From an uncultured Chthonomonadaceae bacterium (GTDB lineage: Bacteria > Armatimonadota > Chthonomonadetes > Chthonomonadales > Chthonomonadaceae): 64,000 nucleotides of DNA. Position numbers and translations under genes: made by a program. The stretch covers positions 384,001 to 448,000 of the forward strand of contig CAWIEK010000044.1 of assembly GCA_963835065.1 (NCBI GenBank), in the 5' to 3' direction. This document shows positions 1-64,000 of the stretch, piece after piece (the first letter of the stretch is position 1; each line of letters begins with the position of its first letter). Below the pieces are notes generated by a model that saw only the letters and a list, made by a program, of their open reading frames with translations, had not been told where the DNA came from and ran no database searches.

Positions 1-2586
1 CAGGCCGCTGGCCTGCGTGGTGACGGGCACGATTTTAGTCGGTTCCGTGATCGTGTTGGTATCCTGCGGGCCGGTTCCGCTCAGGACGATGGCGGTTCCC
101 GTTGGGGCAACGGAACCCGCGCCCGTCAGCGTGACATGCACGGGCTGGGGCTGCGCGGACGAGTTGACCATTTTCACGTACACGGTTCCGGTTTTGCTGT
201 CGCGGGTCACGCTTTCGGCCAGCCGCGTATTTCCGGTCAGGATGGCGGGCAGAACCGTATCGCCGTGATGAGCGGCAAACATTGCCTGCGCGTAATAGGA
301 GGGTGAGCCGTAGTTGGTCAGCGCGTCGTAGCCGATAAGGTTGACGGCCCACTGCCTGCCGCCGGGATTGACATTGACCAGAAGGGGCGCGTAGGATTCC
401 AGAACCACGATGTCGGAATTGCGCTCCATACCCGTCATCCAGGCCGCGTCGCCAAGCGCGGAATTCAGCGTGGGCGTGGGGCCTTTGGTTTCGGGGCGTT
501 CCCAGGGGCGGTCTATGTCCTGCGACGCCCATTCGCCGACAAAGATTTTCGGGCCATTGCGGTCATAGCGGTCATAATGGTGCGCGTCCCGCTCCATCGC
601 CCGCGCCGTCCGGTAAAAATGCTCGTCCAGCACGTCCGGCTTGCGGCTGCGTACCGAGGTTGTGGCAATGATTTGCAGTTTGGGGTATTTGGCTTTGATG
701 GCGTCGTAGAACTGCGCGAAGCGTCCGTCGTAACTGCCCGAACGGTCGAAATTGTCCTCGTTGCCCACTTCCACGTAGGTCAGCGGGAACGGCGCGGGGT
801 GTCCGTTTTTGGCCCGCTCCGCGCCCCATTTCGTGCTGTTCGCATCGCCGGTCACGTACTCGATCTCGTCCAGTGCGTCCTGCACGTATGGCTGCAAGTC
901 GGGACCGGGCGTGACGTGTTCGCCGCGCAGGGAGTAGCCGCCGTAGACGGCCAGCACCGGCTCCATTTTCAGGTCTTCGCACCACTGCAAAAATTCCTGC
1001 AAGCCCATGCCATCGGAAGAGCGGTAGCTCCACGTTCCCGTATGACCGGGGCGCTGCGTAATCGGCCCAATCGTCTTTTTCCAATCGAAGCGGGTGGCGA
1101 TGGTGTCGCCTTCCAAATAGTTGCCGCCGGGCAGGCGCAGAAACGCGGGCTTCATATCCCCTAATCGCTGCATCAGGTCGGGGCGGTTGCCGTTCGGACG
1201 GTTTTTGTACGTGGGCGGAAACAGGGAAACGAGGTTGAACCAGACCGTGCCGGGCTTGGAAGTGGACAGTACGAAGCGCGTGTCTTTGGTGGGCGAAACA
1301 TTGCCCGTGTTCAGCGCCAGCGTGTATTGTTTCCACTCCGCGCCGATTTTAGACACCTGCGCATGGGCGTATACCGTTGCGCCATTTGTGCTTTCGATGC
1401 TTGCCGTGATCGGCCCGGAGAAATCCTGTCCGGCGCGGGCGTAAAACGAGGTCCGGTAGCGCGTGTTGGGCTTGACGGGAATACCCCAGTAGCCGTCATT
1501 GGCGATGCCGACGCGCCCCTTCTCCGTCGCGCCGTTTACTGTGAGTTTCAAACTCGTGGGCAAAACCGGGTTGAGCGGCTGCGTAGTGTCCAGCGCGATT
1601 TCGCCCGTTGCACTGCCTTCCTGCAGGCGCGTGTTGGCGTCGCCTTCCTGTACCACCGACCAGTGAACCGGGTTGGCGGGATTGTCCCGGAAGACGCGGT
1701 TGCGGATCAATTCGCCGTACAATCCGCCGTCATAAGAATAGTTGATTTCCTCGGTCATCAGGCCGTACAGCATGGGACTCACCTTCGCTCCGGGCTGCGC
1801 CGCATTGATTTGCAGGCTTGCGGGACCGGAAGGAGTTTCCTGCTGCATGGCGTTGGGCAGGTCGGCGCGGGCAAGCGAGCGCACATCGGACGCTGAAAGG
1901 GGCGCGTCGTACAGGCGCACCTCGTCAACTGCGCCGTTCACCCAATCCACCGGGTTGCCGTTGAATTTGCCCCTGCCAATCACCGTGCTTCCGGCTGCGC
2001 GCCACGCGCTTTGTACGGGAATCTTCTGCTGCAACACGCCATTGACGTACAAAGCCAGCGTTTTGGCGCTTGCATCGTACACGCCCGCCAGGTGGTACCA
2101 CGTATTCGGCATCGGCGCAATGTCGGAAGAAGCAATCGCGGCGTTATTCGCCGCGCTGTCATTGGCAGGCAGGGTGATGGCAAATTCGCCGTTATCATCC
2201 CGCAATTGCAGGAAGAAGCCGCTGATTTGCTGCCCGTCCACGCTCACGAACGTCTGGTAGCCGCCGATACGGTTCAATTTCACGCAGGCCGTGACCGTAT
2301 AACTGCGCGTGGTGTCTATGACGGGGCGCGCGATTTCGGCGAAACTGCCGGGGCGTCCGCCGAAGCGCAGGGCATGTGTTCCCACGCCGCCCGCCGCCCA
2401 ATCCACACTGCCGCGCAGGGTCAGCGCGTTGACGGCCTGCCCGGAAGCATCAGATGCCGACGCGCCGGTTCCCTCCTCAAACTTCCATTCCACGACCGGG
2501 CGCGGCGTGGCTTCCTGTGTTCGCGCCCCCATCATGGGCAGCATCAATGCGGCGGCGGCAAGGGAAAAAACAACTTTGTTTCTCAT
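1..2586 (-). CDS. Secreted GH51 alpha-L-arabinofuranosidase with N-terminal LamG/concanavalin-like domain (3' end runs off the window)
   Basis: Not in the ORF track because it is open at the edge. Manual translation from ATG 2586 gives a signal peptide MRNKVVFSLAAALML, LamG motifs (WYHLAGVYD, LYVNG, GAVDEVRLY), then YGLMTEEINYSYDGGLYGELI, FLRLPGGNYLEG, YVEVGNED, VGEWAS and AAWMTGMERNSD, typical of GH51. Confidence 0.88.
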   Translation of the reverse strand, partial: MRNKVVFSLAAAALMLPMMGARTQEATPRPVVEWKFEEGTGASASDASGQAVNALTLRGSVDWAAGGVGTHALRFGGRPGSFAEIARPVIDTTRSYTVTACVKLNRIGGYQTFVSVDGQQISGFFLQLRDDNGEFAITLPANDSAANNAAIASSDIAPMPNTWYHLAGVYDASAKTLALYVNGVLQQKIPVQSAWRAAGSTVIGRGKFNGNPVDWVNGAVDEVRLYDAPLSASDVRSLARADLPNAMQQETPSGPASLQINAAQPGAKVSPMLYGLMTEEINYSYDGGLYGELIRNRVFRDNPANPVHWSVVQEGDANTRLQEGSATGEIALDTTQPLNPVLPTSLKLTVNGATEKGRVGIANDGYWGIPVKPNTRYRTSFYARAGQDFSGPITASIESTNGATVYAHAQVSKIGAEWKQYTLALNTGNVSPTKDTRFVLSTSKPGTVWFNLVSLFPPTYKNRPNGNRPDLMQRLGDMKPAFLRLPGGNYLEGDTIATRFDWKKTIGPITQRPGHTGTWSYRSSDGMGLQEFLQWCEDLKMEPVLAVYGGYSLRGEHVTPGPDLQPYVQDALDEIEYVTGDANSTKWGAERAKNGHPAPFPLTYVEVGNEDNFDRSGSYDGRFAQFYDAIKAKYPKLQIIATTSVRSRKPDVLDEHFYRTARAMERDAHHYDRYDRNGPKIFVGEWASQDIDRPWERPETKGPTPTLNSALGDAAWMTGMERNSDIVVLESYAPLLVNVNPGGRQWAVNLIGYDALTNYGSPSYYAQAMFAAHHGDTVLPAILTGNTRLAESVTRDSKTGTVYVKMVNSSAQPQPVHVTLTGAGSVAPTGTAIVLSGTGPQDTNTITEPTKIVPVTTQASGL

Positions 2587-2696
2587 AGTTCTTAATTCTG
2601 CAAGTAAAGGCGTTAACGTTTGAATGAATACACAGTATGGAGAGTAACCACAGGAATCGTCCATGTGGTAGTGTTATTGTAGCACAAACCGGCTTT

Positions 2697-4307
2697 TTAT
2701 AAGCCGGATTCGGGCGCAGGGTTTGTGGTTTTGGTGGCAGAAACGGTGGCTGCCGGTTTGTCTTCGGCAAGCAGGCTGCTGACCGCGCGTACCGCAATTT
2801 TTGCCAACAGGCCGATGCCGAACAGCGCGAGGCACAGAAACAGCAGGGTGACACTGGTACAGGTGAGCCAGCGTGGTTCGCGGCGGTTTTTTGAGGTCGA
2901 ACGGGGAACGCCACGCTCTAAAGGCACGGTCGTGGGAGTGTGGGCGGGCGGCGTGTTCGGCGGCGAGGGCGCAGGCACAGACGCGGGCGTTCCGGCTTCA
3001 TCCCACATGCGTTTGAGCGGCTGCAAAAAACCCAATGCGGCTTTCCCGGCAGGCGTTTTCTGCAAGGTATCCTGCGCGGGCTTCCACCAGCCTTCGTCTT
3101 CTTCGGGCGCAGGCGGCGCTTGCTGGCCGGGTACAGTCGCCGCGTGAGCCGGGGCGGATGGGGCGGGCGGGGCGGAAACCGGCGGGCGGGGAGAGGAACG
3201 CCCATTCGGAGGCGCAGGCGCAGCAGTCGGGGTTTTGCCCGCAGTCGGGGGTTTCCCCCCGGTATTTGCGGCTTGCGTCCGGGCGTTCGTGGCTTGCGTC
3301 CCGACGTTCACGGGCTGCGATTGCGCCTGCTCGCGCTGCGCCTGCGCGTTTGCGGATTTGGGTTGGGCTGTCGGCGCGGGCGGATCGTGCCACCAGGGAG
3401 TGGGCGCGGGCAGGTCGGGCAGGGAAGCAACGGTTTCCGCAAAATCCGGCACACGCCAGATCACGCCCTCACACGCTTCGGCCAATTTCTGCGACAGTTT
3501 GCGTACCAGAGGTTCGCCGCTCTGATATAAGCGCTTGAAAATGTCGGACTTTTGAGGCGCTTTGAAGTCGGTTGCGGAAAACAGCAGGTTTTCGCCCGTA
3601 TGAAACGTTTCCCACAATCTGGGATCGTAAATCAGGGCGACCAGACTGGTGTAAATCACCAGAGCGGCGAAATTGTCCAGATTGGCGTTGTAGCTTTCCG
3701 CCGCGCGTTGTGGATGCTGATAGTTGGGATGGCCGAGTTCATGGCTGGCCTGTCCGCGCAGGGATGGCACGAACAAGCCGTCGTAATCCACAAGCCGCAA
3801 TTCGCCATTGGGCGTAACCAGCACATTACCATGCTGCAAGTCGGCGTGCGCGATACCGTTGTGGCGCAAGTCCGCCAGCAGTTTGCGCCACTGCCGCGCC
3901 AGTCTGCGCAGGGTGTCCGGTTCCTCAAGATGCTTGCTGATATAGGTGTGCAGCGTGACGCCTTCGACCCAGTCCATTTTGACAATCGGATACCACTGCC
4001 CGCGCACCCGAATACCCTGCGGCTCATACGCGAACCCGACCATCCCCGGCATCTTGATCTGGCTAAGGTACGCGCTCAGGGCGGCGTAGCGCTCCCGCTG
4101 ATCCGCGCTTGGGCGCAAAAAGCAGCGCACGGCCCACCGGTGTTCGCCGTTGCGCATTTCGTACACGCTGGCAAACATGCCCGACGCCACGCGGGGCAAT
4201 CCCAAGCGGTTCAGCGTGACCTGCCCGCCTTGCAATTGCGGGTCCTGAAAACACTGCTTCGGGTTTTGAACGGCGTCCTGATAATCGGAGGCAAGCGGCC
4301 AGTTCAT
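2697..4307 (-). CDS. TerY-P-associated Ser/Thr kinase-like protein, copy A (kinase + Pro/Ala-rich linker + C-terminal TM helix)
   Basis: Motifs SGMFASVY, WAVRCF, HADLQHGN, LVDYDG and ELGHPNYQHP. ATGA overlap with the upstream PP2C. Hydrophobic segment VTLLFLCLALFGIGLLA. Confidence 0.88.
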   Translation of the reverse strand: MNWPLASDYQDAVQNPKQCFQDPQLQGGQVTLNRLGLPRVASGMFASVYEMRNGEHRWAVRCFLRPSADQRERYAALSAYLSQIKMPGMVGFAYEPQGIRVRGQWYPIVKMDWVEGVTLHTYISKHLEEPDTLRRLARQWRKLLADLRHNGIAHADLQHGNVLVTPNGELRLVDYDGLFVPSLRGQASHELGHPNYQHPQRAAESYNANLDNFAALVIYTSLVALIYDPRLWETFHTGENLLFSATDFKAPQKSDIFKRLYQSGEPLVRKLSQKLAEACEGVIWRVPDFAETVASLPDLPAPTPWWHDPPAPTAQPKSANAQAQREQAQSQPVNVGTQATNARTQAANTGGKPPTAGKTPTAAPAPPNGRSSPRPPVSAPPAPSAPAHAATVPGQQAPPAPEEDEGWWKPAQDTLQKTPAGKAALGFLQPLKRMWDEAGTPASVPAPSPPNTPPAHTPTTVPLERGVPRSTSKNRREPRWLTCTSVTLLFLCLALFGIGLLAKIAVRAVSSLLAEDKPAATVSATKTTNPAPESGL

Positions 4308-5410
4308 GCCAGTTCCTCCTTTAGAAAGTCGAGGCTGTTCGCGCGCGCGGGTTCGGAGTCGGGAGTTCCCGCAAAAACCGCTTGTGGCGGCGCGTCGGAA
4401 GCGGTTTCCGTTGACCCGGGCAAAGAGGCGTCGGTTGGCGCGGAAGACTGCGCATCAAGAGTTTCTGTTTGCGCGGGCGTTTGTACGTCCGCCAATGCAG
4501 AAGCCTGCGCGTCCTGAGTTGGCGAAACGTCCGAAGCGTCCACAATAACCAGCGTAACATCGTCGTTGCGGATGGCGCGCTCGTGCCGCAGCCGGGTGAT
4601 AAAGGCGGTAAACTCCTCCTGCCCGTTCAAGCCGCAAAGCGTGTCCCAGGGGCGATTGTCCGCTTCCACTTCCACCAGAAACCACCGCGCGAGGGCATCC
4701 GTCGCAAACAGCAGCACATCCCCGGCCTGCAGCGTCCCATCCCCAATCACGATGTTATCCCAAACCCGCTTGTTGTTGGCCGGGTTGGAAGACAGCAGGG
4801 GCGGCGTACTGTCGAACTGCGCCGACGCTTCCAACGGAAACGCCATCTTCACATTCCCGTCGCGTATCTGAAACAGGCAACTGTCGCCGATAGCGAAGAC
4901 CTGGAATGATGAGTGATGAGTGATGAGTGATGAGTGAACTGCATTTTGTTCATCATTCATCACTCGGCGTTCATCATTTACCTTAAATGCCAGCAGCGTG
5001 GCGAACGCGCCGGCGCGGGCTTTGTCTTCGGCGAACCAAGGCAGGGTTGTCCAGGGAACGCGACTGTGCCATTCGACTTGGAGGGGCTGCGTCCAGGCTT
5101 GGAGGCGCTCGGTGTGGACAGGGATGGTCGCCGACGGATCGGACACGAAGCCTGCTGTCAACGCCTGCGCCCACAGCCGGGCAAACGAGCTTTCGGTTGC
5201 CCCGTCCGCAATGGCGATGCAATCCGTTGCCACTGCGTAAGCGTCTTCGTAATCCGTCTCGGAGTTGCCGCCTTTGGGCATCCAGAAGGCGCGCGGCACA
5301 AGGCCCGCCACCCGCGCGAGTTCCGGCGGAAGGGTTTGTTGTGGCAAGTCGTTATCCGTGCTGATGTTATCTGTGCCGATGTTATTTGAGCCGATTATGT
5401 CTGCCTTCAT
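4304..5410 (-). CDS. PP2C-family phosphatase (TerY-P triad), copy A, with an in-frame repeat-derived insert
   Basis: Motifs YEDAY, AIADGATES, IGDSCLF, LFATDAL and RNDDVTLV. Confidence 0.9.
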   Translation of the reverse strand: MKADIIGSNNIGTDNISTDNDLPQQTLPPELARVAGLVPRAFWMPKGGNSETDYEDAYAVATDCIAIADGATESSFARLWAQALTAGFVSDPSATIPVHTERLQAWTQPLQVEWHSRVPWTTLPWFAEDKARAGAFATLLAFKVNDERRVMNDEQNAVHSSLITHHSSFQVFAIGDSCLFQIRDGNVKMAFPLEASAQFDSTPPLLSSNPANNKRVWDNIVIGDGTLQAGDVLLFATDALARWFLVEVEADNRPWDTLCGLNGQEEFTAFITRLRHERAIRNDDVTLVIVDASDVSPTQDAQASALADVQTPAQTETLDAQSSAPTDASLPGSTETASDAPPQAVFAGTPDSEPARANSLDFLKEELA

Positions 5411-5495
5411 TCCAGCCTTTATGTCCTGCGTACGCGCGTTAGCCTGTGGTTGTCTGAGCGCCGGAGTCAGAAATTCCGAGTACCAGGGCTTTTTG

Positions 5496-6329
5496 TCAGC
5501 GGAGATTACTGGGTCGTGTGCCGATGTCCAGAAAGCGGATCAAATCCACCAGGTCGGCATTAAACGCGAAGCCCCGCGCATCCACGCCAATCGGAAAGCC
5601 TTCGCCAATTGCCGAGTCGCTCATGCTTTGCGGCAGGAGAGAAGACAGTTCAAACAATTTGCGCGCCCAGGCGTCCGGCAGTCCGGCGTCGGAATTGGGG
5701 AACACAATCGGCGCGGCGGCATGACCGGAAATGTGGCAATTGAACAGCAGCGTGTTGCCGTCGGATGTGCTTAACCCGGCCAGCGCCTGCGCTTCCTGTG
5801 TGGGGTCGTTGTTGTACTCGCCGTCCGTGATGTTGATAACGATGGGCGGATATGAATCGGGATGGTTGGCGATCCAGGTCTGGAGCAGTTGGTGCGCCAT
5901 TTTGAAGGCTTCGCCCATGGGCGTCCCGTTGTCCATGACGGGTTCGAGCCACACGGGGAACTTGATGGTCTGGTCCACCAGCCCGCCCGCGCCGTCATCC
6001 ACTTTTTTGGTTCGTTCTTCCACGCGGGTCGGATTGTTGGCGACTTCGCTGATCGGCACGAGGAACTTGCCCGCCAATGCCCCGCCGAACGCGGGCTGCA
6101 CTTTGCCGCCATACCCGATAACGCCGATCACGTAATAATCGTTGATGCCCTCGCCCTTGGCGCATTTGATGACGAGGTTTTGCAGCAGGCGGTTGATGGC
6201 GTCGGAAACGCCGTCCGCCTTGCGCTTGCCCTGCCCGCCCCCGAATGGCTCCTCCATAGATTTCGACTGATCAATCAAAAAAACAAACGCGCTGGGATTG
6301 GCGCGGCTTATTTCGGCTGAGTAGGCCAT
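5496..6329 (-). CDS. terY: vWA-domain TerY-like protein, copy A
   Basis: MIDAS motif FLIDQSKSM, GTPM and INITDGE. GGAGG RBS before ATG 6329. First gene of the vWA-PP2C-kinase operon. Confidence 0.88.
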   Translation of the reverse strand: MAYSAEISRANPSAFVFLIDQSKSMEEPFGGGQGKRKADGVSDAINRLLQNLVIKCAKGEGINDYYVIGVIGYGGKVQPAFGGALAGKFLVPISEVANNPTRVEERTKKVDDGAGGLVDQTIKFPVWLEPVMDNGTPMGEAFKMAHQLLQTWIANHPDSYPPIVINITDGEYNNDPTQEAQALAGLSTSDGNTLLFNCHISGHAAAPIVFPNSDAGLPDAWARKLFELSSLLPQSMSDSAIGEGFPIGVDARGFAFNADLVDLIRFLDIGTRPSNLR

Positions 6330-8032
6330 GAAATGCCCTCCGTAGCCCTGCATTTGTGGTCCGCAGGGATGATTTTGGTTTCGTAAGCACTACGGATGCA
6401 AAGCGGTTTGGTTTCAAAAAGGACTAATTTTTTCCCGGCGTGGAAGGTTGTGGGATTAGCGGTGGAAACGGTGGCTGCCGGTTTGTCTTCGGCAAGCAGG
6501 GTGCTGACGGCGCGTACCGCAATTTTTGCCAACAGGCCGATGCCGAACAGCGTGAGGCATAGAAACAGCAGGGTGACACTGGTACAGGTGAGCCAGCGTG
6601 GTTCGCGGCGGTTTTTTGAGGTCGAACGGGGAACGCCACGCTCTAAAGGCACGGTCGTGGGAGTGTGGGCGGGCGGCGTGTTCGGCGGCGAGGGCGCAGG
6701 CACAGACGCGGGCGTTCCGGCTTCATCCCACATGCGTTTGAGCGGCTGCAAAAAACCCAATGCGGCTTTCCCGGCAGGCGTTTTCTGCAAGGTATCCTGC
6801 GCGGGCTTCCACCAGCCTTCGTCTTCTTCGGGCGCAGGCGGCGCTTGCTGGCCGGGTACAGTCGCCGCGTGAGCCGGGGCGGATGGAGCGGGCGGGGCGG
6901 AAACCGGCGGGCGGGGAGAGGAACGCCCATTCGGAGGCGCAGGCGCAGCAGTCGGGGTTTTGCCCGCAGTCGGGGGTTTCCCCCCGGTATTTGCGGCTTG
7001 CGTCCGGGCGTTCGTGGCTTGCGTCCCGACGTTCACGGGCTGCGATTGCGCCTGCTCGCGCTGCGCCTGCGCGTTTGCGGATTTGGGTTGGGCTGTCGGC
7101 GCGGGCGGATCGTGCCACCAGGGAGTGGGCGCGGGCAGGTCGGGCAGGGAAGCAACGGTTTCCGCAAAATCCGGCACACGCCAGATCACGCCCTCACACG
7201 CTTCGGCCAATTTCTGCGACAGTTTGCGTACCAGAGGTTCGCCGCTCTGATATAAGCGCTTGAAAATGTCGGACTTTTGAGGCGCTTTGAAGTCGGTTGC
7301 GGAAAACAGCAGGTTTTCGCCCGTATGAAACGTTTCCCACAATCTGGGATCGTAAATCAGGGCGACCAGACTGGTGTAAATCACCAGAGCGGCGAAATTG
7401 TCCAGATTGGCGTTGTAGCTTTCCGCCGCGCGTTGTGGATGCTGATAGTTGGGATGGCCGAGTTCATGGCTGGCCTGTCCGCGCAGGGATGGCACGAACA
7501 AGCCGTCGTAATCCACAAGCCGCAATTCGCCGTTGGGCGTAACCAGCACATTACCATGCTGCAAGTCGGCGTGCGCGATACCGTTGTGGCGCAAGTCCGC
7601 CAGCAGTTTGCGCCACTGCCGCGCCAGTTTGCGCAGGGTGTCCGGTTCCTCAAGATGCTTGCTGATATAGGTGTGCAGCGTGACGCCTTCGACCCAGTCC
7701 ATTTTGACAATCGGATACCACTGCCCGCGCACCCGAATACCCTGCGGCTCATACGCGAACCCGACCATCCCCGGCATCTTGATCTGGCTCAGGTACGCGC
7801 TCAGGGCGGCGTAGCGCTCCCGCTGATCCGCGCTTGGGCGCAAAAAGCAGCGCACGGCCCACCGGTGTTCGCCGTTGCGCATTTCGTACACGCTGGCAAA
7901 CATGCCCGACGCCACGCGGGGCAATCCCAAGCGGTTCAGCGTGACCTGCCCGCCTTGCAATTGCGGGTCCTGAAAACACTGCTTCGGGTTTTGAACGGCG
8001 TCCTGATAATCGGAGGCAAGCGGCCAGTTCAT
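6308..8032 (-). CDS. TerY-P-associated kinase, copy B (C-terminus extends across the duplication junction)
   Basis: Near-identical to 2697..4307 at offset 3725. Diverges after ...KPAATVS. Confidence 0.88.
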   Translation of the reverse strand: MNWPLASDYQDAVQNPKQCFQDPQLQGGQVTLNRLGLPRVASGMFASVYEMRNGEHRWAVRCFLRPSADQRERYAALSAYLSQIKMPGMVGFAYEPQGIRVRGQWYPIVKMDWVEGVTLHTYISKHLEEPDTLRKLARQWRKLLADLRHNGIAHADLQHGNVLVTPNGELRLVDYDGLFVPSLRGQASHELGHPNYQHPQRAAESYNANLDNFAALVIYTSLVALIYDPRLWETFHTGENLLFSATDFKAPQKSDIFKRLYQSGEPLVRKLSQKLAEACEGVIWRVPDFAETVASLPDLPAPTPWWHDPPAPTAQPKSANAQAQREQAQSQPVNVGTQATNARTQAANTGGKPPTAGKTPTAAPAPPNGRSSPRPPVSAPPAPSAPAHAATVPGQQAPPAPEEDEGWWKPAQDTLQKTPAGKAALGFLQPLKRMWDEAGTPASVPAPSPPNTPPAHTPTTVPLERGVPRSTSKNRREPRWLTCTSVTLLFLCLTLFGIGLLAKIAVRAVSTLLAEDKPAATVSTANPTTFHAGKKLVLFETKPLCIRSAYETKIIPADHKCRATEGISWPTQPK

Positions 8033-9135
8033 GCCAGTTCCTCCTTTAGAAAGTCGAGGCTGTTCGCGCGCGCGGGTTCGGAGTCGGGAGTTCCCGCAAA
8101 AACCGCTTGTGGCGGCGCGTCGGAAGCGGTTTCCGTTGACCCGGGCAAAGAGGCGTCGGTTGGCGCGGAAGACTGCGCATCAAGAGTTTCTGTTTGCGCG
8201 GGCGTTTGTACGTCCGCCAATGCAGAAGCCTGCGCGTCCTGAGTTGGCGAAACGTCCGAAGCGTCCACAATAACCAGCGTAACATCGTCGTTGCGGATGG
8301 CGCGCTCGTGCCGCAGCCGGGTGACAAAGGCGGTAAACTCCTCCTGCCCGTTCAAGCCGCAAAGCGTGTCCCAGGGGCGATTGTCCGCTTCCACTTCCAC
8401 CAGAAACCACCGCGCGAGGGCATCCGTCGCAAACAGCAGCACATCCCCGGCCTGCAGCGTCCCATCCCCAATCACGATGTTATCCCAAACCCGCTTGTTG
8501 TTGGCCGGGTTGGAAGACAGCAGGGGCGGCGTACTGTCGAACTGCGCCGACGCTTCCAACGGAAACGCCATCTTCACATTCCCGTCGCGTATCTGAAACA
8601 GGCAACTGTCGCCGATAGCGAAGACCTGGAATGATGAGTGATGAGTGATGAGTGATGAGTGAACTGCATTTTGTTCATCATTCATCACTCGGCGTTCATC
8701 ATTTACCTTAAATGCCAGCAGCGTGGCGAACGCGCCGGCGCGGGCTTTGTCTTCGGCGAACCAAGGCAGGGTTGTCCAGGGAACGCGACTGTGCCATTCG
8801 ACTTGGAGGGGCTGCGTCCAGGCTTGGAGGCGCTCGGTGTGGACAGGGATGGTCGCCGATGGATCGGACACGAAGCCTGCTGTCAACGCCTGCGCCCACA
8901 GCCGGGCAAACGAGCTTTCGGTTGCCCCGTCCGCAATGGCGATGCAATCCGTTGCCACTGCGTAAGCGTCTTCGTAATCCGTCTCGGAGTTGCCGCCTTT
9001 GGGCATCCAGAAGGCACGCGGCACAAGGCCCGCCACCCGCGCGAGTTCCGGCGGAAGGGTTTGTTGTGGCAAGTTGTTATCCGTGCTGATGTTATCTGTG
9101 CCGATGTTATTTGTGCCGATTATGTCTGCCTTCAT
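8029..9135 (-). CDS. PP2C-family phosphatase, copy B
   Basis: Differs from copy A at three residues (S/T, D/N, I/V). Confidence 0.9.
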   Translation of the reverse strand: MKADIIGTNNIGTDNISTDNNLPQQTLPPELARVAGLVPRAFWMPKGGNSETDYEDAYAVATDCIAIADGATESSFARLWAQALTAGFVSDPSATIPVHTERLQAWTQPLQVEWHSRVPWTTLPWFAEDKARAGAFATLLAFKVNDERRVMNDEQNAVHSSLITHHSSFQVFAIGDSCLFQIRDGNVKMAFPLEASAQFDSTPPLLSSNPANNKRVWDNIVIGDGTLQAGDVLLFATDALARWFLVEVEADNRPWDTLCGLNGQEEFTAFVTRLRHERAIRNDDVTLVIVDASDVSPTQDAQASALADVQTPAQTETLDAQSSAPTDASLPGSTETASDAPPQAVFAGTPDSEPARANSLDFLKEELA

Positions 9136-9220
9136 TCCAGCCTTTATGTCCTGCGTACGCGCATTAGCCTGTGGTTGTCTGAGCGCCGGAGTCAGAAATT
9201 CCGAGTACCAGGGCTTTTTG

Positions 9221-10054
9221 TCAGCGGAGATTACTGGGTCGTGTGCCGATGTCCAGAAAGCGGATCAAATCCACCAGGTCGGCATTAAACGCGAAGCCCC
9301 GCGCATCCACGCCAATCGGAAAGCCTTCGCCAATTGCCGAGTTGCTCATGCTTTGCGGCAGGAGAGAAGACAGTTCAAACAATTTGCGCGCCCAGGCGTC
9401 CGGCAGTCCGGCGTCGGAATTGGGGAACACAATCGGCGCGGCGGCATGACCGGAAATGTGGCAATTGAACAGCAGCGTGTTGCCGTCGGATGTGCTTAAC
9501 CCGGCCAGCGCCTGCGCTTCCTGCGTGGGATCGTTGTTGTACTCGCCGTCCGTGATGTTGATAACGATGGGCGGATACGAATCGGGATGGTTGGCGATCC
9601 AGGTCTGGAGCAGTTGGTGCGCCATTTTGAAGGCTTCGCCCATGGGCGTCCCGTTGTCCATGACGGGTTCGAGCCACACGGGGAACTTGATGGTCTGGTC
9701 CACCAGCCCGCCCGCGCCGTCATCCACTTTTTTGGTTCGTTCTTCCACGCGGGTCGGATTGTTGGCGACTTCGCTGATCGGCACGAGGAACTTGCCCGCC
9801 AATGCCCCGCCGAACGCGGGCTGCACTTTGCCGCCATACCCGATAACGCCGATCACGTAATAATCGTTGATACCTTCGCCCTTGGCGCATTTGATGACAA
9901 GGTTTTGCAGCAGGCGGTTGATGGCGTCGGAAACGCCGTCCGCCTTGCGCTTGCCCTGTCCGCCCCCGAACGGCTCCTCCATAGATTTCGACTGATCAAT
10001 CAAAAAAACAAACGCGCTGGGATTGGCGCGGCTTACTTCCGCTGTATAGGCCAT
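9221..10054 (-). CDS. terY: vWA-domain TerY-like protein, copy B
   Basis: Near-identical to copy A (YTAEVS vs YSAEIS; MSNS vs MSDS). Confidence 0.88.
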   Translation of the reverse strand: MAYTAEVSRANPSAFVFLIDQSKSMEEPFGGGQGKRKADGVSDAINRLLQNLVIKCAKGEGINDYYVIGVIGYGGKVQPAFGGALAGKFLVPISEVANNPTRVEERTKKVDDGAGGLVDQTIKFPVWLEPVMDNGTPMGEAFKMAHQLLQTWIANHPDSYPPIVINITDGEYNNDPTQEAQALAGLSTSDGNTLLFNCHISGHAAAPIVFPNSDAGLPDAWARKLFELSSLLPQSMSNSAIGEGFPIGVDARGFAFNADLVDLIRFLDIGTRPSNLR

Positions 10055-10333
10055 GAAATGCCCTCCGTAGCCCTGCATGTGTCGTCTGCAGGGATGATTT
10101 TGGTTCCGTAAGCACTACGGATGCAAAGCGGTTTGGTTTTATAAATACGGGCGGGCTATTCGTTCCACTTTGTTGTGGATGCAACGGTATGAAAGAGGTC
10201 TATTGTGTGCCTGTGTGCTAAAAGCCGCCTGTCGTACTCGAACAGCAGAAAACTGCGCTGAATATGCGCCAAAATTCTGAGATTATGGCATAATGGTTAT
10301 GTTCAGGTAAGTTTGTGTAGGGGGTGAAGAACT

Positions 10334-10642
10334 ATGTCTGTTATTGATGTCAGCCAACGAATTTCAGGGGAAAACGAAACTTCTGTCCTGCCTGCGTCCG
10401 AGTTTGCCACGCAGACCGAACTGGCGAATCGCAGTTTCTACCTTCAGGTTAAGATGATAGAAGGGGTGCAAGTCAGCCTTTCTGGTGGCGACACATGGAG
10501 CGAAAAAACCATTGTTGTTGCCATACCTGATGTATTTGGCGCTATCGCGGATCAGGTTTTTGATCTGAAAATTTGCACACATCAACAGTATCCACAAGGG
10601 AAGTTAGATGTTGTGATAAAACCTTATCCTGAATGTCAATAG
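10334..10642 (+). CDS. Small acidic hypothetical protein, putative antitoxin partner of the downstream HEPN-like gene
   Basis: 102 aa, GGGGTGA RBS-like sequence, low GC, ends 10 nt before the HEPN-like ORF. Confidence 0.55.
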   Translation: MSVIDVSQRISGENETSVLPASEFATQTELANRSFYLQVKMIEGVQVSLSGGDTWSEKTIVVAIPDVFGAIADQVFDLKICTHQQYPQGKLDVVIKPYPECQ

Positions 10643-10652
10643 GATTTGGAAC

Positions 10653-11066
10653 ATGCCTGCGCCTAAAACGACGGATAAAGAGGCTCTAAAGCACATTGCA
10701 GAAGCTTACACGAATTACCGCCGATACGAACGCTTTCTGAATGGTTCAGAAGACGTAAGTTGGGCGGTAGTGGCGTTGTTCTACTCAGCAGTTCATCTAA
10801 TGCAAGCTTATGCTTGCGCGAAGACGCCCATGAACTTGCCCAGGAACCATCTGGAGCGTGAAATATATGCCGCTAACCAGATGAAGCCAATCGCGAGGCT
10901 CTATGAGCGGATAAAAACGGTAAGTGAATGGGCGCGTTATGATATGCGATGGCTCGATGCTGCTCAGACACGCAGAATTCACGATGAAGCCTTCAGGCAA
11001 ATCCTGATTTATATGCGTGAGCAGGGCTTGTGGTGGGATGTACCGGTTACAGCCTCACACGAGTAA
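10653..11066 (+). CDS. HEPN-like domain protein (putative toxin/RNase)
   Basis: Helical 137-aa protein with WAVVALFYSAVHLMQAY, PRNH and S-x-x-ARY motifs, as seen in standalone HEPN proteins. Confidence 0.62.
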   Translation: MPAPKTTDKEALKHIAEAYTNYRRYERFLNGSEDVSWAVVALFYSAVHLMQAYACAKTPMNLPRNHLEREIYAANQMKPIARLYERIKTVSEWARYDMRWLDAAQTRRIHDEAFRQILIYMREQGLWWDVPVTASHE

Positions 11067-11074
11067 CAACAAAC

Positions 11075-11319
11075 GACGAGGTTTTGCAGCAGGCGGTTGA
11101 TGGCGTCGGAAACGCCGTCCGCCTTGCGCTTGCCCTGCCCGCCCCCGAATGGCTCCTCCATAGATTTCGACTGATCAATCAAAAAAACAAACGCGCTGGG
11201 ATTGGCGCGGCTTACTTCCGCTGTGTAGGCCATGAAATGCCCTCCGTAGCCCTGCATTTGTCGTCCGCAGGGATGATTTTGGTTCCGTAAGCACTACGGA
11301 TGCAAAGCGGTTTGGTTTC
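11075..11319 (-). pseudogene. terY: Third, truncated copy of the terY upstream region and first ~53 codons
   Basis: Matches 6172-6416 and 9896-10140. Breaks after ...RLLQNLV. Confidence 0.92.
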
Positions 11320-11349
11320 ACGCCTGCGCGCCCGCCTGTCCCTCAACGG

Positions 11350-11394
11350 CCTTCGCCCTGCAAGGGCGAAGGTGGGCGTAGCCCGGATGAGGGT
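11350..11394. repeat. REP-like double-hairpin element (CCCTCATCCGG...CCACCTTC.CCC family), single copy
   Basis: ccttcgccctgcaagggcgaaggtgggcgtagcccggatgaggg, similar to 12403-12450. Confidence 0.75.
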
Positions 11395-11464
11395 CGAAGG
11401 CTTACGGCAATCGGGGCAAATCGGAGCAAAGCCGGGTACACTCTGGTAGGAGGTATGCCATTCC

Positions 11465-12337
11465 ATGAAAGCGCGACGTTCCCTGCTGCTATTCTTGATG
11501 CTCGTTCTCGTTTTTGTCGGCGCGTGTAGCGTGTGGCTGTGGAAGGCAAATCGGCAGTACGCGCTCAACCGCCAACTCATTGCCGCCCTAAAAAACAACG
11601 ACACGAAGCAGGCGCTCGTCCTCGTCAATGCGGGAGCCGACCCGAACACGCGCTATAACCCGCCGCCTGTGCCCACGTTGCAACTGTTGCTCAATCAACT
11701 ATTGCGCCGTTCGCCTGTTCCTGCTGATGATAGCCCAACAGCGTTTTTAATGGTTTGTGGAACGGAATGGTACGAGCCAAACATTGTCCATGCAATAGGA
11801 TGTAAATGCCCGGAAGATGTAACCTTAGTTCGACTAATGCTGGCGCATAGGGCGCAATGCAATACAGTAGATGTTTACAATCGGTCTAGTCTATATTACG
11901 CAGTCATGCGCAATTATCCGCATGTGGTTCAGCTTCTTCTGGAACACGGCGCGAACGTCAACGCGCAAGATGATTATGGAATGACGCCGTTGATGTGGGC
12001 CGTTCTGAAAGCGGATACAAGCATGACCTGCCTCCTACTGGAACATGGCGCGAATGTTAGTGTTGAAGATAGTTGGGGAAGTACGGCCTTGTATAAAGCG
12101 GTGTTATATAACAGAAGTAGCAGCGCCATAGCTCTACTAATGGCGCATGGAGCCGACCCGAACCGTGCTGATGAGTACGGTAATACTCCACTAACCATTG
12201 CGCAGCAGCATCAACGTCCTAACGTTGTGGCGTTGCTGCGGGGAAACGTTAGGTTCTACCCTCATCCGGCCTCCGGCCACCTTCTCCCTGCAAGGGAGAA
12301 GGCTAAACTGTTCAATGCGCGGTTGAACAAGAGATAG
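11465..12337 (+). CDS. Ankyrin-repeat protein with N-terminal membrane anchor
   Basis: Repeated LL.HGANVN/GADPN and G.TPL motifs. Hydrophobic N-terminus. The last ~30 aa are read through a REP arm. Confidence 0.9.
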   Translation: MKARRSLLLFLMLVLVFVGACSVWLWKANRQYALNRQLIAALKNNDTKQALVLVNAGADPNTRYNPPPVPTLQLLLNQLLRRSPVPADDSPTAFLMVCGTEWYEPNIVHAIGCKCPEDVTLVRLMLAHRAQCNTVDVYNRSSLYYAVMRNYPHVVQLLLEHGANVNAQDDYGMTPLMWAVLKADTSMTCLLLEHGANVSVEDSWGSTALYKAVLYNRSSSAIALLMAHGADPNRADEYGNTPLTIAQQHQRPNVVALLRGNVRFYPHPASGHLLPAREKAKLFNARLNKR

Positions 12338-12462
12338 GGAAGCCCGTAAGCAAACCATACTCATGAAACAAATCTCTAACAAACGCACTCACCTACCACA
12401 CTGGCCTTTTCCCTTGCAGGGAGAAGGTGGCCGGAGGCCGGATGAGGGTAGAACCTAACGTT
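12246..12462. repeat. Inverted pair of ~57-bp REP-like elements (12246-12303 / 12403-12462)
   Basis: aacgttaggttctaccctcatccggcctccggccaccttctccctgcaagggagaaggc and its near-perfect reverse complement, about 100 bp apart. Confidence 0.92.
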
Positions 12463-12483
12463 CACACAAAGGAGTGCTTTCCA

Positions 12484-14178
12484 ATGGTACAAAAAACGCG
12501 CTATCGTTTCGCATTGACGCGCCATACATATCAACTTTTCACGGCCTTTTCGCTGTTGGGCGCGGCCTCGCCTGCGGCTCACGCGAAAGATGGCGGGCCG
12601 CTGCTGATGGTGGATGTGGCTGCAGACCGTCACCCGATCAGCCCGGATATTTACGGCATGAACGTGTTCGGAGCCGACGCGGGGTTTCAGGCGTTTATGG
12701 CGGAGTGTCGCCTGCCCGTCAATCGGCAGGGCGGTGACGCGACTACGCGCTATAACTGGAAAATAGACGCTTCCAACGCCGGTGATGATTGGTTCTTTAT
12801 GGCCGGCAATGGTGACGCCACGCACACGCCAAGCGGCTCTACGGACAAGTTCATCGCGTCCAACAGGGCGGCGGGCGCGAAAAGCCTGCTTACTATCCCG
12901 ATTATTGACTACATCAACAAGGCCGCGTCGTGGGACTGCACGTACCCTGTATCGCGCTTCGGCAAGCAGGAAAAAGTAAACCCGTATGTCCATCCTGTGA
13001 TTGACGGCAAGCCGACGGATGCGGGCAATGGGCGCAAATCCGACGGCAAGATGATCGCGCTGACCAAAGAAGACATTCTGCGCGTTCATATTGCGAACTC
13101 GCCCGATTTTCAAAAGCAGTGGGTGCAGTACCTTGTCGGCAAGTTTGGCGCGGCGAACAAGGGCGGCGTGGCGATTTACGAAATGGACAACGAGCCGAGT
13201 GGATGGGGCAACACGCACCGCGACATTCACCCCGACCCGACCGGCTATGACGAACTGATTCAGAAAACCCAAACGTATGCGGCAATGGTCAAGGCGGTTG
13301 ATCCCACTGCCGCCATTGACGGGCCGGGGGATTTCGGCTGGCCGGTCTATTTTGGCGGCGGCAAACCCGGCGACGACGCCAAAAGCCACAATCTGGGCTT
13401 CGCGGAATACTACCTGCAGCAGATGCGGGCGTGGGAACAAAAGCACGGCAAGCGCCTGCTCGATTATTTCGACGAACACTACTACCCGGTTTCTAATGAC
13501 GGCGTGGGCGGGCTGGCGAACAGCGGCGTGGGGGATGCGGCCATGCAAAACCTGCGCCTGCAATCCACGCGCTCGCTGTGGGACCCGTCGTATGTGGAGC
13601 AAAACTGGATCGGCAAGTACAGCGGCGCAATCCGACTCATCCCGCGCTTTCATGAATGGGTGGACAAGAACTATCCCGGCACGAAAATTGCGATTACGGA
13701 GTACAACTTCGGCGGATTGGAAGCCATGAACGGGGCGCTGGCGCAGGCGGACGCGCTCGGCATCTTCGGCAGGGAGCGGCTCGATCTGGCAACCCTGTGG
13801 GGACCACCCAAGCCCAATCAACCCGGCGCGTTCGCGTTCCGCATGTTCCGCAACTACGACGGCAAAGGCGGGCGCTTTGGCGAAACGTGGGTTCAATCCA
13901 AAAGCGGCGACCCAAGCAAACTGGCGATCTATGGCGCGGAGCGCAAATCCGACGGGGCCTTAACGCTCGTCGTCATCAACAAAACGGGGGACGACCTGAC
14001 CAGCAAGATGATTGTCTCCGGCTTCAGTTCTGGCGGCAACGCGCAGAAATTCCGCTACTCCGAGGCGAACCTGAACGCGATTGTGCCGCTTCCCGCTCAA
14101 AAGCCAAAGGGCAATGGCTTCACCACCACCTACCCGCCCAATTCCATCACCATGCTTGAATTGATGGCCGGGCTTTAG
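12484..14178 (+). CDS. Secreted glycoside hydrolase family 44 (endoglucanase/xyloglucanase-like)
   Basis: Motifs ISPDIYGMN, RQGGDATTRYNW, YEMDNEP, WGNTHRDIHP, LLDYFDEHYYP, RLQSTRSLWDPSY, YPGTKIAITEYN and FRNYDG. Confidence 0.9.
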   Translation: MVQKTRYRFALTRHTYQLFTAFSLLGAASPAAHAKDGGPLLMVDVAADRHPISPDIYGMNVFGADAGFQAFMAECRLPVNRQGGDATTRYNWKIDASNAGDDWFFMAGNGDATHTPSGSTDKFIASNRAAGAKSLLTIPIIDYINKAASWDCTYPVSRFGKQEKVNPYVHPVIDGKPTDAGNGRKSDGKMIALTKEDILRVHIANSPDFQKQWVQYLVGKFGAANKGGVAIYEMDNEPSGWGNTHRDIHPDPTGYDELIQKTQTYAAMVKAVDPTAAIDGPGDFGWPVYFGGGKPGDDAKSHNLGFAEYYLQQMRAWEQKHGKRLLDYFDEHYYPVSNDGVGGLANSGVGDAAMQNLRLQSTRSLWDPSYVEQNWIGKYSGAIRLIPRFHEWVDKNYPGTKIAITEYNFGGLEAMNGALAQADALGIFGRERLDLATLWGPPKPNQPGAFAFRMFRNYDGKGGRFGETWVQSKSGDPSKLAIYGAERKSDGALTLVVINKTGDDLTSKMIVSGFSSGGNAQKFRYSEANLNAIVPLPAQKPKGNGFTTTYPPNSITMLELMAGL

Positions 14179-14228
14179 CAGGGCTATCAGCGTTCAACCG
14201 GGTATATAAAACGCTTGCTGTGAATACT

Positions 14229-14349
14229 AGCCGGGGATTGAAAATTCCCGGCAGGAAAGTGCAAGCGTCTTTCAGACGCAACTTCCAGAAAGCAGAGGCG
14301 CGTCTGAAAGACGCTTGCTTTGTCCAGACAGGGGTTTTCAACCCCTGGC
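14229..14349. repeat. Composite REP cluster (BIME-like) between convergent genes
   Basis: Hairpins ccggggattgaaaattcccgg and caggggttttcaacccctg flank an inverted pair gcaagcgtctttcagacgc / gcgtctgaaagacgcttgc. Confidence 0.8.
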
Positions 14350-14504
14350 AACCACAGGGGCGCTATTTCACAGCAAGCGTATAAAATACCCGGTCGTCAG
14401 ACCTGCGGCCAATCGTCCTGCGGACGAAGAAGGCGTTGCGCTAAAGTGAGTGGAAGTGATCTGTTCCTAAACCAAAGTACAACAGACAAAGCTATCACAC
14501 TCGC

Positions 14505-14560
14505 TCCATTCTCCCTCCGAACGCAGTTCGGGAATCAGGGAGAAGGGCCGGGGTTGAGGG
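14505..14560. repeat. REP-like element (ccctcaaccccggcccttctccc family)
   Basis: ttctccct...agggagaagggccggggttgaggg, with the same architecture as the 12246 element. Confidence 0.6.
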
Positions 14561-14647
14561 TACAACCTCCCGCCCTCGCCACACCCCCAGTTCCCCTGCC
14601 GTATGCGTCAATGGACAAACGCGCTTACAGCGCCGCCACGAACTATT

Positions 14648-16314
14648 TCAGGCATCTTCCCACTGTCGCAACAACTTCTCGGCTGCTTCGGCCTGCGTCT
14701 CCATTCCCGCTTTACGATAACCAGTAATGGCACAATGCAGTGCCTGCCGTGCCGAGTCGCTTTTTCCCAACTCTTTTTGTGTGATGGCAAGGTTGAACTG
14801 CGTATCTGCCCATTCGAACGGAAAGTCGAGTTTAGTATGAACGCTCAATGTTGCCTCGTAACAGTCAATGGCGTATTGCAAATTGGCGTCTCGGTCGCCA
14901 GTGGAAAGGTCACTGTATGCAACGCCCAGGTTATTTTGCGTACTGGCCCACTCGTAAGGAAAGGTGGCTTCTGTAAACACGCGCAGAGCGGCCTTATAGC
15001 AGGCGATTGCCTGTTGCAAGTTGTGTGCCCGGTCGCCGGTGAGAAGGCTTCTGTACGCATTGCCCAAGTTGTATTGCGTCCTTGCCCACTCATACGGATA
15101 GCTGGCTTCGGTGCGGACGCGCAGAGCGGCTTTATAGCAGTCAATGGCGTATTGCAAATTGGCATCTCGGTCGCCAGTGATAAGGTCGCTGTATGCAGCA
15201 CCTAAATTGTGTTGTGTCGTGGCCCAATCCTGCGGAAATTCGGCTTCTGTGAACACGCGCAGAGTGGCCTCATAGCAGTCAATGGCGTACTGTAGATTGG
15301 TATCCGGGTCACCGACGGGAAGTTCGCTGTACGCATTGCCCAAGTTATTCTGTGTCATAGCATATTCTTGGATGAAATTATCTTCTGTAAACACGCGCAG
15401 AGCGGCCTTATAGCAGGCGATTGCCTGTTGCAAGTTGTGTGCCCGGTCGCCGGTGAGAAGGTTTCTGTACGCATTGCCCAAAATATCGTGTCAGCGTGCC
15501 CATTCATATGAATTGAGTTCCTCAGAAAGCAGGGTAATCGCTTCTTTCGCAACCTGTAAGCTACGCCGAACATGCTGCGGATAGGCAGGGCCATGCAAAT
15601 CCAATAGGGCGTCTGCCAAGCCGAGCAGAGCGCGGGCGCGTTTCGGTGTGGGTTCTACATGATGTTGGCGACTTGCTCTTCGTAAAACGTGGCAGCGCTC
15701 CGGACGGCGGCAGGCAACAAGATGGCAGGTTGTGGGGGCGAATCCCTCTCCATTATGGCGGGGAAACGCTCAACGGGCATTGGTTCCGGGGCGGCGTTGA
15801 AGAAGCGGAACAATCCGGCGTAGTGGTCGAAGAAGTCGGGAGCCTGTTTTATGAGCGCGGTAAAGACGTAGGGCAGACACCAGACGAGGAACGGGGCCGG
15901 GACGTGATGATGCAGGGATTCGCGCTGCTGGTTCAGGAGGGCGAGGGCGGGCGGGCGAACGGGTTCCGCGCCGATTTCCGGCACGATGCCCGGCGTTTCT
16001 TCCAGTCCGGCAAGCGCGATAACATCGGCTTCCGTAACCGGCGCTTCCAGTTCCGGCAGGTCGAACACATTCCATTGCCGACGGTTTAATTCGGCGACGC
16101 GCAGGCAGACACCCTCGGCGGCAAGGTCGGCGCGTAATCGTTCCAAAAGCGCATCGCGCAGAACGTTGGAAAAATCGCTTTCGATGGGAAACAGGAAGAA
16201 ACTGCCGCGCGCCATACGCAGGACGCGCAGCAAACGACGATATTCCTTTTCGCCCGCCGCGTCCAGCGCGCGTTCAAGGTCAGGCTTCGGTTTTGTCGTT
16301 AGCGCGGCAGGCAT
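14648..16314 (-). pseudogene. TPR-repeat protein with N-terminal degenerate P-loop-like domain, disrupted
   Basis: ORF 15655..16335 and TPR ORF 14648..15481 join via a frameshift near 15665 and an in-frame TGA at 15491-15493 (YEWAR*HDILGNAY vs the intact repeat YEWARTQYNLGNAY). 46-aa TPR units. Confidence 0.8.
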
Positions 16315-17722
16315 TGCGGAACTCCTCGGTTTCAATCAGAACAGGGTGTACGTCCAGCCAGGGTTTACCGTTCTCAGTATACTCCAGCAGGCAGCCGTTG
16401 AACAGCAGACGATTGATTGCCTCGCTATAATTGTCCTTGTGCATGGCGACCGATTCACGCTTTGCGATAGCGGCAAGGCAGCGATAATCGTATGGCGTGG
16501 TGGTCAGGAACCGCATGTAAACGCTGCGGAGGTTTTCGACAGCCTTTTGCGCGGCCTCACTCGAAATCTGAGTTTCGCCGCCCTCCGCAAAGGTTGCGGC
16601 GGAACTCACAAGTTTCATCAAATCCCGGATGGCTCCGCCGCTCATTTTAATCAGCAAATCGGCATCTTCTGGATTGGCGAATACGTCTTCTATGACAATA
16701 CGTTTCGCAAGCGCGCTTCGCAGCAAGGCGATACTTGCCGGATCAAAATCGCTGTCCGCAACCGTATCGGCCCAGGGCGCGGCATGGTGACGCAGGGCCA
16801 GCATGGGCAGGGTAATTTGCAGCCCGTATTCCTCGCTTACTTTGCCGGTAATCGGCTTATAGGCCAGGGCAATCGGAAACGTGAACAGGGCATGGCAGGC
16901 CAGTTGGCGCATCTGCTGACTGCCGCGAACCAAAATGGCGTCAATGTTGGCCGGGTCATAGCGGTCAAGGTTGTCGAAAATGAGCAGCATCCCGCGCGGT
17001 TTGCCGATGGCTGTCAGGGTTGCGTTGGCTGTTTCCAGCAAGTCGCGCGTATAATCTATGAGCGTACCGGGGTAGCGTCGCAGCGTGTCACGGGTTTTGA
17101 TGGAATGTGCCGTCGTGCCTTTGAAACTGGCGGTCAGTTTGGTGAACAGGCTGCCCAGGCTGAACGGCAGAGAACCGCCCAATTGCATCCCGACTTCCAC
17201 GCCGATTTCCGATTTGCGCTCATCCGTATCCTCGTGAATAATTTCGCTGAACCATCGAATAATGCGGCCAAGTTTCTCCTGCGGCAGAGGATACCCGCAG
17301 TCCTGCATGGCCTTTTCAATCAGCACGGCGGCCAGCAGAAACAGATCCGAGTAGTCCAGTTCAATCATGCCATAGCGGGAGTTTACTTCGACTCTGGCTG
17401 CAAGGAACCCCTGCGATTCCGCCCAACTTTTCAGCGTGAGCAGTTCTGTAGACTTCCCGGAACCGCCATGTCCGCACAGCAACAGATGATGATACTCTCC
17501 TTCCTCCAGCGGCATCATAAGCCGTTCACAGAGTGGCTCGATGCTGCCGCCGTGCCGCAGCGCTTTCAAGTCTGCGCGGCGAGAATCGCTTTCGACGAGC
17601 GGTTTGCCGGGATTACACGCCTGCAGCACTTGTATTCTGGCGGACACGGGCCAGGGAGGATGTTGTGTCGGCGCGGGCAAATTGGCGCGCGGGATAGGCA
17701 CGAGCGGGTTATCTGACGGCAT
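16280..17722 (-). CDS. P-loop ATPase (AAA/KAP/STAND-like) coupled to the TPR gene
   Basis: Walker A GHGGSGKST, Walker B LLIFDNLDR, SGGAIRDL and C-terminal LLEY...WLDVHP. Overlaps the TPR gene start. Confidence 0.85.
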   Translation of the reverse strand: MPSDNPLVPIPRANLPAPTQHPPWPVSARIQVLQACNPGKPLVESDSRRADLKALRHGGSIEPLCERLMMPLEEGEYHHLLLCGHGGSGKSTELLTLKSWAESQGFLAARVEVNSRYGMIELDYSDLFLLAAVLIEKAMQDCGYPLPQEKLGRIIRWFSEIIHEDTDERKSEIGVEVGMQLGGSLPFSLGSLFTKLTASFKGTTAHSIKTRDTLRRYPGTLIDYTRDLLETANATLTAIGKPRGMLLIFDNLDRYDPANIDAILVRGSQQMRQLACHALFTFPIALAYKPITGKVSEEYGLQITLPMLALRHHAAPWADTVADSDFDPASIALLRSALAKRIVIEDVFANPEDADLLIKMSGGAIRDLMKLVSSAATFAEGGETQISSEAAQKAVENLRSVYMRFLTTTPYDYRCLAAIAKRESVAMHKDNYSEAINRLLFNGCLLEYTENGKPWLDVHPVLIETEEFRNACRANDKTEA

Positions 17723-17868
17723 CGGGTTCCGGCTCCTGTGAGGATGACGAGCGTTTAATTGTCCTATGATACCCCACCTTGAACAAGAATTTTCTGTCGG
17801 ACGCCTGAACGCAGGTTAGCCCCGGTTTTCCAGATCAGGCGTTTTGAAGAACATAGAAGTTAGTTCAT

Positions 17869-17898
17869 TTGACAGCCCGCGCCCTGATACGGCATAAT
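17869..17898 (+). promoter_or_regulatory. Sigma70-like promoter, probably leaderless
   Basis: TTGACA (17869)-N18-CATAAT (17893). ATG at 17905 with no SD sequence. Confidence 0.55.
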
Positions 17899-17904
17899 CT
17901 GTGT

Positions 17905-19212
17905 ATGTCCAACCAAGTTTTTGAGAACCTGTCAAACTGGCGTGAGGAGGCCATTAACACTTCTCTGCAGGAGCGCGATAATGACGGCGAACCCTCGGCG
18001 TATGCCCTGCTCCATGCTATCCGCCGCCACCGTCCGGGCTGCCATACCCTGTCCTTGTCTCTGGAACGCCCGCAATTGCTGCGGTTTTTGCGCAGCCGGG
18101 CACAGAACGCGCGCAGCCAACTGACCGGCAGCAGCGTTCATCTGAGCAATGGCAAGCCCGATCCGTATTTCGACTGGCTTACGTTCGGGTGGGAGGGTGG
18201 CGAACTGGAATTGCTGCTGTGCCCCGCCCTGGGTTCGCACGGCATGGCGTTCGTGTTCGGCGATAATGAAGCGCGGGTGCTGTCGTTTGCCACGCAGGGG
18301 GAGACGTTTGCGAACCGGCCCGAAGGCCGCAGCCTGGCGTATATGGGGCGCTGGGAAAGCGCGCCTGAAATGGACGCGGAAATCGGCAGCGTCACCTGGG
18401 AGGACGTGATTTTGCCCCACAACACGCTGACAGGCATACGCGAGGCTGTCGAGGGGTTTGTGCGGCATCGCAAAGCGTATGAAACGCTCGGCTTTGCGTG
18501 GCGGCGCGGCCTGCTGCTCGTCGGCCCGCCCGGAACCGGCAAAACCATGCTGTGCAAAGCCGCCGCCGCCGCGCTTCCCGACCTGCCATTCCTTTACGTG
18601 CGCGATATGAGTTCCATGTCAGGCGGCAGCAATTACCACATCATCAACGCGGTTTTCAAGCGCGCCCGCGAACTCGCCCCCTGCCTGCTGGCCTTTGAGG
18701 ACATTGACAGCCTGGTGAACTCGTCGAACCGCTCACAGTTTCTCAACGAACTGGACGGGTTTCAAAACAACAACGGCCTGCTGATTATCGCCAGTTCCAA
18801 CCATCCGGGCAAGATTGACGAGGCGCTGCTCAAGCGTCCGTCGCGCTTTGACCGCGTGTTCCACATCGGCCTGCCCGCCCTTGCCGAACGCCGCGCGTAT
18901 TGCCGCCAGATTTTGTCCCGCACTACCCTTGCCGAACAAATGTCGCCTGCGCTGGACACAGCCCAACTGTCGCAGCAGGTGGCGGAGCGCACGGACGGCT
19001 TCACGCCTGCGTATCTGAAAGAAGTGTTCGTGTCCGCCGCCTTGAAGCAGGCGCAGGACGGCGCGGACGTTCTCGATACGCGCTTTGCCGCATCCGTTCT
19101 GGAACAGATCGAGGAACTGCGCGCCTATCTCCAGCAGGTGAAAGACCCCGACGCCATGGGCGACTTCCTCAACCCGGAAGCCAGTCCGATTGGCATTCGG
19201 CGGGATAGGTAA
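17905..19212 (+). CDS. AAA+ ATPase (classical clade, single AAA domain)
   Basis: Motifs RGLLLVGPPGTGKT, LAFEDIDS, FLNELDG and DEALLKRPSRFDR. Confidence 0.92.
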   Translation: MSNQVFENLSNWREEAINTSLQERDNDGEPSAYALLHAIRRHRPGCHTLSLSLERPQLLRFLRSRAQNARSQLTGSSVHLSNGKPDPYFDWLTFGWEGGELELLLCPALGSHGMAFVFGDNEARVLSFATQGETFANRPEGRSLAYMGRWESAPEMDAEIGSVTWEDVILPHNTLTGIREAVEGFVRHRKAYETLGFAWRRGLLLVGPPGTGKTMLCKAAAAALPDLPFLYVRDMSSMSGGSNYHIINAVFKRARELAPCLLAFEDIDSLVNSSNRSQFLNELDGFQNNNGLLIIASSNHPGKIDEALLKRPSRFDRVFHIGLPALAERRAYCRQILSRTTLAEQMSPALDTAQLSQQVAERTDGFTPAYLKEVFVSAALKQAQDGADVLDTRFAASVLEQIEELRAYLQQVKDPDAMGDFLNPEASPIGIRRDR

Positions 19213-19214
19213 GA

Positions 19215-19335
19215 AGGTGTTAGGTGTTAGGTGTTGGGAACACCGCAGCGTTTGCATCAGGAACTACTATGCAGTCATTACAACAACAGCCGAATACGGA
19301 CGCTCCGAACACCCAACACCCAACACCCAACACCC
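19215..19335. repeat. Heptamer palindrome (AGGTGTT)3 ... (AACACCC)4
   Basis: Complementary tandem arms. The left arm starts 2 nt after the AAA stop codon. Confidence 0.9.
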
Positions 19336-20085
19336 GTCCTCCTGGCGGCGCGCGATGCGTGGGACAAACTCGGCCTTGTGGTGGGCGTAAGTTTGACGTG
19401 GGCGCTGCTGCTGGCGACGTTGTTCAGTTTGGAACGGCTTGTGCCGCGCGCTCTGCCCGTACCGCTTCATATCGGATTGTTGGGATTGCTGCTGGCCCTG
19501 CTGCTGCCGTTGCTGATCGGTGGCGCGGTTTACGTTGCGCATCTGGTTGTGATTCGGGACGAAGTGACGTATGCCGATTTCTGGCGGGGCGGGGTTCGTT
19601 TGTATCCGCAATCGCTGTTGCTGACGGTCTGCCATTTTGTCGTGGAGGGCGTACTGGCGGCGAACATCTGGTTTTACGGGCATGTCGGGCATGTGGGCGG
19701 CTATGCGATTATGCTGCTGTGCCTGTACGCGCTGCTGTTCTGGAGCCTGATGGCGGTCTGCCATTTCCCTCTGCTGGTGGCGCAGGATTTGGGCGTCTTT
19801 GATGAACCGGATAAACCCGCGAAGCGTGGCGTGTTTGCCGTTTTCCGCCGCGCGTTTTATCTTGTGTTGGGCCGTCCGTTCGCCGTCCTGGGCCTGCTTG
19901 CCCTGTGCGCCGTGATTACCTTCGCGTTCATCGCAACGGGCGTGTTGTTCATCCTCATTGGTCCCGGCCTACTGGCGTTGCTGGTGACCCATTCCGTTCG
20001 CGCCCTGCTGATCTATTTTGGCGTTGTGGCTCCGCCGCCGCTGCCGGAAGCCGTTGTGCCGGACGCGAAGTTCCGCCTGCGGTGA
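19269..20085 (+). CDS. Integral membrane protein (DUF624/YesL-like). Start uncertain, possibly out of frame within the repeat
   Basis: About 6 hydrophobic segments in ORF 19231..20085. The RBS-preceded ATG at 19269 is in another frame. Confidence 0.7.
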
Positions 20086-20092
20086 GGAGGGT

Positions 20093-20130
20093 TCACCACA
20101 GAGGCACAGAGACACAGAGGGGTCACAGAG
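20093..20130 (+). repeat. Nonamer repeat arm CACCACAGAG-GCACAGAG-ACACAGAG
   Basis: Same sequence as 62494-62531. Confidence 0.85.
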
Positions 20131-20225
20131 AAAAGAAGAAAAGGAGAAGAGGAGAAGGGGAGGGGAGAACCGCGAAAGATTCGAACCAAAACGAAAAAGA
20201 GTTAGGGGAAGAGGAACAAGCGGAA

Positions 20226-21384
20226 GTGATTCAGCCGCAGGGGAATGGGTTGCGGGTTGCTATGTTTGCGCCGGTTCGGGAGCAGTGCGGCGTGAGTGAT
20301 TACAGCCGCTTGTTGGTGGATGCGCTGCGTACTGTGCCGAATGTAGGGGATGCGCGCGTTGTTGAGGCGCAGGATTTGGCTGTTCAGGGGAGCGCTTTAC
20401 GAGCGCTAATTCGTTATCCGTTGGCGGAACGCGAATATGCGCGAATGGGCGCGCGGCTGAACGCGGAGGGCGCGGATGTTGCCCATATCCAGCATCAGTA
20501 TTTCTTTTTTGGCGGGGTTGCGCCGCACAAGAACCATGCGCGGGCGTTTCTTGGATGCCATCCGCGTACCTGTTGTCATGACCGTGCATGAGATTGCGCA
20601 GGCGGACGCAAAGGCGAATCTGCTTGTTCGCGCCGCAATCCGGTTTACTAATCGGCGCAACTTTCTACACCCCGCCATTCGCGCCCTGATTGCGCATACG
20701 CCGAGTGACCGCGAACAGCTTCTGGCTTTGGGCGCAAAAGCAGGCATGATCCATGTGCTGACGCATCCCATTCCGCCCGCCGCGCCGATGCCCCCGATGG
20801 AAGACGCCAAACGCGCCCTTGATTTGACCGGCAGGCGCGTGGTGACGCTGTTCGGGTTTGTGGCCGCGAAAAAAGGCCATTTGACGGCTTTGACGGCCCT
20901 GCCCTTGCTGCCTAATGATGTGGTTCTGGTATTTGCGGGCGGGCAGCACCCGCAGGACCATACCGATTATGTTCCCATGCTGCGCCGCTACATTGCCGCG
21001 CATGGATTAGAAGCCCGCGTTCGTATTACCGGCTATCTGGACGAGGCGCAAATTCCCGTTGTCATGGCGGCGACGGACGTGGCGATTACGCCATTCACGC
21101 AAACATCCGGCTCCGGTTCGCTGGCAAACCTGTTCGCGTATGGCCGCGCGGTTGTCGCTTCCGACATCGCGCCGCATCAGGTGATTGCGCGGGAACAGCC
21201 GGGATGCCTGGACTTGTTTCACGGCCCGGATGCTCACGAGTTTGCCGCGCGCATTAACGCCGTACTCGACAACCCAACGCGCCGTCAAATGCTGCAACAA
21301 GCCGCCCTCGCCTACGCCCAAAACCACTCGTATCTGGAAATGGCGCGGCAAACGGCGGAAATCTATGAAGGCATTAGGCATTAG
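20226..21384 (+). CDS. Glycosyltransferase family 4, split by a 1-nt frameshift near 20550
   Basis: N-part CGVSDYS...HIQHQY lies in ORF 19905..20591. C-part VVMTVHE, FGFVAAKKG and SGSGSL lies in 20476..21384. Confidence 0.82.
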
Positions 21385-21507
21385 GCATTAGGCATTAGAT
21401 ACAAGGCACAAGTTGTTTAGCGCTGGCATGGAAAGCAAATTCTTGTCGCTTTATACCTAACCTTTAATGCCTAATATCTAATATCTAATGCCTAATGCCT
21501 AATGCCT
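21369..21507. repeat. Heptamer palindrome (AGGCATT)4 ... (AATGCCT)n
   Basis: The left arm contains the upstream TAG. The right arm abuts ATG 21508. Confidence 0.93.
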
Positions 21508-22710
21508 ATGCTCTTCGCCATTGATGGCCGCGCCCTCACCGGGCGCTATACGGGCGACCGCACCTACTGGCGCAATCTGCTGCGCGTGTTGCCGCGCCTT
21601 GCGCCGACAGATACGTTCTGCATCTACTCGCGCCTGCCGATTGCCCCGGAGGAACTGCCGCCGTTCCCGAATGTTTCGTACCGGGTGGTTCCGGCCCGTA
21701 ATGACCGCATTTGGGCGCTCATAGCGTTGCCTCGCGCCCTGAGGCAAGCGCGGCCTGATTTGCTGCATGTGCAGTATACGATTCCGCCCGCCTGCCCTTG
21801 CCCCGTTGTCACAACCGTACACGATATTTCGTTTCGAGTCTCGCCGGAGTGGTTTCCACTGAAAGACAGGCTGCTGCTGAACATGACCATTCCCGCCGCC
21901 ATGCGCCATGCCGCCCGCGTGATTACCGACTCGGAAAGTTCGCGCAATGACATTTTGAGCGCGTACCGCGTGCCGGAGAGCCGCGTCGTTTCCATACCAT
22001 TAGGGCTGCCGCCGGAGTTTGCGGCGCAGGTGGATGTTTCCGAATCTTCAATTTTGGGAAGAAGTGACAACGCGCTTGAAAGTGACAGCCAAACGCGCGT
22101 CCGTCGGCAGGAAATCGCGCGGCAGAAGGTGAAACAACAGTATGGGCTAGAAGCGCCTTATCTGCTTGCGGTCGGTGTGCTTCAGCCGCGCAAGAACCTG
22201 CGCCTGCTGGCTCGCGCGTTCGGCAAAGCGAAAGCAGCATATAACTTGCCGCATCAACTGGTTCTGGCGGGGAAAGCGGGCTGGCAGACGGAAGAAGAAG
22301 CCTTGCGGCAGGAAGCGCGGGAGGGCGGCGGCGAAGATGCGGCCGAAGCGGTTGTGTTTCCCGGCTACATCGCCGATGCCGACCTGCCGGACTTGTACCG
22401 CGCCGCCGATGCTTTCGCGTACCCGTCACTGCACGAGGGTTTTGGGTTTCCGCCCCTCGAAGCGATGGCATGCGGAACGCCGACACTGGTTTCCGACGCG
22501 CCACCCATGCCGCATAATGTGGGCGAGGCCGCGATTGTCGTTCCGGCGCGCGATGTGGACGGTTGGGCAGAAGCCTTAGGGCGCGTACTGACGGACGCCG
22601 AACTGCGAACAAAATTGTCGATTCGCGGACCCGAACGCGCTTTACAGTTTACGTGGGAAGAAACGGCAGAACAGACGTTGCGCGTGTATCGTGAGGTTGT
22701 TGGGGGTTGA
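21508..22710 (+). CDS. Glycosyltransferase family 4 (group 1)
   Basis: Motifs VTTVHDIS, VGVLQPRKN and YPSLHEGFGFPPLEAMACG. Confidence 0.93.
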   Translation: MLFAIDGRALTGRYTGDRTYWRNLLRVLPRLAPTDTFCIYSRLPIAPEELPPFPNVSYRVVPARNDRIWALIALPRALRQARPDLLHVQYTIPPACPCPVVTTVHDISFRVSPEWFPLKDRLLLNMTIPAAMRHAARVITDSESSRNDILSAYRVPESRVVSIPLGLPPEFAAQVDVSESSILGRSDNALESDSQTRVRRQEIARQKVKQQYGLEAPYLLAVGVLQPRKNLRLLARAFGKAKAAYNLPHQLVLAGKAGWQTEEEALRQEAREGGGEDAAEAVVFPGYIADADLPDLYRAADAFAYPSLHEGFGFPPLEAMACGTPTLVSDAPPMPHNVGEAAIVVPARDVDGWAEALGRVLTDAELRTKLSIRGPERALQFTWEETAEQTLRVYREVVGG

Positions 22711-22735
22711 TAACTATTCTTGGAAAAAGCAGTAG

Positions 22736-22837
22736 CAGGTTTCAGGGGCCATTCGTACTCTTCCCTTTTCGTTATGCCCGAAAGAAGTACAAGAAACAGT
22801 GTATTTCCTGACACCTGACACCTGAAACCTGAAACCT
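22736..22837. repeat. Heptamer palindrome (CAGGTTT) ... (CCTGACA/CCTGAAA)4
   Basis: caggtttcagggg pairs with cctgacacctgacacctgaaacctgaaacct. Confidence 0.8.
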
Positions 22838-22850
22838 ATGGAGTTACTTG

Positions 22851-23105
22851 ATGAGCGCTAATTCTGCCGCAACAAACGATACATCGCCATCGCCGCAGCC
22901 GCTGGACGAGTGGTTTCTGGATTTGCTGGCCTGCCCCGGCTGTACGCAGCGCCTGCCCCTCCATCTCAATGCCGAGAAGAACGCGCTGCATTGCCAATGC
23001 GGGCGCTACGCCTTTCCCATTCGGGAAGACGGGCTGCCCGTCGTGATTATGGAAGAAGCCACGCTGCTGAATGAGAACGCGCATCCCGAAGATGTCGTCA
23101 AATAG
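22851..23105 (+). CDS. Trm112/YcaR-family small protein
   Basis: LDLLACPGC...LHCQCGRYAFPIREDGLPVVIMEEA. Confidence 0.85.
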   Translation: MSANSAATNDTSPSPQPLDEWFLDLLACPGCTQRLPLHLNAEKNALHCQCGRYAFPIREDGLPVVIMEEATLLNENAHPEDVVK

Positions 23106-23136
23106 TCAACATTGATGTGGATATTGGAGGAAAACG

Positions 23137-23583
23137 ATGCTGAAAATCTCCTTGATTCATGGCCCTAATCTGAACCTGCTGGGTTCGCGCGAACCGCAGA
23201 TATATGGGCGCGACAGTTATGACGAAATCAACCGCAAAATCAAGGCGCGCGGGCTGCAATTGGATGTGGATGTTCGCATTATGCAATCCAACCACGAAGG
23301 CGAAATCATTGATGCCATCCATGACGCGCGCACCTGGGCGGACGGCCTTGTGATCAATCCCGGCGCGCTTACGCACTACAGCTACGCCATCCGCGACGCC
23401 ATTACCGCCGTGCGCCTGCCCACCATCGAAATCCATCTGACGAACGTTCATGCGCGGGAAGAGTTTCGGCATCACTCCGTCATCAGCCCCGTCGTCACCG
23501 CGCAGATTATCGGATTGGGCGCGCTCGGTTACATTTTGGGCGTGGAAGCCATCAAAGAGCTTGTGGAGCAGGGGCACCGATAA
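23137..23583 (+). CDS. aroQ: Type II 3-dehydroquinate dehydratase
   Basis: Motifs HGPNLNLLGSREPQIYG, QSNHEG, INPGALTHYS and EIHLTNVHAREEFR. Confidence 0.97.
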   Translation: MLKISLIHGPNLNLLGSREPQIYGRDSYDEINRKIKARGLQLDVDVRIMQSNHEGEIIDAIHDARTWADGLVINPGALTHYSYAIRDAITAVRLPTIEIHLTNVHAREEFRHHSVISPVVTAQIIGLGALGYILGVEAIKELVEQGHR

Positions 23584-23586
23584 CAT

Positions 23587-23617
23587 CAGGGGTTAGGGGT
23601 CGGGGGTCAGGGGTCAG
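23587..23617 (+). repeat. Orphan heptamer arm (CAGGGGT)4
   Basis: caggggttaggggtcgggggtcaggggtcag, directly after the aroQ stop codon. Confidence 0.8.
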
Positions 23618-23777
23618 TGTTCCGGTCGCAGACCGGCTGGCCGCAGGCCCATTAGACGGGTCGTTTACAACTCGGCTATCACAGGCATATTTACGCCGCT
23701 GTGTACAAGACGGGTCGTTCACGACTTGGTAGGGTGGAACATTACAGCAGAGTATCAAAACAGCAAGCAGGCGAGAC

Positions 23778-24974
23778 ATGGCACGGATTGGCATTAAACA
23801 TATTTCTATCAGATTACGACACATAAGCGGCTGTGCTGCACTAGTGGGCTTGCAGACGTTTGCCTGCGCATATCCGGCGCAAACGGCGTCAAACCCTGTA
23901 CAAACCACGTCAACTCCTGCGCAAGCGCCGCAAAAGAGTGTCGCGCCGCCGTCCGACAACACGCCTTTGCCTCCCGGCGCGACACCCCCGTCGGCAGGCG
24001 CGGCCACATCGGGGAAAACGCCGCCTGCGGGACAGGAAAGTTCCTCTTCCGGCAACATTCCCACCCTGCCTGCCAATGCCATCCTGCCCATCCTGCTCAA
24101 TTATTCGCTGTGGAACAACAGCCTGATGCTGGCCGACGTGCAGATCAATGGCGGTGTGGAACACTGTATCGTGGATACCGGCATCAATGCCTGCGCCGTC
24201 ACACCCGAAGCGGCCACGCGCCTGAAAACCACGCGCCTGACGACGCAAGCCACGATTACTACGCTCAACGAAACCCGAACCGCGCCCGAAGCCGAGTTTA
24301 CAAACCTGCAATTCAACCAATTGAAGTTCGCCAGCCTGCGGGCCGTCGTTGTCAACGCCGGGGAACTGTATCTGGGAACCGCGCCGGAAGACAGTCCCGC
24401 GCTCTGGCTGGGTACGCCCTTTCTGGCCGCGTTTCAGGTGACATTCGATTACACCGGGCATTACATTTCCCTGGACCGCCCAACCGCCCCCCTGCCGAAA
24501 GGCAATGGAGCCGTGACCCTGCCCCTCGAAGAGCGTGGTGGACGGCTGTACACCCGCGTTACAATTCCCAAAGGCGGCACGTTTTCCGCGCTCATCAATA
24601 CCGGCACGATGGGTACGCTGATTCCCGCAAGTATCGCCGCCAAACTCAAACTCAACCCGTCCCAAACGTTCAATGTGAAATGGACGGGCGGCAAGCAGGG
24701 CAAAGCCTCCCTGATTACCCTCCCGGAACTGCAAGTCGGGCGTATTTCGCAAAAAGACGTGCCTGTTTTGTACTTCGAGGCGAATGGCGACGCCGCCGTT
24801 GACCGAACGCTCGGCGTTTTGGGAGCCGACTTCCTCAACCATTACAAAGTAATTATCAACATGAGCCGCAAAAAACTGACGCTCATCCCCCCGCCACCTG
24901 CCAAAACGGACGATGCCGATTCAACAGATGCCAAAACGGATAAGAAACCGCCAAAGGTCAAGCAAAAGAAGTGA
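23778..24974 (+). CDS. Secreted double-domain retropepsin-like aspartyl protease
   Basis: CIVDTG...LWLGTPFL and ALINTG...GVLGADFL. Signal-like N-terminus and Pro/Thr linker. Confidence 0.85.
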   Translation: MARIGIKHISIRLRHISGCAALVGLQTFACAYPAQTASNPVQTTSTPAQAPQKSVAPPSDNTPLPPGATPPSAGAATSGKTPPAGQESSSSGNIPTLPANAILPILLNYSLWNNSLMLADVQINGGVEHCIVDTGINACAVTPEAATRLKTTRLTTQATITTLNETRTAPEAEFTNLQFNQLKFASLRAVVVNAGELYLGTAPEDSPALWLGTPFLAAFQVTFDYTGHYISLDRPTAPLPKGNGAVTLPLEERGGRLYTRVTIPKGGTFSALINTGTMGTLIPASIAAKLKLNPSQTFNVKWTGGKQGKASLITLPELQVGRISQKDVPVLYFEANGDAAVDRTLGVLGADFLNHYKVIINMSRKKLTLIPPPPAKTDDADSTDAKTDKKPPKVKQKK

Positions 24975-26632
24975 GAACCGCATTGACAATGGATCACGAC
25001 AGAACAATTTGAAGGTTCGTCAATGAAGGGGGATTATATGAACTCGGAAGCACAGGAAACGATCAAATTCTTGAGTTGGCCCTCTGCAAAGCCGCATCGA
25101 ATGTCTCTGAGCAGCTATTATCAAACTGCTGTCGTCCTGGAACGCGCCACCCTGTTGACCGATCCTGCGCGGCGAAATCGCATCTGGCGCTGCCATCTTC
25201 ACGCTGCGAAGGAGAATGTTCCTGACATTCTCATCGTCAAGCAGGTGAAACCAGAGGGCAAAGCCCTTCCACTCTTGCCTCGTGGAACACAAGCCGCAAT
25301 TTTCAAAGATTGGGCGGGCGCGCAGTTACCCAACGAACATGGACGCGCGAAACGGGACATATCGGGCCATGTATTTATGGAGGAGGATGATCGAAGGCGG
25401 CTTTATCCTTCTGGAAGACATGGGGGAGCTTCCCGGTCTTGTATGGCGGACGTGAGCGACACAAGGGAGATGCGAGACGTTGCGGAAGTGGCCGCGCTAT
25501 GATTGCAGAAGCCCGACAGTTAGGGCGACAAATGCCACGCCCTCCATATCCGCAGGAATGTTTGCCGGGAAATTCCCGCATAAACGCGAAAAACTGTGCA
25601 GTATGGCGCGGCGAAACATAAGACGGGGATAGGGAAAAGAGGGCACAACCCATTGCCAGTTTGACCGGCCTTTCGCGCCCCTGTACATGCCTGTTCATTT
25701 CAGTTCGCGTATCTTCTATGGATGATCTTTCCGTCTATACCGCTCTGATTACGTAAGCGCTGTATACTGTTTCTTTACCATTAAACCCTTTTGGCTTGTC
25801 ATTGTATTCGACACCGCTATCTTGTGTTCGAATAAATTTATCAACTTTGTTTTGGCTGTCATCAAAGATATAAAGTAAGATCATGTAAAGAAGCATGTAC
25901 CTTGCTATGGCATCATCTGTCGCCACGCTGAACGGGACAAGGGTAGTATTCTTTTTCTCCTTTAATAGTGCCTTTTTCCAAAACATCAAGCAGTTGTCTG
26001 GTACTTTCCTCGCCGTAAGTAACAACATCGTTGCTTTGGATGCGAAAGTTATAGATTGCGCTACGAAGAACTTTCATAATGTTTGTGCCCGGGGTACTGT
26101 AAGAAGCCCGCTACCTTGACAGCCAGCGTTGCCTATAAGCGCGCCGACTTGAGCGTCAATCTATTAACCACTTGCGAGGCTATTGATCGGTAAAACTTCG
26201 GGCTTGTTCCACAGGCGTCAAACCTTCAAAGCAGGACGTAACATGAGGAACTTGCCATCCTCAGACGCCTCAATCTTAGCGCTGATCCTGTTGCGTAGGT
26301 CGACATGTCTCGCTGCGAAGCGGATTAACGGCAAATTTGCCCGATAGCTGAACGCTCCTTCTACTTTAGTGTATGATGCTCCATTGCGATGCTCCTTTGT
26401 TCGAAACGTATGCAATCACCTCTTGACCAAACTTAGCAAGATTTTGTTACATCGCTGTCGCGCAGTCGAGACATAGTCTCCCGCTGCCTCTTTAACAAAG
26501 TGCTTGCACAAAGAGTTTTGTGTTCGCGCAGGGCATGGTGGAACGGCCTGAGCAATAACTTATTTGTTGTACTCTTACGCGCCAACAATATCATAGTAAA
26601 CGGGTTGATCGTTTCAGCCGATCTGGCTGCCG

Positions 26633-29146
26633 TCAATGTGGCAGGGGTGTTTCCAGAACGCGGGGGTTGCCGCCGTCTACCACAATCAGATGGCCTTGAT
26701 AGATTGCCAGGCCGCGCGGGGCTTGCAGGGGAGCGGTTGACGGGCCGTTATAAGCCCATTGGAGGCGGTAGAATTGGTTGTTCAGGAGGGCGATGGAGTG
26801 GTCGCCCTGACAACTGACGAAGAAGCGGCCATCCGCGTCGAGGATGATATACATGGGGCGCGGCAGGTTGTTGGCGTGGCCGTGCAGTCGGTAGATTTTG
26901 TCCGCGTCTTTGCGCAGCACGGTCAGGCGGTCATTGGCGGTGTCGCAGATGATAAGATTGTCGTGCCGGTCAACCGCCAGTTTCATCGGCTGCTTGACAA
27001 GTCCTTCCCCAACCACGCGCTTGAACTTGCCGTCGGGGCTGAACTCCTGTATCCGGTCATTGTCTGTATCGCAGATGAAAATGTTGTCCTGAGAATCAAC
27101 GGCTGCGCCCATCGGACGCTGAAAATGCCCCGGCTCGCTTCCCGGCGCGTTCAGAACGCGGGCGGCAACCGTCAGGTCGGCGTTTTGCACCACGAAGCCG
27201 GACAGGGGATTGGCTTTGCTTTTGCCCCGCGTGGTGATGATTCGCCCTTTGCTGTCTACAACCACGTCAAAGGCGTTGTCGAACCGCGCTTCTTCCGGTC
27301 CCGCCATGCCGATCATGCTGCCGTTGGCTTTTTGCAGGATGGGACGATCCGCTTCCAGGTCGCGCAGGATACGCCGCCCCGTTCGCGTGACCGCAATCCC
27401 CCAGGGCTGCCGCAGTTTCATCGCGCCAACGACATTCGAAAATGCGCTTGCCGCTCCGTCAGCATTAACAGCGACAACGGCATAGCGGCTAATTGCTCCC
27501 ATGCCCAATTTCGTTTTGCAGACCGTATCGCCGATATTCTCCCCCACTGTTTCCCACTCCCAACTGTCCGATTTGGAACGATAAACCCGGTACGATTTTG
27601 CCCCGCCGATGGCTTCCCAGGTCAGCGTCACATCTTCGCCGCTGACTTCGGCTTTCAGGCCGGAGGGCGGCGGAAGCGCGTTTGGGGGCGGTATGTGGGT
27701 GGCGCGGGTGAATGTGGCGATGTTATGGACGTTGTTGAAGTACGCGAGGTTGACATCCGCGACATCCAGCCAGGCGTAATCCGTCTGCCCGCGCGCCGCA
27801 ATCCGAATAAAGAACACGTTGCGCGCGCCCGTAAAGCTGATCTGCCCGAACGGGTTGTCATGGAGCGTAAAGCCGTCTTCCGTCGTGACGCGCGGGCTGC
27901 TGCGATTGGGCAGCACCATCTTGCCTTCGCCATCCGTCAGCCCGACAAATGCGGCTTCGCCCCCATACGCTCCGTCCGTATCCTGCCAGAAGGTCACGCG
28001 GGCGTCGGGAACCGGCTTGCCCTGCGCGTCCGTGACGATTAATACATTGGTTTGGGGCATGGCGCAGTGGTAATCGCCGTAATAGCCCCGCCGCTTGCCG
28101 TACTGCGTTTCCAGCGCGGCCATGCTCAGGGGCGAAAACAGCGCATCTCCCGGCGTGTGCATCATATAGCGGGACAGGGGCGAGGCGTAGCCGATCAGCA
28201 GCGGATCATTGCCCGTATCCCGTACCATATTTTGCGCCCCGGCGCGGTCAAGCCCGTTTTCGTCCGTCAGGCCAAGCTGATGCCCCCATTCGTGGATCAA
28301 TCCCCAATCCGGCGCGGACGCCCATTTTGCCGTATCCGCCGCCCGTCCGAACAGCCATGCGCCGTCATAACCCGCATCCTGTGGCGTAAACGCGCCCGCA
28401 GGCAGCGTTCCCACCCAGGGCTGAGTCGTATCCTGTACCACGACAATTTTGCCGCAGGCAACCCGAACGCGCGCCCCGCCGCGCGGATTGAGCGGCGAGG
28501 GGCTTGTCTGAAACAGTTGGTTCATCTTGTCCACATGCCATTGCGCCCAATCCTCAAATGAGCGCGTCCCGGCATGGTTTACCAGATGATTGAAACTGTC
28601 GTAAGTCTGCGCGTCCACGCCCCACAGGAGCAGCCACGCATCCGTCGCCACTTCCCGGCTGTCGTTGGCTTGCGAGGTTTGCAGGACTTCATGCGCGGGG
28701 TCGGCCACAAAACGCAGGCGGTGCGCCCCGGCTTGCCACGTCCATTCGCAGGTTTCCGTTCCTTCCTGCGCGGGCATCAACGCGCCCTCATGCGTTCCCT
28801 GCTTGAACGGCTTGTCGTCGAGCAGCCATTGGAACTTCCACGCGCCCAATTTGGCCTCGCCCTTATTGATAACATGCGCGGTAAACGTCACCTTTTCCCC
28901 GGCCTGCGGCTGCCGCTTGATATTGGTGGCTTCGCCGAGCGGAATCGGCTGCCGCGTCTGCGCATCCAGCAGAACGGGCAAATCCAGCAGGTCGGGAATG
29001 TCGTACCCAACCGCATACGCGGGATACAAAGGGGCGCGTTCGATATACGTCACGTCAATATCCGGCTTCGCGCCTTCCGCCCATGCGCCCGATAACAGGC
29101 CGCACGATAACACAACTGCCAACAACAATTTTCCCGCTAAAGACAT
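26633..29146 (-). CDS. Secreted multidomain zinc metallopeptidase-like protein (CARDB/Ig-like + HEXXH + Fn3 + NHL propeller)
   Basis: Signal peptide, VTFTAHVINKG, LIHEWGHQLGLTD, LTWEA...SYRVYR...YAVVAVN and repeated P.G.AVDS...ICDT.NDRI. Confidence 0.8.
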   Translation of the reverse strand: MSLAGKLLLAVVLSCGLLSGAWAEGAKPDIDVTYIERAPLYPAYAVGYDIPDLLDLPVLLDAQTRQPIPLGEATNIKRQPQAGEKVTFTAHVINKGEAKLGAWKFQWLLDDKPFKQGTHEGALMPAQEGTETCEWTWQAGAHRLRFVADPAHEVLQTSQANDSREVATDAWLLLWGVDAQTYDSFNHLVNHAGTRSFEDWAQWHVDKMNQLFQTSPSPLNPRGGARVRVACGKIVVVQDTTQPWVGTLPAGAFTPQDAGYDGAWLFGRAADTAKWASAPDWGLIHEWGHQLGLTDENGLDRAGAQNMVRDTGNDPLLIGYASPLSRYMMHTPGDALFSPLSMAALETQYGKRRGYYGDYHCAMPQTNVLIVTDAQGKPVPDARVTFWQDTDGAYGGEAAFVGLTDGEGKMVLPNRSSPRVTTEDGFTLHDNPFGQISFTGARNVFFIRIAARGQTDYAWLDVADVNLAYFNNVHNIATFTRATHIPPPNALPPPSGLKAEVSGEDVTLTWEAIGGAKSYRVYRSKSDSWEWETVGENIGDTVCKTKLGMGAISRYAVVAVNADGAASAFSNVVGAMKLRQPWGIAVTRTGRRILRDLEADRPILQKANGSMIGMAGPEEARFDNAFDVVVDSKGRIITTRGKSKANPLSGFVVQNADLTVAARVLNAPGSEPGHFQRPMGAAVDSQDNIFICDTDNDRIQEFSPDGKFKRVVGEGLVKQPMKLAVDRHDNLIICDTANDRLTVLRKDADKIYRLHGHANNLPRPMYIILDADGRFFVSCQGDHSIALLNNQFYRLQWAYNGPSTAPLQAPRGLAIYQGHLIVVDGGNPRVLETPLPH

Positions 29147-29257
29147 GCAAAAGAACCTCGCCACAGCAGCCATTCTGTGCCACAAAAATTCGTTGCTGCC
29201 CGGCATAATGAATTGACAAAGAGCCAATTCACAAAGAGAACTTGAGTAGATACCACG

Positions 29258-29782
29258 TCACTCCAGCACTTCCAGAGGAATAAAGCAGAATGTATCAGGC
29301 ACCGTCATTGTGGTATACCCAAACTCTCCTGCAGGCACTAATTCTTCTGTAGTTCCCAATTCCGAAATGAGGTCACGGACGAAATCGTCTATTTTCAGTC
29401 CCACGTTGATGCACCCGGCGCTGCCGATATGGTTCCCCCCGTGAATGAAGTAGCCGTGGTGTCCATCCATGACGGTTCCGGGGAAAGGATGAATGGTAAT
29501 GCGGTGCATGCCCCACCCGGAGTCATTGCAAGTCGTGCCGCCCAACCGCATCCGCAAGGCGTGAAAGCCGGTGCAGTGCCAGAGTTCACTGGGTTGAATC
29601 CAGTAGTTGCCCTTGCGAATAGGCTCATAAACCCCCGTCTTACCCGAAACGGCATAATAAGAGTGAAAATGCTTTCCGGCGCGCATCGTCAGTTCGTGGC
29701 CGGAAAACTTGAGCCGTATCTGCGTGGGACCACAGGCCGGAACGGTTGGGTTGCGCTGCTCGTCATAATGACTCTCTGCCAT
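29258..29782 (-). CDS. DUF2778/Tlde1-like L,D-transpeptidase-fold protein
   Basis: AVSG, PIRKGNYWI, WG..RI and GYFIHGG...SAGCI. Strong RBS before ATG 29782. Confidence 0.75.
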   Translation of the reverse strand: MAESHYDEQRNPTVPACGPTQIRLKFSGHELTMRAGKHFHSYYAVSGKTGVYEPIRKGNYWIQPSELWHCTGFHALRMRLGGTTCNDSGWGMHRITIHPFPGTVMDGHHGYFIHGGNHIGSAGCINVGLKIDDFVRDLISELGTTEELVPAGEFGYTTMTVPDTFCFIPLEVLE

Positions 29783-29901
29783 AATTGTCTTCTCCTTCCA
29801 TAGTGTAGGGTTCGTAAGCGGGCGCGGCAAGCAACGCCCCTGCCTTTGATGGGCGCAGAAAGCAACGCCCCTACCATCGGAAACTTATATTTCACAGCCT
29901 C

Positions 29902-30795
29902 TTAAGGTTCTGCCGGGGGTTCGGAAACAACGGCGCGAAGCAGTTGCTCCGGCTGCGTACTTTCTCCACCTTGCGCGGGGCGCAGCAGCATATCTGAGGG
30001 CGTGGCCGGAGCGCTTGCGCCGCGCAGCAGCGATTGGCTGATTTCCTGTCGCTGCGCAATCGCTTTTAGCTGTTCCGATGTTTGCGCCGCCGCCTGCGCC
30101 ACATCTTGTGAGGCCGCGCTTGCCGCAATACGCTCCACGATGCTTATGGCCTGCGTATCTTCGGCAAGTACGGTCACGCGCAGAATCGCAAGGGATAAAT
30201 TTCTGTCACTCTGGCCGAGTTGATCTTTGGCGGATTCCAGCAGATGATATAATGCGGTACGCTGCCCGACCGTCAACATACGCGCCGTATTCGCGTCCAT
30301 AAGTGGCACAAGCCGGTACAGGGCGGTCATCAGGGTCGGACGGGTGTTTGTGTCCGCGTAGTTCAGCGCTTCCGCAAGCGGGCCGGCAACCTGTACATCC
30401 TCCAATCGCGCCAGAACGCGGGCAATCTGGTTCCATTGCTGATTGTGCAGGTGTTCGTGATACTGTCGGCGCGGGTTCCAATCATCGAACCAACCGCCCA
30501 TGCAGCCCACGTCGCCTATACATCCCAAACTGCCGTCCGAGGCCACGAGCAGCGCCAGCAAAGCAACAATAACCACGCCAATCAGCAGCGCGGGCAGCAG
30601 GATAATGCGCAGGCCGAGCAGCAGCATGGACAGTTTTTTGCCCGTGTTCGGCGTTTTTTGCAGTTCGGCAACCAGGCGCGACACGGCAAGCGGCCCCATC
30701 TGCGCCAGTTCCTCGCGGGCGGCTGCCATTTCGCGCGCATTGCCGCTGTCCATACGCTTTACCAGCGCCATCAGTTGTTTGCTAGCTTCTGCCAT
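29902..30795 (-). CDS. Membrane-anchored HEAT-repeat-like protein, paralog 1
   Basis: TM segment, EDVQVAGPLAEAL and a C-terminal LLRG...LLRP...LLRA tail. Confidence 0.72.
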   Translation of the reverse strand: MAEASKQLMALVKRMDSGNAREMAAAREELAQMGPLAVSRLVAELQKTPNTGKKLSMLLLGLRIILLPALLIGVVIVALLALLVASDGSLGCIGDVGCMGGWFDDWNPRRQYHEHLHNQQWNQIARVLARLEDVQVAGPLAEALNYADTNTRPTLMTALYRLVPLMDANTARMLTVGQRTALYHLLESAKDQLGQSDRNLSLAILRVTVLAEDTQAISIVERIAASAASQDVAQAAAQTSEQLKAIAQRQEISQSLLRGASAPATPSDMLLRPAQGGESTQPEQLLRAVVSEPPAEP

Positions 30796-30872
30796 GATGC
30801 CGCCAAATTCACCAATAAAGGTTGGAAATCCTGCTTCCCCGCCTGCTTGCTTCCTCCCCGCATTATCCTCGC

Positions 30873-30901
30873 TTGACAAGATTTGCGTGTATCGCTATAA
30901 T
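30873..30901 (+). promoter_or_regulatory. Consensus sigma70 promoter upstream of hrcA
   Basis: TTGACA-N17-TATAAT, exact consensus. Confidence 0.85.
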
Positions 30902-31026
30902 AGAAGAGGCAGCAATGGCTGTGTTGGCAGGTTCCCTGCTGTTGTTCCGTCATTCTTTTGTGTTTGCCCGGTTGTAATTTGTTTCTTTTTCTTGCGTCGA
31001 ACCTTCTTCAGGAGGCTTTGAGCCTA

Positions 31027-32073
31027 ATGTCGTTTCTGGATCATCGCAAAATTCGCATACTGCAAGCCATCGTTAATGATTACGTGGTCACTACCAAGCC
31101 CGTCGGTTCCGAACGCCTGATTGAAGTGTACAAGTTGGGCTGCAAGTCCGCTACGGTGCGTAACGAAATGGCCGAAATGGCCGAGATGGGCTATCTCATT
31201 CAGCCGCACACGTCGGCGGGGCGCATCCCCACGGATCGCGGCTACCGCTATTACGTGGATCAATTAATGGATTCGAGCGTCACGCTGTCCGAGGAGGAAG
31301 TGCGCAAAGCCGATTTGCAGGCGCAGCGCAACACCAGCGAAATTGAGGAGATTTTGCTGCAAACGTGCCGCATCCTGTCGCGTATGACTTCGTATCCCTC
31401 ACTGGCAACCGACCCGTCTACCGAGACAACGACCATTCGCCGCGTGTATCTCACGGAAGCCAGTCCGCGCCACGCCCTGCTGATTGCCCTGCTGTCCAAC
31501 GGGCACGTCGAGCATCGTCTGATTGACGTGGAAACAACGCTGACGGACACCGCCCTGCTGCAATTGTCCAATTATGTCAACAGCCTGTCCGAAGGCCGCG
31601 AACTGGAAGAAATCAGCCGGGGGATCGCGGTGGGTGAAATGCCCGGCGAATTGTCGGCCTTTTTCGCCACCATTCACAAAATTGTCAAAGTTCTGGCGCA
31701 GACCGCCCAATCGCTTTTGGAGCGCCGCGTCTTCATGGAAGGCGCGTCCAACATCCTGCGGCAGCCGGAATTTCAGGACGTGCAGCGATTGGAAAGCCTG
31801 CTCAACGCGCTGGAACAGCGCGGGCAGATTTATCAGGTTCTCAGCCAATCCCTGCGCGACTGCTGCACCACCATCATCATCGGCGCGGAAAACGGCTACG
31901 CGCCCATGCAGGAGTGCAGCATCGTCACGACTTCCTACCATATCGGGACGCGCACCGCAGGCTACTTAGGCGTCGTCGGCCCCACCCGGATGCAGTACGA
32001 ACACACCGTCGCCGCGGTCAGCCTGATGGCGCAAAACTTGTCTACGGTGCTTACCAATTTATGCCTTGCTTGA
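31027..32073 (+). CDS. hrcA: Heat-inducible transcription repressor HrcA
   Basis: Motifs PVGS, SATVRNEM, QPHTSAGRIPTDRGYRYYVD and GVVGPTRMQY. AGGAGG RBS. Confidence 0.97.
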   Translation: MSFLDHRKIRILQAIVNDYVVTTKPVGSERLIEVYKLGCKSATVRNEMAEMAEMGYLIQPHTSAGRIPTDRGYRYYVDQLMDSSVTLSEEEVRKADLQAQRNTSEIEEILLQTCRILSRMTSYPSLATDPSTETTTIRRVYLTEASPRHALLIALLSNGHVEHRLIDVETTLTDTALLQLSNYVNSLSEGRELEEISRGIAVGEMPGELSAFFATIHKIVKVLAQTAQSLLERRVFMEGASNILRQPEFQDVQRLESLLNALEQRGQIYQVLSQSLRDCCTTIIIGAENGYAPMQECSIVTTSYHIGTRTAGYLGVVGPTRMQYEHTVAAVSLMAQNLSTVLTNLCLA

Positions 32074-32076
32074 GGA

Positions 32077-32168
32077 AGGCATTAGGCATTGGGCATTAGG
32101 CATTAGGGAAGATAAACATTCTAACTGACCTCCTGCTAATGCCTAATGCCCAATGCCTAATGCCTAAT
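32077..32168. repeat. Heptamer palindrome (AGGCATT)4 ... (AATGCCT)4
   Basis: Same unit as 21369. Fills the hrcA-grpE gap. Confidence 0.93.
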
Positions 32169-32189
32169 TTGAAGGAGTTTCCACCACCT

Positions 32190-32843
32190 ATGCGACGAAA
32201 GATTGAAATTACCCCCGACGGGCAATCTTATATGGATAGCGAACCGGGTCTTGATGTTGAAGAGCAGGCGTCGGAACACGACGACTCTGCCCCCTCCGCC
32301 AATGGCGCGTCACACGCGGATGGCGCGGAAGCCAAGCCAGATTTTAAAGGTGCGGGCGTTGGCGGCGCGGAAGCCACGATTACCGCCCTGCAAGCCGAAA
32401 ACGAAGAACTGCGGACGCGCGCCGCGGACGCGGAAAAGCGTCTCATTTACGCGCAGGCGGAGTTCCAGAACGCGAAGCGGCGCATGGAAGAAGAAATCCA
32501 AAATCGGCAGAGGTACGCGACGGGCGAGTTCGTCAAAAACCTGCTGCCCGTCCTGGACAACTTCGAGCGCGCCCTCAAAGCCGCCGAGCAAACTCAAAAC
32601 TACGACGCTTTAATCAGCGGCGTCAATGGCACGTTAAAACAACTGCTGTCCGCCCTGCAAAAAGCCGGTATCACGCCCATTGAAGCGGTGGGACAGGAAT
32701 TCGACCCCAATTACCACGAGGCCATCGGGCACACGGAAAGCGCCGAATTCCCCGCCAACACCGTCGCGGAAGAACTACAGCGCGGCTACATCATGCACGA
32801 CCGCGTTCTCCGCCCCACGCTCGTTAAGGTGGCGCAAGGCTGA
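32190..32843 (+). CDS. grpE: Nucleotide exchange factor GrpE
   Basis: Motifs AEFQNAKRR, LLPVLDNFERAL, FDPNYHEA and GYIMHDRVLRP. Confidence 0.97.
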   Translation: MRRKIEITPDGQSYMDSEPGLDVEEQASEHDDSAPSANGASHADGAEAKPDFKGAGVGGAEATITALQAENEELRTRAADAEKRLIYAQAEFQNAKRRMEEEIQNRQRYATGEFVKNLLPVLDNFERALKAAEQTQNYDALISGVNGTLKQLLSALQKAGITPIEAVGQEFDPNYHEAIGHTESAEFPANTVAEELQRGYIMHDRVLRPTLVKVAQG

Positions 32844-32931
32844 GTTAGTTGATAGTTGATAGTTGATAGTTGATAGTCCCGTCTGCCGGGCTACTTTCCT
32901 ATCAACTATCAACTATCAACTATCAACTATC
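32844..32931. repeat. Heptamer palindrome (TAGTTGA)4 ... (TCAACTA)4
   Basis: Occupies essentially the whole grpE-glmM intergenic space. Confidence 0.95.
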
Positions 32932-32934
32932 CCT

Positions 32935-34314
32935 ATGAACGAACGACTTTTCGGAACCGATGGCGTGCGCGGCGTGGCGAACGTGGGTTTGCCGGCGAAA
33001 CTGGCGCTGGAATTGGGCTGCGCGGCGGGGCACTGGGCGCGGCGCGCGGCGCTGCCTTCAGATTCCACCTATGCGCGCCCGACGATTATCATTGGGCGCG
33101 ATACGCGCTTGTCTGGCGACATGCTGGAATCCGCGCTTGCGGCGGGCATGGCTTCCGCGGGCGTGGATGTGGTCAATGTCGGCGTTGTGCCGACCCCCGC
33201 GGTGGCGCAGATCGTGCTGGCGCGGGGCGCGAGCATGGGAGCCGTGATTTCCGCGTCCCACAACCCCTTTGAAGACAACGGCATCAAGTTCTTCGGCGCG
33301 AACGGCAAGAAACTCCCCGACCGCGTGGAAGACGACATTACCGGCCTGATGCACGTAATGGAGACCCTGCCCAAGCCCACAGGTGGCGACATCGGGCGCA
33401 TCCATTTGACGCGCCTGCCGGTTGCCGATTATGTGGAGCGGGTGACGGCAACGGTTGCCGCGCATGGCGCGACGCCGCTTGCGGGTTTGAAACTGGTCAT
33501 GGACTGCGCGAACGGCGCGGCCTATGAACTTGCCCCCAAAATCTTCCACGACTTAGGGGCGCACCTCACCCTCCTGGAAGTGGAACCCGACGGCATCAAT
33601 ATCAACGTAGACTGCGGTTCCACGCATCCCGAAGAAATGGCCGCGATTGTCCGCGCCACCACCGCCCACGCCGGGCTTGCCTTCGATGGCGACGCCGACC
33701 GCGTGATGCTGGCGGACGAAAACGGCAGTATTGTGGACGGCGACCGCATGATGGCGATTATCGCCCTGCACCTGCACGAAACAGGGCAGTTAGCCGGCAG
33801 CCTCGTGGTTGCCACCATTATGAGCAACGTCGGACTGGAACAAGCGCTGGAACAGCATAACATCCGCCTGCGCCGTACCGACGTGGGCGACCGCTATGTG
33901 GGCGAAGCCATGACCGAATTGGGCGCGGCGGTGGGCGGCGAGCAGTCCGGGCATATTCTGCTTCCCAATATGACCCCGACGGGCGACGGTTTGGTGACGG
34001 CGCTGCAGGTGCTGGCAATCATGCGGCAGTCCGGCAAACCCCTGTCGGAACTGGCGGGCGTGGTGCAAAACTACCCGCAGTTGCTCCAAAACGTCCGCGT
34101 CAAATCCAAGCAGGGCTGGAAAGAAGACAGCGACATCCAGGCCGCGATTGCGCAGGGGCGCGCGAAATTGGGCAAACCCGAATGGCTGTCTGTCCGTCCC
34201 TCCGGCACAGAACCACTGTTGCGCGTGATGGCGCAAGGCACGGACGAAGCCACCGTCCACAGCGTCGTCAACGAAATCTGCGCTGTCGTCGCTTCCAAAC
34301 TCGGCACGGCGTAA
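32935..34314 (+). CDS. glmM: Phosphoglucosamine mutase
   Basis: Motifs LFGTDGVRG, ISASHNP, FDGDADR, GGEQSGH and RPSGTEPLLRVM. Confidence 0.97.
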   Translation: MNERLFGTDGVRGVANVGLPAKLALELGCAAGHWARRAALPSDSTYARPTIIIGRDTRLSGDMLESALAAGMASAGVDVVNVGVVPTPAVAQIVLARGASMGAVISASHNPFEDNGIKFFGANGKKLPDRVEDDITGLMHVMETLPKPTGGDIGRIHLTRLPVADYVERVTATVAAHGATPLAGLKLVMDCANGAAYELAPKIFHDLGAHLTLLEVEPDGININVDCGSTHPEEMAAIVRATTAHAGLAFDGDADRVMLADENGSIVDGDRMMAIIALHLHETGQLAGSLVVATIMSNVGLEQALEQHNIRLRRTDVGDRYVGEAMTELGAAVGGEQSGHILLPNMTPTGDGLVTALQVLAIMRQSGKPLSELAGVVQNYPQLLQNVRVKSKQGWKEDSDIQAAIAQGRAKLGKPEWLSVRPSGTEPLLRVMAQGTDEATVHSVVNEICAVVASKLGTA

Positions 34315-34413
34315 GTTCTCCTGCCGCAAGCCGGCACATCAAAATTCACGTTTCCAGCGCGCGAAGGGGTTCAGCCCGTCGCGCCACCAAAAGAAGGTCT
34401 TCACGAGAACACT

Positions 34414-35454
34414 ATGACCACACCCCGTATCGCTTCCGTTTCCGCCGAACTGTTTCATACGCCCCTGCACAACCCGTTTGTCACGTCACAGGGCGTGGCG
34501 ACGGAAGCGTTGGGCGTGGCCGCGCTGCTGACTTTGGATAACGGCAAAACAGCGCGGGGAGAGTCCATTCCGGTCACGTATGTTACGGGCGAAACGCGCG
34601 ACACGGTGATGGAAACTATTGGGCGCGTCGGACCGGAATTGATCGGTGTGGACGTCACGCTCTGGCGGCAGGCGCTGAACCTTATCAAGGAACACGCCCC
34701 GGACGCTCCCTGCGCGCGGTGCGGGCTGGAAATGGCGGTTTTCGATGCGTGGGAACAGGCAACGGGCAGCCATTTGTGGAAACTGCTGGGCGGCGCGACG
34801 GAAAGCGTTGAATCCGACGTAACCATTCCCATACTGCCCAACGCGCAGGAACTGACCGAAATCGCGTGGGCGTTGGGCATCAACACGTTCAAAATCAAAG
34901 TGGGCGCGCGGGATGTGGAGGAAGACCATGCCCGCGTCCTTGCCGTGCGGGAAGCCGCGCCCCTTGCCCGCCTGCGCATTGACGCCAATCAAGCGTTTAC
35001 GCCCCCGCAGGCCGTTGCGTTTATCGAGCGCGCGGTGGCGGAAGGCGCGAACGTGGAACTGCTGGAACAGCCGGTCGCCAAAGAAGACATAGACGGCATG
35101 AGTTATGTGGCGGAGCGCAGCCCGGTTCCTGTTTTCGCGGATGAAAGCTGCCGCACGACAGCCGACGCGCTGCGCCTCGCGCAAACCCCCATACAGGGCT
35201 ACAACCTGAAAATCAACAAAAGCGGCATCGGCGCGGTCTTAGATATTATTGCCATCGGCAAGGCGGCAGGCAAGAAATTGATGCTCGGCTGTATGCTGGA
35301 AACCCGCCGCAGTATCGCCGTTTCACTAGGCATCGCTTGCGGCACGGGCGCGTTCGACTATCTTGATCTGGACTCGCACCTGCTTCTCGCCGAAGACGGC
35401 GTAAACCCCTACTTCGACCAGGTTGGCGGCAAAATCACGCTGCGGGTTGAGTAA
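34414..35454 (+). CDS. Dipeptide (L-Ala-D/L-Glu) epimerase, enolase superfamily
   Basis: Motifs FKIKVG, RIDANQ, LLEQP, ADES, NLKINK, GCMLET and DLDS. Confidence 0.9.
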   Translation: MTTPRIASVSAELFHTPLHNPFVTSQGVATEALGVAALLTLDNGKTARGESIPVTYVTGETRDTVMETIGRVGPELIGVDVTLWRQALNLIKEHAPDAPCARCGLEMAVFDAWEQATGSHLWKLLGGATESVESDVTIPILPNAQELTEIAWALGINTFKIKVGARDVEEDHARVLAVREAAPLARLRIDANQAFTPPQAVAFIERAVAEGANVELLEQPVAKEDIDGMSYVAERSPVPVFADESCRTTADALRLAQTPIQGYNLKINKSGIGAVLDIIAIGKAAGKKLMLGCMLETRRSIAVSLGIACGTGAFDYLDLDSHLLLAEDGVNPYFDQVGGKITLRVE

Positions 35455-35458
35455 ATAT

Positions 35459-35575
35459 TTCACCACCAAGACGCCAGGAACACCAAGATAAGAAAACAAC
35501 GAAAAGATAGTGAATGGGAAAACTGTTCGTTTTTCTTCTCGTTCTTCTTGGTGTTCTTAGCGTCTTGGTGGTGAA
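35459..35575. repeat. Nonamer-type palindrome (CACCAAGAC) between convergent genes, possibly a bidirectional terminator
   Basis: ttcaccaccaagacgccaggaacaccaaga pairs with tcttggtgttcttagcgtcttggtggtgaa. Confidence 0.88.
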
Positions 35576-35578
35576 TAG

Positions 35579-36757
35579 TTACGCCTGAATAATAGAAGCG
35601 GCAAAACGCTCCATCTCCTCTAACTGCGGGCTGCATTGCAGCAGCAGGAAATCCACGCCGACGGCTTCAAACGCGGCGATTTGTTCCTGCACCTGCGCGG
35701 GCGTTCCCACCAGACCGGAGCGCAGGCCGCGATTGGAAACCGAGTAATCTTCCAGCGACACCTGCTGTTCCAGTTTCGTTCCCGCCAGCCATTGCTGATA
35801 ATTGGCGTACCCCGCTGCGGAACTCTTGACATCCGTTATCCGCGCTTTTTCCGCCTGCGCGTCCGCTTCCGTGTCCCGCACGATGCTGTACGCCGCCACG
35901 CCATACAGCATCGGCTCCAATCCGAACTGTTTGCGCCGCGCGTTCATGTCCCGTATCCGCTCCCCGATCTTTTCGGGCGGGTCGCCGTGCATCACATACC
36001 CATCACACGTCCGCGCAATCAAATTCTTCGCCGCCTCCGACTCGCCGCCGGCGTAGAGGAGGGGAGTTGAGGGTAATGATGAGTGATGAGTGATGAGTGA
36101 TGAATGGGATTTTGCATTGTATTCATCATTCATCATTCCGCGTTCATCATTGCCTGCTGTTCCCTGTTCCCTGTTCCCTGTTCCCTGTCCCTCCTCTTCT
36201 TCCTTTTCCCTTTTCCCTTTTCCCTTTTCCCTTCCTAAAGGTTTCGGCTGCAAAATGTTGTCTTCAACCTTGTAATAGCGGCCTTCGTGGGAGAAATGGT
36301 CCTGCTGCCAGACGCCGTTGAGGACGGTGAGCCATTCTTCGGTGCGGGCGTAGCGGTCGTCGTGCTGCTCGAAGTGGACGCCGTATTTTTTGGCTTCGTC
36401 GGCCCACCACGAACTGACGACGTTGAGCGACAATCGGCCCCCGCTGATGTGGTCAATGTTGGCGGCTTGCTTGGCGAGCAGGGCCGGGGAATGGAACGTA
36501 GGCCGCACGGCGACCATGATTTCCTGTGTTTTGGTAATCGCCGCCAATGCCGCAGCCGTTGACCAGGCATCCAGCGAGGGCGCGTCCGTGCCTTTAATAT
36601 CGTTGAGGTTGAGTTCGGCCACGAGTGTCAGGTCAAAGCCGATTTCTTCGGCCCGCAAAGCCACGCGGGACGCATATTCCCACGTCGCCGCCATGTTCTC
36701 CTGTTCCACATTGCGCAGCCAGCCGCCGAAAATGGGCAGCCAATATCCGTAACGCAT
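35579..36757 (-). CDS. LLM-class flavin-dependent monooxygenase with a ~55-aa repeat-derived in-frame insert
   Basis: Motifs AEEIGFD, IMVAVRP, IDHISGGRLSLNVVS, YAGGES and LVGTPAQV. Confidence 0.92.
   Translation of the reverse strand: MRYGYWLPIFGGWLRNVEQENMAATWEYASRVALRAEEIGFDLTLVAELNLNDIKGTDAPSLDAWSTAAALAAITKTQEIMVAVRPTFHSPALLAKQAANIDHISGGRLSLNVVSSWWADEAKKYGVHFEQHDDRYARTEEWLTVLNGVWQQDHFSHEGRYYKVEDNILQPKPLGREKGKGKREKEEEEGQGTGNREQGTAGNDERGMMNDEYNAKSHSSLITHHSSLPSTPLLYAGGESEAAKNLIARTCDGYVMHGDPPEKIGERIRDMNARRKQFGLEPMLYGVAAYSIVRDTEADAQAEKARITDVKSSAAGYANYQQWLAGTKLEQQVSLEDYSVSNRGLRSGLVGTPAQVQEQIAAFEAVGVDFLLLQCSPQLEEMERFAASIIQA
36074..36233. repeat. Nested heptamer arrays inside the LLM gene: (TGATGAG)/(TCATCAT) hairpin + (CCCTGTT)4 + (CCCTTTT)4
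   Basis: Read directly from the sequence. The reading frame is preserved. Confidence 0.93.
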
Positions 36758-36763
36758 AAGTAA

Positions 36764-36888
36764 ATGATGAATGATGAGTGATGAATGATGAGTGATGACA
36801 GAGATGCGTATTCCGTTCCTCCCTGCTAATAGGAAAGAGCGAACTGAAGCGAATCTCTTCATCACTCATCATTCATCACTCATCATTT
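36764..36888. repeat. Heptamer palindrome (TGATGAR)n ... (YTCATCA)n
   Basis: Contains the ATP-grasp stop codon. Ends about 6 nt from the LLM ATG. Confidence 0.92.
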
Positions 36889-37843
36889 TCCTTTCTAAGA
36901 AGTCTGCCAACCGTTCGTGCGGGTCGAAGCCGATGACGCGGCGGGCGTCGGCGACGAAGTTGGACAGGGCGTTGATGTCATAATACACAAGCCGCCCGTC
37001 GCGGTCATCTACCATCACTTCGATGCCGCCTACGTCTATTTTGGCCGCCTGCATGATTTGTTCGACGGCGGCAATGGTTGCGGGCGCGGGGCTGGCGGCT
37101 TCTACGGTCAGGCCGGTTTTGGGCGCGTCAGCGGGGCAGGCCGCGCGTTCGAGCGCGACGCCGGATTGCGTTTGGCAAATGTCGGCGGGGCACAGATTGA
37201 AACTGTCGCCGGACGTGTACACATTGATGGCGTACAGAAATTTGCCGCCCAATGTTTCCAGCCGCGTGATGTGCCCACCCCGCGCCGGGATGTACTCCTG
37301 CACCAGCGCGGTAGAGTCTATGCCCAAATCAATTTCCTGACTGTCCGCCGCGCGTTTTAGCTGCTCCATGCTGTCGTAGCGCACGATTCCCGCGCCGCTG
37401 CCGCCGATGTTGGCCTTGACGACAACGGGAAAGCGCAAGCCTTCGGCGGCAAGGGGCGCGAGGCTGCCGTGATTGATGACATGCGCGGCGGGATACGCCA
37501 ATCCGAGCGAAGCCAGCAGTTGCAGTTGCAGCGCCTTGCTTGTCTCGTAGGTGAACGCCTGAACGCCATTAACAACCGGAATCCCTTGCCGCTCCAGATG
37601 GTTGAGCCAGCCGAGCGTGTAAAACAGGCTGTTGCCGCCATCGCGCAGGTACGCGGAGGGACTCATGCGGTTGAAGACGAGCGAATACGACGTGGCCTCC
37701 TCCCGCGAAGCCGGGTCGTACCAATGGCGGCGGGCGTCGAGTTTCACGTAGGGCACATTTCGCCGGTCAAGTTCGGCAAACAAGGGGCGGAACCAGTCCG
37801 GGTGTTCGTAATAAATGCCAATCGGCTTGTTTTGTGTGGTCAT
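36869..37843 (-). CDS. ATP-grasp (RimK/glutathione-synthetase-like) ligase
   Basis: Motifs FPVVVKANIGGSGAGI, LVQEYIP, GGIE and YYDINALSNF. Confidence 0.85.
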   Translation of the reverse strand: MTTQNKPIGIYYEHPDWFRPLFAELDRRNVPYVKLDARRHWYDPASREEATSYSLVFNRMSPSAYLRDGGNSLFYTLGWLNHLERQGIPVVNGVQAFTYETSKALQLQLLASLGLAYPAAHVINHGSLAPLAAEGLRFPVVVKANIGGSGAGIVRYDSMEQLKRAADSQEIDLGIDSTALVQEYIPARGGHITRLETLGGKFLYAINVYTSGDSFNLCPADICQTQSGVALERAACPADAPKTGLTVEAASPAPATIAAVEQIMQAAKIDVGGIEVMVDDRDGRLVYYDINALSNFVADARRVIGFDPHERLADFLERKMMSDE

Positions 37844-37877
37844 GGTGTTTTCACTGTCGTCCAGATGGAATACGCAA

Positions 37878-38723
37878 CTACTGACCGGACATTCGCAGCA
37901 ACTGTGTTTCATCTTCCGTTTGCGCGTTCGCTGCGGGGCGCAGCAGAATGTCGGGCGTTGTGGCGTGTTCCGAAGCGCGGAGCAGGGTTTGACTGCTTTG
38001 CATCTGCTGTGCCCGCAGTTGCAGGAACGGCAGGCAATTCAACGCCGCGTCCCGAACTTCCACATCCCCTATCGCGTTTTGCAGCAGACGCTCAACCGCT
38101 TCCAGTTCCGCGCCGTCGCCGATATGTTCATACGATTTCAGCACGGACACCGCCAGTTTTTTGTTGTCCGTGAACAAAACCTGCCGTAACTGTTTGCGTT
38201 GTTCGCCGTTGAGCAGGTGCGCGTCACTCGCCTGCAAACGCGGCAGCAGCCTGACTAACGCTTGCCGCGCTTCCTGCTGCGTGACTTCATCCTGGAAATT
38301 GAGCGCGTCTATAAGCGGCCCGACAATCCTAACATCTTCAAAGTTCAGCAACCGACGCACTCCGTTACTTCGCAAGTTCGGCCAACTTCCTGCAAGAACT
38401 AGCAATATTCCGAGCGGCCACCCAAATACCTGCAAGACGGGAGAATATTTAGGAGAACCATGAAATATGCAGTAACCTACAACAATGTTTCCTGCCAACA
38501 ATCCGAGGAGGCAAGACGCACCCAACTGCCAACGCTTACCCCACAGACTTGTCATCGCTTGATAGCTCGTAAGCAGGCGCGGCAAACCATCCGGCCACTC
38601 TTCGCGCAGTTCCTTAACAGCGGCCAGACGTTCCGCTTCCCGCTTGCTGTTGAGTTGCGCAATCAGCCTGGCGAAACGCTCATTTGCCTTGCGTTCTTCT
38701 TTTGTCAGCAGTTTGAGGGGCAT
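37878..38723 (-). CDS. Membrane HEAT-repeat-like protein, paralog 2
   Basis: Two TM helices, EDVRIVGPLIDAL and an LLRAS...LLRPA...LLRMS tail. Confidence 0.75.
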   Translation of the reverse strand: MPLKLLTKEERKANERFARLIAQLNSKREAERLAAVKELREEWPDGLPRLLTSYQAMTSLWGKRWQLGASCLLGLLAGNIVVGYCIFHGSPKYSPVLQVFGWPLGILLVLAGSWPNLRSNGVRRLLNFEDVRIVGPLIDALNFQDEVTQQEARQALVRLLPRLQASDAHLLNGEQRKQLRQVLFTDNKKLAVSVLKSYEHIGDGAELEAVERLLQNAIGDVEVRDAALNCLPFLQLRAQQMQSSQTLLRASEHATTPDILLRPAANAQTEDETQLLRMSGQ

Positions 38724-38772
38724 GGCTCACTACTCCGGGGGCTGAATATCTTCGATCATATCTGTCAGCAAT

Positions 38773-39222
38773 TTACCATGTTTTGAAGCGGTTAAGACTT
38801 GAAACATTCGGTTTCCAGTGAATAGTCATAAAGATGTCGTCATGTACCATGTCTGCCAGCGGTTGGGGCAGGGCAGCAACCCACTGTTCGATGGGAACAC
38901 TAACTCTATCCCAATAATCCAGAGCCGTTTGCGCGTCTGTCGCCATCGTCTGCCTGATGTGAATGAGCCGCCGTCCTGTTTCCGCATCTATGTGCGACTT
39001 GATTTCAAGCTGCTCCAGGGGGATGTTGGATTGTATCCGCTCCTGCGTGAGCAAATCTATCAAGTGATCTACAAGAGTTTTGTGGCAACTCAGCAGTGGC
39101 AAGACTGCCGTATCAATTTTGGGGCTAAAAGGCACAGCAGATACAGGGAGGGATGCAGAGCCTGACGTGTTCGCAGGAAAAACAGGAAAGAACGATTGTT
39201 GCACATTCACTTTTTCAGCCAT
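38773..39222 (-). CDS. Hypothetical protein between the duplicated HEAT-like genes
   Basis: 149-aa ORF with an AAGGA RBS and lower GC. Confidence 0.55.
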   Translation of the reverse strand: MAEKVNVQQSFFPVFPANTSGSASLPVSAVPFSPKIDTAVLPLLSCHKTLVDHLIDLLTQERIQSNIPLEQLEIKSHIDAETGRRLIHIRQTMATDAQTALDYWDRVSVPIEQWVAALPQPLADMVHDDIFMTIHWKPNVSSLNRFKTW

Positions 39223-39325
39223 ATCGGTGTCCTTATGCCTTACTTTAGTTGCGAGAACACGTTCCCTCAGGGTTACAGTGCAATACCTCATCGGAGAATT
39301 CCAGATTAGAATTATTCATACGCAA

Positions 39326-40192
39326 CTACTGGCCGGACATTCGCAGCAACTGCGTTTCCTCTTCGGTTTGCGCGTTCGCTGCGGGGCGCAGCAAAATGTC
39401 GGGAGTTGTGGCATGTTCCGAAGCGCGGAGCAGGGTTTGGCTGCTTTGCATCTGCTGTGCGCGCAGTTGCAGGAACGGCAGGCAATTCAACGCCGCGTCC
39501 CGAACTTCCCCATCCAGTTGTTCGTTTTGCAGCAGGCGTTCAACCGCTTCCAGTTCCGCGCCGTCGCCGATATGTTCATACGCTTTCAGCACAGACATCG
39601 CCAACTCTCTGTAGTCCGTGAACAAAACCTGCCGTAACTGTTTGCGTTGTTCACCATTGAGCAGGTGCGCATCACTCGCCTGCAAACGAGGCAGTAACCT
39701 GACTAATGCCTGCCGCGCTTCCTGCTGCGTGATTTTGTCCTCAAAGGCAAGCGCATCTGCCAATGGGCCAACCATCTTAATATCATCGAAGTTTAGCAGG
39801 TGGTGAACGTAAGAACTGCGTACATTAGGTGCAGTTGCACAAAACACGATACATATACCAAGCGGTAGCCATACTGAGTTGTACCAATGGGCGCAAGTAG
39901 GATATCCTTGACGGCTGGCGTAGACATCAATCGCAAACGATGCGATCATCCAACAGAAACTATATAGGCCCCATTTGATACGCTTATTCCAGATGTTTGT
40001 TGTAGACCGGTATCTTGTGAGCAAACGCTGCATACCATCCGGCCATTCTTCGCGTAGTTCTCTTGCAGCGGCAAGGCGTTCCGCTTCCTTTTTGCTGTCA
40101 AGGCGCGTGAGCAATTTACGGAATTGCTCATCTGCCTTCAGCGCTTCTTTGTTTGCCTTACGTTCTTCCTCTGACGGCAATCTGCGGGGCAT
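39326..40192 (-). CDS. Membrane HEAT-repeat-like protein, paralog 3
   Basis: C-terminal half is nearly identical to 37878..38723. The TM region is divergent. Confidence 0.75.
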   Translation of the reverse strand: MPRRLPSEEERKANKEALKADEQFRKLLTRLDSKKEAERLAAARELREEWPDGMQRLLTRYRSTTNIWNKRIKWGLYSFCWMIASFAIDVYASRQGYPTCAHWYNSVWLPLGICIVFCATAPNVRSSYVHHLLNFDDIKMVGPLADALAFEDKITQQEARQALVRLLPRLQASDAHLLNGEQRKQLRQVLFTDYRELAMSVLKAYEHIGDGAELEAVERLLQNEQLDGEVRDAALNCLPFLQLRAQQMQSSQTLLRASEHATTPDILLRPAANAQTEEETQLLRMSGQ

Positions 40193-40195
40193 GGC

Positions 40196-41941
40196 TCACC
40201 ACTCCGGGGGCTGAATGTCTTCGATCATGAATTGGATGCTGCGCCTGCCGTTCCACACGTTGAATTGGGGCTTGTAGCACACGTCTAAGGTTTGGCCGAT
40301 GTCTAAGCCGTCGGCCAGTTCGCCCCGCGAGAACCAGGGACACTGGACGCTGTCGCGCCCGTTCAGGCCGTCCGCGCGCAGGGTCAGGCGCAAATGCTGC
40401 TTTTCCGCGCCCATGCGACTCACTTCCACAATCGGGACGCCCCGGCTGACAAACAGCGGCTCGTGATTGCTTGCTGCCAAAAGGCGCAAGCGTCTGCATC
40501 TGATCCAGCAATTGCGGGCATATTTCGCCGGGAGCGACTTCGACGGCTACATCCAGCGTGGGCTGCAAATCCTCGTCCGAAAGCAGCGAACCGGCCAATC
40601 GCGCCATCTGCGCGGTGAAATCTTCGACGTTTTCCTGCCGGATGCCCAATCCCGCCGCGTACTCGTGCCCGCCGTACTCATCCAGCAAATCCTTGCAGGC
40701 GTCTATGGCCTTGAAGATGTTGAACGCGCGGATGCTGCGGGCGGAACCCCGGCCCACGCCCGTCGCCTCGTCCATCGAAATCACGATGCACGGACGGTTG
40801 AACCGCTCCATCATCTTGCTTGCCACCAGCCCGACAATGCCGCCCGTCCAGCCATTCCCCGAAATCACCAGGCACTTCGACTCGGCCATGTCCTGCCGCG
40901 CCACCTGATCCATCGCTTCTTCAAAAATACGCGCCTGATCGTCCCGCCGCTGCAAATTGAACTCGTTGAGCTGCTGCGCCAGCCGTTCGCCTTCCTGCGC
41001 GTCTTTGGTCATCAGCAAGTCGAGGGCAATGCGGGTTTCGTTCACGCGGCTTGCGGCATTGAGGCGCGGCCCCATCGCGTGGCTGACCGCCCGCGTATCC
41101 AAATCCTTGTCCTTGTAGCCGCACACGTCAATGAGGGCGCGCAGGCCGGGCTTTTTGGTGGCTTGCAGCGCTTCCAGGCCGTACTTGACAATGATGCGGT
41201 TTTCGTCCATCAGGGGCATCACGTCGGTAATGGTTCCAATGGCGGCAAGGTCGAGAAACGCTTTGCGATACCCGTTCGGGCTGTGGCCTAAATAGCGCGT
41301 CAGGGCTTCGCCCATCTTGAACGCCACGCCCACGCCCGCGAGATTGGCAAACGGGTATCTGGAATCCTTGCGGTGCGGGTTGACGACGGCAATAGCGCGG
41401 GGCAGTTCGCCGCTCGTATTGGGCGTGTGGTGATCCGTGATAATCACGTCTATGCCGGCTTCTCGCGCGTGTTCCACTTCTTCCACGCGCTGGATGCCGC
41501 AGTCCGTCGTGACAATGAGTTTTACGCCCTCATTCTTGGCCTCCTCAATAAACTTTTTGCGCATGTCGTAGCCGTCGCGCCCACGATGCGGCACGAACAC
41601 GTCCACATCCGCGCCCAAACTGCGCAAAACCCGCGTCCACAGCGCAGCCGAAGTCACGCCATCGCCGTCATAATCGCCATGCACCCGAATTTTCTCCCCA
41701 TTGGCAAGCGCTTGTTTCAGGCGTTCGCAAGCCTTTTCCGCGTCCGGGAGCAAAAACGGGTCGTGCAGCCGGTCAAGCGAGGGATTGAGAAAGCGCTCGG
41801 CGGCTTCGGGCGTGTCCAATCCCCGCTGCACGAGCAGTCGCGCAAGAATGGGATGAACGCCCAGTTCGATTTGCAGCCGCGCTTCGGCCTGTATATCATT
41901 GGGCAGCATTTTCCAGCGTTTGGAACGTGGGATCGTCGCAT
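40196..41941 (-). CDS. recJ: Single-stranded-DNA exonuclease RecJ (frameshift near 40475; probably another near the start)
   Basis: Motifs HGDYDGDGVTS, TTDCG, ITDHH, GTITDVMPL, GPRLNA, GSARS and GGHEYAAG. The frame switches at APFG|NHEP. Confidence 0.95.
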
Positions 41942-41949
41942 AATAGTAA

Positions 41950-43143
41950 TTACAAGCCTGCTCGACGGTCTACTTCATCCGCCAAAGCCGTCAGTAAATC
42001 GCGGGGAGTTGCCACCCCGCGCCCTCCAGGATATAGTTTTCTGCCCTTTTCCAAATCCGACCACGCTTTTGCGGCAAGCTCATACGTTTTGGGCTGTTTG
42101 ATTTCTTCACAACCCAACTCCCCGCATGTAGCGTCTATCCATTCCTGAGCAAACGGTTCTCGATCTTCAGTAGCTAAAAGAGGCAGTTCGATACTGCGGC
42201 GTTGCATTCGTGAGTAGAGAGCATCGTAGCTGCTTTGAAAGCGTATACGGACTTCTTCATTGCGCGTCAATCAATTTGTTGCTGCGCTGATGTCCGGCGA
42301 CCATGCAAGCACAAGGCCGATAGGCGTCCCTTTATTGTCTATTTCATCTACCAGCCCTCGCAAATCGGTTAAAATTCGTGAACGCCGCAACTCGCTGAAT
42401 GTTGGGCGGAACAGGTCTTCCAACTGGTCAACAAACAGGAAGAAGGTTCGCAGTACGTTGACATCAGCGGCAATGCGAATAAGTTCTGCTACGACGCCAA
42501 TTAGCTCTCCCTCCCAGTCTAACTTTCGGTGTAAGCCAACAAGTTTCGCTTCCGCTGCCGCCAAAGGAGAACGTTGAAGCCAGCGAGAAATCAGACGAGA
42601 ATGTTCTTTTCGCTTGTCTCCATGTAACTTCTGCGCGCGCTGTAAAGCCGCTGCAAGCGTTCCATGGGCATCAGGAACAGGAGTGTTGGACGTAACAATG
42701 CCCCACACGACAGGCAAAACACCGTCGGGAAGCGCTTCAGAAAAATGCAGGGCCATGCGTTCAAGAGCCGTAATAAGTATGCCGCCGACACTGGCGCGAC
42801 TATAACCTGTCTCGGATAGTAGCACCAACTCACAAGCAATCTTCTCCTTTGGTGGAGAACTTAGCAAGCTTCTACGCAGGTACTGAAGAATGCGCGTTTT
42901 ACCTGCGCCAATGTTGCCAACAATTGACAAGGCGGTTCGGCTACGTCCCGTATGCACATCCTGAATCCACTGCTTTATATCGTCAACTTGTGCCTGAATA
43001 TGACCGGTATAAAATGGCCCGAATGTGCTGTTTTGTTCGTCAGCAGACGCCCGAAACGGATTGCGAGGGTAGCCTAATCGCTCATAAGCGTGTTCGGATT
43101 CCTCCACAATCGAATCTTGAAATATATCGAACACATTGGTCAT
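41950..43143 (-). pseudogene. P-loop ATPase split by an in-frame TGA at 42271-42273
   Basis: GYPRNPF, GNIGAGKT and FLFVDQLEDL. ORF 41950..42270 continues in the same frame (YDALYSR). Confidence 0.75.
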
Positions 43144-45112
43144 GATGTCCTCACGATGAAACGAACGGGGCCACTTCTGCCAAAAGTGAGCGTTCCGGGC
43201 GACACGGGCCGAAAATGGTAGCCTTCTGAACTTAGTTCTACGATGTTTTCTGTGGAATTGGTATCAGCCGTGCCGCCGGTTCGCCCTTCAAACGGCAGTG
43301 TTGGTAGCAGCGCCCATAATCGTGTCAAAGCAATTTCGGTTCGCGCAGGAGTAAGTTTGAGATGTTGTCCTGTGAGTACGCATAACTGCTCAGTAGACAA
43401 TGTATCGTTGACGTTTGCAAGCCATTGGTACAAAGCAGATTGAAACTCCGAAATAGAGACAGAAGCATCCCCTACGTACAATCCCGAACCAATCTGCTCA
43501 TTCTGCGCAACCTGTCCCAATGCTCTTGCCATTAAAATTTGGCTACGAATTCGACTGCTTAATTTCATGTGCGCATTTATTCGCAGGTTTTCAAGCGCTG
43601 ATCTATACCCAGGCAATCGTCGTAGCTCTGCATGAAACCAGTCAAGGTCATTGTGCATCCATTTAGCCCGGAACTCTATAAGACGGGGGCCACCCTCTTC
43701 TCCGTCAGGACTGATTGCGCCTAGTGCTATCAAGACACGCAACACTTCGTTTGTTGTTCCCTCAGATGGTAATGTAGATACTATGCCATCATCTTTGATT
43801 TTATCCCATAGCATTTCAAAAAAAAATTCGCGAGTGGGGCGTAGACCCGCGGGGGCAGAAATATGTTCTTCAATTTGTACAGGCGCAAGAAGCCATCCGC
43901 CATCCGTTAGAGCGGGAACGCTTTCTTGAACCTGCTCAATGTCAGAGAAGATGAATCAACAGTAGGCTCATTCCCTGTTGTTTCTACAGATGTATTAGGT
44001 TCACTACCTACAACTTCGGGATTGCTGTCTGTAATCTCCGGCACGATAATGGTTGGTTGTGGGGTGCTAATCTGCTCAATTTTCACCCATGGATCCGCCC
44101 AATCTGAAGGGGCGCCTCTGTAAACATTCTCCGCAGGTTCAATACTCCACTTCCCTCCTGCGCTCTCTAGTACGATGAAAGAACAGGCCGCCAGAATGTC
44201 CCAAAGAAAACGTCCGGTTGTAGGTATGGTTGCTGTACCAAGAGGCCCCTTCGGTTGCCACCACCCACGCGCGGCAACTTTGCCACGCATTGCCTTCGCC
44301 CGATTGTCGTCGGCAGCCGCATACAAAACATTTTCCGCGCCAAGAGCGTTGGCAGCAGCGCGGGCGTGGTCGTGATCACCTGTTAGATAAACGATACGCG
44401 CATTGCGGGGTTGATCTCGGATTAGTCCTCGTGCCAGTTCTATATGCAACATATCCGCATCAGGCGACCTTCTTGCTGTTTCATCTCGCAATTTCGCGAG
44501 CATCAAGGCTCCCTGTTCCGGTGATAAGCGATCTACGACAACACCATCAGGAGGCGACTTTTCCGTAGTTCGTAAACCAAGACAATACTGTGTGTGCTTT
44601 GACCACTTTTCAGTAGTACGCGCCATCCGCATCTCTCGATAACGGATGGGCCATGCTGCAAACTCTCTATCAACAACTGCTGATGTAACCAATTCTGCAC
44701 AACCTTCAAATGCCGTTAACAGCCATGAAGCAACGCCTCGGCCTAAAGCATTGGTATCGCAGCAAAAGCGCAAACGTCGTCGTTCATGCAGCAGATCGGC
44801 AAAACGTTTCTGGTCAATAACAGGAGGTACTAAACTCGTTGCCGTAAGTACAGCCGCCCATCCGTTCCACCACTTACCATCATTCTTTGTAAAGGCAGTG
44901 GCTCCCATGTTATGGACTTCAATGACAGGCTCTTCGGGAATCAGGATGCGAACAGTATGGGCATACTTTCCGTGAAGTCCGAACAGGTCCAAAGTTGTTG
45001 TAGTAGGTGTTAATTTTCCACGAAGGCCACCGGATACCTTGATGTGACTGTGTGCTTCAAAGACAGAATCAACCCAATCACTAAGTTCTTCAACACGAAT
45101 GTGCTGTATCAT
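43140..45112 (-). pseudogene. PIN-like domain protein with C-terminal helical/wHTH-like region, apparently one gene frameshifted near 43950
   Basis: FCCDTNAL, DADMLH and YLTGD fit the PIN acidic pattern. The frame of ORF 43140..43814 stays open upstream to about 43945 (DIEQVQESVPALTDGGWLL...). Confidence 0.6.
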
Positions 45113-45118
45113 TTCTTT

Positions 45119-45607
45119 CTACTCACCAACATTCTGACCGACAAAGAGTATCTTTGTTCCAAGTCCTTGAAGAATAATAAAACGTTGCAAAGCCATCGCA
45201 AGCACAATTACGGTGTATATGGGTATACCATCAAATTGTGACAAATCCACCAGCCGTCCGGCAGTGCCTTGCGGTGACAAACCGACCTCGCCAAGTTCTG
45301 TTTGTGTTGTATGCGCAAACTCGGCAAGTTCTGTTTGTAACGTTTTAAGTTCGCTCACTGAAATTTCAGTGCGAGTATTAGAATTAAGCCAAGTTTCCAG
45401 TTTCTTCCGCGTATCTGAAGCGTCTGGTAATGCCCTGATAACTTCATTTACCAACGCGGACGGTATACCCTCGTAAAACTCTTCACGAAAATAAAATTCG
45501 ATTGCGTTTGTGTTATCGTTCAACGCCGTTTCTGTTCCTTCTACTATGAACTGCCAACAATACGCGGAACCAGCACTATTCGAGCGTATAGTAACCGCTT
45601 CTACAAA
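45119..45607 (-). pseudogene. C-terminal fragment of an unknown protein (5'-truncated)
   Basis: The frame is open without an ATG right up to the wecB stop codon. Low GC. Confidence 0.5.
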
Positions 45608-46739
45608 TTAAAGCGCGGTCTTCAGAACGGCAACAATCTGTTTTGCCGCCCGTCCGTCACCATAAGGATTTAGGGAGCGGGCCATTTCCGCGTGGGCGGT
45701 GGGATTGGTGAGAAGTTCGCGGGCGGCAGTCACGATGGCATCCGTATCAGTTCCGATGAGTTTGGTCGCGCCCGTGTTGGCGGCTTCCTGCCGTTCGGTT
45801 GTGTGGCGCAGGACCAGGACGGGCACATCCAGCGCCGGCGCTTCTTCCTGGACGCCGCCGCTGTCGCGTCAAAATCAGGGTTGCGCGCTGCATCAGTTTG
45901 ACAAACGGAACATAGTCCTGCGGCTCCACCAGATGAACGCGCTCTACATTGCCCAAAATGCCCCGCAGCGTGTCGCGCACAACCGGGTTTTTGTGCAGGG
46001 CGACAACCGTTTCCGTGTCCGCGTGTTCCTGCGCGATCTCGGCGACGGCATGGGCGATTCGCGCCATTGGCTCGCCCCAGTTTTCGCGCCGGTGCGCCGT
46101 GACCACAATCAGCCGCTTATCGCCTTCTACAACCTGCCGCAGTTCCGGCTCCTCGAACGTGTACGGGCGGGCGGCAACGGAGCGCAGGGCGTCAATGCTC
46201 GTATTGCCCGTAACGTAAATCGTGGCGGGGGCAATGCCCTCTTGGAGAAGGTTCTGGCGCGTGTCTTCGGTCGGAGCGAAATGCCAGCGCGCCAATCGGC
46301 CCGTCAGCAGGCGGTTGATTTCTTCGGGAAAGGGATCGTAAAGCTGGTGGGTGCGCAGGCCGGCTTCCACATGCCCGAAAGCGGTTTTGTGGTAGGACGC
46401 GGCGAGCGACGCGACAAAGGTAGTGGTCGTATCCCCCTGCGCCAGGCAAATGTCGGCGGGATGCGCGGTCAGCCAGGCGTCCAACCCGATAAGGGCGCGG
46501 GTCGTGATTTCGGTCAGGGTTTGCCCATGCTGCATAATGGCAAGGTCGTGGTCGGGCGTCAGGTCGAAGATGCGCAGCACCTGATCCAGTTGTTCGCGGT
46601 GCTGCCCGGTGACGACGACCTGCACGGCAAACGCTTCGGGAAAACGGCGCAATTCCTGAACGACGGGAGCCATTTTCACGGCGTCCGGGCGCGTTCCAAA
46701 CACGCACAACACGCGGGTAGGGGAAGACATTGTACTCAT
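45608..46739 (-). CDS. wecB: UDP-N-acetylglucosamine 2-epimerase (non-hydrolysing), 1-nt frameshift near 45867
   Basis: Motifs FGTRPDAVKMAP, TGQHRE, QGDTTT, HVEAGLR and TAHRREN. LT|DSGGVQEE is broken by one extra base. Confidence 0.95.
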
Positions 46740-46756
46740 AGTATAGAGTACCTTAG

Positions 46757-46783
46757 AAAGCCGGCATTTCTCAACCGGCTTTC
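46757..46783 (-). terminator. Stem-loop after the GH172 gene
   Basis: aaagccgg-N10-ccggcttt inverted repeat. Confidence 0.5.
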
Positions 46784-46796
46784 TGCGGCAAGAGCA

Positions 46797-47900
46797 TTAA
46801 ATCACTTCCAGTCCGTTTATATCCGGCAGGGCGGGGAAGGGGGCGTGTGGCTCGGCCTGATACCAGAACGCGGTACTCGCAATGTCGTCCTGAAGCGGCA
46901 GGTAGCGCCCGCCGCTGCGCCAGCCAAGCGCCTGAATGGTCACTTTCAAGTCCTGCTCGAAGCGGATGGGGTCGGGAATGTGCCAGCGGTACATGCCGTG
47001 CCGCTGCTGGCTGCGGTACATGCCCGCCTGCCCCGCCATGAGAACCTGCGGCATCCCCAAAAACGCGGTAGAAAACACGCCATACTGCCCCTGCGGATGC
47101 TCGAAGTTCCACGCGCCGCCGAAATAATCTTCCGTGCCCGTGCCCGCAATGGTCGGAAACTCGCCGTCGCCGTCCATAAAGAACTTGATTTCGCCCTCGC
47201 CCCACCAGCCCGTATTATTGACCTGCCACGCCAGATACGTGCCCACATACTGCCCCTGCCCCGTCACGCCATCCAGCAGGGTATGCACTTCGGCGTAAGG
47301 CAGGGGATTGCTGCGCCGAAACTGCGCATGAAGGTACGCGGCATCGTCCGGCACATCCGTCAGGGCATACGTGATCTGATAGTAGTACCCCTTGCACTCT
47401 TCTTCCGTCAGGTTTTCCAGCGTAATCCGCGCCGATTTGCGGAACGGCATTTCCCAATAGGAGTTGAACGCGCCGGCGGGGTTGACGGCAATCGGCAGGC
47501 TGCTGATGTTGCAGCGTTCGCACCAGCCGTTGCAGAAAAAGTCGCCGAACGGCGTTTCAATGGAAGGCGTGTCTTCGCCATCCCAGTACACGCGCAGAAT
47601 AAGCCGCCGCCACCAGTTGGGCGCGCACGTATTCCAGATGTGCTGAATGGCTCCCGGACCCTCGATTTCGGCCAGCGTGACCGTTTGGCGCGGCCCGATA
47701 TGGATGGACGGCGAAACCTTCCAGCCCTGGCCGAGTTCGCGGGCGGCGTTGGCTCCGGTTCCCTCCGTCGCCATGCCCGCCTTGCCCTTTTCGCCCGTAA
47801 AGTTTTCCGCGCTGATGGAGCGCGTTTTCGCCTTCGACAGCCGCGAGATGTTGTGCAGTCCCATGCCCAGCCCGTTGAACGGTTCGTTGGATGATGCCAT
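46797..47900 (-). CDS. Glycoside hydrolase family 172 (DUF2961)
   Basis: Motifs TRSISAENFTGEKG, GPGAIQHIW, YLHAQFRR, WWGEGE, GTGTEDYF and YRWHIPDPIRF. Confidence 0.93.
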   Translation of the reverse strand: MASSNEPFNGLGMGLHNISRLSKAKTRSISAENFTGEKGKAGMATEGTGANAARELGQGWKVSPSIHIGPRQTVTLAEIEGPGAIQHIWNTCAPNWWRRLILRVYWDGEDTPSIETPFGDFFCNGWCERCNISSLPIAVNPAGAFNSYWEMPFRKSARITLENLTEEECKGYYYQITYALTDVPDDAAYLHAQFRRSNPLPYAEVHTLLDGVTGQGQYVGTYLAWQVNNTGWWGEGEIKFFMDGDGEFPTIAGTGTEDYFGGAWNFEHPQGQYGVFSTAFLGMPQVLMAGQAGMYRSQQRHGMYRWHIPDPIRFEQDLKVTIQALGWRSGGRYLPLQDDIASTAFWYQAEPHAPFPALPDINGLEVI

Positions 47901-48134
47901 GATGCGCTGTTTTTCCTCCGTTGGAATTGCGCGTTTGCTTAACCCTGCCGCGTATCGGCATCAGGAAAGGACGCGCTCACTTATGGCGCAACATTCGTGA
48001 ACCGACAGGGCAATTCCTTCCAAAGCAAGAAAATAGAAAAGAGATATTAGCCGCGAATACACGCGAATGGACGCGAATAGATTCATGGCAGGAAAACGGC
48101 TTAAACATATGAACACGGTACTTGTTCTGAATGT

Positions 48135-48167
48135 GCCTGCATCAGCGTTGGCAGGCCGTGCTATAAT
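48135..48167 (+). promoter_or_regulatory. Extended -10 promoter with adjacent palindromic operator for the TA pair
   Basis: GCCTGC-N10-GCAGGC, then TGcTATAAT, then an AGGAGG RBS. Confidence 0.6.
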
Positions 48168-48187
48168 AGGGCAGGAGGAACCCGATC

Positions 48188-48448
48188 ATGCAATCTGCTC
48201 TGAAACTGCGAACCACCATTCTGCCCGGCCATCGCATCGAAGTCACCGCGCCCGAACTGCCGGAAAGCGGGGAAGTGGAACTTATCATCGTTCTGCCGGA
48301 ACCTGCAGCGCCAACGCCGGAAGAACCGCGCCAATTTAAAAGCGTGATGGATTTTTTAAACTCTTTGACGCCCGTGCAACGCACCCCTGAAGAATGGGCT
48401 GAAGTAGAGCGCCAAATTCAAGAGGAAAAAAACTCGTGGGACTTCTGA
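48188..48448 (+). CDS. Putative antitoxin
   Basis: 86-aa acidic protein overlapping the PIN gene. Ends with EEKNSWD. Confidence 0.78.
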   Translation: MQSALKLRTTILPGHRIEVTAPELPESGEVELIIVLPEPAAPTPEEPRQFKSVMDFLNSLTPVQRTPEEWAEVERQIQEEKNSWDF

Positions 48449-48885
48449 CGCTGCCTGCCTTTGGCTCCGTGTATGTGGACGCGCAAATCGCGATTTATAC
48501 TGTGGACATTCACCCTGTTTATGCAGCCGTTTGCAAGCCACTTTGGGAGGCTGTGGCTGCAGGTACGACGCAGGCCATTAGCAGTGAATTAACTCTGATG
48601 GAAACATTGGTCATGCCACTGCGCAATGGCGATGCTGCCCTGCAATCAAGTCGTGAAGCTCTCTGGCAGCAGGCGAATACGCTTCTAATTCCCATCACGC
48701 AAGACATTCTCAGAGAGGCGGCTCGGTTACGCGCTACAATTCCTGCTTTGAAAACGCCCGATGCCATTCATGCCGCTACAGCGTTGGTTGCCGGGTGCGC
48801 GTTGTTTGTCACCAATGACTTGGGATTCAAGCGCATACCCGGCCTGCCGCTTGCGATTTTGGATGACGTTCTGGCCGCGCCTTGA
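48436..48885 (+). CDS. vapC: VapC/PIN-domain toxin
   Basis: Motifs VYVDAQ, SELTLME, LKTPDAIHAATA and FVTND. Confidence 0.9.
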   Translation: MGLLTLPAFGSVYVDAQIAIYTVDIHPVYAAVCKPLWEAVAAGTTQAISSELTLMETLVMPLRNGDAALQSSREALWQQANTLLIPITQDILREAARLRATIPALKTPDAIHAATALVAGCALFVTNDLGFKRIPGLPLAILDDVLAAP

Positions 48886-48901
48886 TGCTTTTCAAACATA
48901 G

Positions 48902-48933
48902 AAGGCCGCTGCTCAATGAAGAGCGACGGCCTT
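48902..48933. terminator. Hairpin between convergent genes
   Basis: aaggccg-ctgctc...gagc-gacggcctt. Confidence 0.5.
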
Positions 48934-48977
48934 CCAAGTGGGTTCGAAGGTTGATTACAAAAAGAGGCGTGACGAAC

Positions 48978-49607
48978 TCAGGCGTACTTGCCGGACAGGC
49001 TTTCTACGAAGCGGGCCAGGCGGTCACATTCGCGGATGGCCGTTTCCATGCGCTCGTACACGTCCTTCCACGCGACGAGCAGGCGATGGTCAAGGGCCGT
49101 GTCGCTGAACATGGCGGTTAGGCCGTGTTCAAAAACCACCTGCGCGCGATGCTCCAGCGCGTGAATCCCGGCAATCACGCCGCACAGTTCGCTGCCCCCG
49201 AACCCTCGCCGCAATAAGCAAACCATCTCCTGCGTCTGCTGCGTGATGGCTACCAGCAGGCACGAAAACGACTCCAAATCCGGGCGAGGACGCGCCAGCC
49301 GGTACAGATTGATGCGCGAACCGGCGTTCTTTACGCCAAAAGCAACCGCGTCCAGATGGTTCGTCAGCGTCTGCATGTCCTCCCGGTCCAAACACGTCAG
49401 GAATTGCGCGTTGACTTTATGCGCCAGATGCTCGTGCAGGGTATCCGCGTCCTGCTCGATGCGCTCCAGTTTTTCCATGTACGGCGCGACATGGCCTAGA
49501 TCGCCTGTGAGCGCGTAGAAGGTTTGCGCGGCTTCTCGCGCGGTTCGCGCTTGCGCTTCCAGCACATCGTAGAACGAGGTGTCGGGCCGGATTCCGAAGT
49601 AGTTCAT
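48978..49607 (-). CDS. DUF47 (PhoU-like) phosphate transport regulator
   Basis: IEQDAD, FLTCLDREDM, WKDVYERMETA.RECD. Ends with KYA. Confidence 0.85.
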   Translation of the reverse strand: MNYFGIRPDTSFYDVLEAQARTAREAAQTFYALTGDLGHVAPYMEKLERIEQDADTLHEHLAHKVNAQFLTCLDREDMQTLTNHLDAVAFGVKNAGSRINLYRLARPRPDLESFSCLLVAITQQTQEMVCLLRRGFGGSELCGVIAGIHALEHRAQVVFEHGLTAMFSDTALDHRLLVAWKDVYERMETAIRECDRLARFVESLSGKYA

Positions 49608-49668
49608 AGCAGTTCCTTTGTTGCGGGGAATTTATTATCTTCGCGGCATCTTCGCGGCTATCGCCGTC

Positions 49669-49965
49669 CTATGCCGCCTCAACCGCTCTGGCGGTTTTAG
49701 TGTCCACTTTGTCATCAATCTTGTCCTCAGCCCTGTCATCCACCTTATCTTCAACGTGGATGTCTTCCTGCGCCGCATACACCTTGAGCGCTTCTTCAAT
49801 GACCTGCGTTACCGACCACTCGGTTTTGTCGGTCAATTGGCTCAGGCGTTTGGCCCCTCTGGGACTCAGGCGCAGCGAAATCTGGCGTTCTTTCTTGGGC
49901 GTGGACTTGGCCTTTTTCTTCTTGCCGGTTCCTTTGTCGCGTTCCTCGTCGTTAGCAGCAGCCAT
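49669..49965 (-). CDS. Small ribbon-helix-helix (CopG-like) DNA-binding protein
   Basis: RQISLRLSP...LSQL...SVTQVIEEALK. Confidence 0.7.
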   Translation of the reverse strand: MAAANDEERDKGTGKKKKAKSTPKKERQISLRLSPRGAKRLSQLTDKTEWSVTQVIEEALKVYAAQEDIHVEDKVDDRAEDKIDDKVDTKTARAVEAA

Positions 49966-50147
49966 TGCAATCCAAGCCTTTTCTCGTTGTTCGTCCGCTA
50001 TAGTACGCAATAAGATGTGAACTGTCCTATAAAGAAAGACAGAGTACACCATCGCATTATCTTGCATTTCATTGGTTTGCATTATAACGCACTTTTGGAA
50101 TTTTGTCAAGAGCGGGAGGAAAAAAGAAGAAAAGAAGAAAAGAAGAG

Positions 50148-50176
50148 AAGACAGAAGACAGAAGGCAGAAGACAGG
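50148..50176 (+). repeat. Orphan heptamer arm (AAGACAG)4
   Basis: aagacagaagacagaaggcagaagacagg. Confidence 0.75.
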
Positions 50177-50515
50177 CTAATATACCTGGGCGTAAATAAC
50201 CAGTTATCTTGCGTCCGCAGGACAATTGGCCGAAGGTCTAACAACCGGCAGAGATTAAATAGTTATAATTCGGTTAGGAGCAGGCGAAAAAAAGAGTGGC
50301 AGGCAAAAGGAGAGAAAGCCTGCCACCCAAGGAAGGAAGGTGAACTCGAATCGTTTATAGTATCGGCGCTTTTGCCCGCTTTCCTTACCCCTGTAATCTG
50401 ATTAATGACAAAACCCGTATTTTTCCCTGTATCTTCCGCTCCTTTTCTCCTTTTCTTCTCTGCTTCTTTTGCTTCTTTTCTTCTTTTCAGGCGTTTTAGC
50501 GTACAATAAAGTAAT

Positions 50516-52381
50516 ATGACGAACTCAGACGCATCCTTATCAAATCCTGAACCAAATTCTGACGCATCAAACGCTGCTCCATCAAATTCTGCTGCGTTAC
50601 CAACAACGCCGGCCTCTCTGGAAAAAGACGCCAAAGGCAAAGTGTCGCTATCCGCCATTCGCCGCTTGCTCGCTTTGGCCGCGCCGTATCGCCGCGTCCT
50701 GATTATCGCGGGCATTCTGATGTTGCTGTCTACCGCCGTGTCCCTGTCGCTGCCACTGGTCACGCGCTATGCCATTGACCAGTTTACCCACACGCGCCGC
50801 GCCCATCTGCTGGATCAACTCGGCATGGGATTGGTGGGACTGGTCATACTCGGCTCGCTGTTCAGCTACGGACAATTTCTGCTTATGGCGTATGCGGGTA
50901 ACCGCATTGTCATGGAAATGCGGCGTAAGCTGTTCGCGCATTTGCAGCGCCTGCCCGTCGCTTTTTTCGACCGGACGCGCTCCGGCGACCTGACCTCGCA
51001 CCTGTCCAACGATGTCAGCCAACTGCAAATGACCCTGACAAGCGATCTGGTGCAGCTTGCGGGCAACCTGATTACGCTTGTCTGCGGCATAGCGCTTGCC
51101 ATTATTATTGACTGGCGCCTGACGGCTGTTGTTGTGCTGCTTCTCCTGCTCGTGATGAGTTTTTTCATTGTCAACGGCAAGCGGCTGCGTAACTTGAACC
51201 GGGCCAGCCTGGACGCGCTTTCCGAAGCAATGGGAAATATGAGTGAGGCGTTCGCCAACATCCGCCTGGTGAAAGCCTTTGCCCGCGAACCGCACGAGGA
51301 TCAGCGGACGGGAGAGAAACTGGCGCGCATGTTCGACCTGAGCATGAAAGCCAGCCGCCTGGAAAGCGCGTTCGGTATCGTGGCTTTCAGTGGCTTTACC
51401 CTTGTGCTGCTCGGCGTGGTTTGGTACGGGGGGCATAGTGTGCTGAATGGAACGCTTTCGCCCGGTTCGCTGGTGGCGTTTTTGCTGACGATAACCATTA
51501 TCAGCGGGCCGATGGGCGCGCTGGCGATGCAGTACGCCCGTTTGCAGCGCGCGATTGGCGCGGCGGATCGCCTGTTCGCCCTTCTGGATGACGCGCCGGA
51601 ACCACCCGACCTGCCGGACGCGCAGGACTTTCCCGATGGCGCGGCGCATGTCGTTTTCGACGGCATAGATTTCGCGTACACGCCCGATACACCCGTCCTC
51701 AACCAACTGACCTTAGACGTGCCCCCGGGCAAAGTGACGGCGCTCGTGGGGCCAAGCGGATCGGGCAAAACCACGCTGGCCGCCCTCCTGTACCGCTTTT
51801 ATGAAACGCAGGCGGGAACCATTACTATTGACGGCATCCCCGTAACCCGCATCAAGCGCGACCAACTGCGCGAAAACATCGGGCTTGTGCCCCAGGACCC
51901 CGTGCTGTTCAACGGCAGCCTGCGCGACAACATCCGCTACGGCAAGCTGACGGCAACCGATGCGGAAGTGGAGGCCGCCGCCCGCGCCGCCAATGTAGCG
52001 GAGTTCGTCAGCCAGTTTCCGCAGGGCTATGACATTATGATCGGCGAACGGGGCGTTACGCTGTCGGGCGGGCAGCGGCAGCGCGTGGCGATTGCCCGCG
52101 CCGTGCTGAAAAACCCGCGCCTGCTGATTCTGGACGAAGCGACAAGCGCCCTGGACACCCGCAGCGAAACGCTGGTGCGCGAAGCCCTGGAGCGCCTGAT
52201 GCAGGGCCGCACCACGCTGGTTATCGCGCACCGCCTGACGACCATTCGTGACGCCGACCAGATCGCCGTGCTGGAACAGGGAAGCATCGTGGAAATCGGC
52301 ACACACGAGCAATTGATGACGCAGGAAGGGCGCTACGCCGATTTGCAGGGACAACATCTTGTAGACAGCGTACAACGTTGA
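50516..52381 (+). CDS. ABC transporter, fused permease/ATPase (MsbA-like exporter)
   Basis: 6-TM domain, GPSGSGKT, LSGGQRQR, ILDEATSALD and IAHRL. Confidence 0.95.
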   Translation: MTNSDASLSNPEPNSDASNAAPSNSAALPTTPASLEKDAKGKVSLSAIRRLLALAAPYRRVLIIAGILMLLSTAVSLSLPLVTRYAIDQFTHTRRAHLLDQLGMGLVGLVILGSLFSYGQFLLMAYAGNRIVMEMRRKLFAHLQRLPVAFFDRTRSGDLTSHLSNDVSQLQMTLTSDLVQLAGNLITLVCGIALAIIIDWRLTAVVVLLLLLVMSFFIVNGKRLRNLNRASLDALSEAMGNMSEAFANIRLVKAFAREPHEDQRTGEKLARMFDLSMKASRLESAFGIVAFSGFTLVLLGVVWYGGHSVLNGTLSPGSLVAFLLTITIISGPMGALAMQYARLQRAIGAADRLFALLDDAPEPPDLPDAQDFPDGAAHVVFDGIDFAYTPDTPVLNQLTLDVPPGKVTALVGPSGSGKTTLAALLYRFYETQAGTITIDGIPVTRIKRDQLRENIGLVPQDPVLFNGSLRDNIRYGKLTATDAEVEAAARAANVAEFVSQFPQGYDIMIGERGVTLSGGQRQRVAIARAVLKNPRLLILDEATSALDTRSETLVREALERLMQGRTTLVIAHRLTTIRDADQIAVLEQGSIVEIGTHEQLMTQEGRYADLQGQHLVDSVQR

Positions 52382-52536
52382 ACTTATAGCAGGCGTTGTA
52401 TGTTGAAAGGAACAGATTAGAGCAAAAACGTGGATTAACCCTGGCAGAAGGTGTACTGATGTTTTAATGCAGCATAGCAGTGTTTGCAGCGACCAGGAAC
52501 GACGAACGGAACGAAAAGGAGAGGCTTGTTTTCAAC

Positions 52537-53085
52537 ATGAACCGTACATGCCCGGATTGCCGCTACCCGATGGTAACGGAGCGACACCACGACCTTGATC
52601 TTGATATGTGCCGTAACTGCGCGGGAATTTGGTTTGACGCCGAAGAACTGCGCCGCCTGATGACCGCCGATGCCGCCGGACTGTCCGCATTAGAAGCGCA
52701 GCTTGCTCCCCGCGTGACACAGCAGAAAATAAAGCCCGGCGTTATCACTTGCCCCTGCTGCAACAGCCTGCTGCACGTCTACCATTTTCAGTACGATTCG
52801 CCCGTTGAACTCCATGCCTGCGACAATTGCGGCGGCTGCTGGGTTCAGGAAGGCGAACTGGAAAAGATGCAGCAATGGCGTGAGCAATGCGCAAGCGAGG
52901 GCGCGCGCTCCGGCGCGAAGGGAGACGGTCACCAGGATATAAAAAAAGCGCCTGAACTGCCTCTCGCTCACGCCGGTACGCATCAAGACCGCGCGGCCAA
53001 TCGCCTGGAAAGCATACGCCACATCTGCGGCGTACTGCGCCAGCACAAACCGATCTGGCTGATGCGCGGCATTAAGGAAAAGTAG
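52537..53085 (+). CDS. Tandem zf-TFIIB-type zinc-ribbon protein
   Basis: CPDC...CRNCAGIWFDAEEL and CPCC...CDNCGGCWVQEGEL. Confidence 0.85.
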   Translation: MNRTCPDCRYPMVTERHHDLDLDMCRNCAGIWFDAEELRRLMTADAAGLSALEAQLAPRVTQQKIKPGVITCPCCNSLLHVYHFQYDSPVELHACDNCGGCWVQEGELEKMQQWREQCASEGARSGAKGDGHQDIKKAPELPLAHAGTHQDRAANRLESIRHICGVLRQHKPIWLMRGIKEK

Positions 53086-53147
53086 GGCATTTTCGTCATT
53101 CGGAACCCCGTGCCCCGGCAGTGGGGCGCAGAAGGATATAGTAGACG

Positions 53148-54587
53148 ATGGATTCCACCAAAGGGAAAATTACCCAACCGCAACCCGACGGGAACAATCC
53201 AACCCCGTCCGGCGCAGAGGCTTCTGCGCCGGACAAAATGCTGTATCAGGAAGCCCTGCGCCCGCAGTTTCATTTTAGCGCGCGGCAGAACTGGCTCAAT
53301 GACCCCAATGGCCTCGTCTTCTACAAAGGCGAGTACCACCTGTTTTTTCAGCACAACCCGCATGGCAACGAGTGGGGCAACATGACGTGGGGGCATGCCG
53401 TCAGCCGCGACCTGCTCCACTGGAAGCAACTGAACCCCGCCCTGGAACCCGACGAAATGGGAACCATGTTTTCCGGCTCCGCAATCGTGGACCACAACAA
53501 CGCGACGGGCTTCGGAACCGGCAAAGAAAAGGCTATTGTCGCCATTTACACCGCAGCCGGAGGCACATCGCCCGCCTCGCAGGGACAGCCGTTCACCCAA
53601 TGCCTGGCCTATAGCGCAAACCGGGGCCGTACCTGGCACAAATACGCCCGCAACCCCATCCTGAAACACATCGCGGACGGCAACCGCGACCCCAAAGTGA
53701 TTTGGCATGAGCCAACGCAAGCCTGGATTATGGCGCTGTATCTGGATAAAAACGATTTCGCCCTGTTCGCGTCCCCCGATCTGAAAAACTGGTCCCACCT
53801 GCACAACCTCACCCTGCCCGGCTGTGAGGAATGTCCCGACTTTTTTCCATTGCAAGTGGAAGGCAGCACTATGGGAACGCAGTGGGTGTTTATGGCCGCG
53901 AATGGACACTATCTTGTCGGCAGTTTTGACGGCAGGAAGTTTACGCCACACGGCCCCGCGCAGCCCTCGGATTACGGCGCGAATTTCTACGCGCCGCAAA
54001 CCTACAGCGACATTCCCGGCGTGGACGGCAGGCGTTTGCAAATCGCGTGGATGCGCGGCGGCAAATACCCCGAAATGCCCTTCAATCAGCAGATGAGCTT
54101 TCCCTGTGTGTTGACGCTGCGGCAGACGGCGCAGGGCTTACGCCTGTATCGCTGCCCCGCCGCCGAAATCAGCAAACTGGTCGTCAAGCAACAGCGCTGG
54201 CAAAACCTGTCACTGAAGCCCACGCAAAACCCGTTATCGGGTCAGCAGGGCGAGTTGTGGGACATGGACGTGGAGTTTGAACTGGAAAACGGAAGCGAAT
54301 TCGGCGTAACAACAAGGGGCGCAACCATCCGTTACAACGTCGCCGCCCAAACCCTGACCTGCCTCGAAAGCAGCATCACCTTAGAACCCGTCAACAACCG
54401 AATCCAACTGCGCCTCCTCGTAGACCGCAGTTCCTTAGAAGTATTCGCCAACGACGGCAGCGTGTCCCTCACCAACACCTTTCATCCCGCGCCCAACGCG
54501 CCGGATTTAACCCTGTTCGTCACCGGCGGCACAGTGAAAGTGGTCATGCTGCGGGTGCGCGCGCTGGCGTCGGCGATGGGAAGGTAG
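53148..54587 (+). CDS. Glycoside hydrolase family 32 (levanase/beta-fructosidase)
   Basis: Motifs WLNDPNG, WGHAVS, FSGSA, RDPKV, ECPD, FYAPQT and DRSSLEVF. Confidence 0.95.
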   Translation: MDSTKGKITQPQPDGNNPTPSGAEASAPDKMLYQEALRPQFHFSARQNWLNDPNGLVFYKGEYHLFFQHNPHGNEWGNMTWGHAVSRDLLHWKQLNPALEPDEMGTMFSGSAIVDHNNATGFGTGKEKAIVAIYTAAGGTSPASQGQPFTQCLAYSANRGRTWHKYARNPILKHIADGNRDPKVIWHEPTQAWIMALYLDKNDFALFASPDLKNWSHLHNLTLPGCEECPDFFPLQVEGSTMGTQWVFMAANGHYLVGSFDGRKFTPHGPAQPSDYGANFYAPQTYSDIPGVDGRRLQIAWMRGGKYPEMPFNQQMSFPCVLTLRQTAQGLRLYRCPAAEISKLVVKQQRWQNLSLKPTQNPLSGQQGELWDMDVEFELENGSEFGVTTRGATIRYNVAAQTLTCLESSITLEPVNNRIQLRLLVDRSSLEVFANDGSVSLTNTFHPAPNAPDLTLFVTGGTVKVVMLRVRALASAMGR

Positions 54588-54697
54588 ACAGTAGACGGTA
54601 GACAGTAGAAATGCCGGGCGTCCCATAGCTTTGTACTTCTATAACAGGCTGCAAGGCAGGTTTCTACCGTCTACCGTCTACTGTCTACTGTCTGCCT
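54582..54697. repeat. Heptamer palindrome (GTAGACR)4 ... (YGTCTAC)5 between convergent genes
   Basis: The left arm contains the GH32 TAG. The right arm ends next to the SDR stop codon. Confidence 0.93.
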
Positions 54698-54699
54698 CC

Positions 54700-55467
54700 T
54701 CAATACTTCGTCACCTGCTGCACCAAGCCGCCGTCAATGTAATACGTGCTGCCCGTGACGTAATCGGCTTCGTCGCTTGCCAGGAACAGGGCGACGCCGG
54801 CCACATCTTCGGGCGTGCCCCAGCGTCCCCAGGGCACTTCGCTGAGGGCGTTTTTGTTGGCTTCGGGGTCGTCCAGCACTTTCTGGTTGATGGGTGTGGC
54901 AATCGCGCCGGGGGCGATGTTGTTGACGTTGATTTTGTAGGGCGCGAACTCCAGGCACAGGTTGCGCATCAGCATCTTGACCGCGCCTTTGGACGCGCAG
55001 TAGGACGTGTAGCCCTGAAACGGAATGTCCTCGTGGGTGGACGAGATGTTGACGATCTTGCCGCCCGGTCCCTGCTTCACCATCTGCTTGGCCGCAATCT
55101 GCGTACACAGGTACGTGCCGAACAGGTTGACGTTTATCACCCGGTTCCACTCGTCGTCCGTGCCTTCCAAAAACGGCTTGTTGATTTCGATGCCCGCGTT
55201 GTTGATTAGTATGTCGAGCCGTCCGAATTTGGCAACGGTGTCGTCTACCATCTTCTGCACGTCGTCGCGCTTGCTCACATCGCCGCCAACCGCAATGCCT
55301 TCGGTGGCAAACGCAGCGACTTCCGCCTGCGCGTCCGCATCCCGTGTGCCGCCCGGCAGATAATTGACGGCGACATGCGCCCCCTCCTGCGCAAACCGAA
55401 TGGCAATCCCCTTGCCGATGCCGCTGTTCGCGCCCGTAATCAACGCTACCTTGTTTTGTAATCGCAT
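54700..55467 (-). CDS. SDR oxidoreductase (glucose 1-dehydrogenase-like)
   Basis: Motifs TGANSGIG, NNAG, YCASK and IAPGAIATPIN. Confidence 0.93.
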   Translation of the reverse strand: MRLQNKVALITGANSGIGKGIAIRFAQEGAHVAVNYLPGGTRDADAQAEVAAFATEGIAVGGDVSKRDDVQKMVDDTVAKFGRLDILINNAGIEINKPFLEGTDDEWNRVINVNLFGTYLCTQIAAKQMVKQGPGGKIVNISSTHEDIPFQGYTSYCASKGAVKMLMRNLCLEFAPYKINVNNIAPGAIATPINQKVLDDPEANKNALSEVPWGRWGTPEDVAGVALFLASDEADYVTGSTYYIDGGLVQQVTKY

Positions 55468-55643
55468 AGCCTGCTATCCCCGCCTTTCCCAACTGCAAAA
55501 ATGTCTGTTACTCCTTCCGTTCCTACGCAGGATGTGAATACAGGTTCCGCAACAAGCGAACATTCTTATTTTGTCTATTTTGGTTTTCACGCGCCGAAGT
55601 TGAGAAACCATCCAGCCAATGCGCGCGTCTGACAGGCAAGGCC

Positions 55644-55682
55644 GGTGTTCGGTATTCAGGTGTTCAGGTGTTCAGGTGTTGG
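55644..55682 (+). repeat. Orphan 7/8-mer arm (CAGGTGTT)n
   Basis: cggtgttcggtattcaggtgttcaggtgttcaggtgtt. Confidence 0.75.
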
Positions 55683-55706
55683 GACATTTCGCAGGGAAGG
55701 TTAAGG

Positions 55707-56066
55707 GTGGCAACAATCAAACGCAGCATAAATATAGCGTTCGGAGGCATAGGGCTTACATTGATGGTGGGGTTGGCGGGGTGCAACAGCCAGGACGCGC
55801 ATACCATCGCGCAGGACGCGGGCAAAATCGCCAAAGATGTCGGCGAAGCATCCGGCAACGCGCAGCTTGCTGGGCGCGTGAACACCACGCTGGTTCAGCG
55901 CAAGGGCGTCCATTTTCAAGGCTTGCATGTGGAAGCCAAAGACGGTGTTGTCACCATCAGCGGGCATGTCAACGACGCCAATGAAAAGCGGATTGTCAGG
56001 GAAACGGCGGAAGGCATACGCGGCGTGGATAAAGTGGATGTCAGCAAATTAAACACAGAAAAATAA
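55707..56066 (+). CDS. BON-domain lipoprotein
   Basis: Lipobox LAGC, VEAKDGVVTISGHV and IRGVDKV. Confidence 0.88.
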   Translation: MATIKRSINIAFGGIGLTLMVGLAGCNSQDAHTIAQDAGKIAKDVGEASGNAQLAGRVNTTLVQRKGVHFQGLHVEAKDGVVTISGHVNDANEKRIVRETAEGIRGVDKVDVSKLNTEK

Positions 56067-56178
56067 TTGTGTGAACCTTTTGCCGGCCCGCCGCAACCAA
56101 CAAGATGAGCATATACCAGATATTTTGTTTTTCTTTCACGGGAAGACGCAAATCGCGTCTTCCCTTCTTTTTTAGTGG

Positions 56179-56210
56179 TCGGTATTTGGTATTCGGTGTT
56201 CGGTATTAGG
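56179..56210 (+). repeat. Orphan heptamer arm (CGGTATT)4
   Basis: tcggtatttggtattcggtgttcggtattagg. Confidence 0.7.
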
Positions 56211-56238
56211 GTCCTGTCTTCTTCTCTCCTCTTCTTCC

Positions 56239-56610
56239 CTACCCCGGCGGCCACTGCATGAAGCGCCCGCCCAGAATATGCCAGTGGACGTGATGCACAG
56301 TCTGCCCGCCATTGTCGCGGGTGTTCAGCACCGTGCGGAAGCCTTCGTCCGCCATGCCGAGGATAGTGGCCGTTTGCTGCACGGCAAGCAGGGCGCGGCC
56401 TAAAAGCCCCTCATCGCGCATCTCCATAAGCGTTGGGTAGTGCGCTTTCGGTATCAGCAGGACGTGAACGGGAGCCTGCGGGTGCATGTCCCGAAAGGCA
56501 ACGAATTCTTCGTTTTCAAAAACCGGCGTGACGGGAATCTGGCCTCCTGCGATTTTGCAGAAGATACAGTTGCTGTCCGTCACTTCGATGGCCGCGTCTG
56601 TACTGGTCAT
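56239..56610 (-). CDS. Histidine triad (HIT/Hint) nucleotide-binding protein
   Basis: Motifs CIFCKI, PQAPVHVLLIPK and GGQTVHHVHWHILGGR. Confidence 0.95.
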   Translation of the reverse strand: MTSTDAAIEVTDSNCIFCKIAGGQIPVTPVFENEEFVAFRDMHPQAPVHVLLIPKAHYPTLMEMRDEGLLGRALLAVQQTATILGMADEGFRTVLNTRDNGGQTVHHVHWHILGGRFMQWPPG

Positions 56611-56743
56611 AACAAATCCATCCTATTCTCGCCCGTTCCGACATCAACAATTCAGATTACCCTTCCTCCCAAAGCAAGAGCCTACAAGCGTATTGAAGAA
56701 TGTTACGCAATACGTCTGTTCTCTCGCCCTATCCTCACCTGTT

Positions 56744-57223
56744 TTAGCTTGACGCCAGCGCTTTGACGAACTCATGCAGCGCTTCGCGTTCCTCGGGTTC
56801 CAGTGGCTTGGAGTGGGCGCGAGTCGCAAAGGTGTAAGCGGCGGCAGCAACCTCGTGGTCGAGGACTTGCGCGTGACCGGCAATCTGCATCAGGCGGCCC
56901 GGAGAAACGTTAAGCGCCCCCGCAAGCCTGAAAACAAGGCGGGGTTCCGGTGTTTTCTTTCCCTCCTCAATGAGGAACAGTTCCATTGCATTGCTGTCGA
57001 TCTCTCCCGCCAATTGTTCGAGGCTGAGCGAGCGTTCCCGTCGCGCCATATTCAAGAACAAACCAAGAACGGACGAGAACGCCGAGGCTGTTTGCTGACT
57101 TATGGCGCGTTGCTGCTCGACACGCCGATAAAACGCTTCTGTATCCACTACCCCGGCTGTCACACTGACACCTTCTTCCAGAGTTGCCATCTGTCGGATA
57201 GCTTCTTCATTGATAGTCTTCAT
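56744..57223 (-). CDS. XRE-family HTH protein
   Basis: LGLFLNMARRERSLSLEQLA...IEEG...LAGALNV. Confidence 0.85.
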   Translation of the reverse strand: MKTINEEAIRQMATLEEGVSVTAGVVDTEAFYRRVEQQRAISQQTASAFSSVLGLFLNMARRERSLSLEQLAGEIDSNAMELFLIEEGKKTPEPRLVFRLAGALNVSPGRLMQIAGHAQVLDHEVAAAAYTFATRAHSKPLEPEEREALHEFVKALASS

Positions 57224-57237
57224 TACGGGGTTCTCCT

Positions 57238-57848
57238 CTACAGTGGAATGCTTTCCAGAAAGGCTTGTGCTGCGTCTTTCGTAAACTCGAAGTACCGAAG
57301 CCCTTGATGGTCCGGGGCGGGATCGGCTCCCAAATCAATCATACCACAGCGATGATAAAACGGTTCTGCTTGCGGAAGTGAGTGCAGGCCAACACGTCCC
57401 TCATAGCCCACGGAGAGGCTGTAAGTCACTGCTTCTCGTATAAGAACGCTTCCACATCCCCGATACATCGGCGTGGGCACGATGTCTCGGTCATTCCACG
57501 GCGCAACGGATAAGAAAGGAATATACACGAGAGACGTCCCAATCTGCTCAGGATGCATGGATCGCGCAAAGGTGTCCTCGCGCAACGCCAGCGCTTGCAT
57601 TTCGCCTGCGACCGTGATGCCGCAGAAAACATACGAAGCCATCCCTCTAACCGCTTGGGCTTTCCGATTCCAATCCCAATGGGTGTGTTGTGGACGGGTA
57701 ATACCTGCCCGAATTTGTTGATTCAGGTACGGAGACCAGAGACCAACCGCCCCATCAATCTCGTCAATCGTCACGCCAACAATCAACTTTGCGCAACAAT
57801 GGCAGCATCCAGCGGCTTAACCAAATTAATATCTGTTTCTGTTCTCAT
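57238..57848 (-). CDS. GNAT-family acetyltransferase (putative toxin), frameshift near 57790
   Basis: Motifs HWDW, YIPFLSVAPWN, YRGCGSVL, GRVGLHSLPQAEPFY and YFE. The ATG at 57848 is one base out of frame. Confidence 0.8.
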
Positions 57849-57981
57849 AGGACAAGCCATGCCGCCTTCTTGTCAACTTCATCTTCCACGAAACGTTTTT
57901 CTCCGCGCCTGCCTCCATTATAACTCAAATACGCGGAACTACCATGCCTTACGACAGTTACAAGGCGCAGGCGGTAAATTC

Positions 57982-58485
57982 TTAAACCGTGCAGGTACAA
58001 CCGCACAGCAGGTTTATTTCGACAGGCGAGGCGTATTCCGTCCGCTCCGTGCCGCGCACATGCGTAACCTGATTGGTATAAGGATTGAAGACAATAATGT
58101 CCTTCACGTTTTGGGACACGTAAAACGGGATGCTGAGAAGCATATCTTTGGCCTCGTAGCCCTTGCTGATAATTTCGATGACGGCTTCGGGCAGCAGAGT
58201 CACCGCGCTTTCCTGCTCATCCGGCTCACGGCAGAAGATGCTGATGTCAGGACGTTTCTGCGATCCGTCAGGAAAGCGCACATCCACATCGGCGTAGTGG
58301 TGACAGGCGCAGCCACTACCGGTATTGCCTGTTCCCGGTACGCGACGAATGGTGCTGCGGATGATGTCTATCGTCTTCTGGTGCTTGAGAACGGGAAGGG
58401 CTTCCCAAACAGGGATGCCGCCTACCATTTCCAGTTTAATGCCTATTTCTTCCGCCGCATATTGCAACTCTTCACTGATTTCCAT
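57982..58485 (-). CDS. Uma2-family (PD-(D/E)xK) endonuclease-like protein
   Basis: Motifs KLEMVGG, KRPDISI and LPEAVIEIIS. Confidence 0.88.
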   Translation of the reverse strand: MEISEELQYAAEEIGIKLEMVGGIPVWEALPVLKHQKTIDIIRSTIRRVPGTGNTGSGCACHHYADVDVRFPDGSQKRPDISIFCREPDEQESAVTLLPEAVIEIISKGYEAKDMLLSIPFYVSQNVKDIIVFNPYTNQVTHVRGTERTEYASPVEINLLCGCTCTV

Positions 58486-58526
58486 ATCCTTTATCCTTTT
58501 TATGGTCAGCGCTGCAAGGCCGGTCC

Positions 58527-58799
58527 TCATCGGGTGACACGCTCCATCAAAGCGCCCAATGTTTCCGCCACATTATAGCCAATGCGAATACCATAAAGCG
58601 CCGCGTCCGGGCGTTTGGCGTGAAGATGCCGGGAGGCTTCCAAGCCCAACTCGTCAATCTCGTAATCACCTGTTTCCACATCAATAATTACCATCTTGCC
58701 GATGTTCTCTTCTGTTTCTACCTTGTCGCGGATGCTTTGCGCATACATCGCTTCTCCCAATCGTCCAACCGCATCGCTGCTCATTTGTGAACGATCCAT
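58527..58799 (-). CDS. Small conserved hypothetical protein
   Basis: GEAMY..IRDKVE...GKMVIIDVETGDYE...IRIG. RBS present. Confidence 0.75.
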   Translation of the reverse strand: MDRSQMSSDAVGRLGEAMYAQSIRDKVETEENIGKMVIIDVETGDYEIDELGLEASRHLHAKRPDAALYGIRIGYNVAETLGALMERVTR

Positions 58800-58853
58800 C
58801 AGAATATCCTTTCTACCAATCAAGGAAATGTGTACTTCTGTTACATTTTGGGT

Positions 58854-59456
58854 TCAAGGAACCAAGCGGGCGCACTCGGCGCAGACATAATCCAGCAGGC
58901 CGAGCAGACGTGGTAGGTCGGTCAGGGCGTACTGGTCGGTTTCGTACACGTCGCCGCCCCGTTCCCATTTATAGAATAGCCAGCCCTGCCCGTTGCTCAC
59001 GATGCCGTATACATCTACGTCGTGGCCTTCCTGTCGGTTGTTCCACGCGCAGGCGTACATTTCAGCCAGGCATTGCGCCTGTCCGCGCTCGAAGTCGTCG
59101 CGTTTGGCTTCGACAGCGCACAGGAGGGGCGTTTCCAGATAGGCGCGAAAGGGCGCAATCAGGTAGTCGGCTATGCCCGTTAAGGTATCCGTTTCCAGAG
59201 CCGCCGCTTTCCACACTTTCAAATTCGGATGGTTCGGCACCACTTCGGCAAACAGGGCGTCAATCAGCAGCGTTTTAGCCTGTTCCGTTGATCGCAGATC
59301 GAACGAATTCAGACGACTCAAATGCGTCAGCAAAGCCTCACTTGGCGGACGCGCAGGGGCGTTCGGCTGCCACAGCGTTAATGTCTGCCTGCCAAGCATC
59401 TGCATGACATCTTTGAGTTTGATAACCGAGTATTTGTGTTTGGTTGATTTTCTCAT
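58854..59456 (-). CDS. Hypothetical restriction-endonuclease-fold protein
   Basis: GIADY, AVEAK, GQAQCLAEM and YGIVSNG.GW.F resemble HsdR-N-like PD-(D/E)xK motifs. Confidence 0.7.
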   Translation of the reverse strand: MRKSTKHKYSVIKLKDVMQMLGRQTLTLWQPNAPARPPSEALLTHLSRLNSFDLRSTEQAKTLLIDALFAEVVPNHPNLKVWKAAALETDTLTGIADYLIAPFRAYLETPLLCAVEAKRDDFERGQAQCLAEMYACAWNNRQEGHDVDVYGIVSNGQGWLFYKWERGGDVYETDQYALTDLPRLLGLLDYVCAECARLVP

Positions 59457-59558
59457 GAGGAAAGCGCGTCTGCGTATACTTTCAGGGTTGTTTTTACTCC
59501 TGCCCTCATTATAACGCAAACGCGCTCGAACTACAATCGCTATGTACGATGGTGTACG

Positions 59559-62471
59559 CTATGCGGCTGGCAACAGTGGTTTGAGGAAGCGGCCTGTGTG
59601 TGAGCGGGGGTTGGCGGCGACTTGTTCGGGTGTGCCTTCGGCGACGATTTCGCCGCCTTTGTTGCCGCCTTCGGGTCCCAGGTCTATGATCCAGTCCGCC
59701 GTTTTAATCACGTCCAAATGGTGTTCGATGACCAGAACCGTGTTGCCCGCCTGCAACAGCCTGTCCAGACTGTCGAGCAGGCGCTGAATGTCGGCAAGGT
59801 GCAGGCCCGTTGTCGGCTCGTCCAGAATGTACAGATTGCGCCCGCCCCGCTTGATCTTGCTCAGTTCGTTCGCCAGTTTCACGCGCTGCGCTTCGCCGCC
59901 CGAAAGCGTGGTTGCCGCCTGACCCAGCGTGATATAGCCCATGCCCAACTCGTTCAGGATGCCCAGTTTGTGCGCGATTAATTTCTGGTCGCGGAAGAAC
60001 GCCGCGCCCGCCTCGACGGACAACGCCAGAATGTCCGCAATGCTTTTGTCCCGAAATTTCACTTCCAGCGTGTCCTGATTGTACCGCGCGCCCTTGCAGG
60101 TCGGGCAGGGATTCTCCACTTCCGGCATGAAGTGCAGATTGACCGTGACAATGCCCTCACCCCCGCACTCCTCGCACCGCCCGCCCTTGACGTTGAACGA
60201 AAACCGGGAGGGCGTATAGCCCCGTGCCCGCGCTTCCTCGGTTTCGGCAAACAGGCGACGAATGTCGTCGTAAAAGCCGATGTACGTGGCCGGGTTGGAG
60301 CGCGGCGAGCGGCCAATGGGTGATTGGTCTATGTTAATCACATCGCTCAGATGCTCAATGCCCTCCATACCTTCATGCGCCCCGGAAAGAACGCGGCTGT
60401 CATGGAAATGGTTATACAATCGCTTGTACAAAATTTCGTTCACCAGCGTACTTTTGCCGCTTCCCGACGCGCCCGTGACGCACACGAACAGGCCGAGCGG
60501 AATCTGCGCGTCAATGTGTTTCAGGTTGTTCTCATGCGCCCCGCGTATCGTCAGGAATTTCGCGCCCACAGGCCGCCGCGCAGGGGGAACCGCAATCCGC
60601 TTGCACCCGCTCAAAAACTGCCCTGTCAGCGAATTGGGATTGGCGATAATATCCGCCGCCGCGCCCTGCGCCACCACTTCGCCGCCGTGTATGCCCGGCC
60701 CCGGCCCGATTTCGATGATGTAATCCGCCGCCCGTATGGTTTCCTCGTCATGCTCCACCACGATTACGGAATTGCCGATGTCGCGCAGGCGTTTGAGCGT
60801 GTTGATCATCTTCACGTTGTCTTTGGCGTGAAGGCCGATGCTTGGCTCGTCCAGCACGTACAGCATGCCCATCAATCCCGACCCGATCTGCGTGGACAGG
60901 CGAATCCGCTGCGACTCGCCGCCCGCAAGCGTAGACGCCCGCCGGTTCAGGTTCAGATATTCCAGTCCGATGCCGATCAGCAAATCCAGCCGCGTAACAA
61001 TTTCTTTTGCCACATGCCGCCCCGCCTGCTCCTGCCGCCCGCCAGCCGGCAAATTTGCCAGAAAGTCGCGCAGTTCGTCAAGCGGCAGCAGACCCAACTC
61101 GTGGATATTGCGCCCGTTCATCGTGACAAGCAGGCGCTGCGGCTTCAGTTTCGTGCCCTTGCAGTCCGGGCAGACGTGTTCCACCATCACCTTCTTGATG
61201 TACTCTTCTATCCACGTATTGGCGACTTTTTCCTTTTTGTAGCGCCGATACCGCCGCTCGATGTCGTTGATAACGCCGTTGTACCGAAACAGCTTGCCGA
61301 CGTGTTCTTCCCCTTTTGTCGCGCCCTCCGGCAATACCATTTCAAACTTCTCGCCCTTGCTGCCGTACAAAATCACGTCTACCGCGCCGGATGGCAATTC
61401 TCCAAACGGCGTGTCCAGCGAAAAGCCATAGTGCTGCGCGAGGCTGACCAGCAGCCGCGTCGCCCAGGCGTTCTTGTCGTAATGAAAAACTTCGTTGACG
61501 AACGCCCCGCCCCGTATACTGCGCTTCTTGTCGGGAACCAGCAAATCGGGATGGACTTTCATGTAAACGCCCAATCCCGAACACGTCACACACGCGCTGT
61601 CCGGCTCATTAAAGCCGAAGTAATAGGGCATCAATTCGCCCATTGTAATCGCGTGTTCCGGGCAGGAAAAAGGGGCGTCAGAGGAAAAAGGAGAAAGGAG
61701 AAAGGCAAAAGTCTCCGCACTTGCTGCTTTCTCCTTTTTACTTTTTACTTTCTCCTCTGAGATGCGAAAGCGTATGAACCCTTCACCGACCCGCAGCGCA
61801 TTGGCGAGGGAAATCAGCAGGCTCTTGTGAATGTCAGGCTTGATGTAAAAGCGATCTACAACCACGTCCATTTCATACGCGCGGCCTTCGTCCAAATCCA
61901 GATCGTCGCTGATGTCGCGCAGTTCGCCGTCAATGTAAATGCGCCGATAGCCTTTGCTGCGTATTTCGCCCCACAGATACGGGTAATCCTCGCCATAGAT
62001 TTTGAACACGGGCGCGCACAGTTCGATAGCGGTTCCAGGTGGCAGAGCCAGCAGACGCTCGGCGATTTGCTCCGGCGTCTTCACGGCCACTTCCTGCCCA
62101 CAGCGCGGACAATGCGCAATCCCCACTGTCGCGTACAAGATGCGCAGATAATCGTATAAATCCGTCATTGTCCCGATGGTAGAGCGCGGGTTCTTGCCAA
62201 TCGTCTTCTGCTCAATGGAAACGACGGGCGACAATCCGACAACCATATCCACATCCGGCTTCTTCAACTGCTCCACAAACCGCCGCGCAAACGTGGACAT
62301 GGCATCCAGAAACTTCCGCTGCCCCTCCGCATAAATCGTTTCAAACACCAGCGACGACTTGCCCGACCCGCTCAACCCCGTCACAACGACAAGTTGATCG
62401 CGGGGTATCTCCACGTCAATGTTCTTCAGGTTGTTCTCGCGCGCCCGCTTCACCGCAATCGTCTGTCGCAT
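59559..62471 (-). CDS. uvrA: Excinuclease ABC subunit A (UvrA family, possibly a secondary paralog)
   Basis: Two ABC ATPase modules ([16 protein letters not shown]), zinc fingers, [20 protein letters not shown] and LDEPTTGLH. Confidence 0.95.
61679..61759. repeat. Heptamer palindrome in frame inside uvrA: (AAAGGAG)n ... (CTTTTTA/CTTTCTC)n
   Basis: Encodes [27 protein letters not shown]. Confidence 0.82.
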
Positions 62472-62493
62472 AAAACCTCCAATACGCAAATTC

Positions 62494-62714
62494 TCACCAC
62501 AGAGGCACAGAGACACAGAGGTTTCACAGAGGAAGGAAAAGAGAAGAAATAGACAGGATTAACAGAATTTTCAGGATTAAACAGGATTACTCAAGGAGAG
62601 AACACGCTTGTGGCTACTCCCACTTGTATCTTATATCTTGACCCTTGTATCTCTTATCTTCTCTTTCTCGTATTTCTCTGTGAAACCTCTGTGTCTCTGT
62701 GCCTCTGTGGTGAA
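62494..62714. repeat. Nested palindrome: outer CACAGAG nonamer arms enclosing (ACAGGATT) and (CTTGTAT) arrays
   Basis: caccacagaggcacagagacacagaggtttcacagag and its reverse complement at 62676-62712. Confidence 0.93.
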
Positions 62715-62718
62715 TATT

Positions 62719-64000
62719 TCACTTTTCTGCGTCGTAATAGTAGCCGGCTTCGTCCACGCTGATCTGGCTTTTTTCGGTCAGGCGGACGGGGCACGGCACT
62801 TTCTGCAAAATGCCTTTGTCGGCCAGCCATTCGTAGACGGTGGCAAGGGAGTGGATTTGGGTCTGCTTGGTAAAGTAAGCGTCAATGTCTGTTGTGGAGC
62901 GGACGCCGCCCTGATCGGCAAGATAAGAAAGGATGGGCTTGAACAGCGTGTGCAGGCGCTCGTCCAGATAGGCGTTGATTTTGCCTAATGCGGCTTCAAT
63001 GACGGCCTCGTCCTTTTTGCCGTGTATCAGGTCGAAGTACAGGGCGTTGAAGACAGCGGGGTTGTGCTTCAAGGCTTGGTGAATCACTTCCCGCGTGGTC
63101 ACTTCGCCGCGCTGAATCACTTCGATGGTCGCCAGATTGTTGACGCAGTACATGATCCACAGAAAACTATATGTCAGGTCTTGCTTGACATGAAACCATT
63201 TTTCGGCTTTGGCAAGGGTGTACAGAACGCCGTGCGCCTGCGCCAGAAGCTGCATCTCGATGTCGCGCTGCCCGACGCGAACGGGTTCCTGATACAAGTC
63301 GTGAATGGTGTCATCCGTCGTGTACAGCAGTGTGCTTTTGGAAAACCACGAGTGCGTAAACGAGCTTTGCAGCGAACCTTCCAGCAGGTGCTTGAACTTG
63401 CTGCGGGCGACCAGAACGACGTGAATGTTGATGCCGTTTTCGATCAGATTGAATTCTTTCACGGGAACGCGCTCGTTGCGCCCGATGAGAACCATGTCAA
63501 TGTCGGATTTCTCCCACACCTTGTCATACGCCAGGCTGCCGAACAAAATGGCGGCAATCACGTACCGATCCTGCTTGATCTTGTTCACAAACGATTCCAG
63601 CGCCTCGTTGTACAGCGCGACCGTGTTGGCAAAATGGGCGTCGCGGGAAGGGCGTTTTTCCTGCAGGGTATCGCGTACAAAGTCGAGCATTTTTTCCCTC
63701 AGCAGCTTGCGGGCGCAGAACAGGCGCTTTTTTACGGTGGTAAGCGGCAGTTCCAGAAAGGCGGCGATCTCGTTTTGGGAGTAATCGTTGATGTAGAACA
63801 GGGTAATCACCATACGCGCATTGGGCGGCAGGGACGCGATGGCAAGCTGGACCCGCGCTTTCTGCTCCGCCTGTTCTAACGCGGCCTGCGGTTCGGGCAG
63901 AAAGGACGGTACAAACTGCGCGGTTTCCAGGGAAATGGTGTCCACTTGCTTGCCGCGCGTCAGGCGATTGCATTGCGAAAGGACGATGCGCTTGAACCAG
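62719..64000 (-). CDS. ECF sigma-70 factor fused to a C-terminal nucleotidyltransferase-like domain (5' end outside the window)
   Basis: End of region 2 WFKRIVLSQCNR at the edge, region 4 LPPNARMVITLFY...SQNEIAAFLELPLTTVKKRL, then AAILFGSLAYD...KSDIDMVLI. Confidence 0.85.
   Translation of the reverse strand, partial: WFKRIVLSQCNRLTRGKQVDTISLETAQFVPSFLPEPQAALEQAEQKARVQLAIASLPPNARMVITLFYINDYSQNEIAAFLELPLTTVKKRLFCARKLLREKMLDFVRDTLQEKRPSRDAHFANTVALYNEALESFVNKIKQDRYVIAAILFGSLAYDKVWEKSDIDMVLIGRNERVPVKEFNLIENGINIHVVLVARSKFKHLLEGSLQSSFTHSWFSKSTLLYTTDDTIHDLYQEPVRVGQRDIEMQLLAQAHGVLYTLAKAEKWFHVKQDLTYSFLWIMYCVNNLATIEVIQRGEVTTREVIHQALKHNPAVFNALYFDLIHGKKDEAVIEAALGKINAYLDERLHTLFKPILSYLADQGGVRSTTDIDAYFTKQTQIHSLATVYEWLADKGILQKVPCPVRLTEKSQISVDEAGYYYDAEK

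Follow-up and report, generated by a model that had tools for sequence, protein, structure and literature searches.

Dispersed heptamer-arm elements of a Chthonomonadaceae genome share their arm design with four-helix-bundle gene cassettes

Repeat loci in the window

The window, the whole 64,000-nucleotide stretch that was analysed, carries repeats at all 18 coordinates of the original prediction (18/18). A TGATGAG-type R arm and a Y arm with a short spacer (4907..4978) lie in frame in a PP2C-like gene (4304-5410, minus), and the element at 8632..8703, likewise in frame within a gene, is its copy by tandem duplication (2740-6146 / 6465-9871, shift 3,725), so that the loci at 4905 and 8630, counted among about 18 separate ones, are a single event. 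An AGGTGTT R arm and AACACCC Y arm (19215..19335) begin 2 bases past the stop codon of an AAA ATPase gene. An AGGCATT element (21369..21508) is flanked by two glycosyltransferase genes, a CAGGTTT element (22736..22837) has a decayed R arm and an intact Y arm (22807-22837), and a lone CAGGGGT R arm (23586..23617, plus) lies 3' of the stop codon of a type II dehydroquinase gene. The hrcA-grpE junction holds an AGGCATT element (32077..32168); no array was found at this junction in the grpE loci of 29 relatives scanned, several of those loci being short. The grpE-glmM junction is filled by a TAGTTGA element (32846..32931), and a different unit follows grpE in the congener G001.

A composite of four arms and three unit types (36074..36233) lies in frame in a luciferase-like gene (35579-36757, minus); the element is absent in family relatives, and other units fill the site in G002. 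Upstream of the luciferase-like gene is a TGATGAG/AATGATG element (36763..36885), at whose site G002 carries 8-mer arms and G001 and G013 carry none. Stacked R arms, AAAAGAAG and AAGACAG, are found at 50122..50175 (plus) with a degenerate Y tract at 50438-50488, a GTAGACA/GTAGACG element (54584..54693) between convergent genes, and a lone 8-mer R arm, GGTGTTCA, at 55644..55680 (plus). At 56179..56240 a CGGTATT R arm is followed by an unrelated pyrimidine tract (a hybrid), and an AAAGGAG-type pair (61682..61751) within the uvrA reading frame (59559-62471, minus) is a candidate insertion.

Pairs were clean at 4905, 8630, 19215, 21369, 32077, 32844, 36764 and 54582 and imperfect at 61679; the left arm was weak at 22736, 36074 was composite, and arms at 23587, 50148, 55644 and 56179 were lone or hybrid. 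Period 7 held at the heptamer loci apart from 55644 and part of 50148, where it is 8. All heptamer elements of the window are gene-less, with no PF05635 ORF between their arms, and an Rfam search of the window gave no match. Three loci that had been placed in the same family as nonamers belong to a separate, GxxExxY-linked family of 8/9-mer arms: a mixed locus at 20093..20162 (plus), where a GxxExxY-type 8/9-mer arm is followed by a AAAAGGAG-type 8-mer R arm; a gene-less GxxExxY-type hairpin at 35459..35573; and GxxExxY-type outer arms around a 9-mer arm and a degenerate heptamer Y tract at 62494..62714.

Genome-wide population of heptamer arrays

Exact arrays of at least 3 copies were counted across the genome. 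Period 7 dominated, with 1,330 arrays against 31, 32, 123 and 6 at periods 5, 6, 8 and 9; a 2 Mb Markov-5 simulation yielded 0. The left arm was the G-rich one in 435 of 472 inverted pairs (G>C), equal in 37 and G<C in 0, and the AG or GG expected of each unit was present in 1,977/2,109 arrays (AG in 1,684/2,109). The heptamer arrays are thus no chance outcome, and other periods and the reverse polarity are not equally common genome-wide, as the slippage reading had it. A slippage-derived simple repeat of any period, random orientation and open-ended length was ruled out by the period, the polarity, the phased array ends and the limit of five cores. A single MITE, expected to share terminal and internal sequence, was likewise rejected: 47 units occur in at least 5 copies, and a common spacer, ~38% off consensus, was found in some unit families only. 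Period and polarity rather than sequence are conserved, with 105 unit classes in one architecture.

Arms were grouped into 1,551 elements amounting to 1.3% of the genome. Elements occupied 1,162/6,352 called gene junctions, 248 lay deep inside called ORFs, and 475/1,190 element edges fell at -5 to +9 bases relative to a stop codon; genes were called with our own dicodon script, which makes start positions and intragenic counts approximate. At this abundance the elements shape operon junctions and protein loops. Neither a target-site duplication nor a target motif was established for the heptamer elements in comparison with the available, too distant relatives; one 5-base duplication was seen, in an IS-like repeat.

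Arm design and element structure

Each arm is a module of ~30-33 bases with 4-5 in-phase cores, and its G-rich strand is oriented toward the element centre. Among 2,109 arrays, 854 had 4 cores, 947 had 5 and 91 had 6, and the ends of arrays were phased. Core numbers of period-8 arrays were distributed in the same shape; longer arrays were seen in other genomes (flanks of 4HB homologues, see below, and the cyanobacterial sample). The order R..R Y..Y was kept in 743/751 multi-arm elements, and central junction counts, with two G=C units correctly oriented, stood at 700/8. The expectation that a complementary array usually follows was borne out in clean pairs and failed elsewhere: one arm alone was detected in 800/1,551 elements, and 279/700 central R-to-Y junctions joined different units (hybrids). 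Idiosyncratic arm variants recurred at 11-37 places each, which shows that an arm is copied as one piece and speaks against the unit-by-unit synthesis first suggested; single-unit gains and losses also occur. Outer and inner arms of stacked sets did not differ in age (p 0.71).

Spacer lengths had their mode at 54-60. Singletons made up 331/442 spacers, and 135/442 had another match elsewhere; those inspected were arm remnants, duplicates or a shared spacer family, and capture of genomic DNA was rejected on these matches. Adenine-specific mutagenesis of the DGR type was also rejected, conservation in 67 AGTAGTC spacers being 64% for A, 60% for C, 58% for G and 60% for T.

Folding energies of paired elements range from -51 to -71 kcal/mol. 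Together with the edges close to stop codons, the RNase III cleavage of the IVS stem described in passages of PMC4990558 and the translational role proposed for TAACTGA in part of PMC4679880, this would suit a domesticated RNA network, in which junction hairpins serve as RNase III or 4HB-binding sites that tune operons and are kept by selection. Such a network is very unlikely as the explanation: G-U was not favoured over A-C on the transcribed strand (64 vs 84, p 0.12), the arms of the 279 hybrids form poor pairs or none, the 248 elements lie deep in called ORFs, and units at a site are freely exchanged. With hybrids common and the G-U bias absent, the palindrome is not essential to the elements; RNA effects are likely a by-product and leave their spread unexplained.

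Genes associated with the arms

Three four-helix-bundle genes (4HB, PF05635; rRNA-IVS/Avd-like) were found in this genome, outside the window and between protein-coding sequences, and all three are bracketed by the heptamer arm design. Their resident units were carried by 442/2,457 arms, and 651/2,457 were within one base of them. Around 76 4HB homologues from many phyla, period 7 was present upstream of 45, downstream of 51 and on both sides of 34, against 20/815 control windows. High array load was found in 12/18 4HB-positive and 3/23 4HB-negative genomes of the bacterium's own order, in 18/35 and 2/45 cyanobacteria, and in 18/23 and 2/13 cyanobacteria of at least 4.5 Mb (kin included in all three comparisons). 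Exceptions occurred in both directions. Fewer than 100 pattern matches were counted in 17/35 4HB-positive cyanobacteria; G001 (97% complete) had 201 and no 4HB with three queries, as was the case for 4HB in G015, G003 and G142, and the array-rich G109 gave a weak 4HB match only. Protein and unit co-varied (partial Mantel r -0.27, 73 loci, quick tree), which co-transfer explains equally well.

The 4HB model was predicted with pLDDT 97; the 4HB proteins have invariant Q, R, E and E positions, and the solved structures nearest to them, 2GSC and 2RLD, each contain 5 chains. A homopentamer is described for Xcc0516, and tandem heptamers adjoin the PF05635 ORF of the Coxiella IVS (both from passages of PMC4990558). 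In the Avd pentamer, according to parts of 10.1101/2023.10.23.563531 and PMC6182149, all five protomers contact a ~30-nt RNA with flipped bases in crevices. Profiles of 4HB and Avd matched at E about 1e-4 (probability 58%), and sequence profiles and these papers together point to homology of the two.

Of the partner genes proposed at the outset, the four-helix-bundle genes went with the heptamers and GxxExxY with the 8/9-mers, and reverse transcriptases (RTs) and Y1/RAYT-like genes with neither. The dissociation is double: period 7 goes with 4HB and was seen in 0/68 GxxExxY flanks, and period 8/9 goes with GxxExxY. One alternative is that a known type of nuclease, either a Y1/RAYT-like transposase or the PD-(D/E)XK enzyme of GxxExxY, mobilises a MITE/REPIN-type family in trans, with 4HB as no more than cargo or helper. 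This might be argued from the REPIN-like anatomy of conserved arms and unique spacers of fixed length (PMC3337134, in part), from the presence of Y1 (PF01797, n=4) and GxxExxY genes in the genome, and from GxxExxY arms that intermix with heptamer arms at some loci. It is quite unlikely. Heptamer arrays were absent within 1 kb of the 4 PF01797 matches, which excluded Y1 transposases as partner of the arms, and three of the four Y1 genes have their own inverted repeats; period 7 avoids GxxExxY flanks; and no hybrids are reported among SBW25 REPINs in the relevant part of PMC3337134.

RTs were rejected as partner because neither of the two RT genes has flanking arm pairs; both are unlinked to the 4HB cassettes. 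Telomerase-like or retro-type synthesis, with an RT and an Avd-like pentamer extending both sides of a break by repeats, would produce the polarity if G-rich 3' extensions were fused head to head, and would let the two sides differ. Avd acts together with an RT, cyanobacterial DGR target genes are followed by a five-core-like tract (10/13 anchor sites vs 13/1,202 windows), and both array-rich, 4HB-negative cyanobacteria carry Avd and RT (a post hoc observation). We consider such synthesis highly improbable, given the arm-free RT genes, the absence of any Avd over the cut-off in G000 (this genome), G001 and G002, spacer variation that is not adenine-specific, and variant arms that recur as whole modules.

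Turnover at occupied sites

Site occupancy was shared with G002 (39/67 vs 9/119). Different units at the same orthologous site, as anticipated, were seen in congeners: the unit differed in 38/55 occupied sites. Spacers were clearly retained in 1/17 congener pairs only. Near-identical duplicate blocks of this assembly (n=34) showed at most 2 changes in 24 cases and 22-64% of positions changed in 7. In the pair C61/C36, 91/195 inner positions differed, against 9 in 700 flanking bases. Within the duplicate blocks, identity below 85% was as frequent among arm-less intergenic controls (7/35) as among elements (7/34), so a different kind of change and no higher rate is indicated, and the idea of faster turnover than in arm-less intergenic DNA was dropped. 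Exchange at any one site is all-or-none and involves the arms, with or without the spacer. No clean empty site was found in DNA contigs of related strains, which break at elements.

Host processes might account for this without a dedicated factor, if polymerase slippage favoured period 7, fold-back templating copied arms, gene conversion spread the modules and 4HB were a passenger captured between them. The heptamer excess has been ascribed to slippage (Mrazek 2007, as given in part of PMC4679880), single-unit changes occur, array-rich genomes without detectable 4HB exist, and short segments imported from diverged strains could look like rewriting. The sharp cap at five cores, the phased ends, the polarity of 435 to 0, the split of periods between 4HB and GxxExxY and the confined change in C61/C36 all argue the other way, and we regard a purely host-driven origin as unlikely.

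Proposed mechanism

We favour, as somewhat more probable than its negation, that gene-less elements with the arm design of 4HB cassettes are replaced in place, likely through a 4HB ring that binds the arms. Among the mechanisms originally suggested, a factor that recognises a 7-nt-periodic structure would accordingly be the best reading. One putative 4HB pentamer would cover one arm, with one core in each protomer crevice. Recognition would depend more on the period and the AG core than on the other bases of a unit, and dozens of units could therefore coexist. Ring binding to a five-core arm would license copy-and-replace at the occupied site; the bound structure would open in the middle, and host repair or a putative catalyst would fill it in with sequence from another element. 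The two sides may be filled in to some degree separately, which would account for hybrids and stacked arms, and spacers would diverge because only arms are read. Survival would be filtered by the host, stop-free arms persisting in ORF loops and other arms at gene junctions. No catalytic role of 4HB is known, and we infer its part in driving copy-and-replace.

More tentatively, and with the balance against it, one may suppose that the 4HB pentamer reads a five-core, period-7 code and drives transposase-free copy-and-replace that yields the 23S rRNA IVSs, the inserts translated as protein loops at hundreds of places, and the heptamer repeats of many phyla (STRR, TAACTGA, GGGAATC), and that DGRs co-opted both the ring and a tract marking rewriting. 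The 4HB reading predicts five cores for five subunits and one ~30-base footprint. It links two long-standing questions, what the rRNA IVS proteins do and why bacterial genomes have an excess of heptamers; if true, it would account for 7-base repeats that have long been puzzling in many bacteria, and replacement in place, with no recognisable transposase, would be a novel mode of persistence for selfish DNA. The tract resembling an arm at DGR targets may also be informative about DGR target recognition and the origin of Avd.

Comparison with known systems

The cyanobacterial STRR are dispersed heptamer repeats. Others are GGGAATC in Xanthomonas and GGGGAYT in Nostoc (PMC4692102, in part) and TAACTGA in Beggiatoa (PMC4679880, in part). 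In those passages the repeats resemble the present ones in period 7, in mostly ~4 units, in convergent pairs (70 in Xcc) and in a position just upstream of start codons, and each is treated as a case of its own (SSR, G-quadruplex or regulator site), with no mechanism offered. By description, the Xanthomonas, Nostoc, Beggiatoa and STRR repeats may be read as the same class, of which the cyanobacterial sample alone was analysed here.

The 23S rRNA IVSs of Coxiella and Leptospira, as described in passages of PMC4990558, are like the cassettes in placing a PF05635 ORF between inverted ends, with tandem GACAGAT heptamers of variable unit number beside the start; GACAGAT is one base off the AAGACAG family of this genome. 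Unlike the IVSs, the cassettes here lie between protein genes and are accompanied by ~1,550 gene-less elements, and those passages do not tie the IVS heptamers to dispersed repeats. The DGR/Avd system (10.1101/2023.10.23.563531 and PMC6182149, in part) shares a homologous pentamer and copy-and-replace at a fixed site, and cyanobacterial DGRs have a tract after the target gene that is like the heptamer arms; unlike in DGRs, no linked RT, template repeat or adenine-specific change was found here. Rickettsia palindromic elements share in-frame insertion in working genes and form, according to PMC3733652, one palindromic sequence family, whereas the arms here are modular, tandem and encode low-complexity peptides.

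REPINs/RAYTs and TIRtrons (parts of PMC3337134 and PMC3733652) share the inverted doublet, a unique spacer of fixed length, a gene-bearing version with the same flanking repeats, and intergenic with some intragenic copies. Membership in the REP/REPIN-RAYT family was rejected on the non-palindromic arms, the lack of arrays within 1 kb of PF01797 and the hybrid frequency. Unlike REPINs, the arms are tandem arrays without a GTAG/CGTC tag; the partner is no HUH transposase, hybrids are common and dozens of units coexist. By analogy, the elements may work as REPIN/RAYT systems do, with a different partner and outside that family.

Repeat arrays in the assembly

The assembly holding the window (8.0 Mb, 57% GC, 71 contigs) contained 1,330 exact arrays of at least three copies at period 7, and 31, 32, 123 and 6 at periods 5, 6, 8 and 9; a 2-Mb Markov simulation produced none. 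A mismatch-tolerant scan returned 2,109 period-7, 430 period-8 and 139 period-9 arrays. In 472 complementary pairs less than 200 bases apart, the left arm (tandem short-repeat block) had more G than C in 435, less in 0 and equal amounts in 37. The constant period of 7 and G-rich 5' arm of the original prediction were thus borne out assembly-wide, and the repeats it listed were found in place, three of its loci being in frame within genes. Loci 4905 and 8630, counted there separately, proved to be one event copied by tandem duplication, and the 'nonamer' loci were reassigned to another family. Several of the listed arms were lone or hybrid. The near-identical duplication itself (2740-6146 and 6465-9871, shift 3,725) spans a kinase / PP2C-like / vWA cluster, and 18- and 21-base GC-rich tandem repeats in its kinase genes (3223-3319 and 6948-7044) were unrelated to heptamer arms.

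Element anatomy

Arms were clustered with units (repeat sequences) of the GxxExxY nuclease type excluded, and 2,457 arms yielded 1,551 elements covering 103 kb. After the orientation of G=C units was corrected, the G-rich arm form (R) was followed by its complement (Y) 700 times and preceded by it 8 times. The order R..R Y..Y was seen in 743 of the 751 elements that have more than one arm. Heptamer-family arms had median lengths of 28-33 bases and mostly started and ended in phase. In-phase repeats (cores) numbered 3, 4, 5, 6 and more than 6 in 176, 854, 947, 91 and 41 of 2,109 arms, a distribution whose low end is trimmed by the detection threshold and whose drop past five is independent of it; period-8 arms gave the same shape. 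There were 105 units, 47 of them at no fewer than five copies. The median spacer was 56 at 421 matching-arm junctions and 17 at 279 differing-arm junctions, and 331 of 442 spacers were singletons. In the AGTAGTC family, 67 homologous spacers were ~38% off consensus vs 1.2% off the unit for the arms. Because the same variant arms recurred at 11-37 places, arms are copied as modules. Genome-wide, AGTAGTC-family spacers were 57 bases long, with weak dyad symmetry and divergence at all four bases, and were present between several arm types.

Association with four-helix-bundle genes

As originally noted, no mobiliser was visible within the window: 60 scanned ORFs contained no candidate, and Rfam likewise gave none. 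Elsewhere in the genome, three genes for four-helix-bundle proteins (4HB; PF05635, rRNA-IVS/Avd-like, after the 23S rRNA intervening sequence) were located at C25:14102, C8:32017 and C33:57207, each bracketed by inward-pointing 7/8-mer arms to form a cassette. The arms and outer ends of the C8 cassette were those of gene-less AGTAGTC elements. The C25 cassette is followed by a kinase-like ORF, similar to the junction context of the window kinase-cluster duplication. Flanks of 79 homologous loci from many phyla were surveyed (76 evaluable), and period 7 was found upstream of 45, downstream of 51 and on both sides of 34, vs 20 of 815 control windows; any other period occurred in at most 3.

Co-occurrence with 4HB genes, one of several partners originally proposed, was accordingly recovered. 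GxxExxY genes, also proposed there, were linked to arms of the other family: among 68 evaluable GxxExxY homologues (of 80), 47 had an 8/9-mer motif upstream and 0 had period 7, and the GxxExxY-type motif was found in 2 of 76 4HB flanks. The three GxxExxY genes of this genome carried different 8/9-mer arms. These arms form a parallel family (41-80 matches per motif genome-wide, some nested with heptamer arms), located at 20093, 35459 and 62494 in the window and at C19:8329, C39:76631 and C3:174084. The RAYT and RT proposals were not supported: no arrays lay within 1 kb of Y1 transposase genes, and RT genes each had nearby arms on one side only. Three of the four Y1 genes (C42:76532, C51:103107, C49:523763) had their own long non-heptamer, TIRtron-like inverted repeats, that of C51 with further copies elsewhere. 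On C42, ARAGORN also called a probably spurious tRNA with a TTA (stop) anticodon (1858-1953).

A generic five-core pattern was counted across genomes. With thresholds picked post hoc from the counts and related genomes counted as if independent, at least 40 occurrences were found in 12/18 4HB-positive vs 3/23 other genomes of the same order (this assembly included), and at least 100 in 18/35 vs 2/45 sampled cyanobacteria (seed genome left out), or 18/23 vs 2/13 for cyanobacteria of at least 4.5 Mb. Low counts can be produced by cassette arms alone. Exceptions were genomes G001, G015, G003 and G142, where no 4HB match was found, and G109, with a weak match only. Exact resident-cassette units accounted for only 442 of 2,457 arms. 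The 4HB gene is identified as partner of the elements by association, and gene-less elements and cassettes very probably constitute one family.

Genomic position and turnover

By the gene calls made in this analysis, 1,162 of 6,352 gene junctions had an arm, and 248 elements were located within called ORFs, 240 or more bases from the ORF ends. Of 1,190 measured edges, 475 were close to a stop codon, at -5 to +9 bases. For 70 in-ORF elements with both flanks matched in 2.0 Mb from two congeners, the congener homologue was at least 8 residues shorter in 46 cases; 18 homologues were of similar length, those inspected often containing other arm peptides, and 6 were longer. The in-ORF share differed by unit (AGTAGTC 0/158, AGGCATT 1/274, AACAGGG 144/273), consistent with filtering by reading frame.

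The congener G002 had an arm at 39 of 67 orthologous junctions where this assembly has one and at 9 of 119 where it has none. Orthologous sites, which the original prediction had singled out for empty sites or different units, revealed a different unit in G002 at 38 of 73 element sites, a shared unit at 17 and none detected at 18; of 17 pairs that allowed comparison, one had clearly kept its spacer. Family relatives had no element at the in-frame site (window 36074), which in G002 was occupied by other units.

Blocks duplicated within the assembly at 92-100% identity (C25/C37, C27/C29, C36/C61, C43/C69, C57/C58, C32/C63 and others), which are strain haplotypes or segmental copies, supplied 34 element pairs whose flanks were 90-99.5% identical. 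Inner changes numbered two or fewer in 24 pairs, involved about one unit in 3 and affected 22-64% of positions in 7 (6 sites). Between C61:8572 and C36:2099, 91 of 195 inner positions differed vs 9 among 700 flanking bases; the unit differed in both arms, and a 15-base spacer stretch unique to these two places was kept. Such rewritten pairs may be accounted for by imports from a diverged strain. Arm-less intergenic controls fell below 85% identity equally often (7/35, mostly by indels, two including arm-like sequence), so no raised turnover rate was demonstrated. Separately, copies of a multicopy IS-like repeat (C49:687481 vs C51:19103, C9:27532, C16:112763 and others) differed in the presence or absence of one TAGTTGA-family arm, and one copy pair showed a 5-base duplication.

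Proposed mechanism

The two solved structures closest to 4HB have five chains each, and Xcc0516 is described as a homopentamer (PMC4990558). 4HB was related by profile to Avd, the accessory protein of diversity-generating retroelements (DGRs), at E about 1e-4, as is also in print (10.1101/2023.10.23.563531). One 4HB ring would cover one arm, reading period and core, from which a cap at five, tolerance of many units and a free spacer would follow. The bound element would then be opened at its centre and its two sides patched, in part independently, from another element. We lean slightly towards this model as a whole, with ring binding of arms and copy-and-replace of elements. G-U bias, which would have supported selection on RNA pairing, was absent.

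Pyrimidine tracts at cyanobacterial avd loci

Two array-rich cyanobacteria lacking 4HB carry DGR Avd and RT (a post hoc observation); six smaller Avd-only genomes had few arrays. At 11 avd loci, which are kin and whose target genes and variable regions are putative, 13 anchor-motif sites were examined. In 10 of them a Y-type tract came directly after the target gene's conserved end; the figure for comparison windows was 13 of 1,202. Two of the three misses were elsewhere in coding sequence and one was interrupted. The tract (loci L373, L376 and L378-L385) is pyrimidine-rich and lies about 100-340 bases upstream of avd; its 4-5 cores recur every 7-8 bases, and it resembles a single Y arm. Its position after the target end would place the putative variable region on the 'inner' side of the arm, like a spacer. 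Keyword-matched passages of PMC5758913 and PMC10907252 make no mention of a tract at DGR targets.

Comparison with known systems

Cyanobacterial heptamer repeats are named STRR. Heptamer excess and TAACTGA are in print (PMC4679880, including Mrazek 2007 as summarised there), as are convergent GGGAATC pairs of about four units (PMC4692102) and heptamers within the Coxiella IVS (PMC4990558). No literature linking 4HB genes with dispersed heptamer elements was found in a search of mostly open-access main texts. Membership tests placed the elements among neither MITEs nor SSRs. REPINs and TIRtrons have been described (PMC3337134, PMC3733652); the elements here would work like REPIN/RAYT but differ in arm type, partner and hybrids, and are therefore not members. 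They are real, large in scale and not accounted for by known element classes, with a mechanism that we infer.
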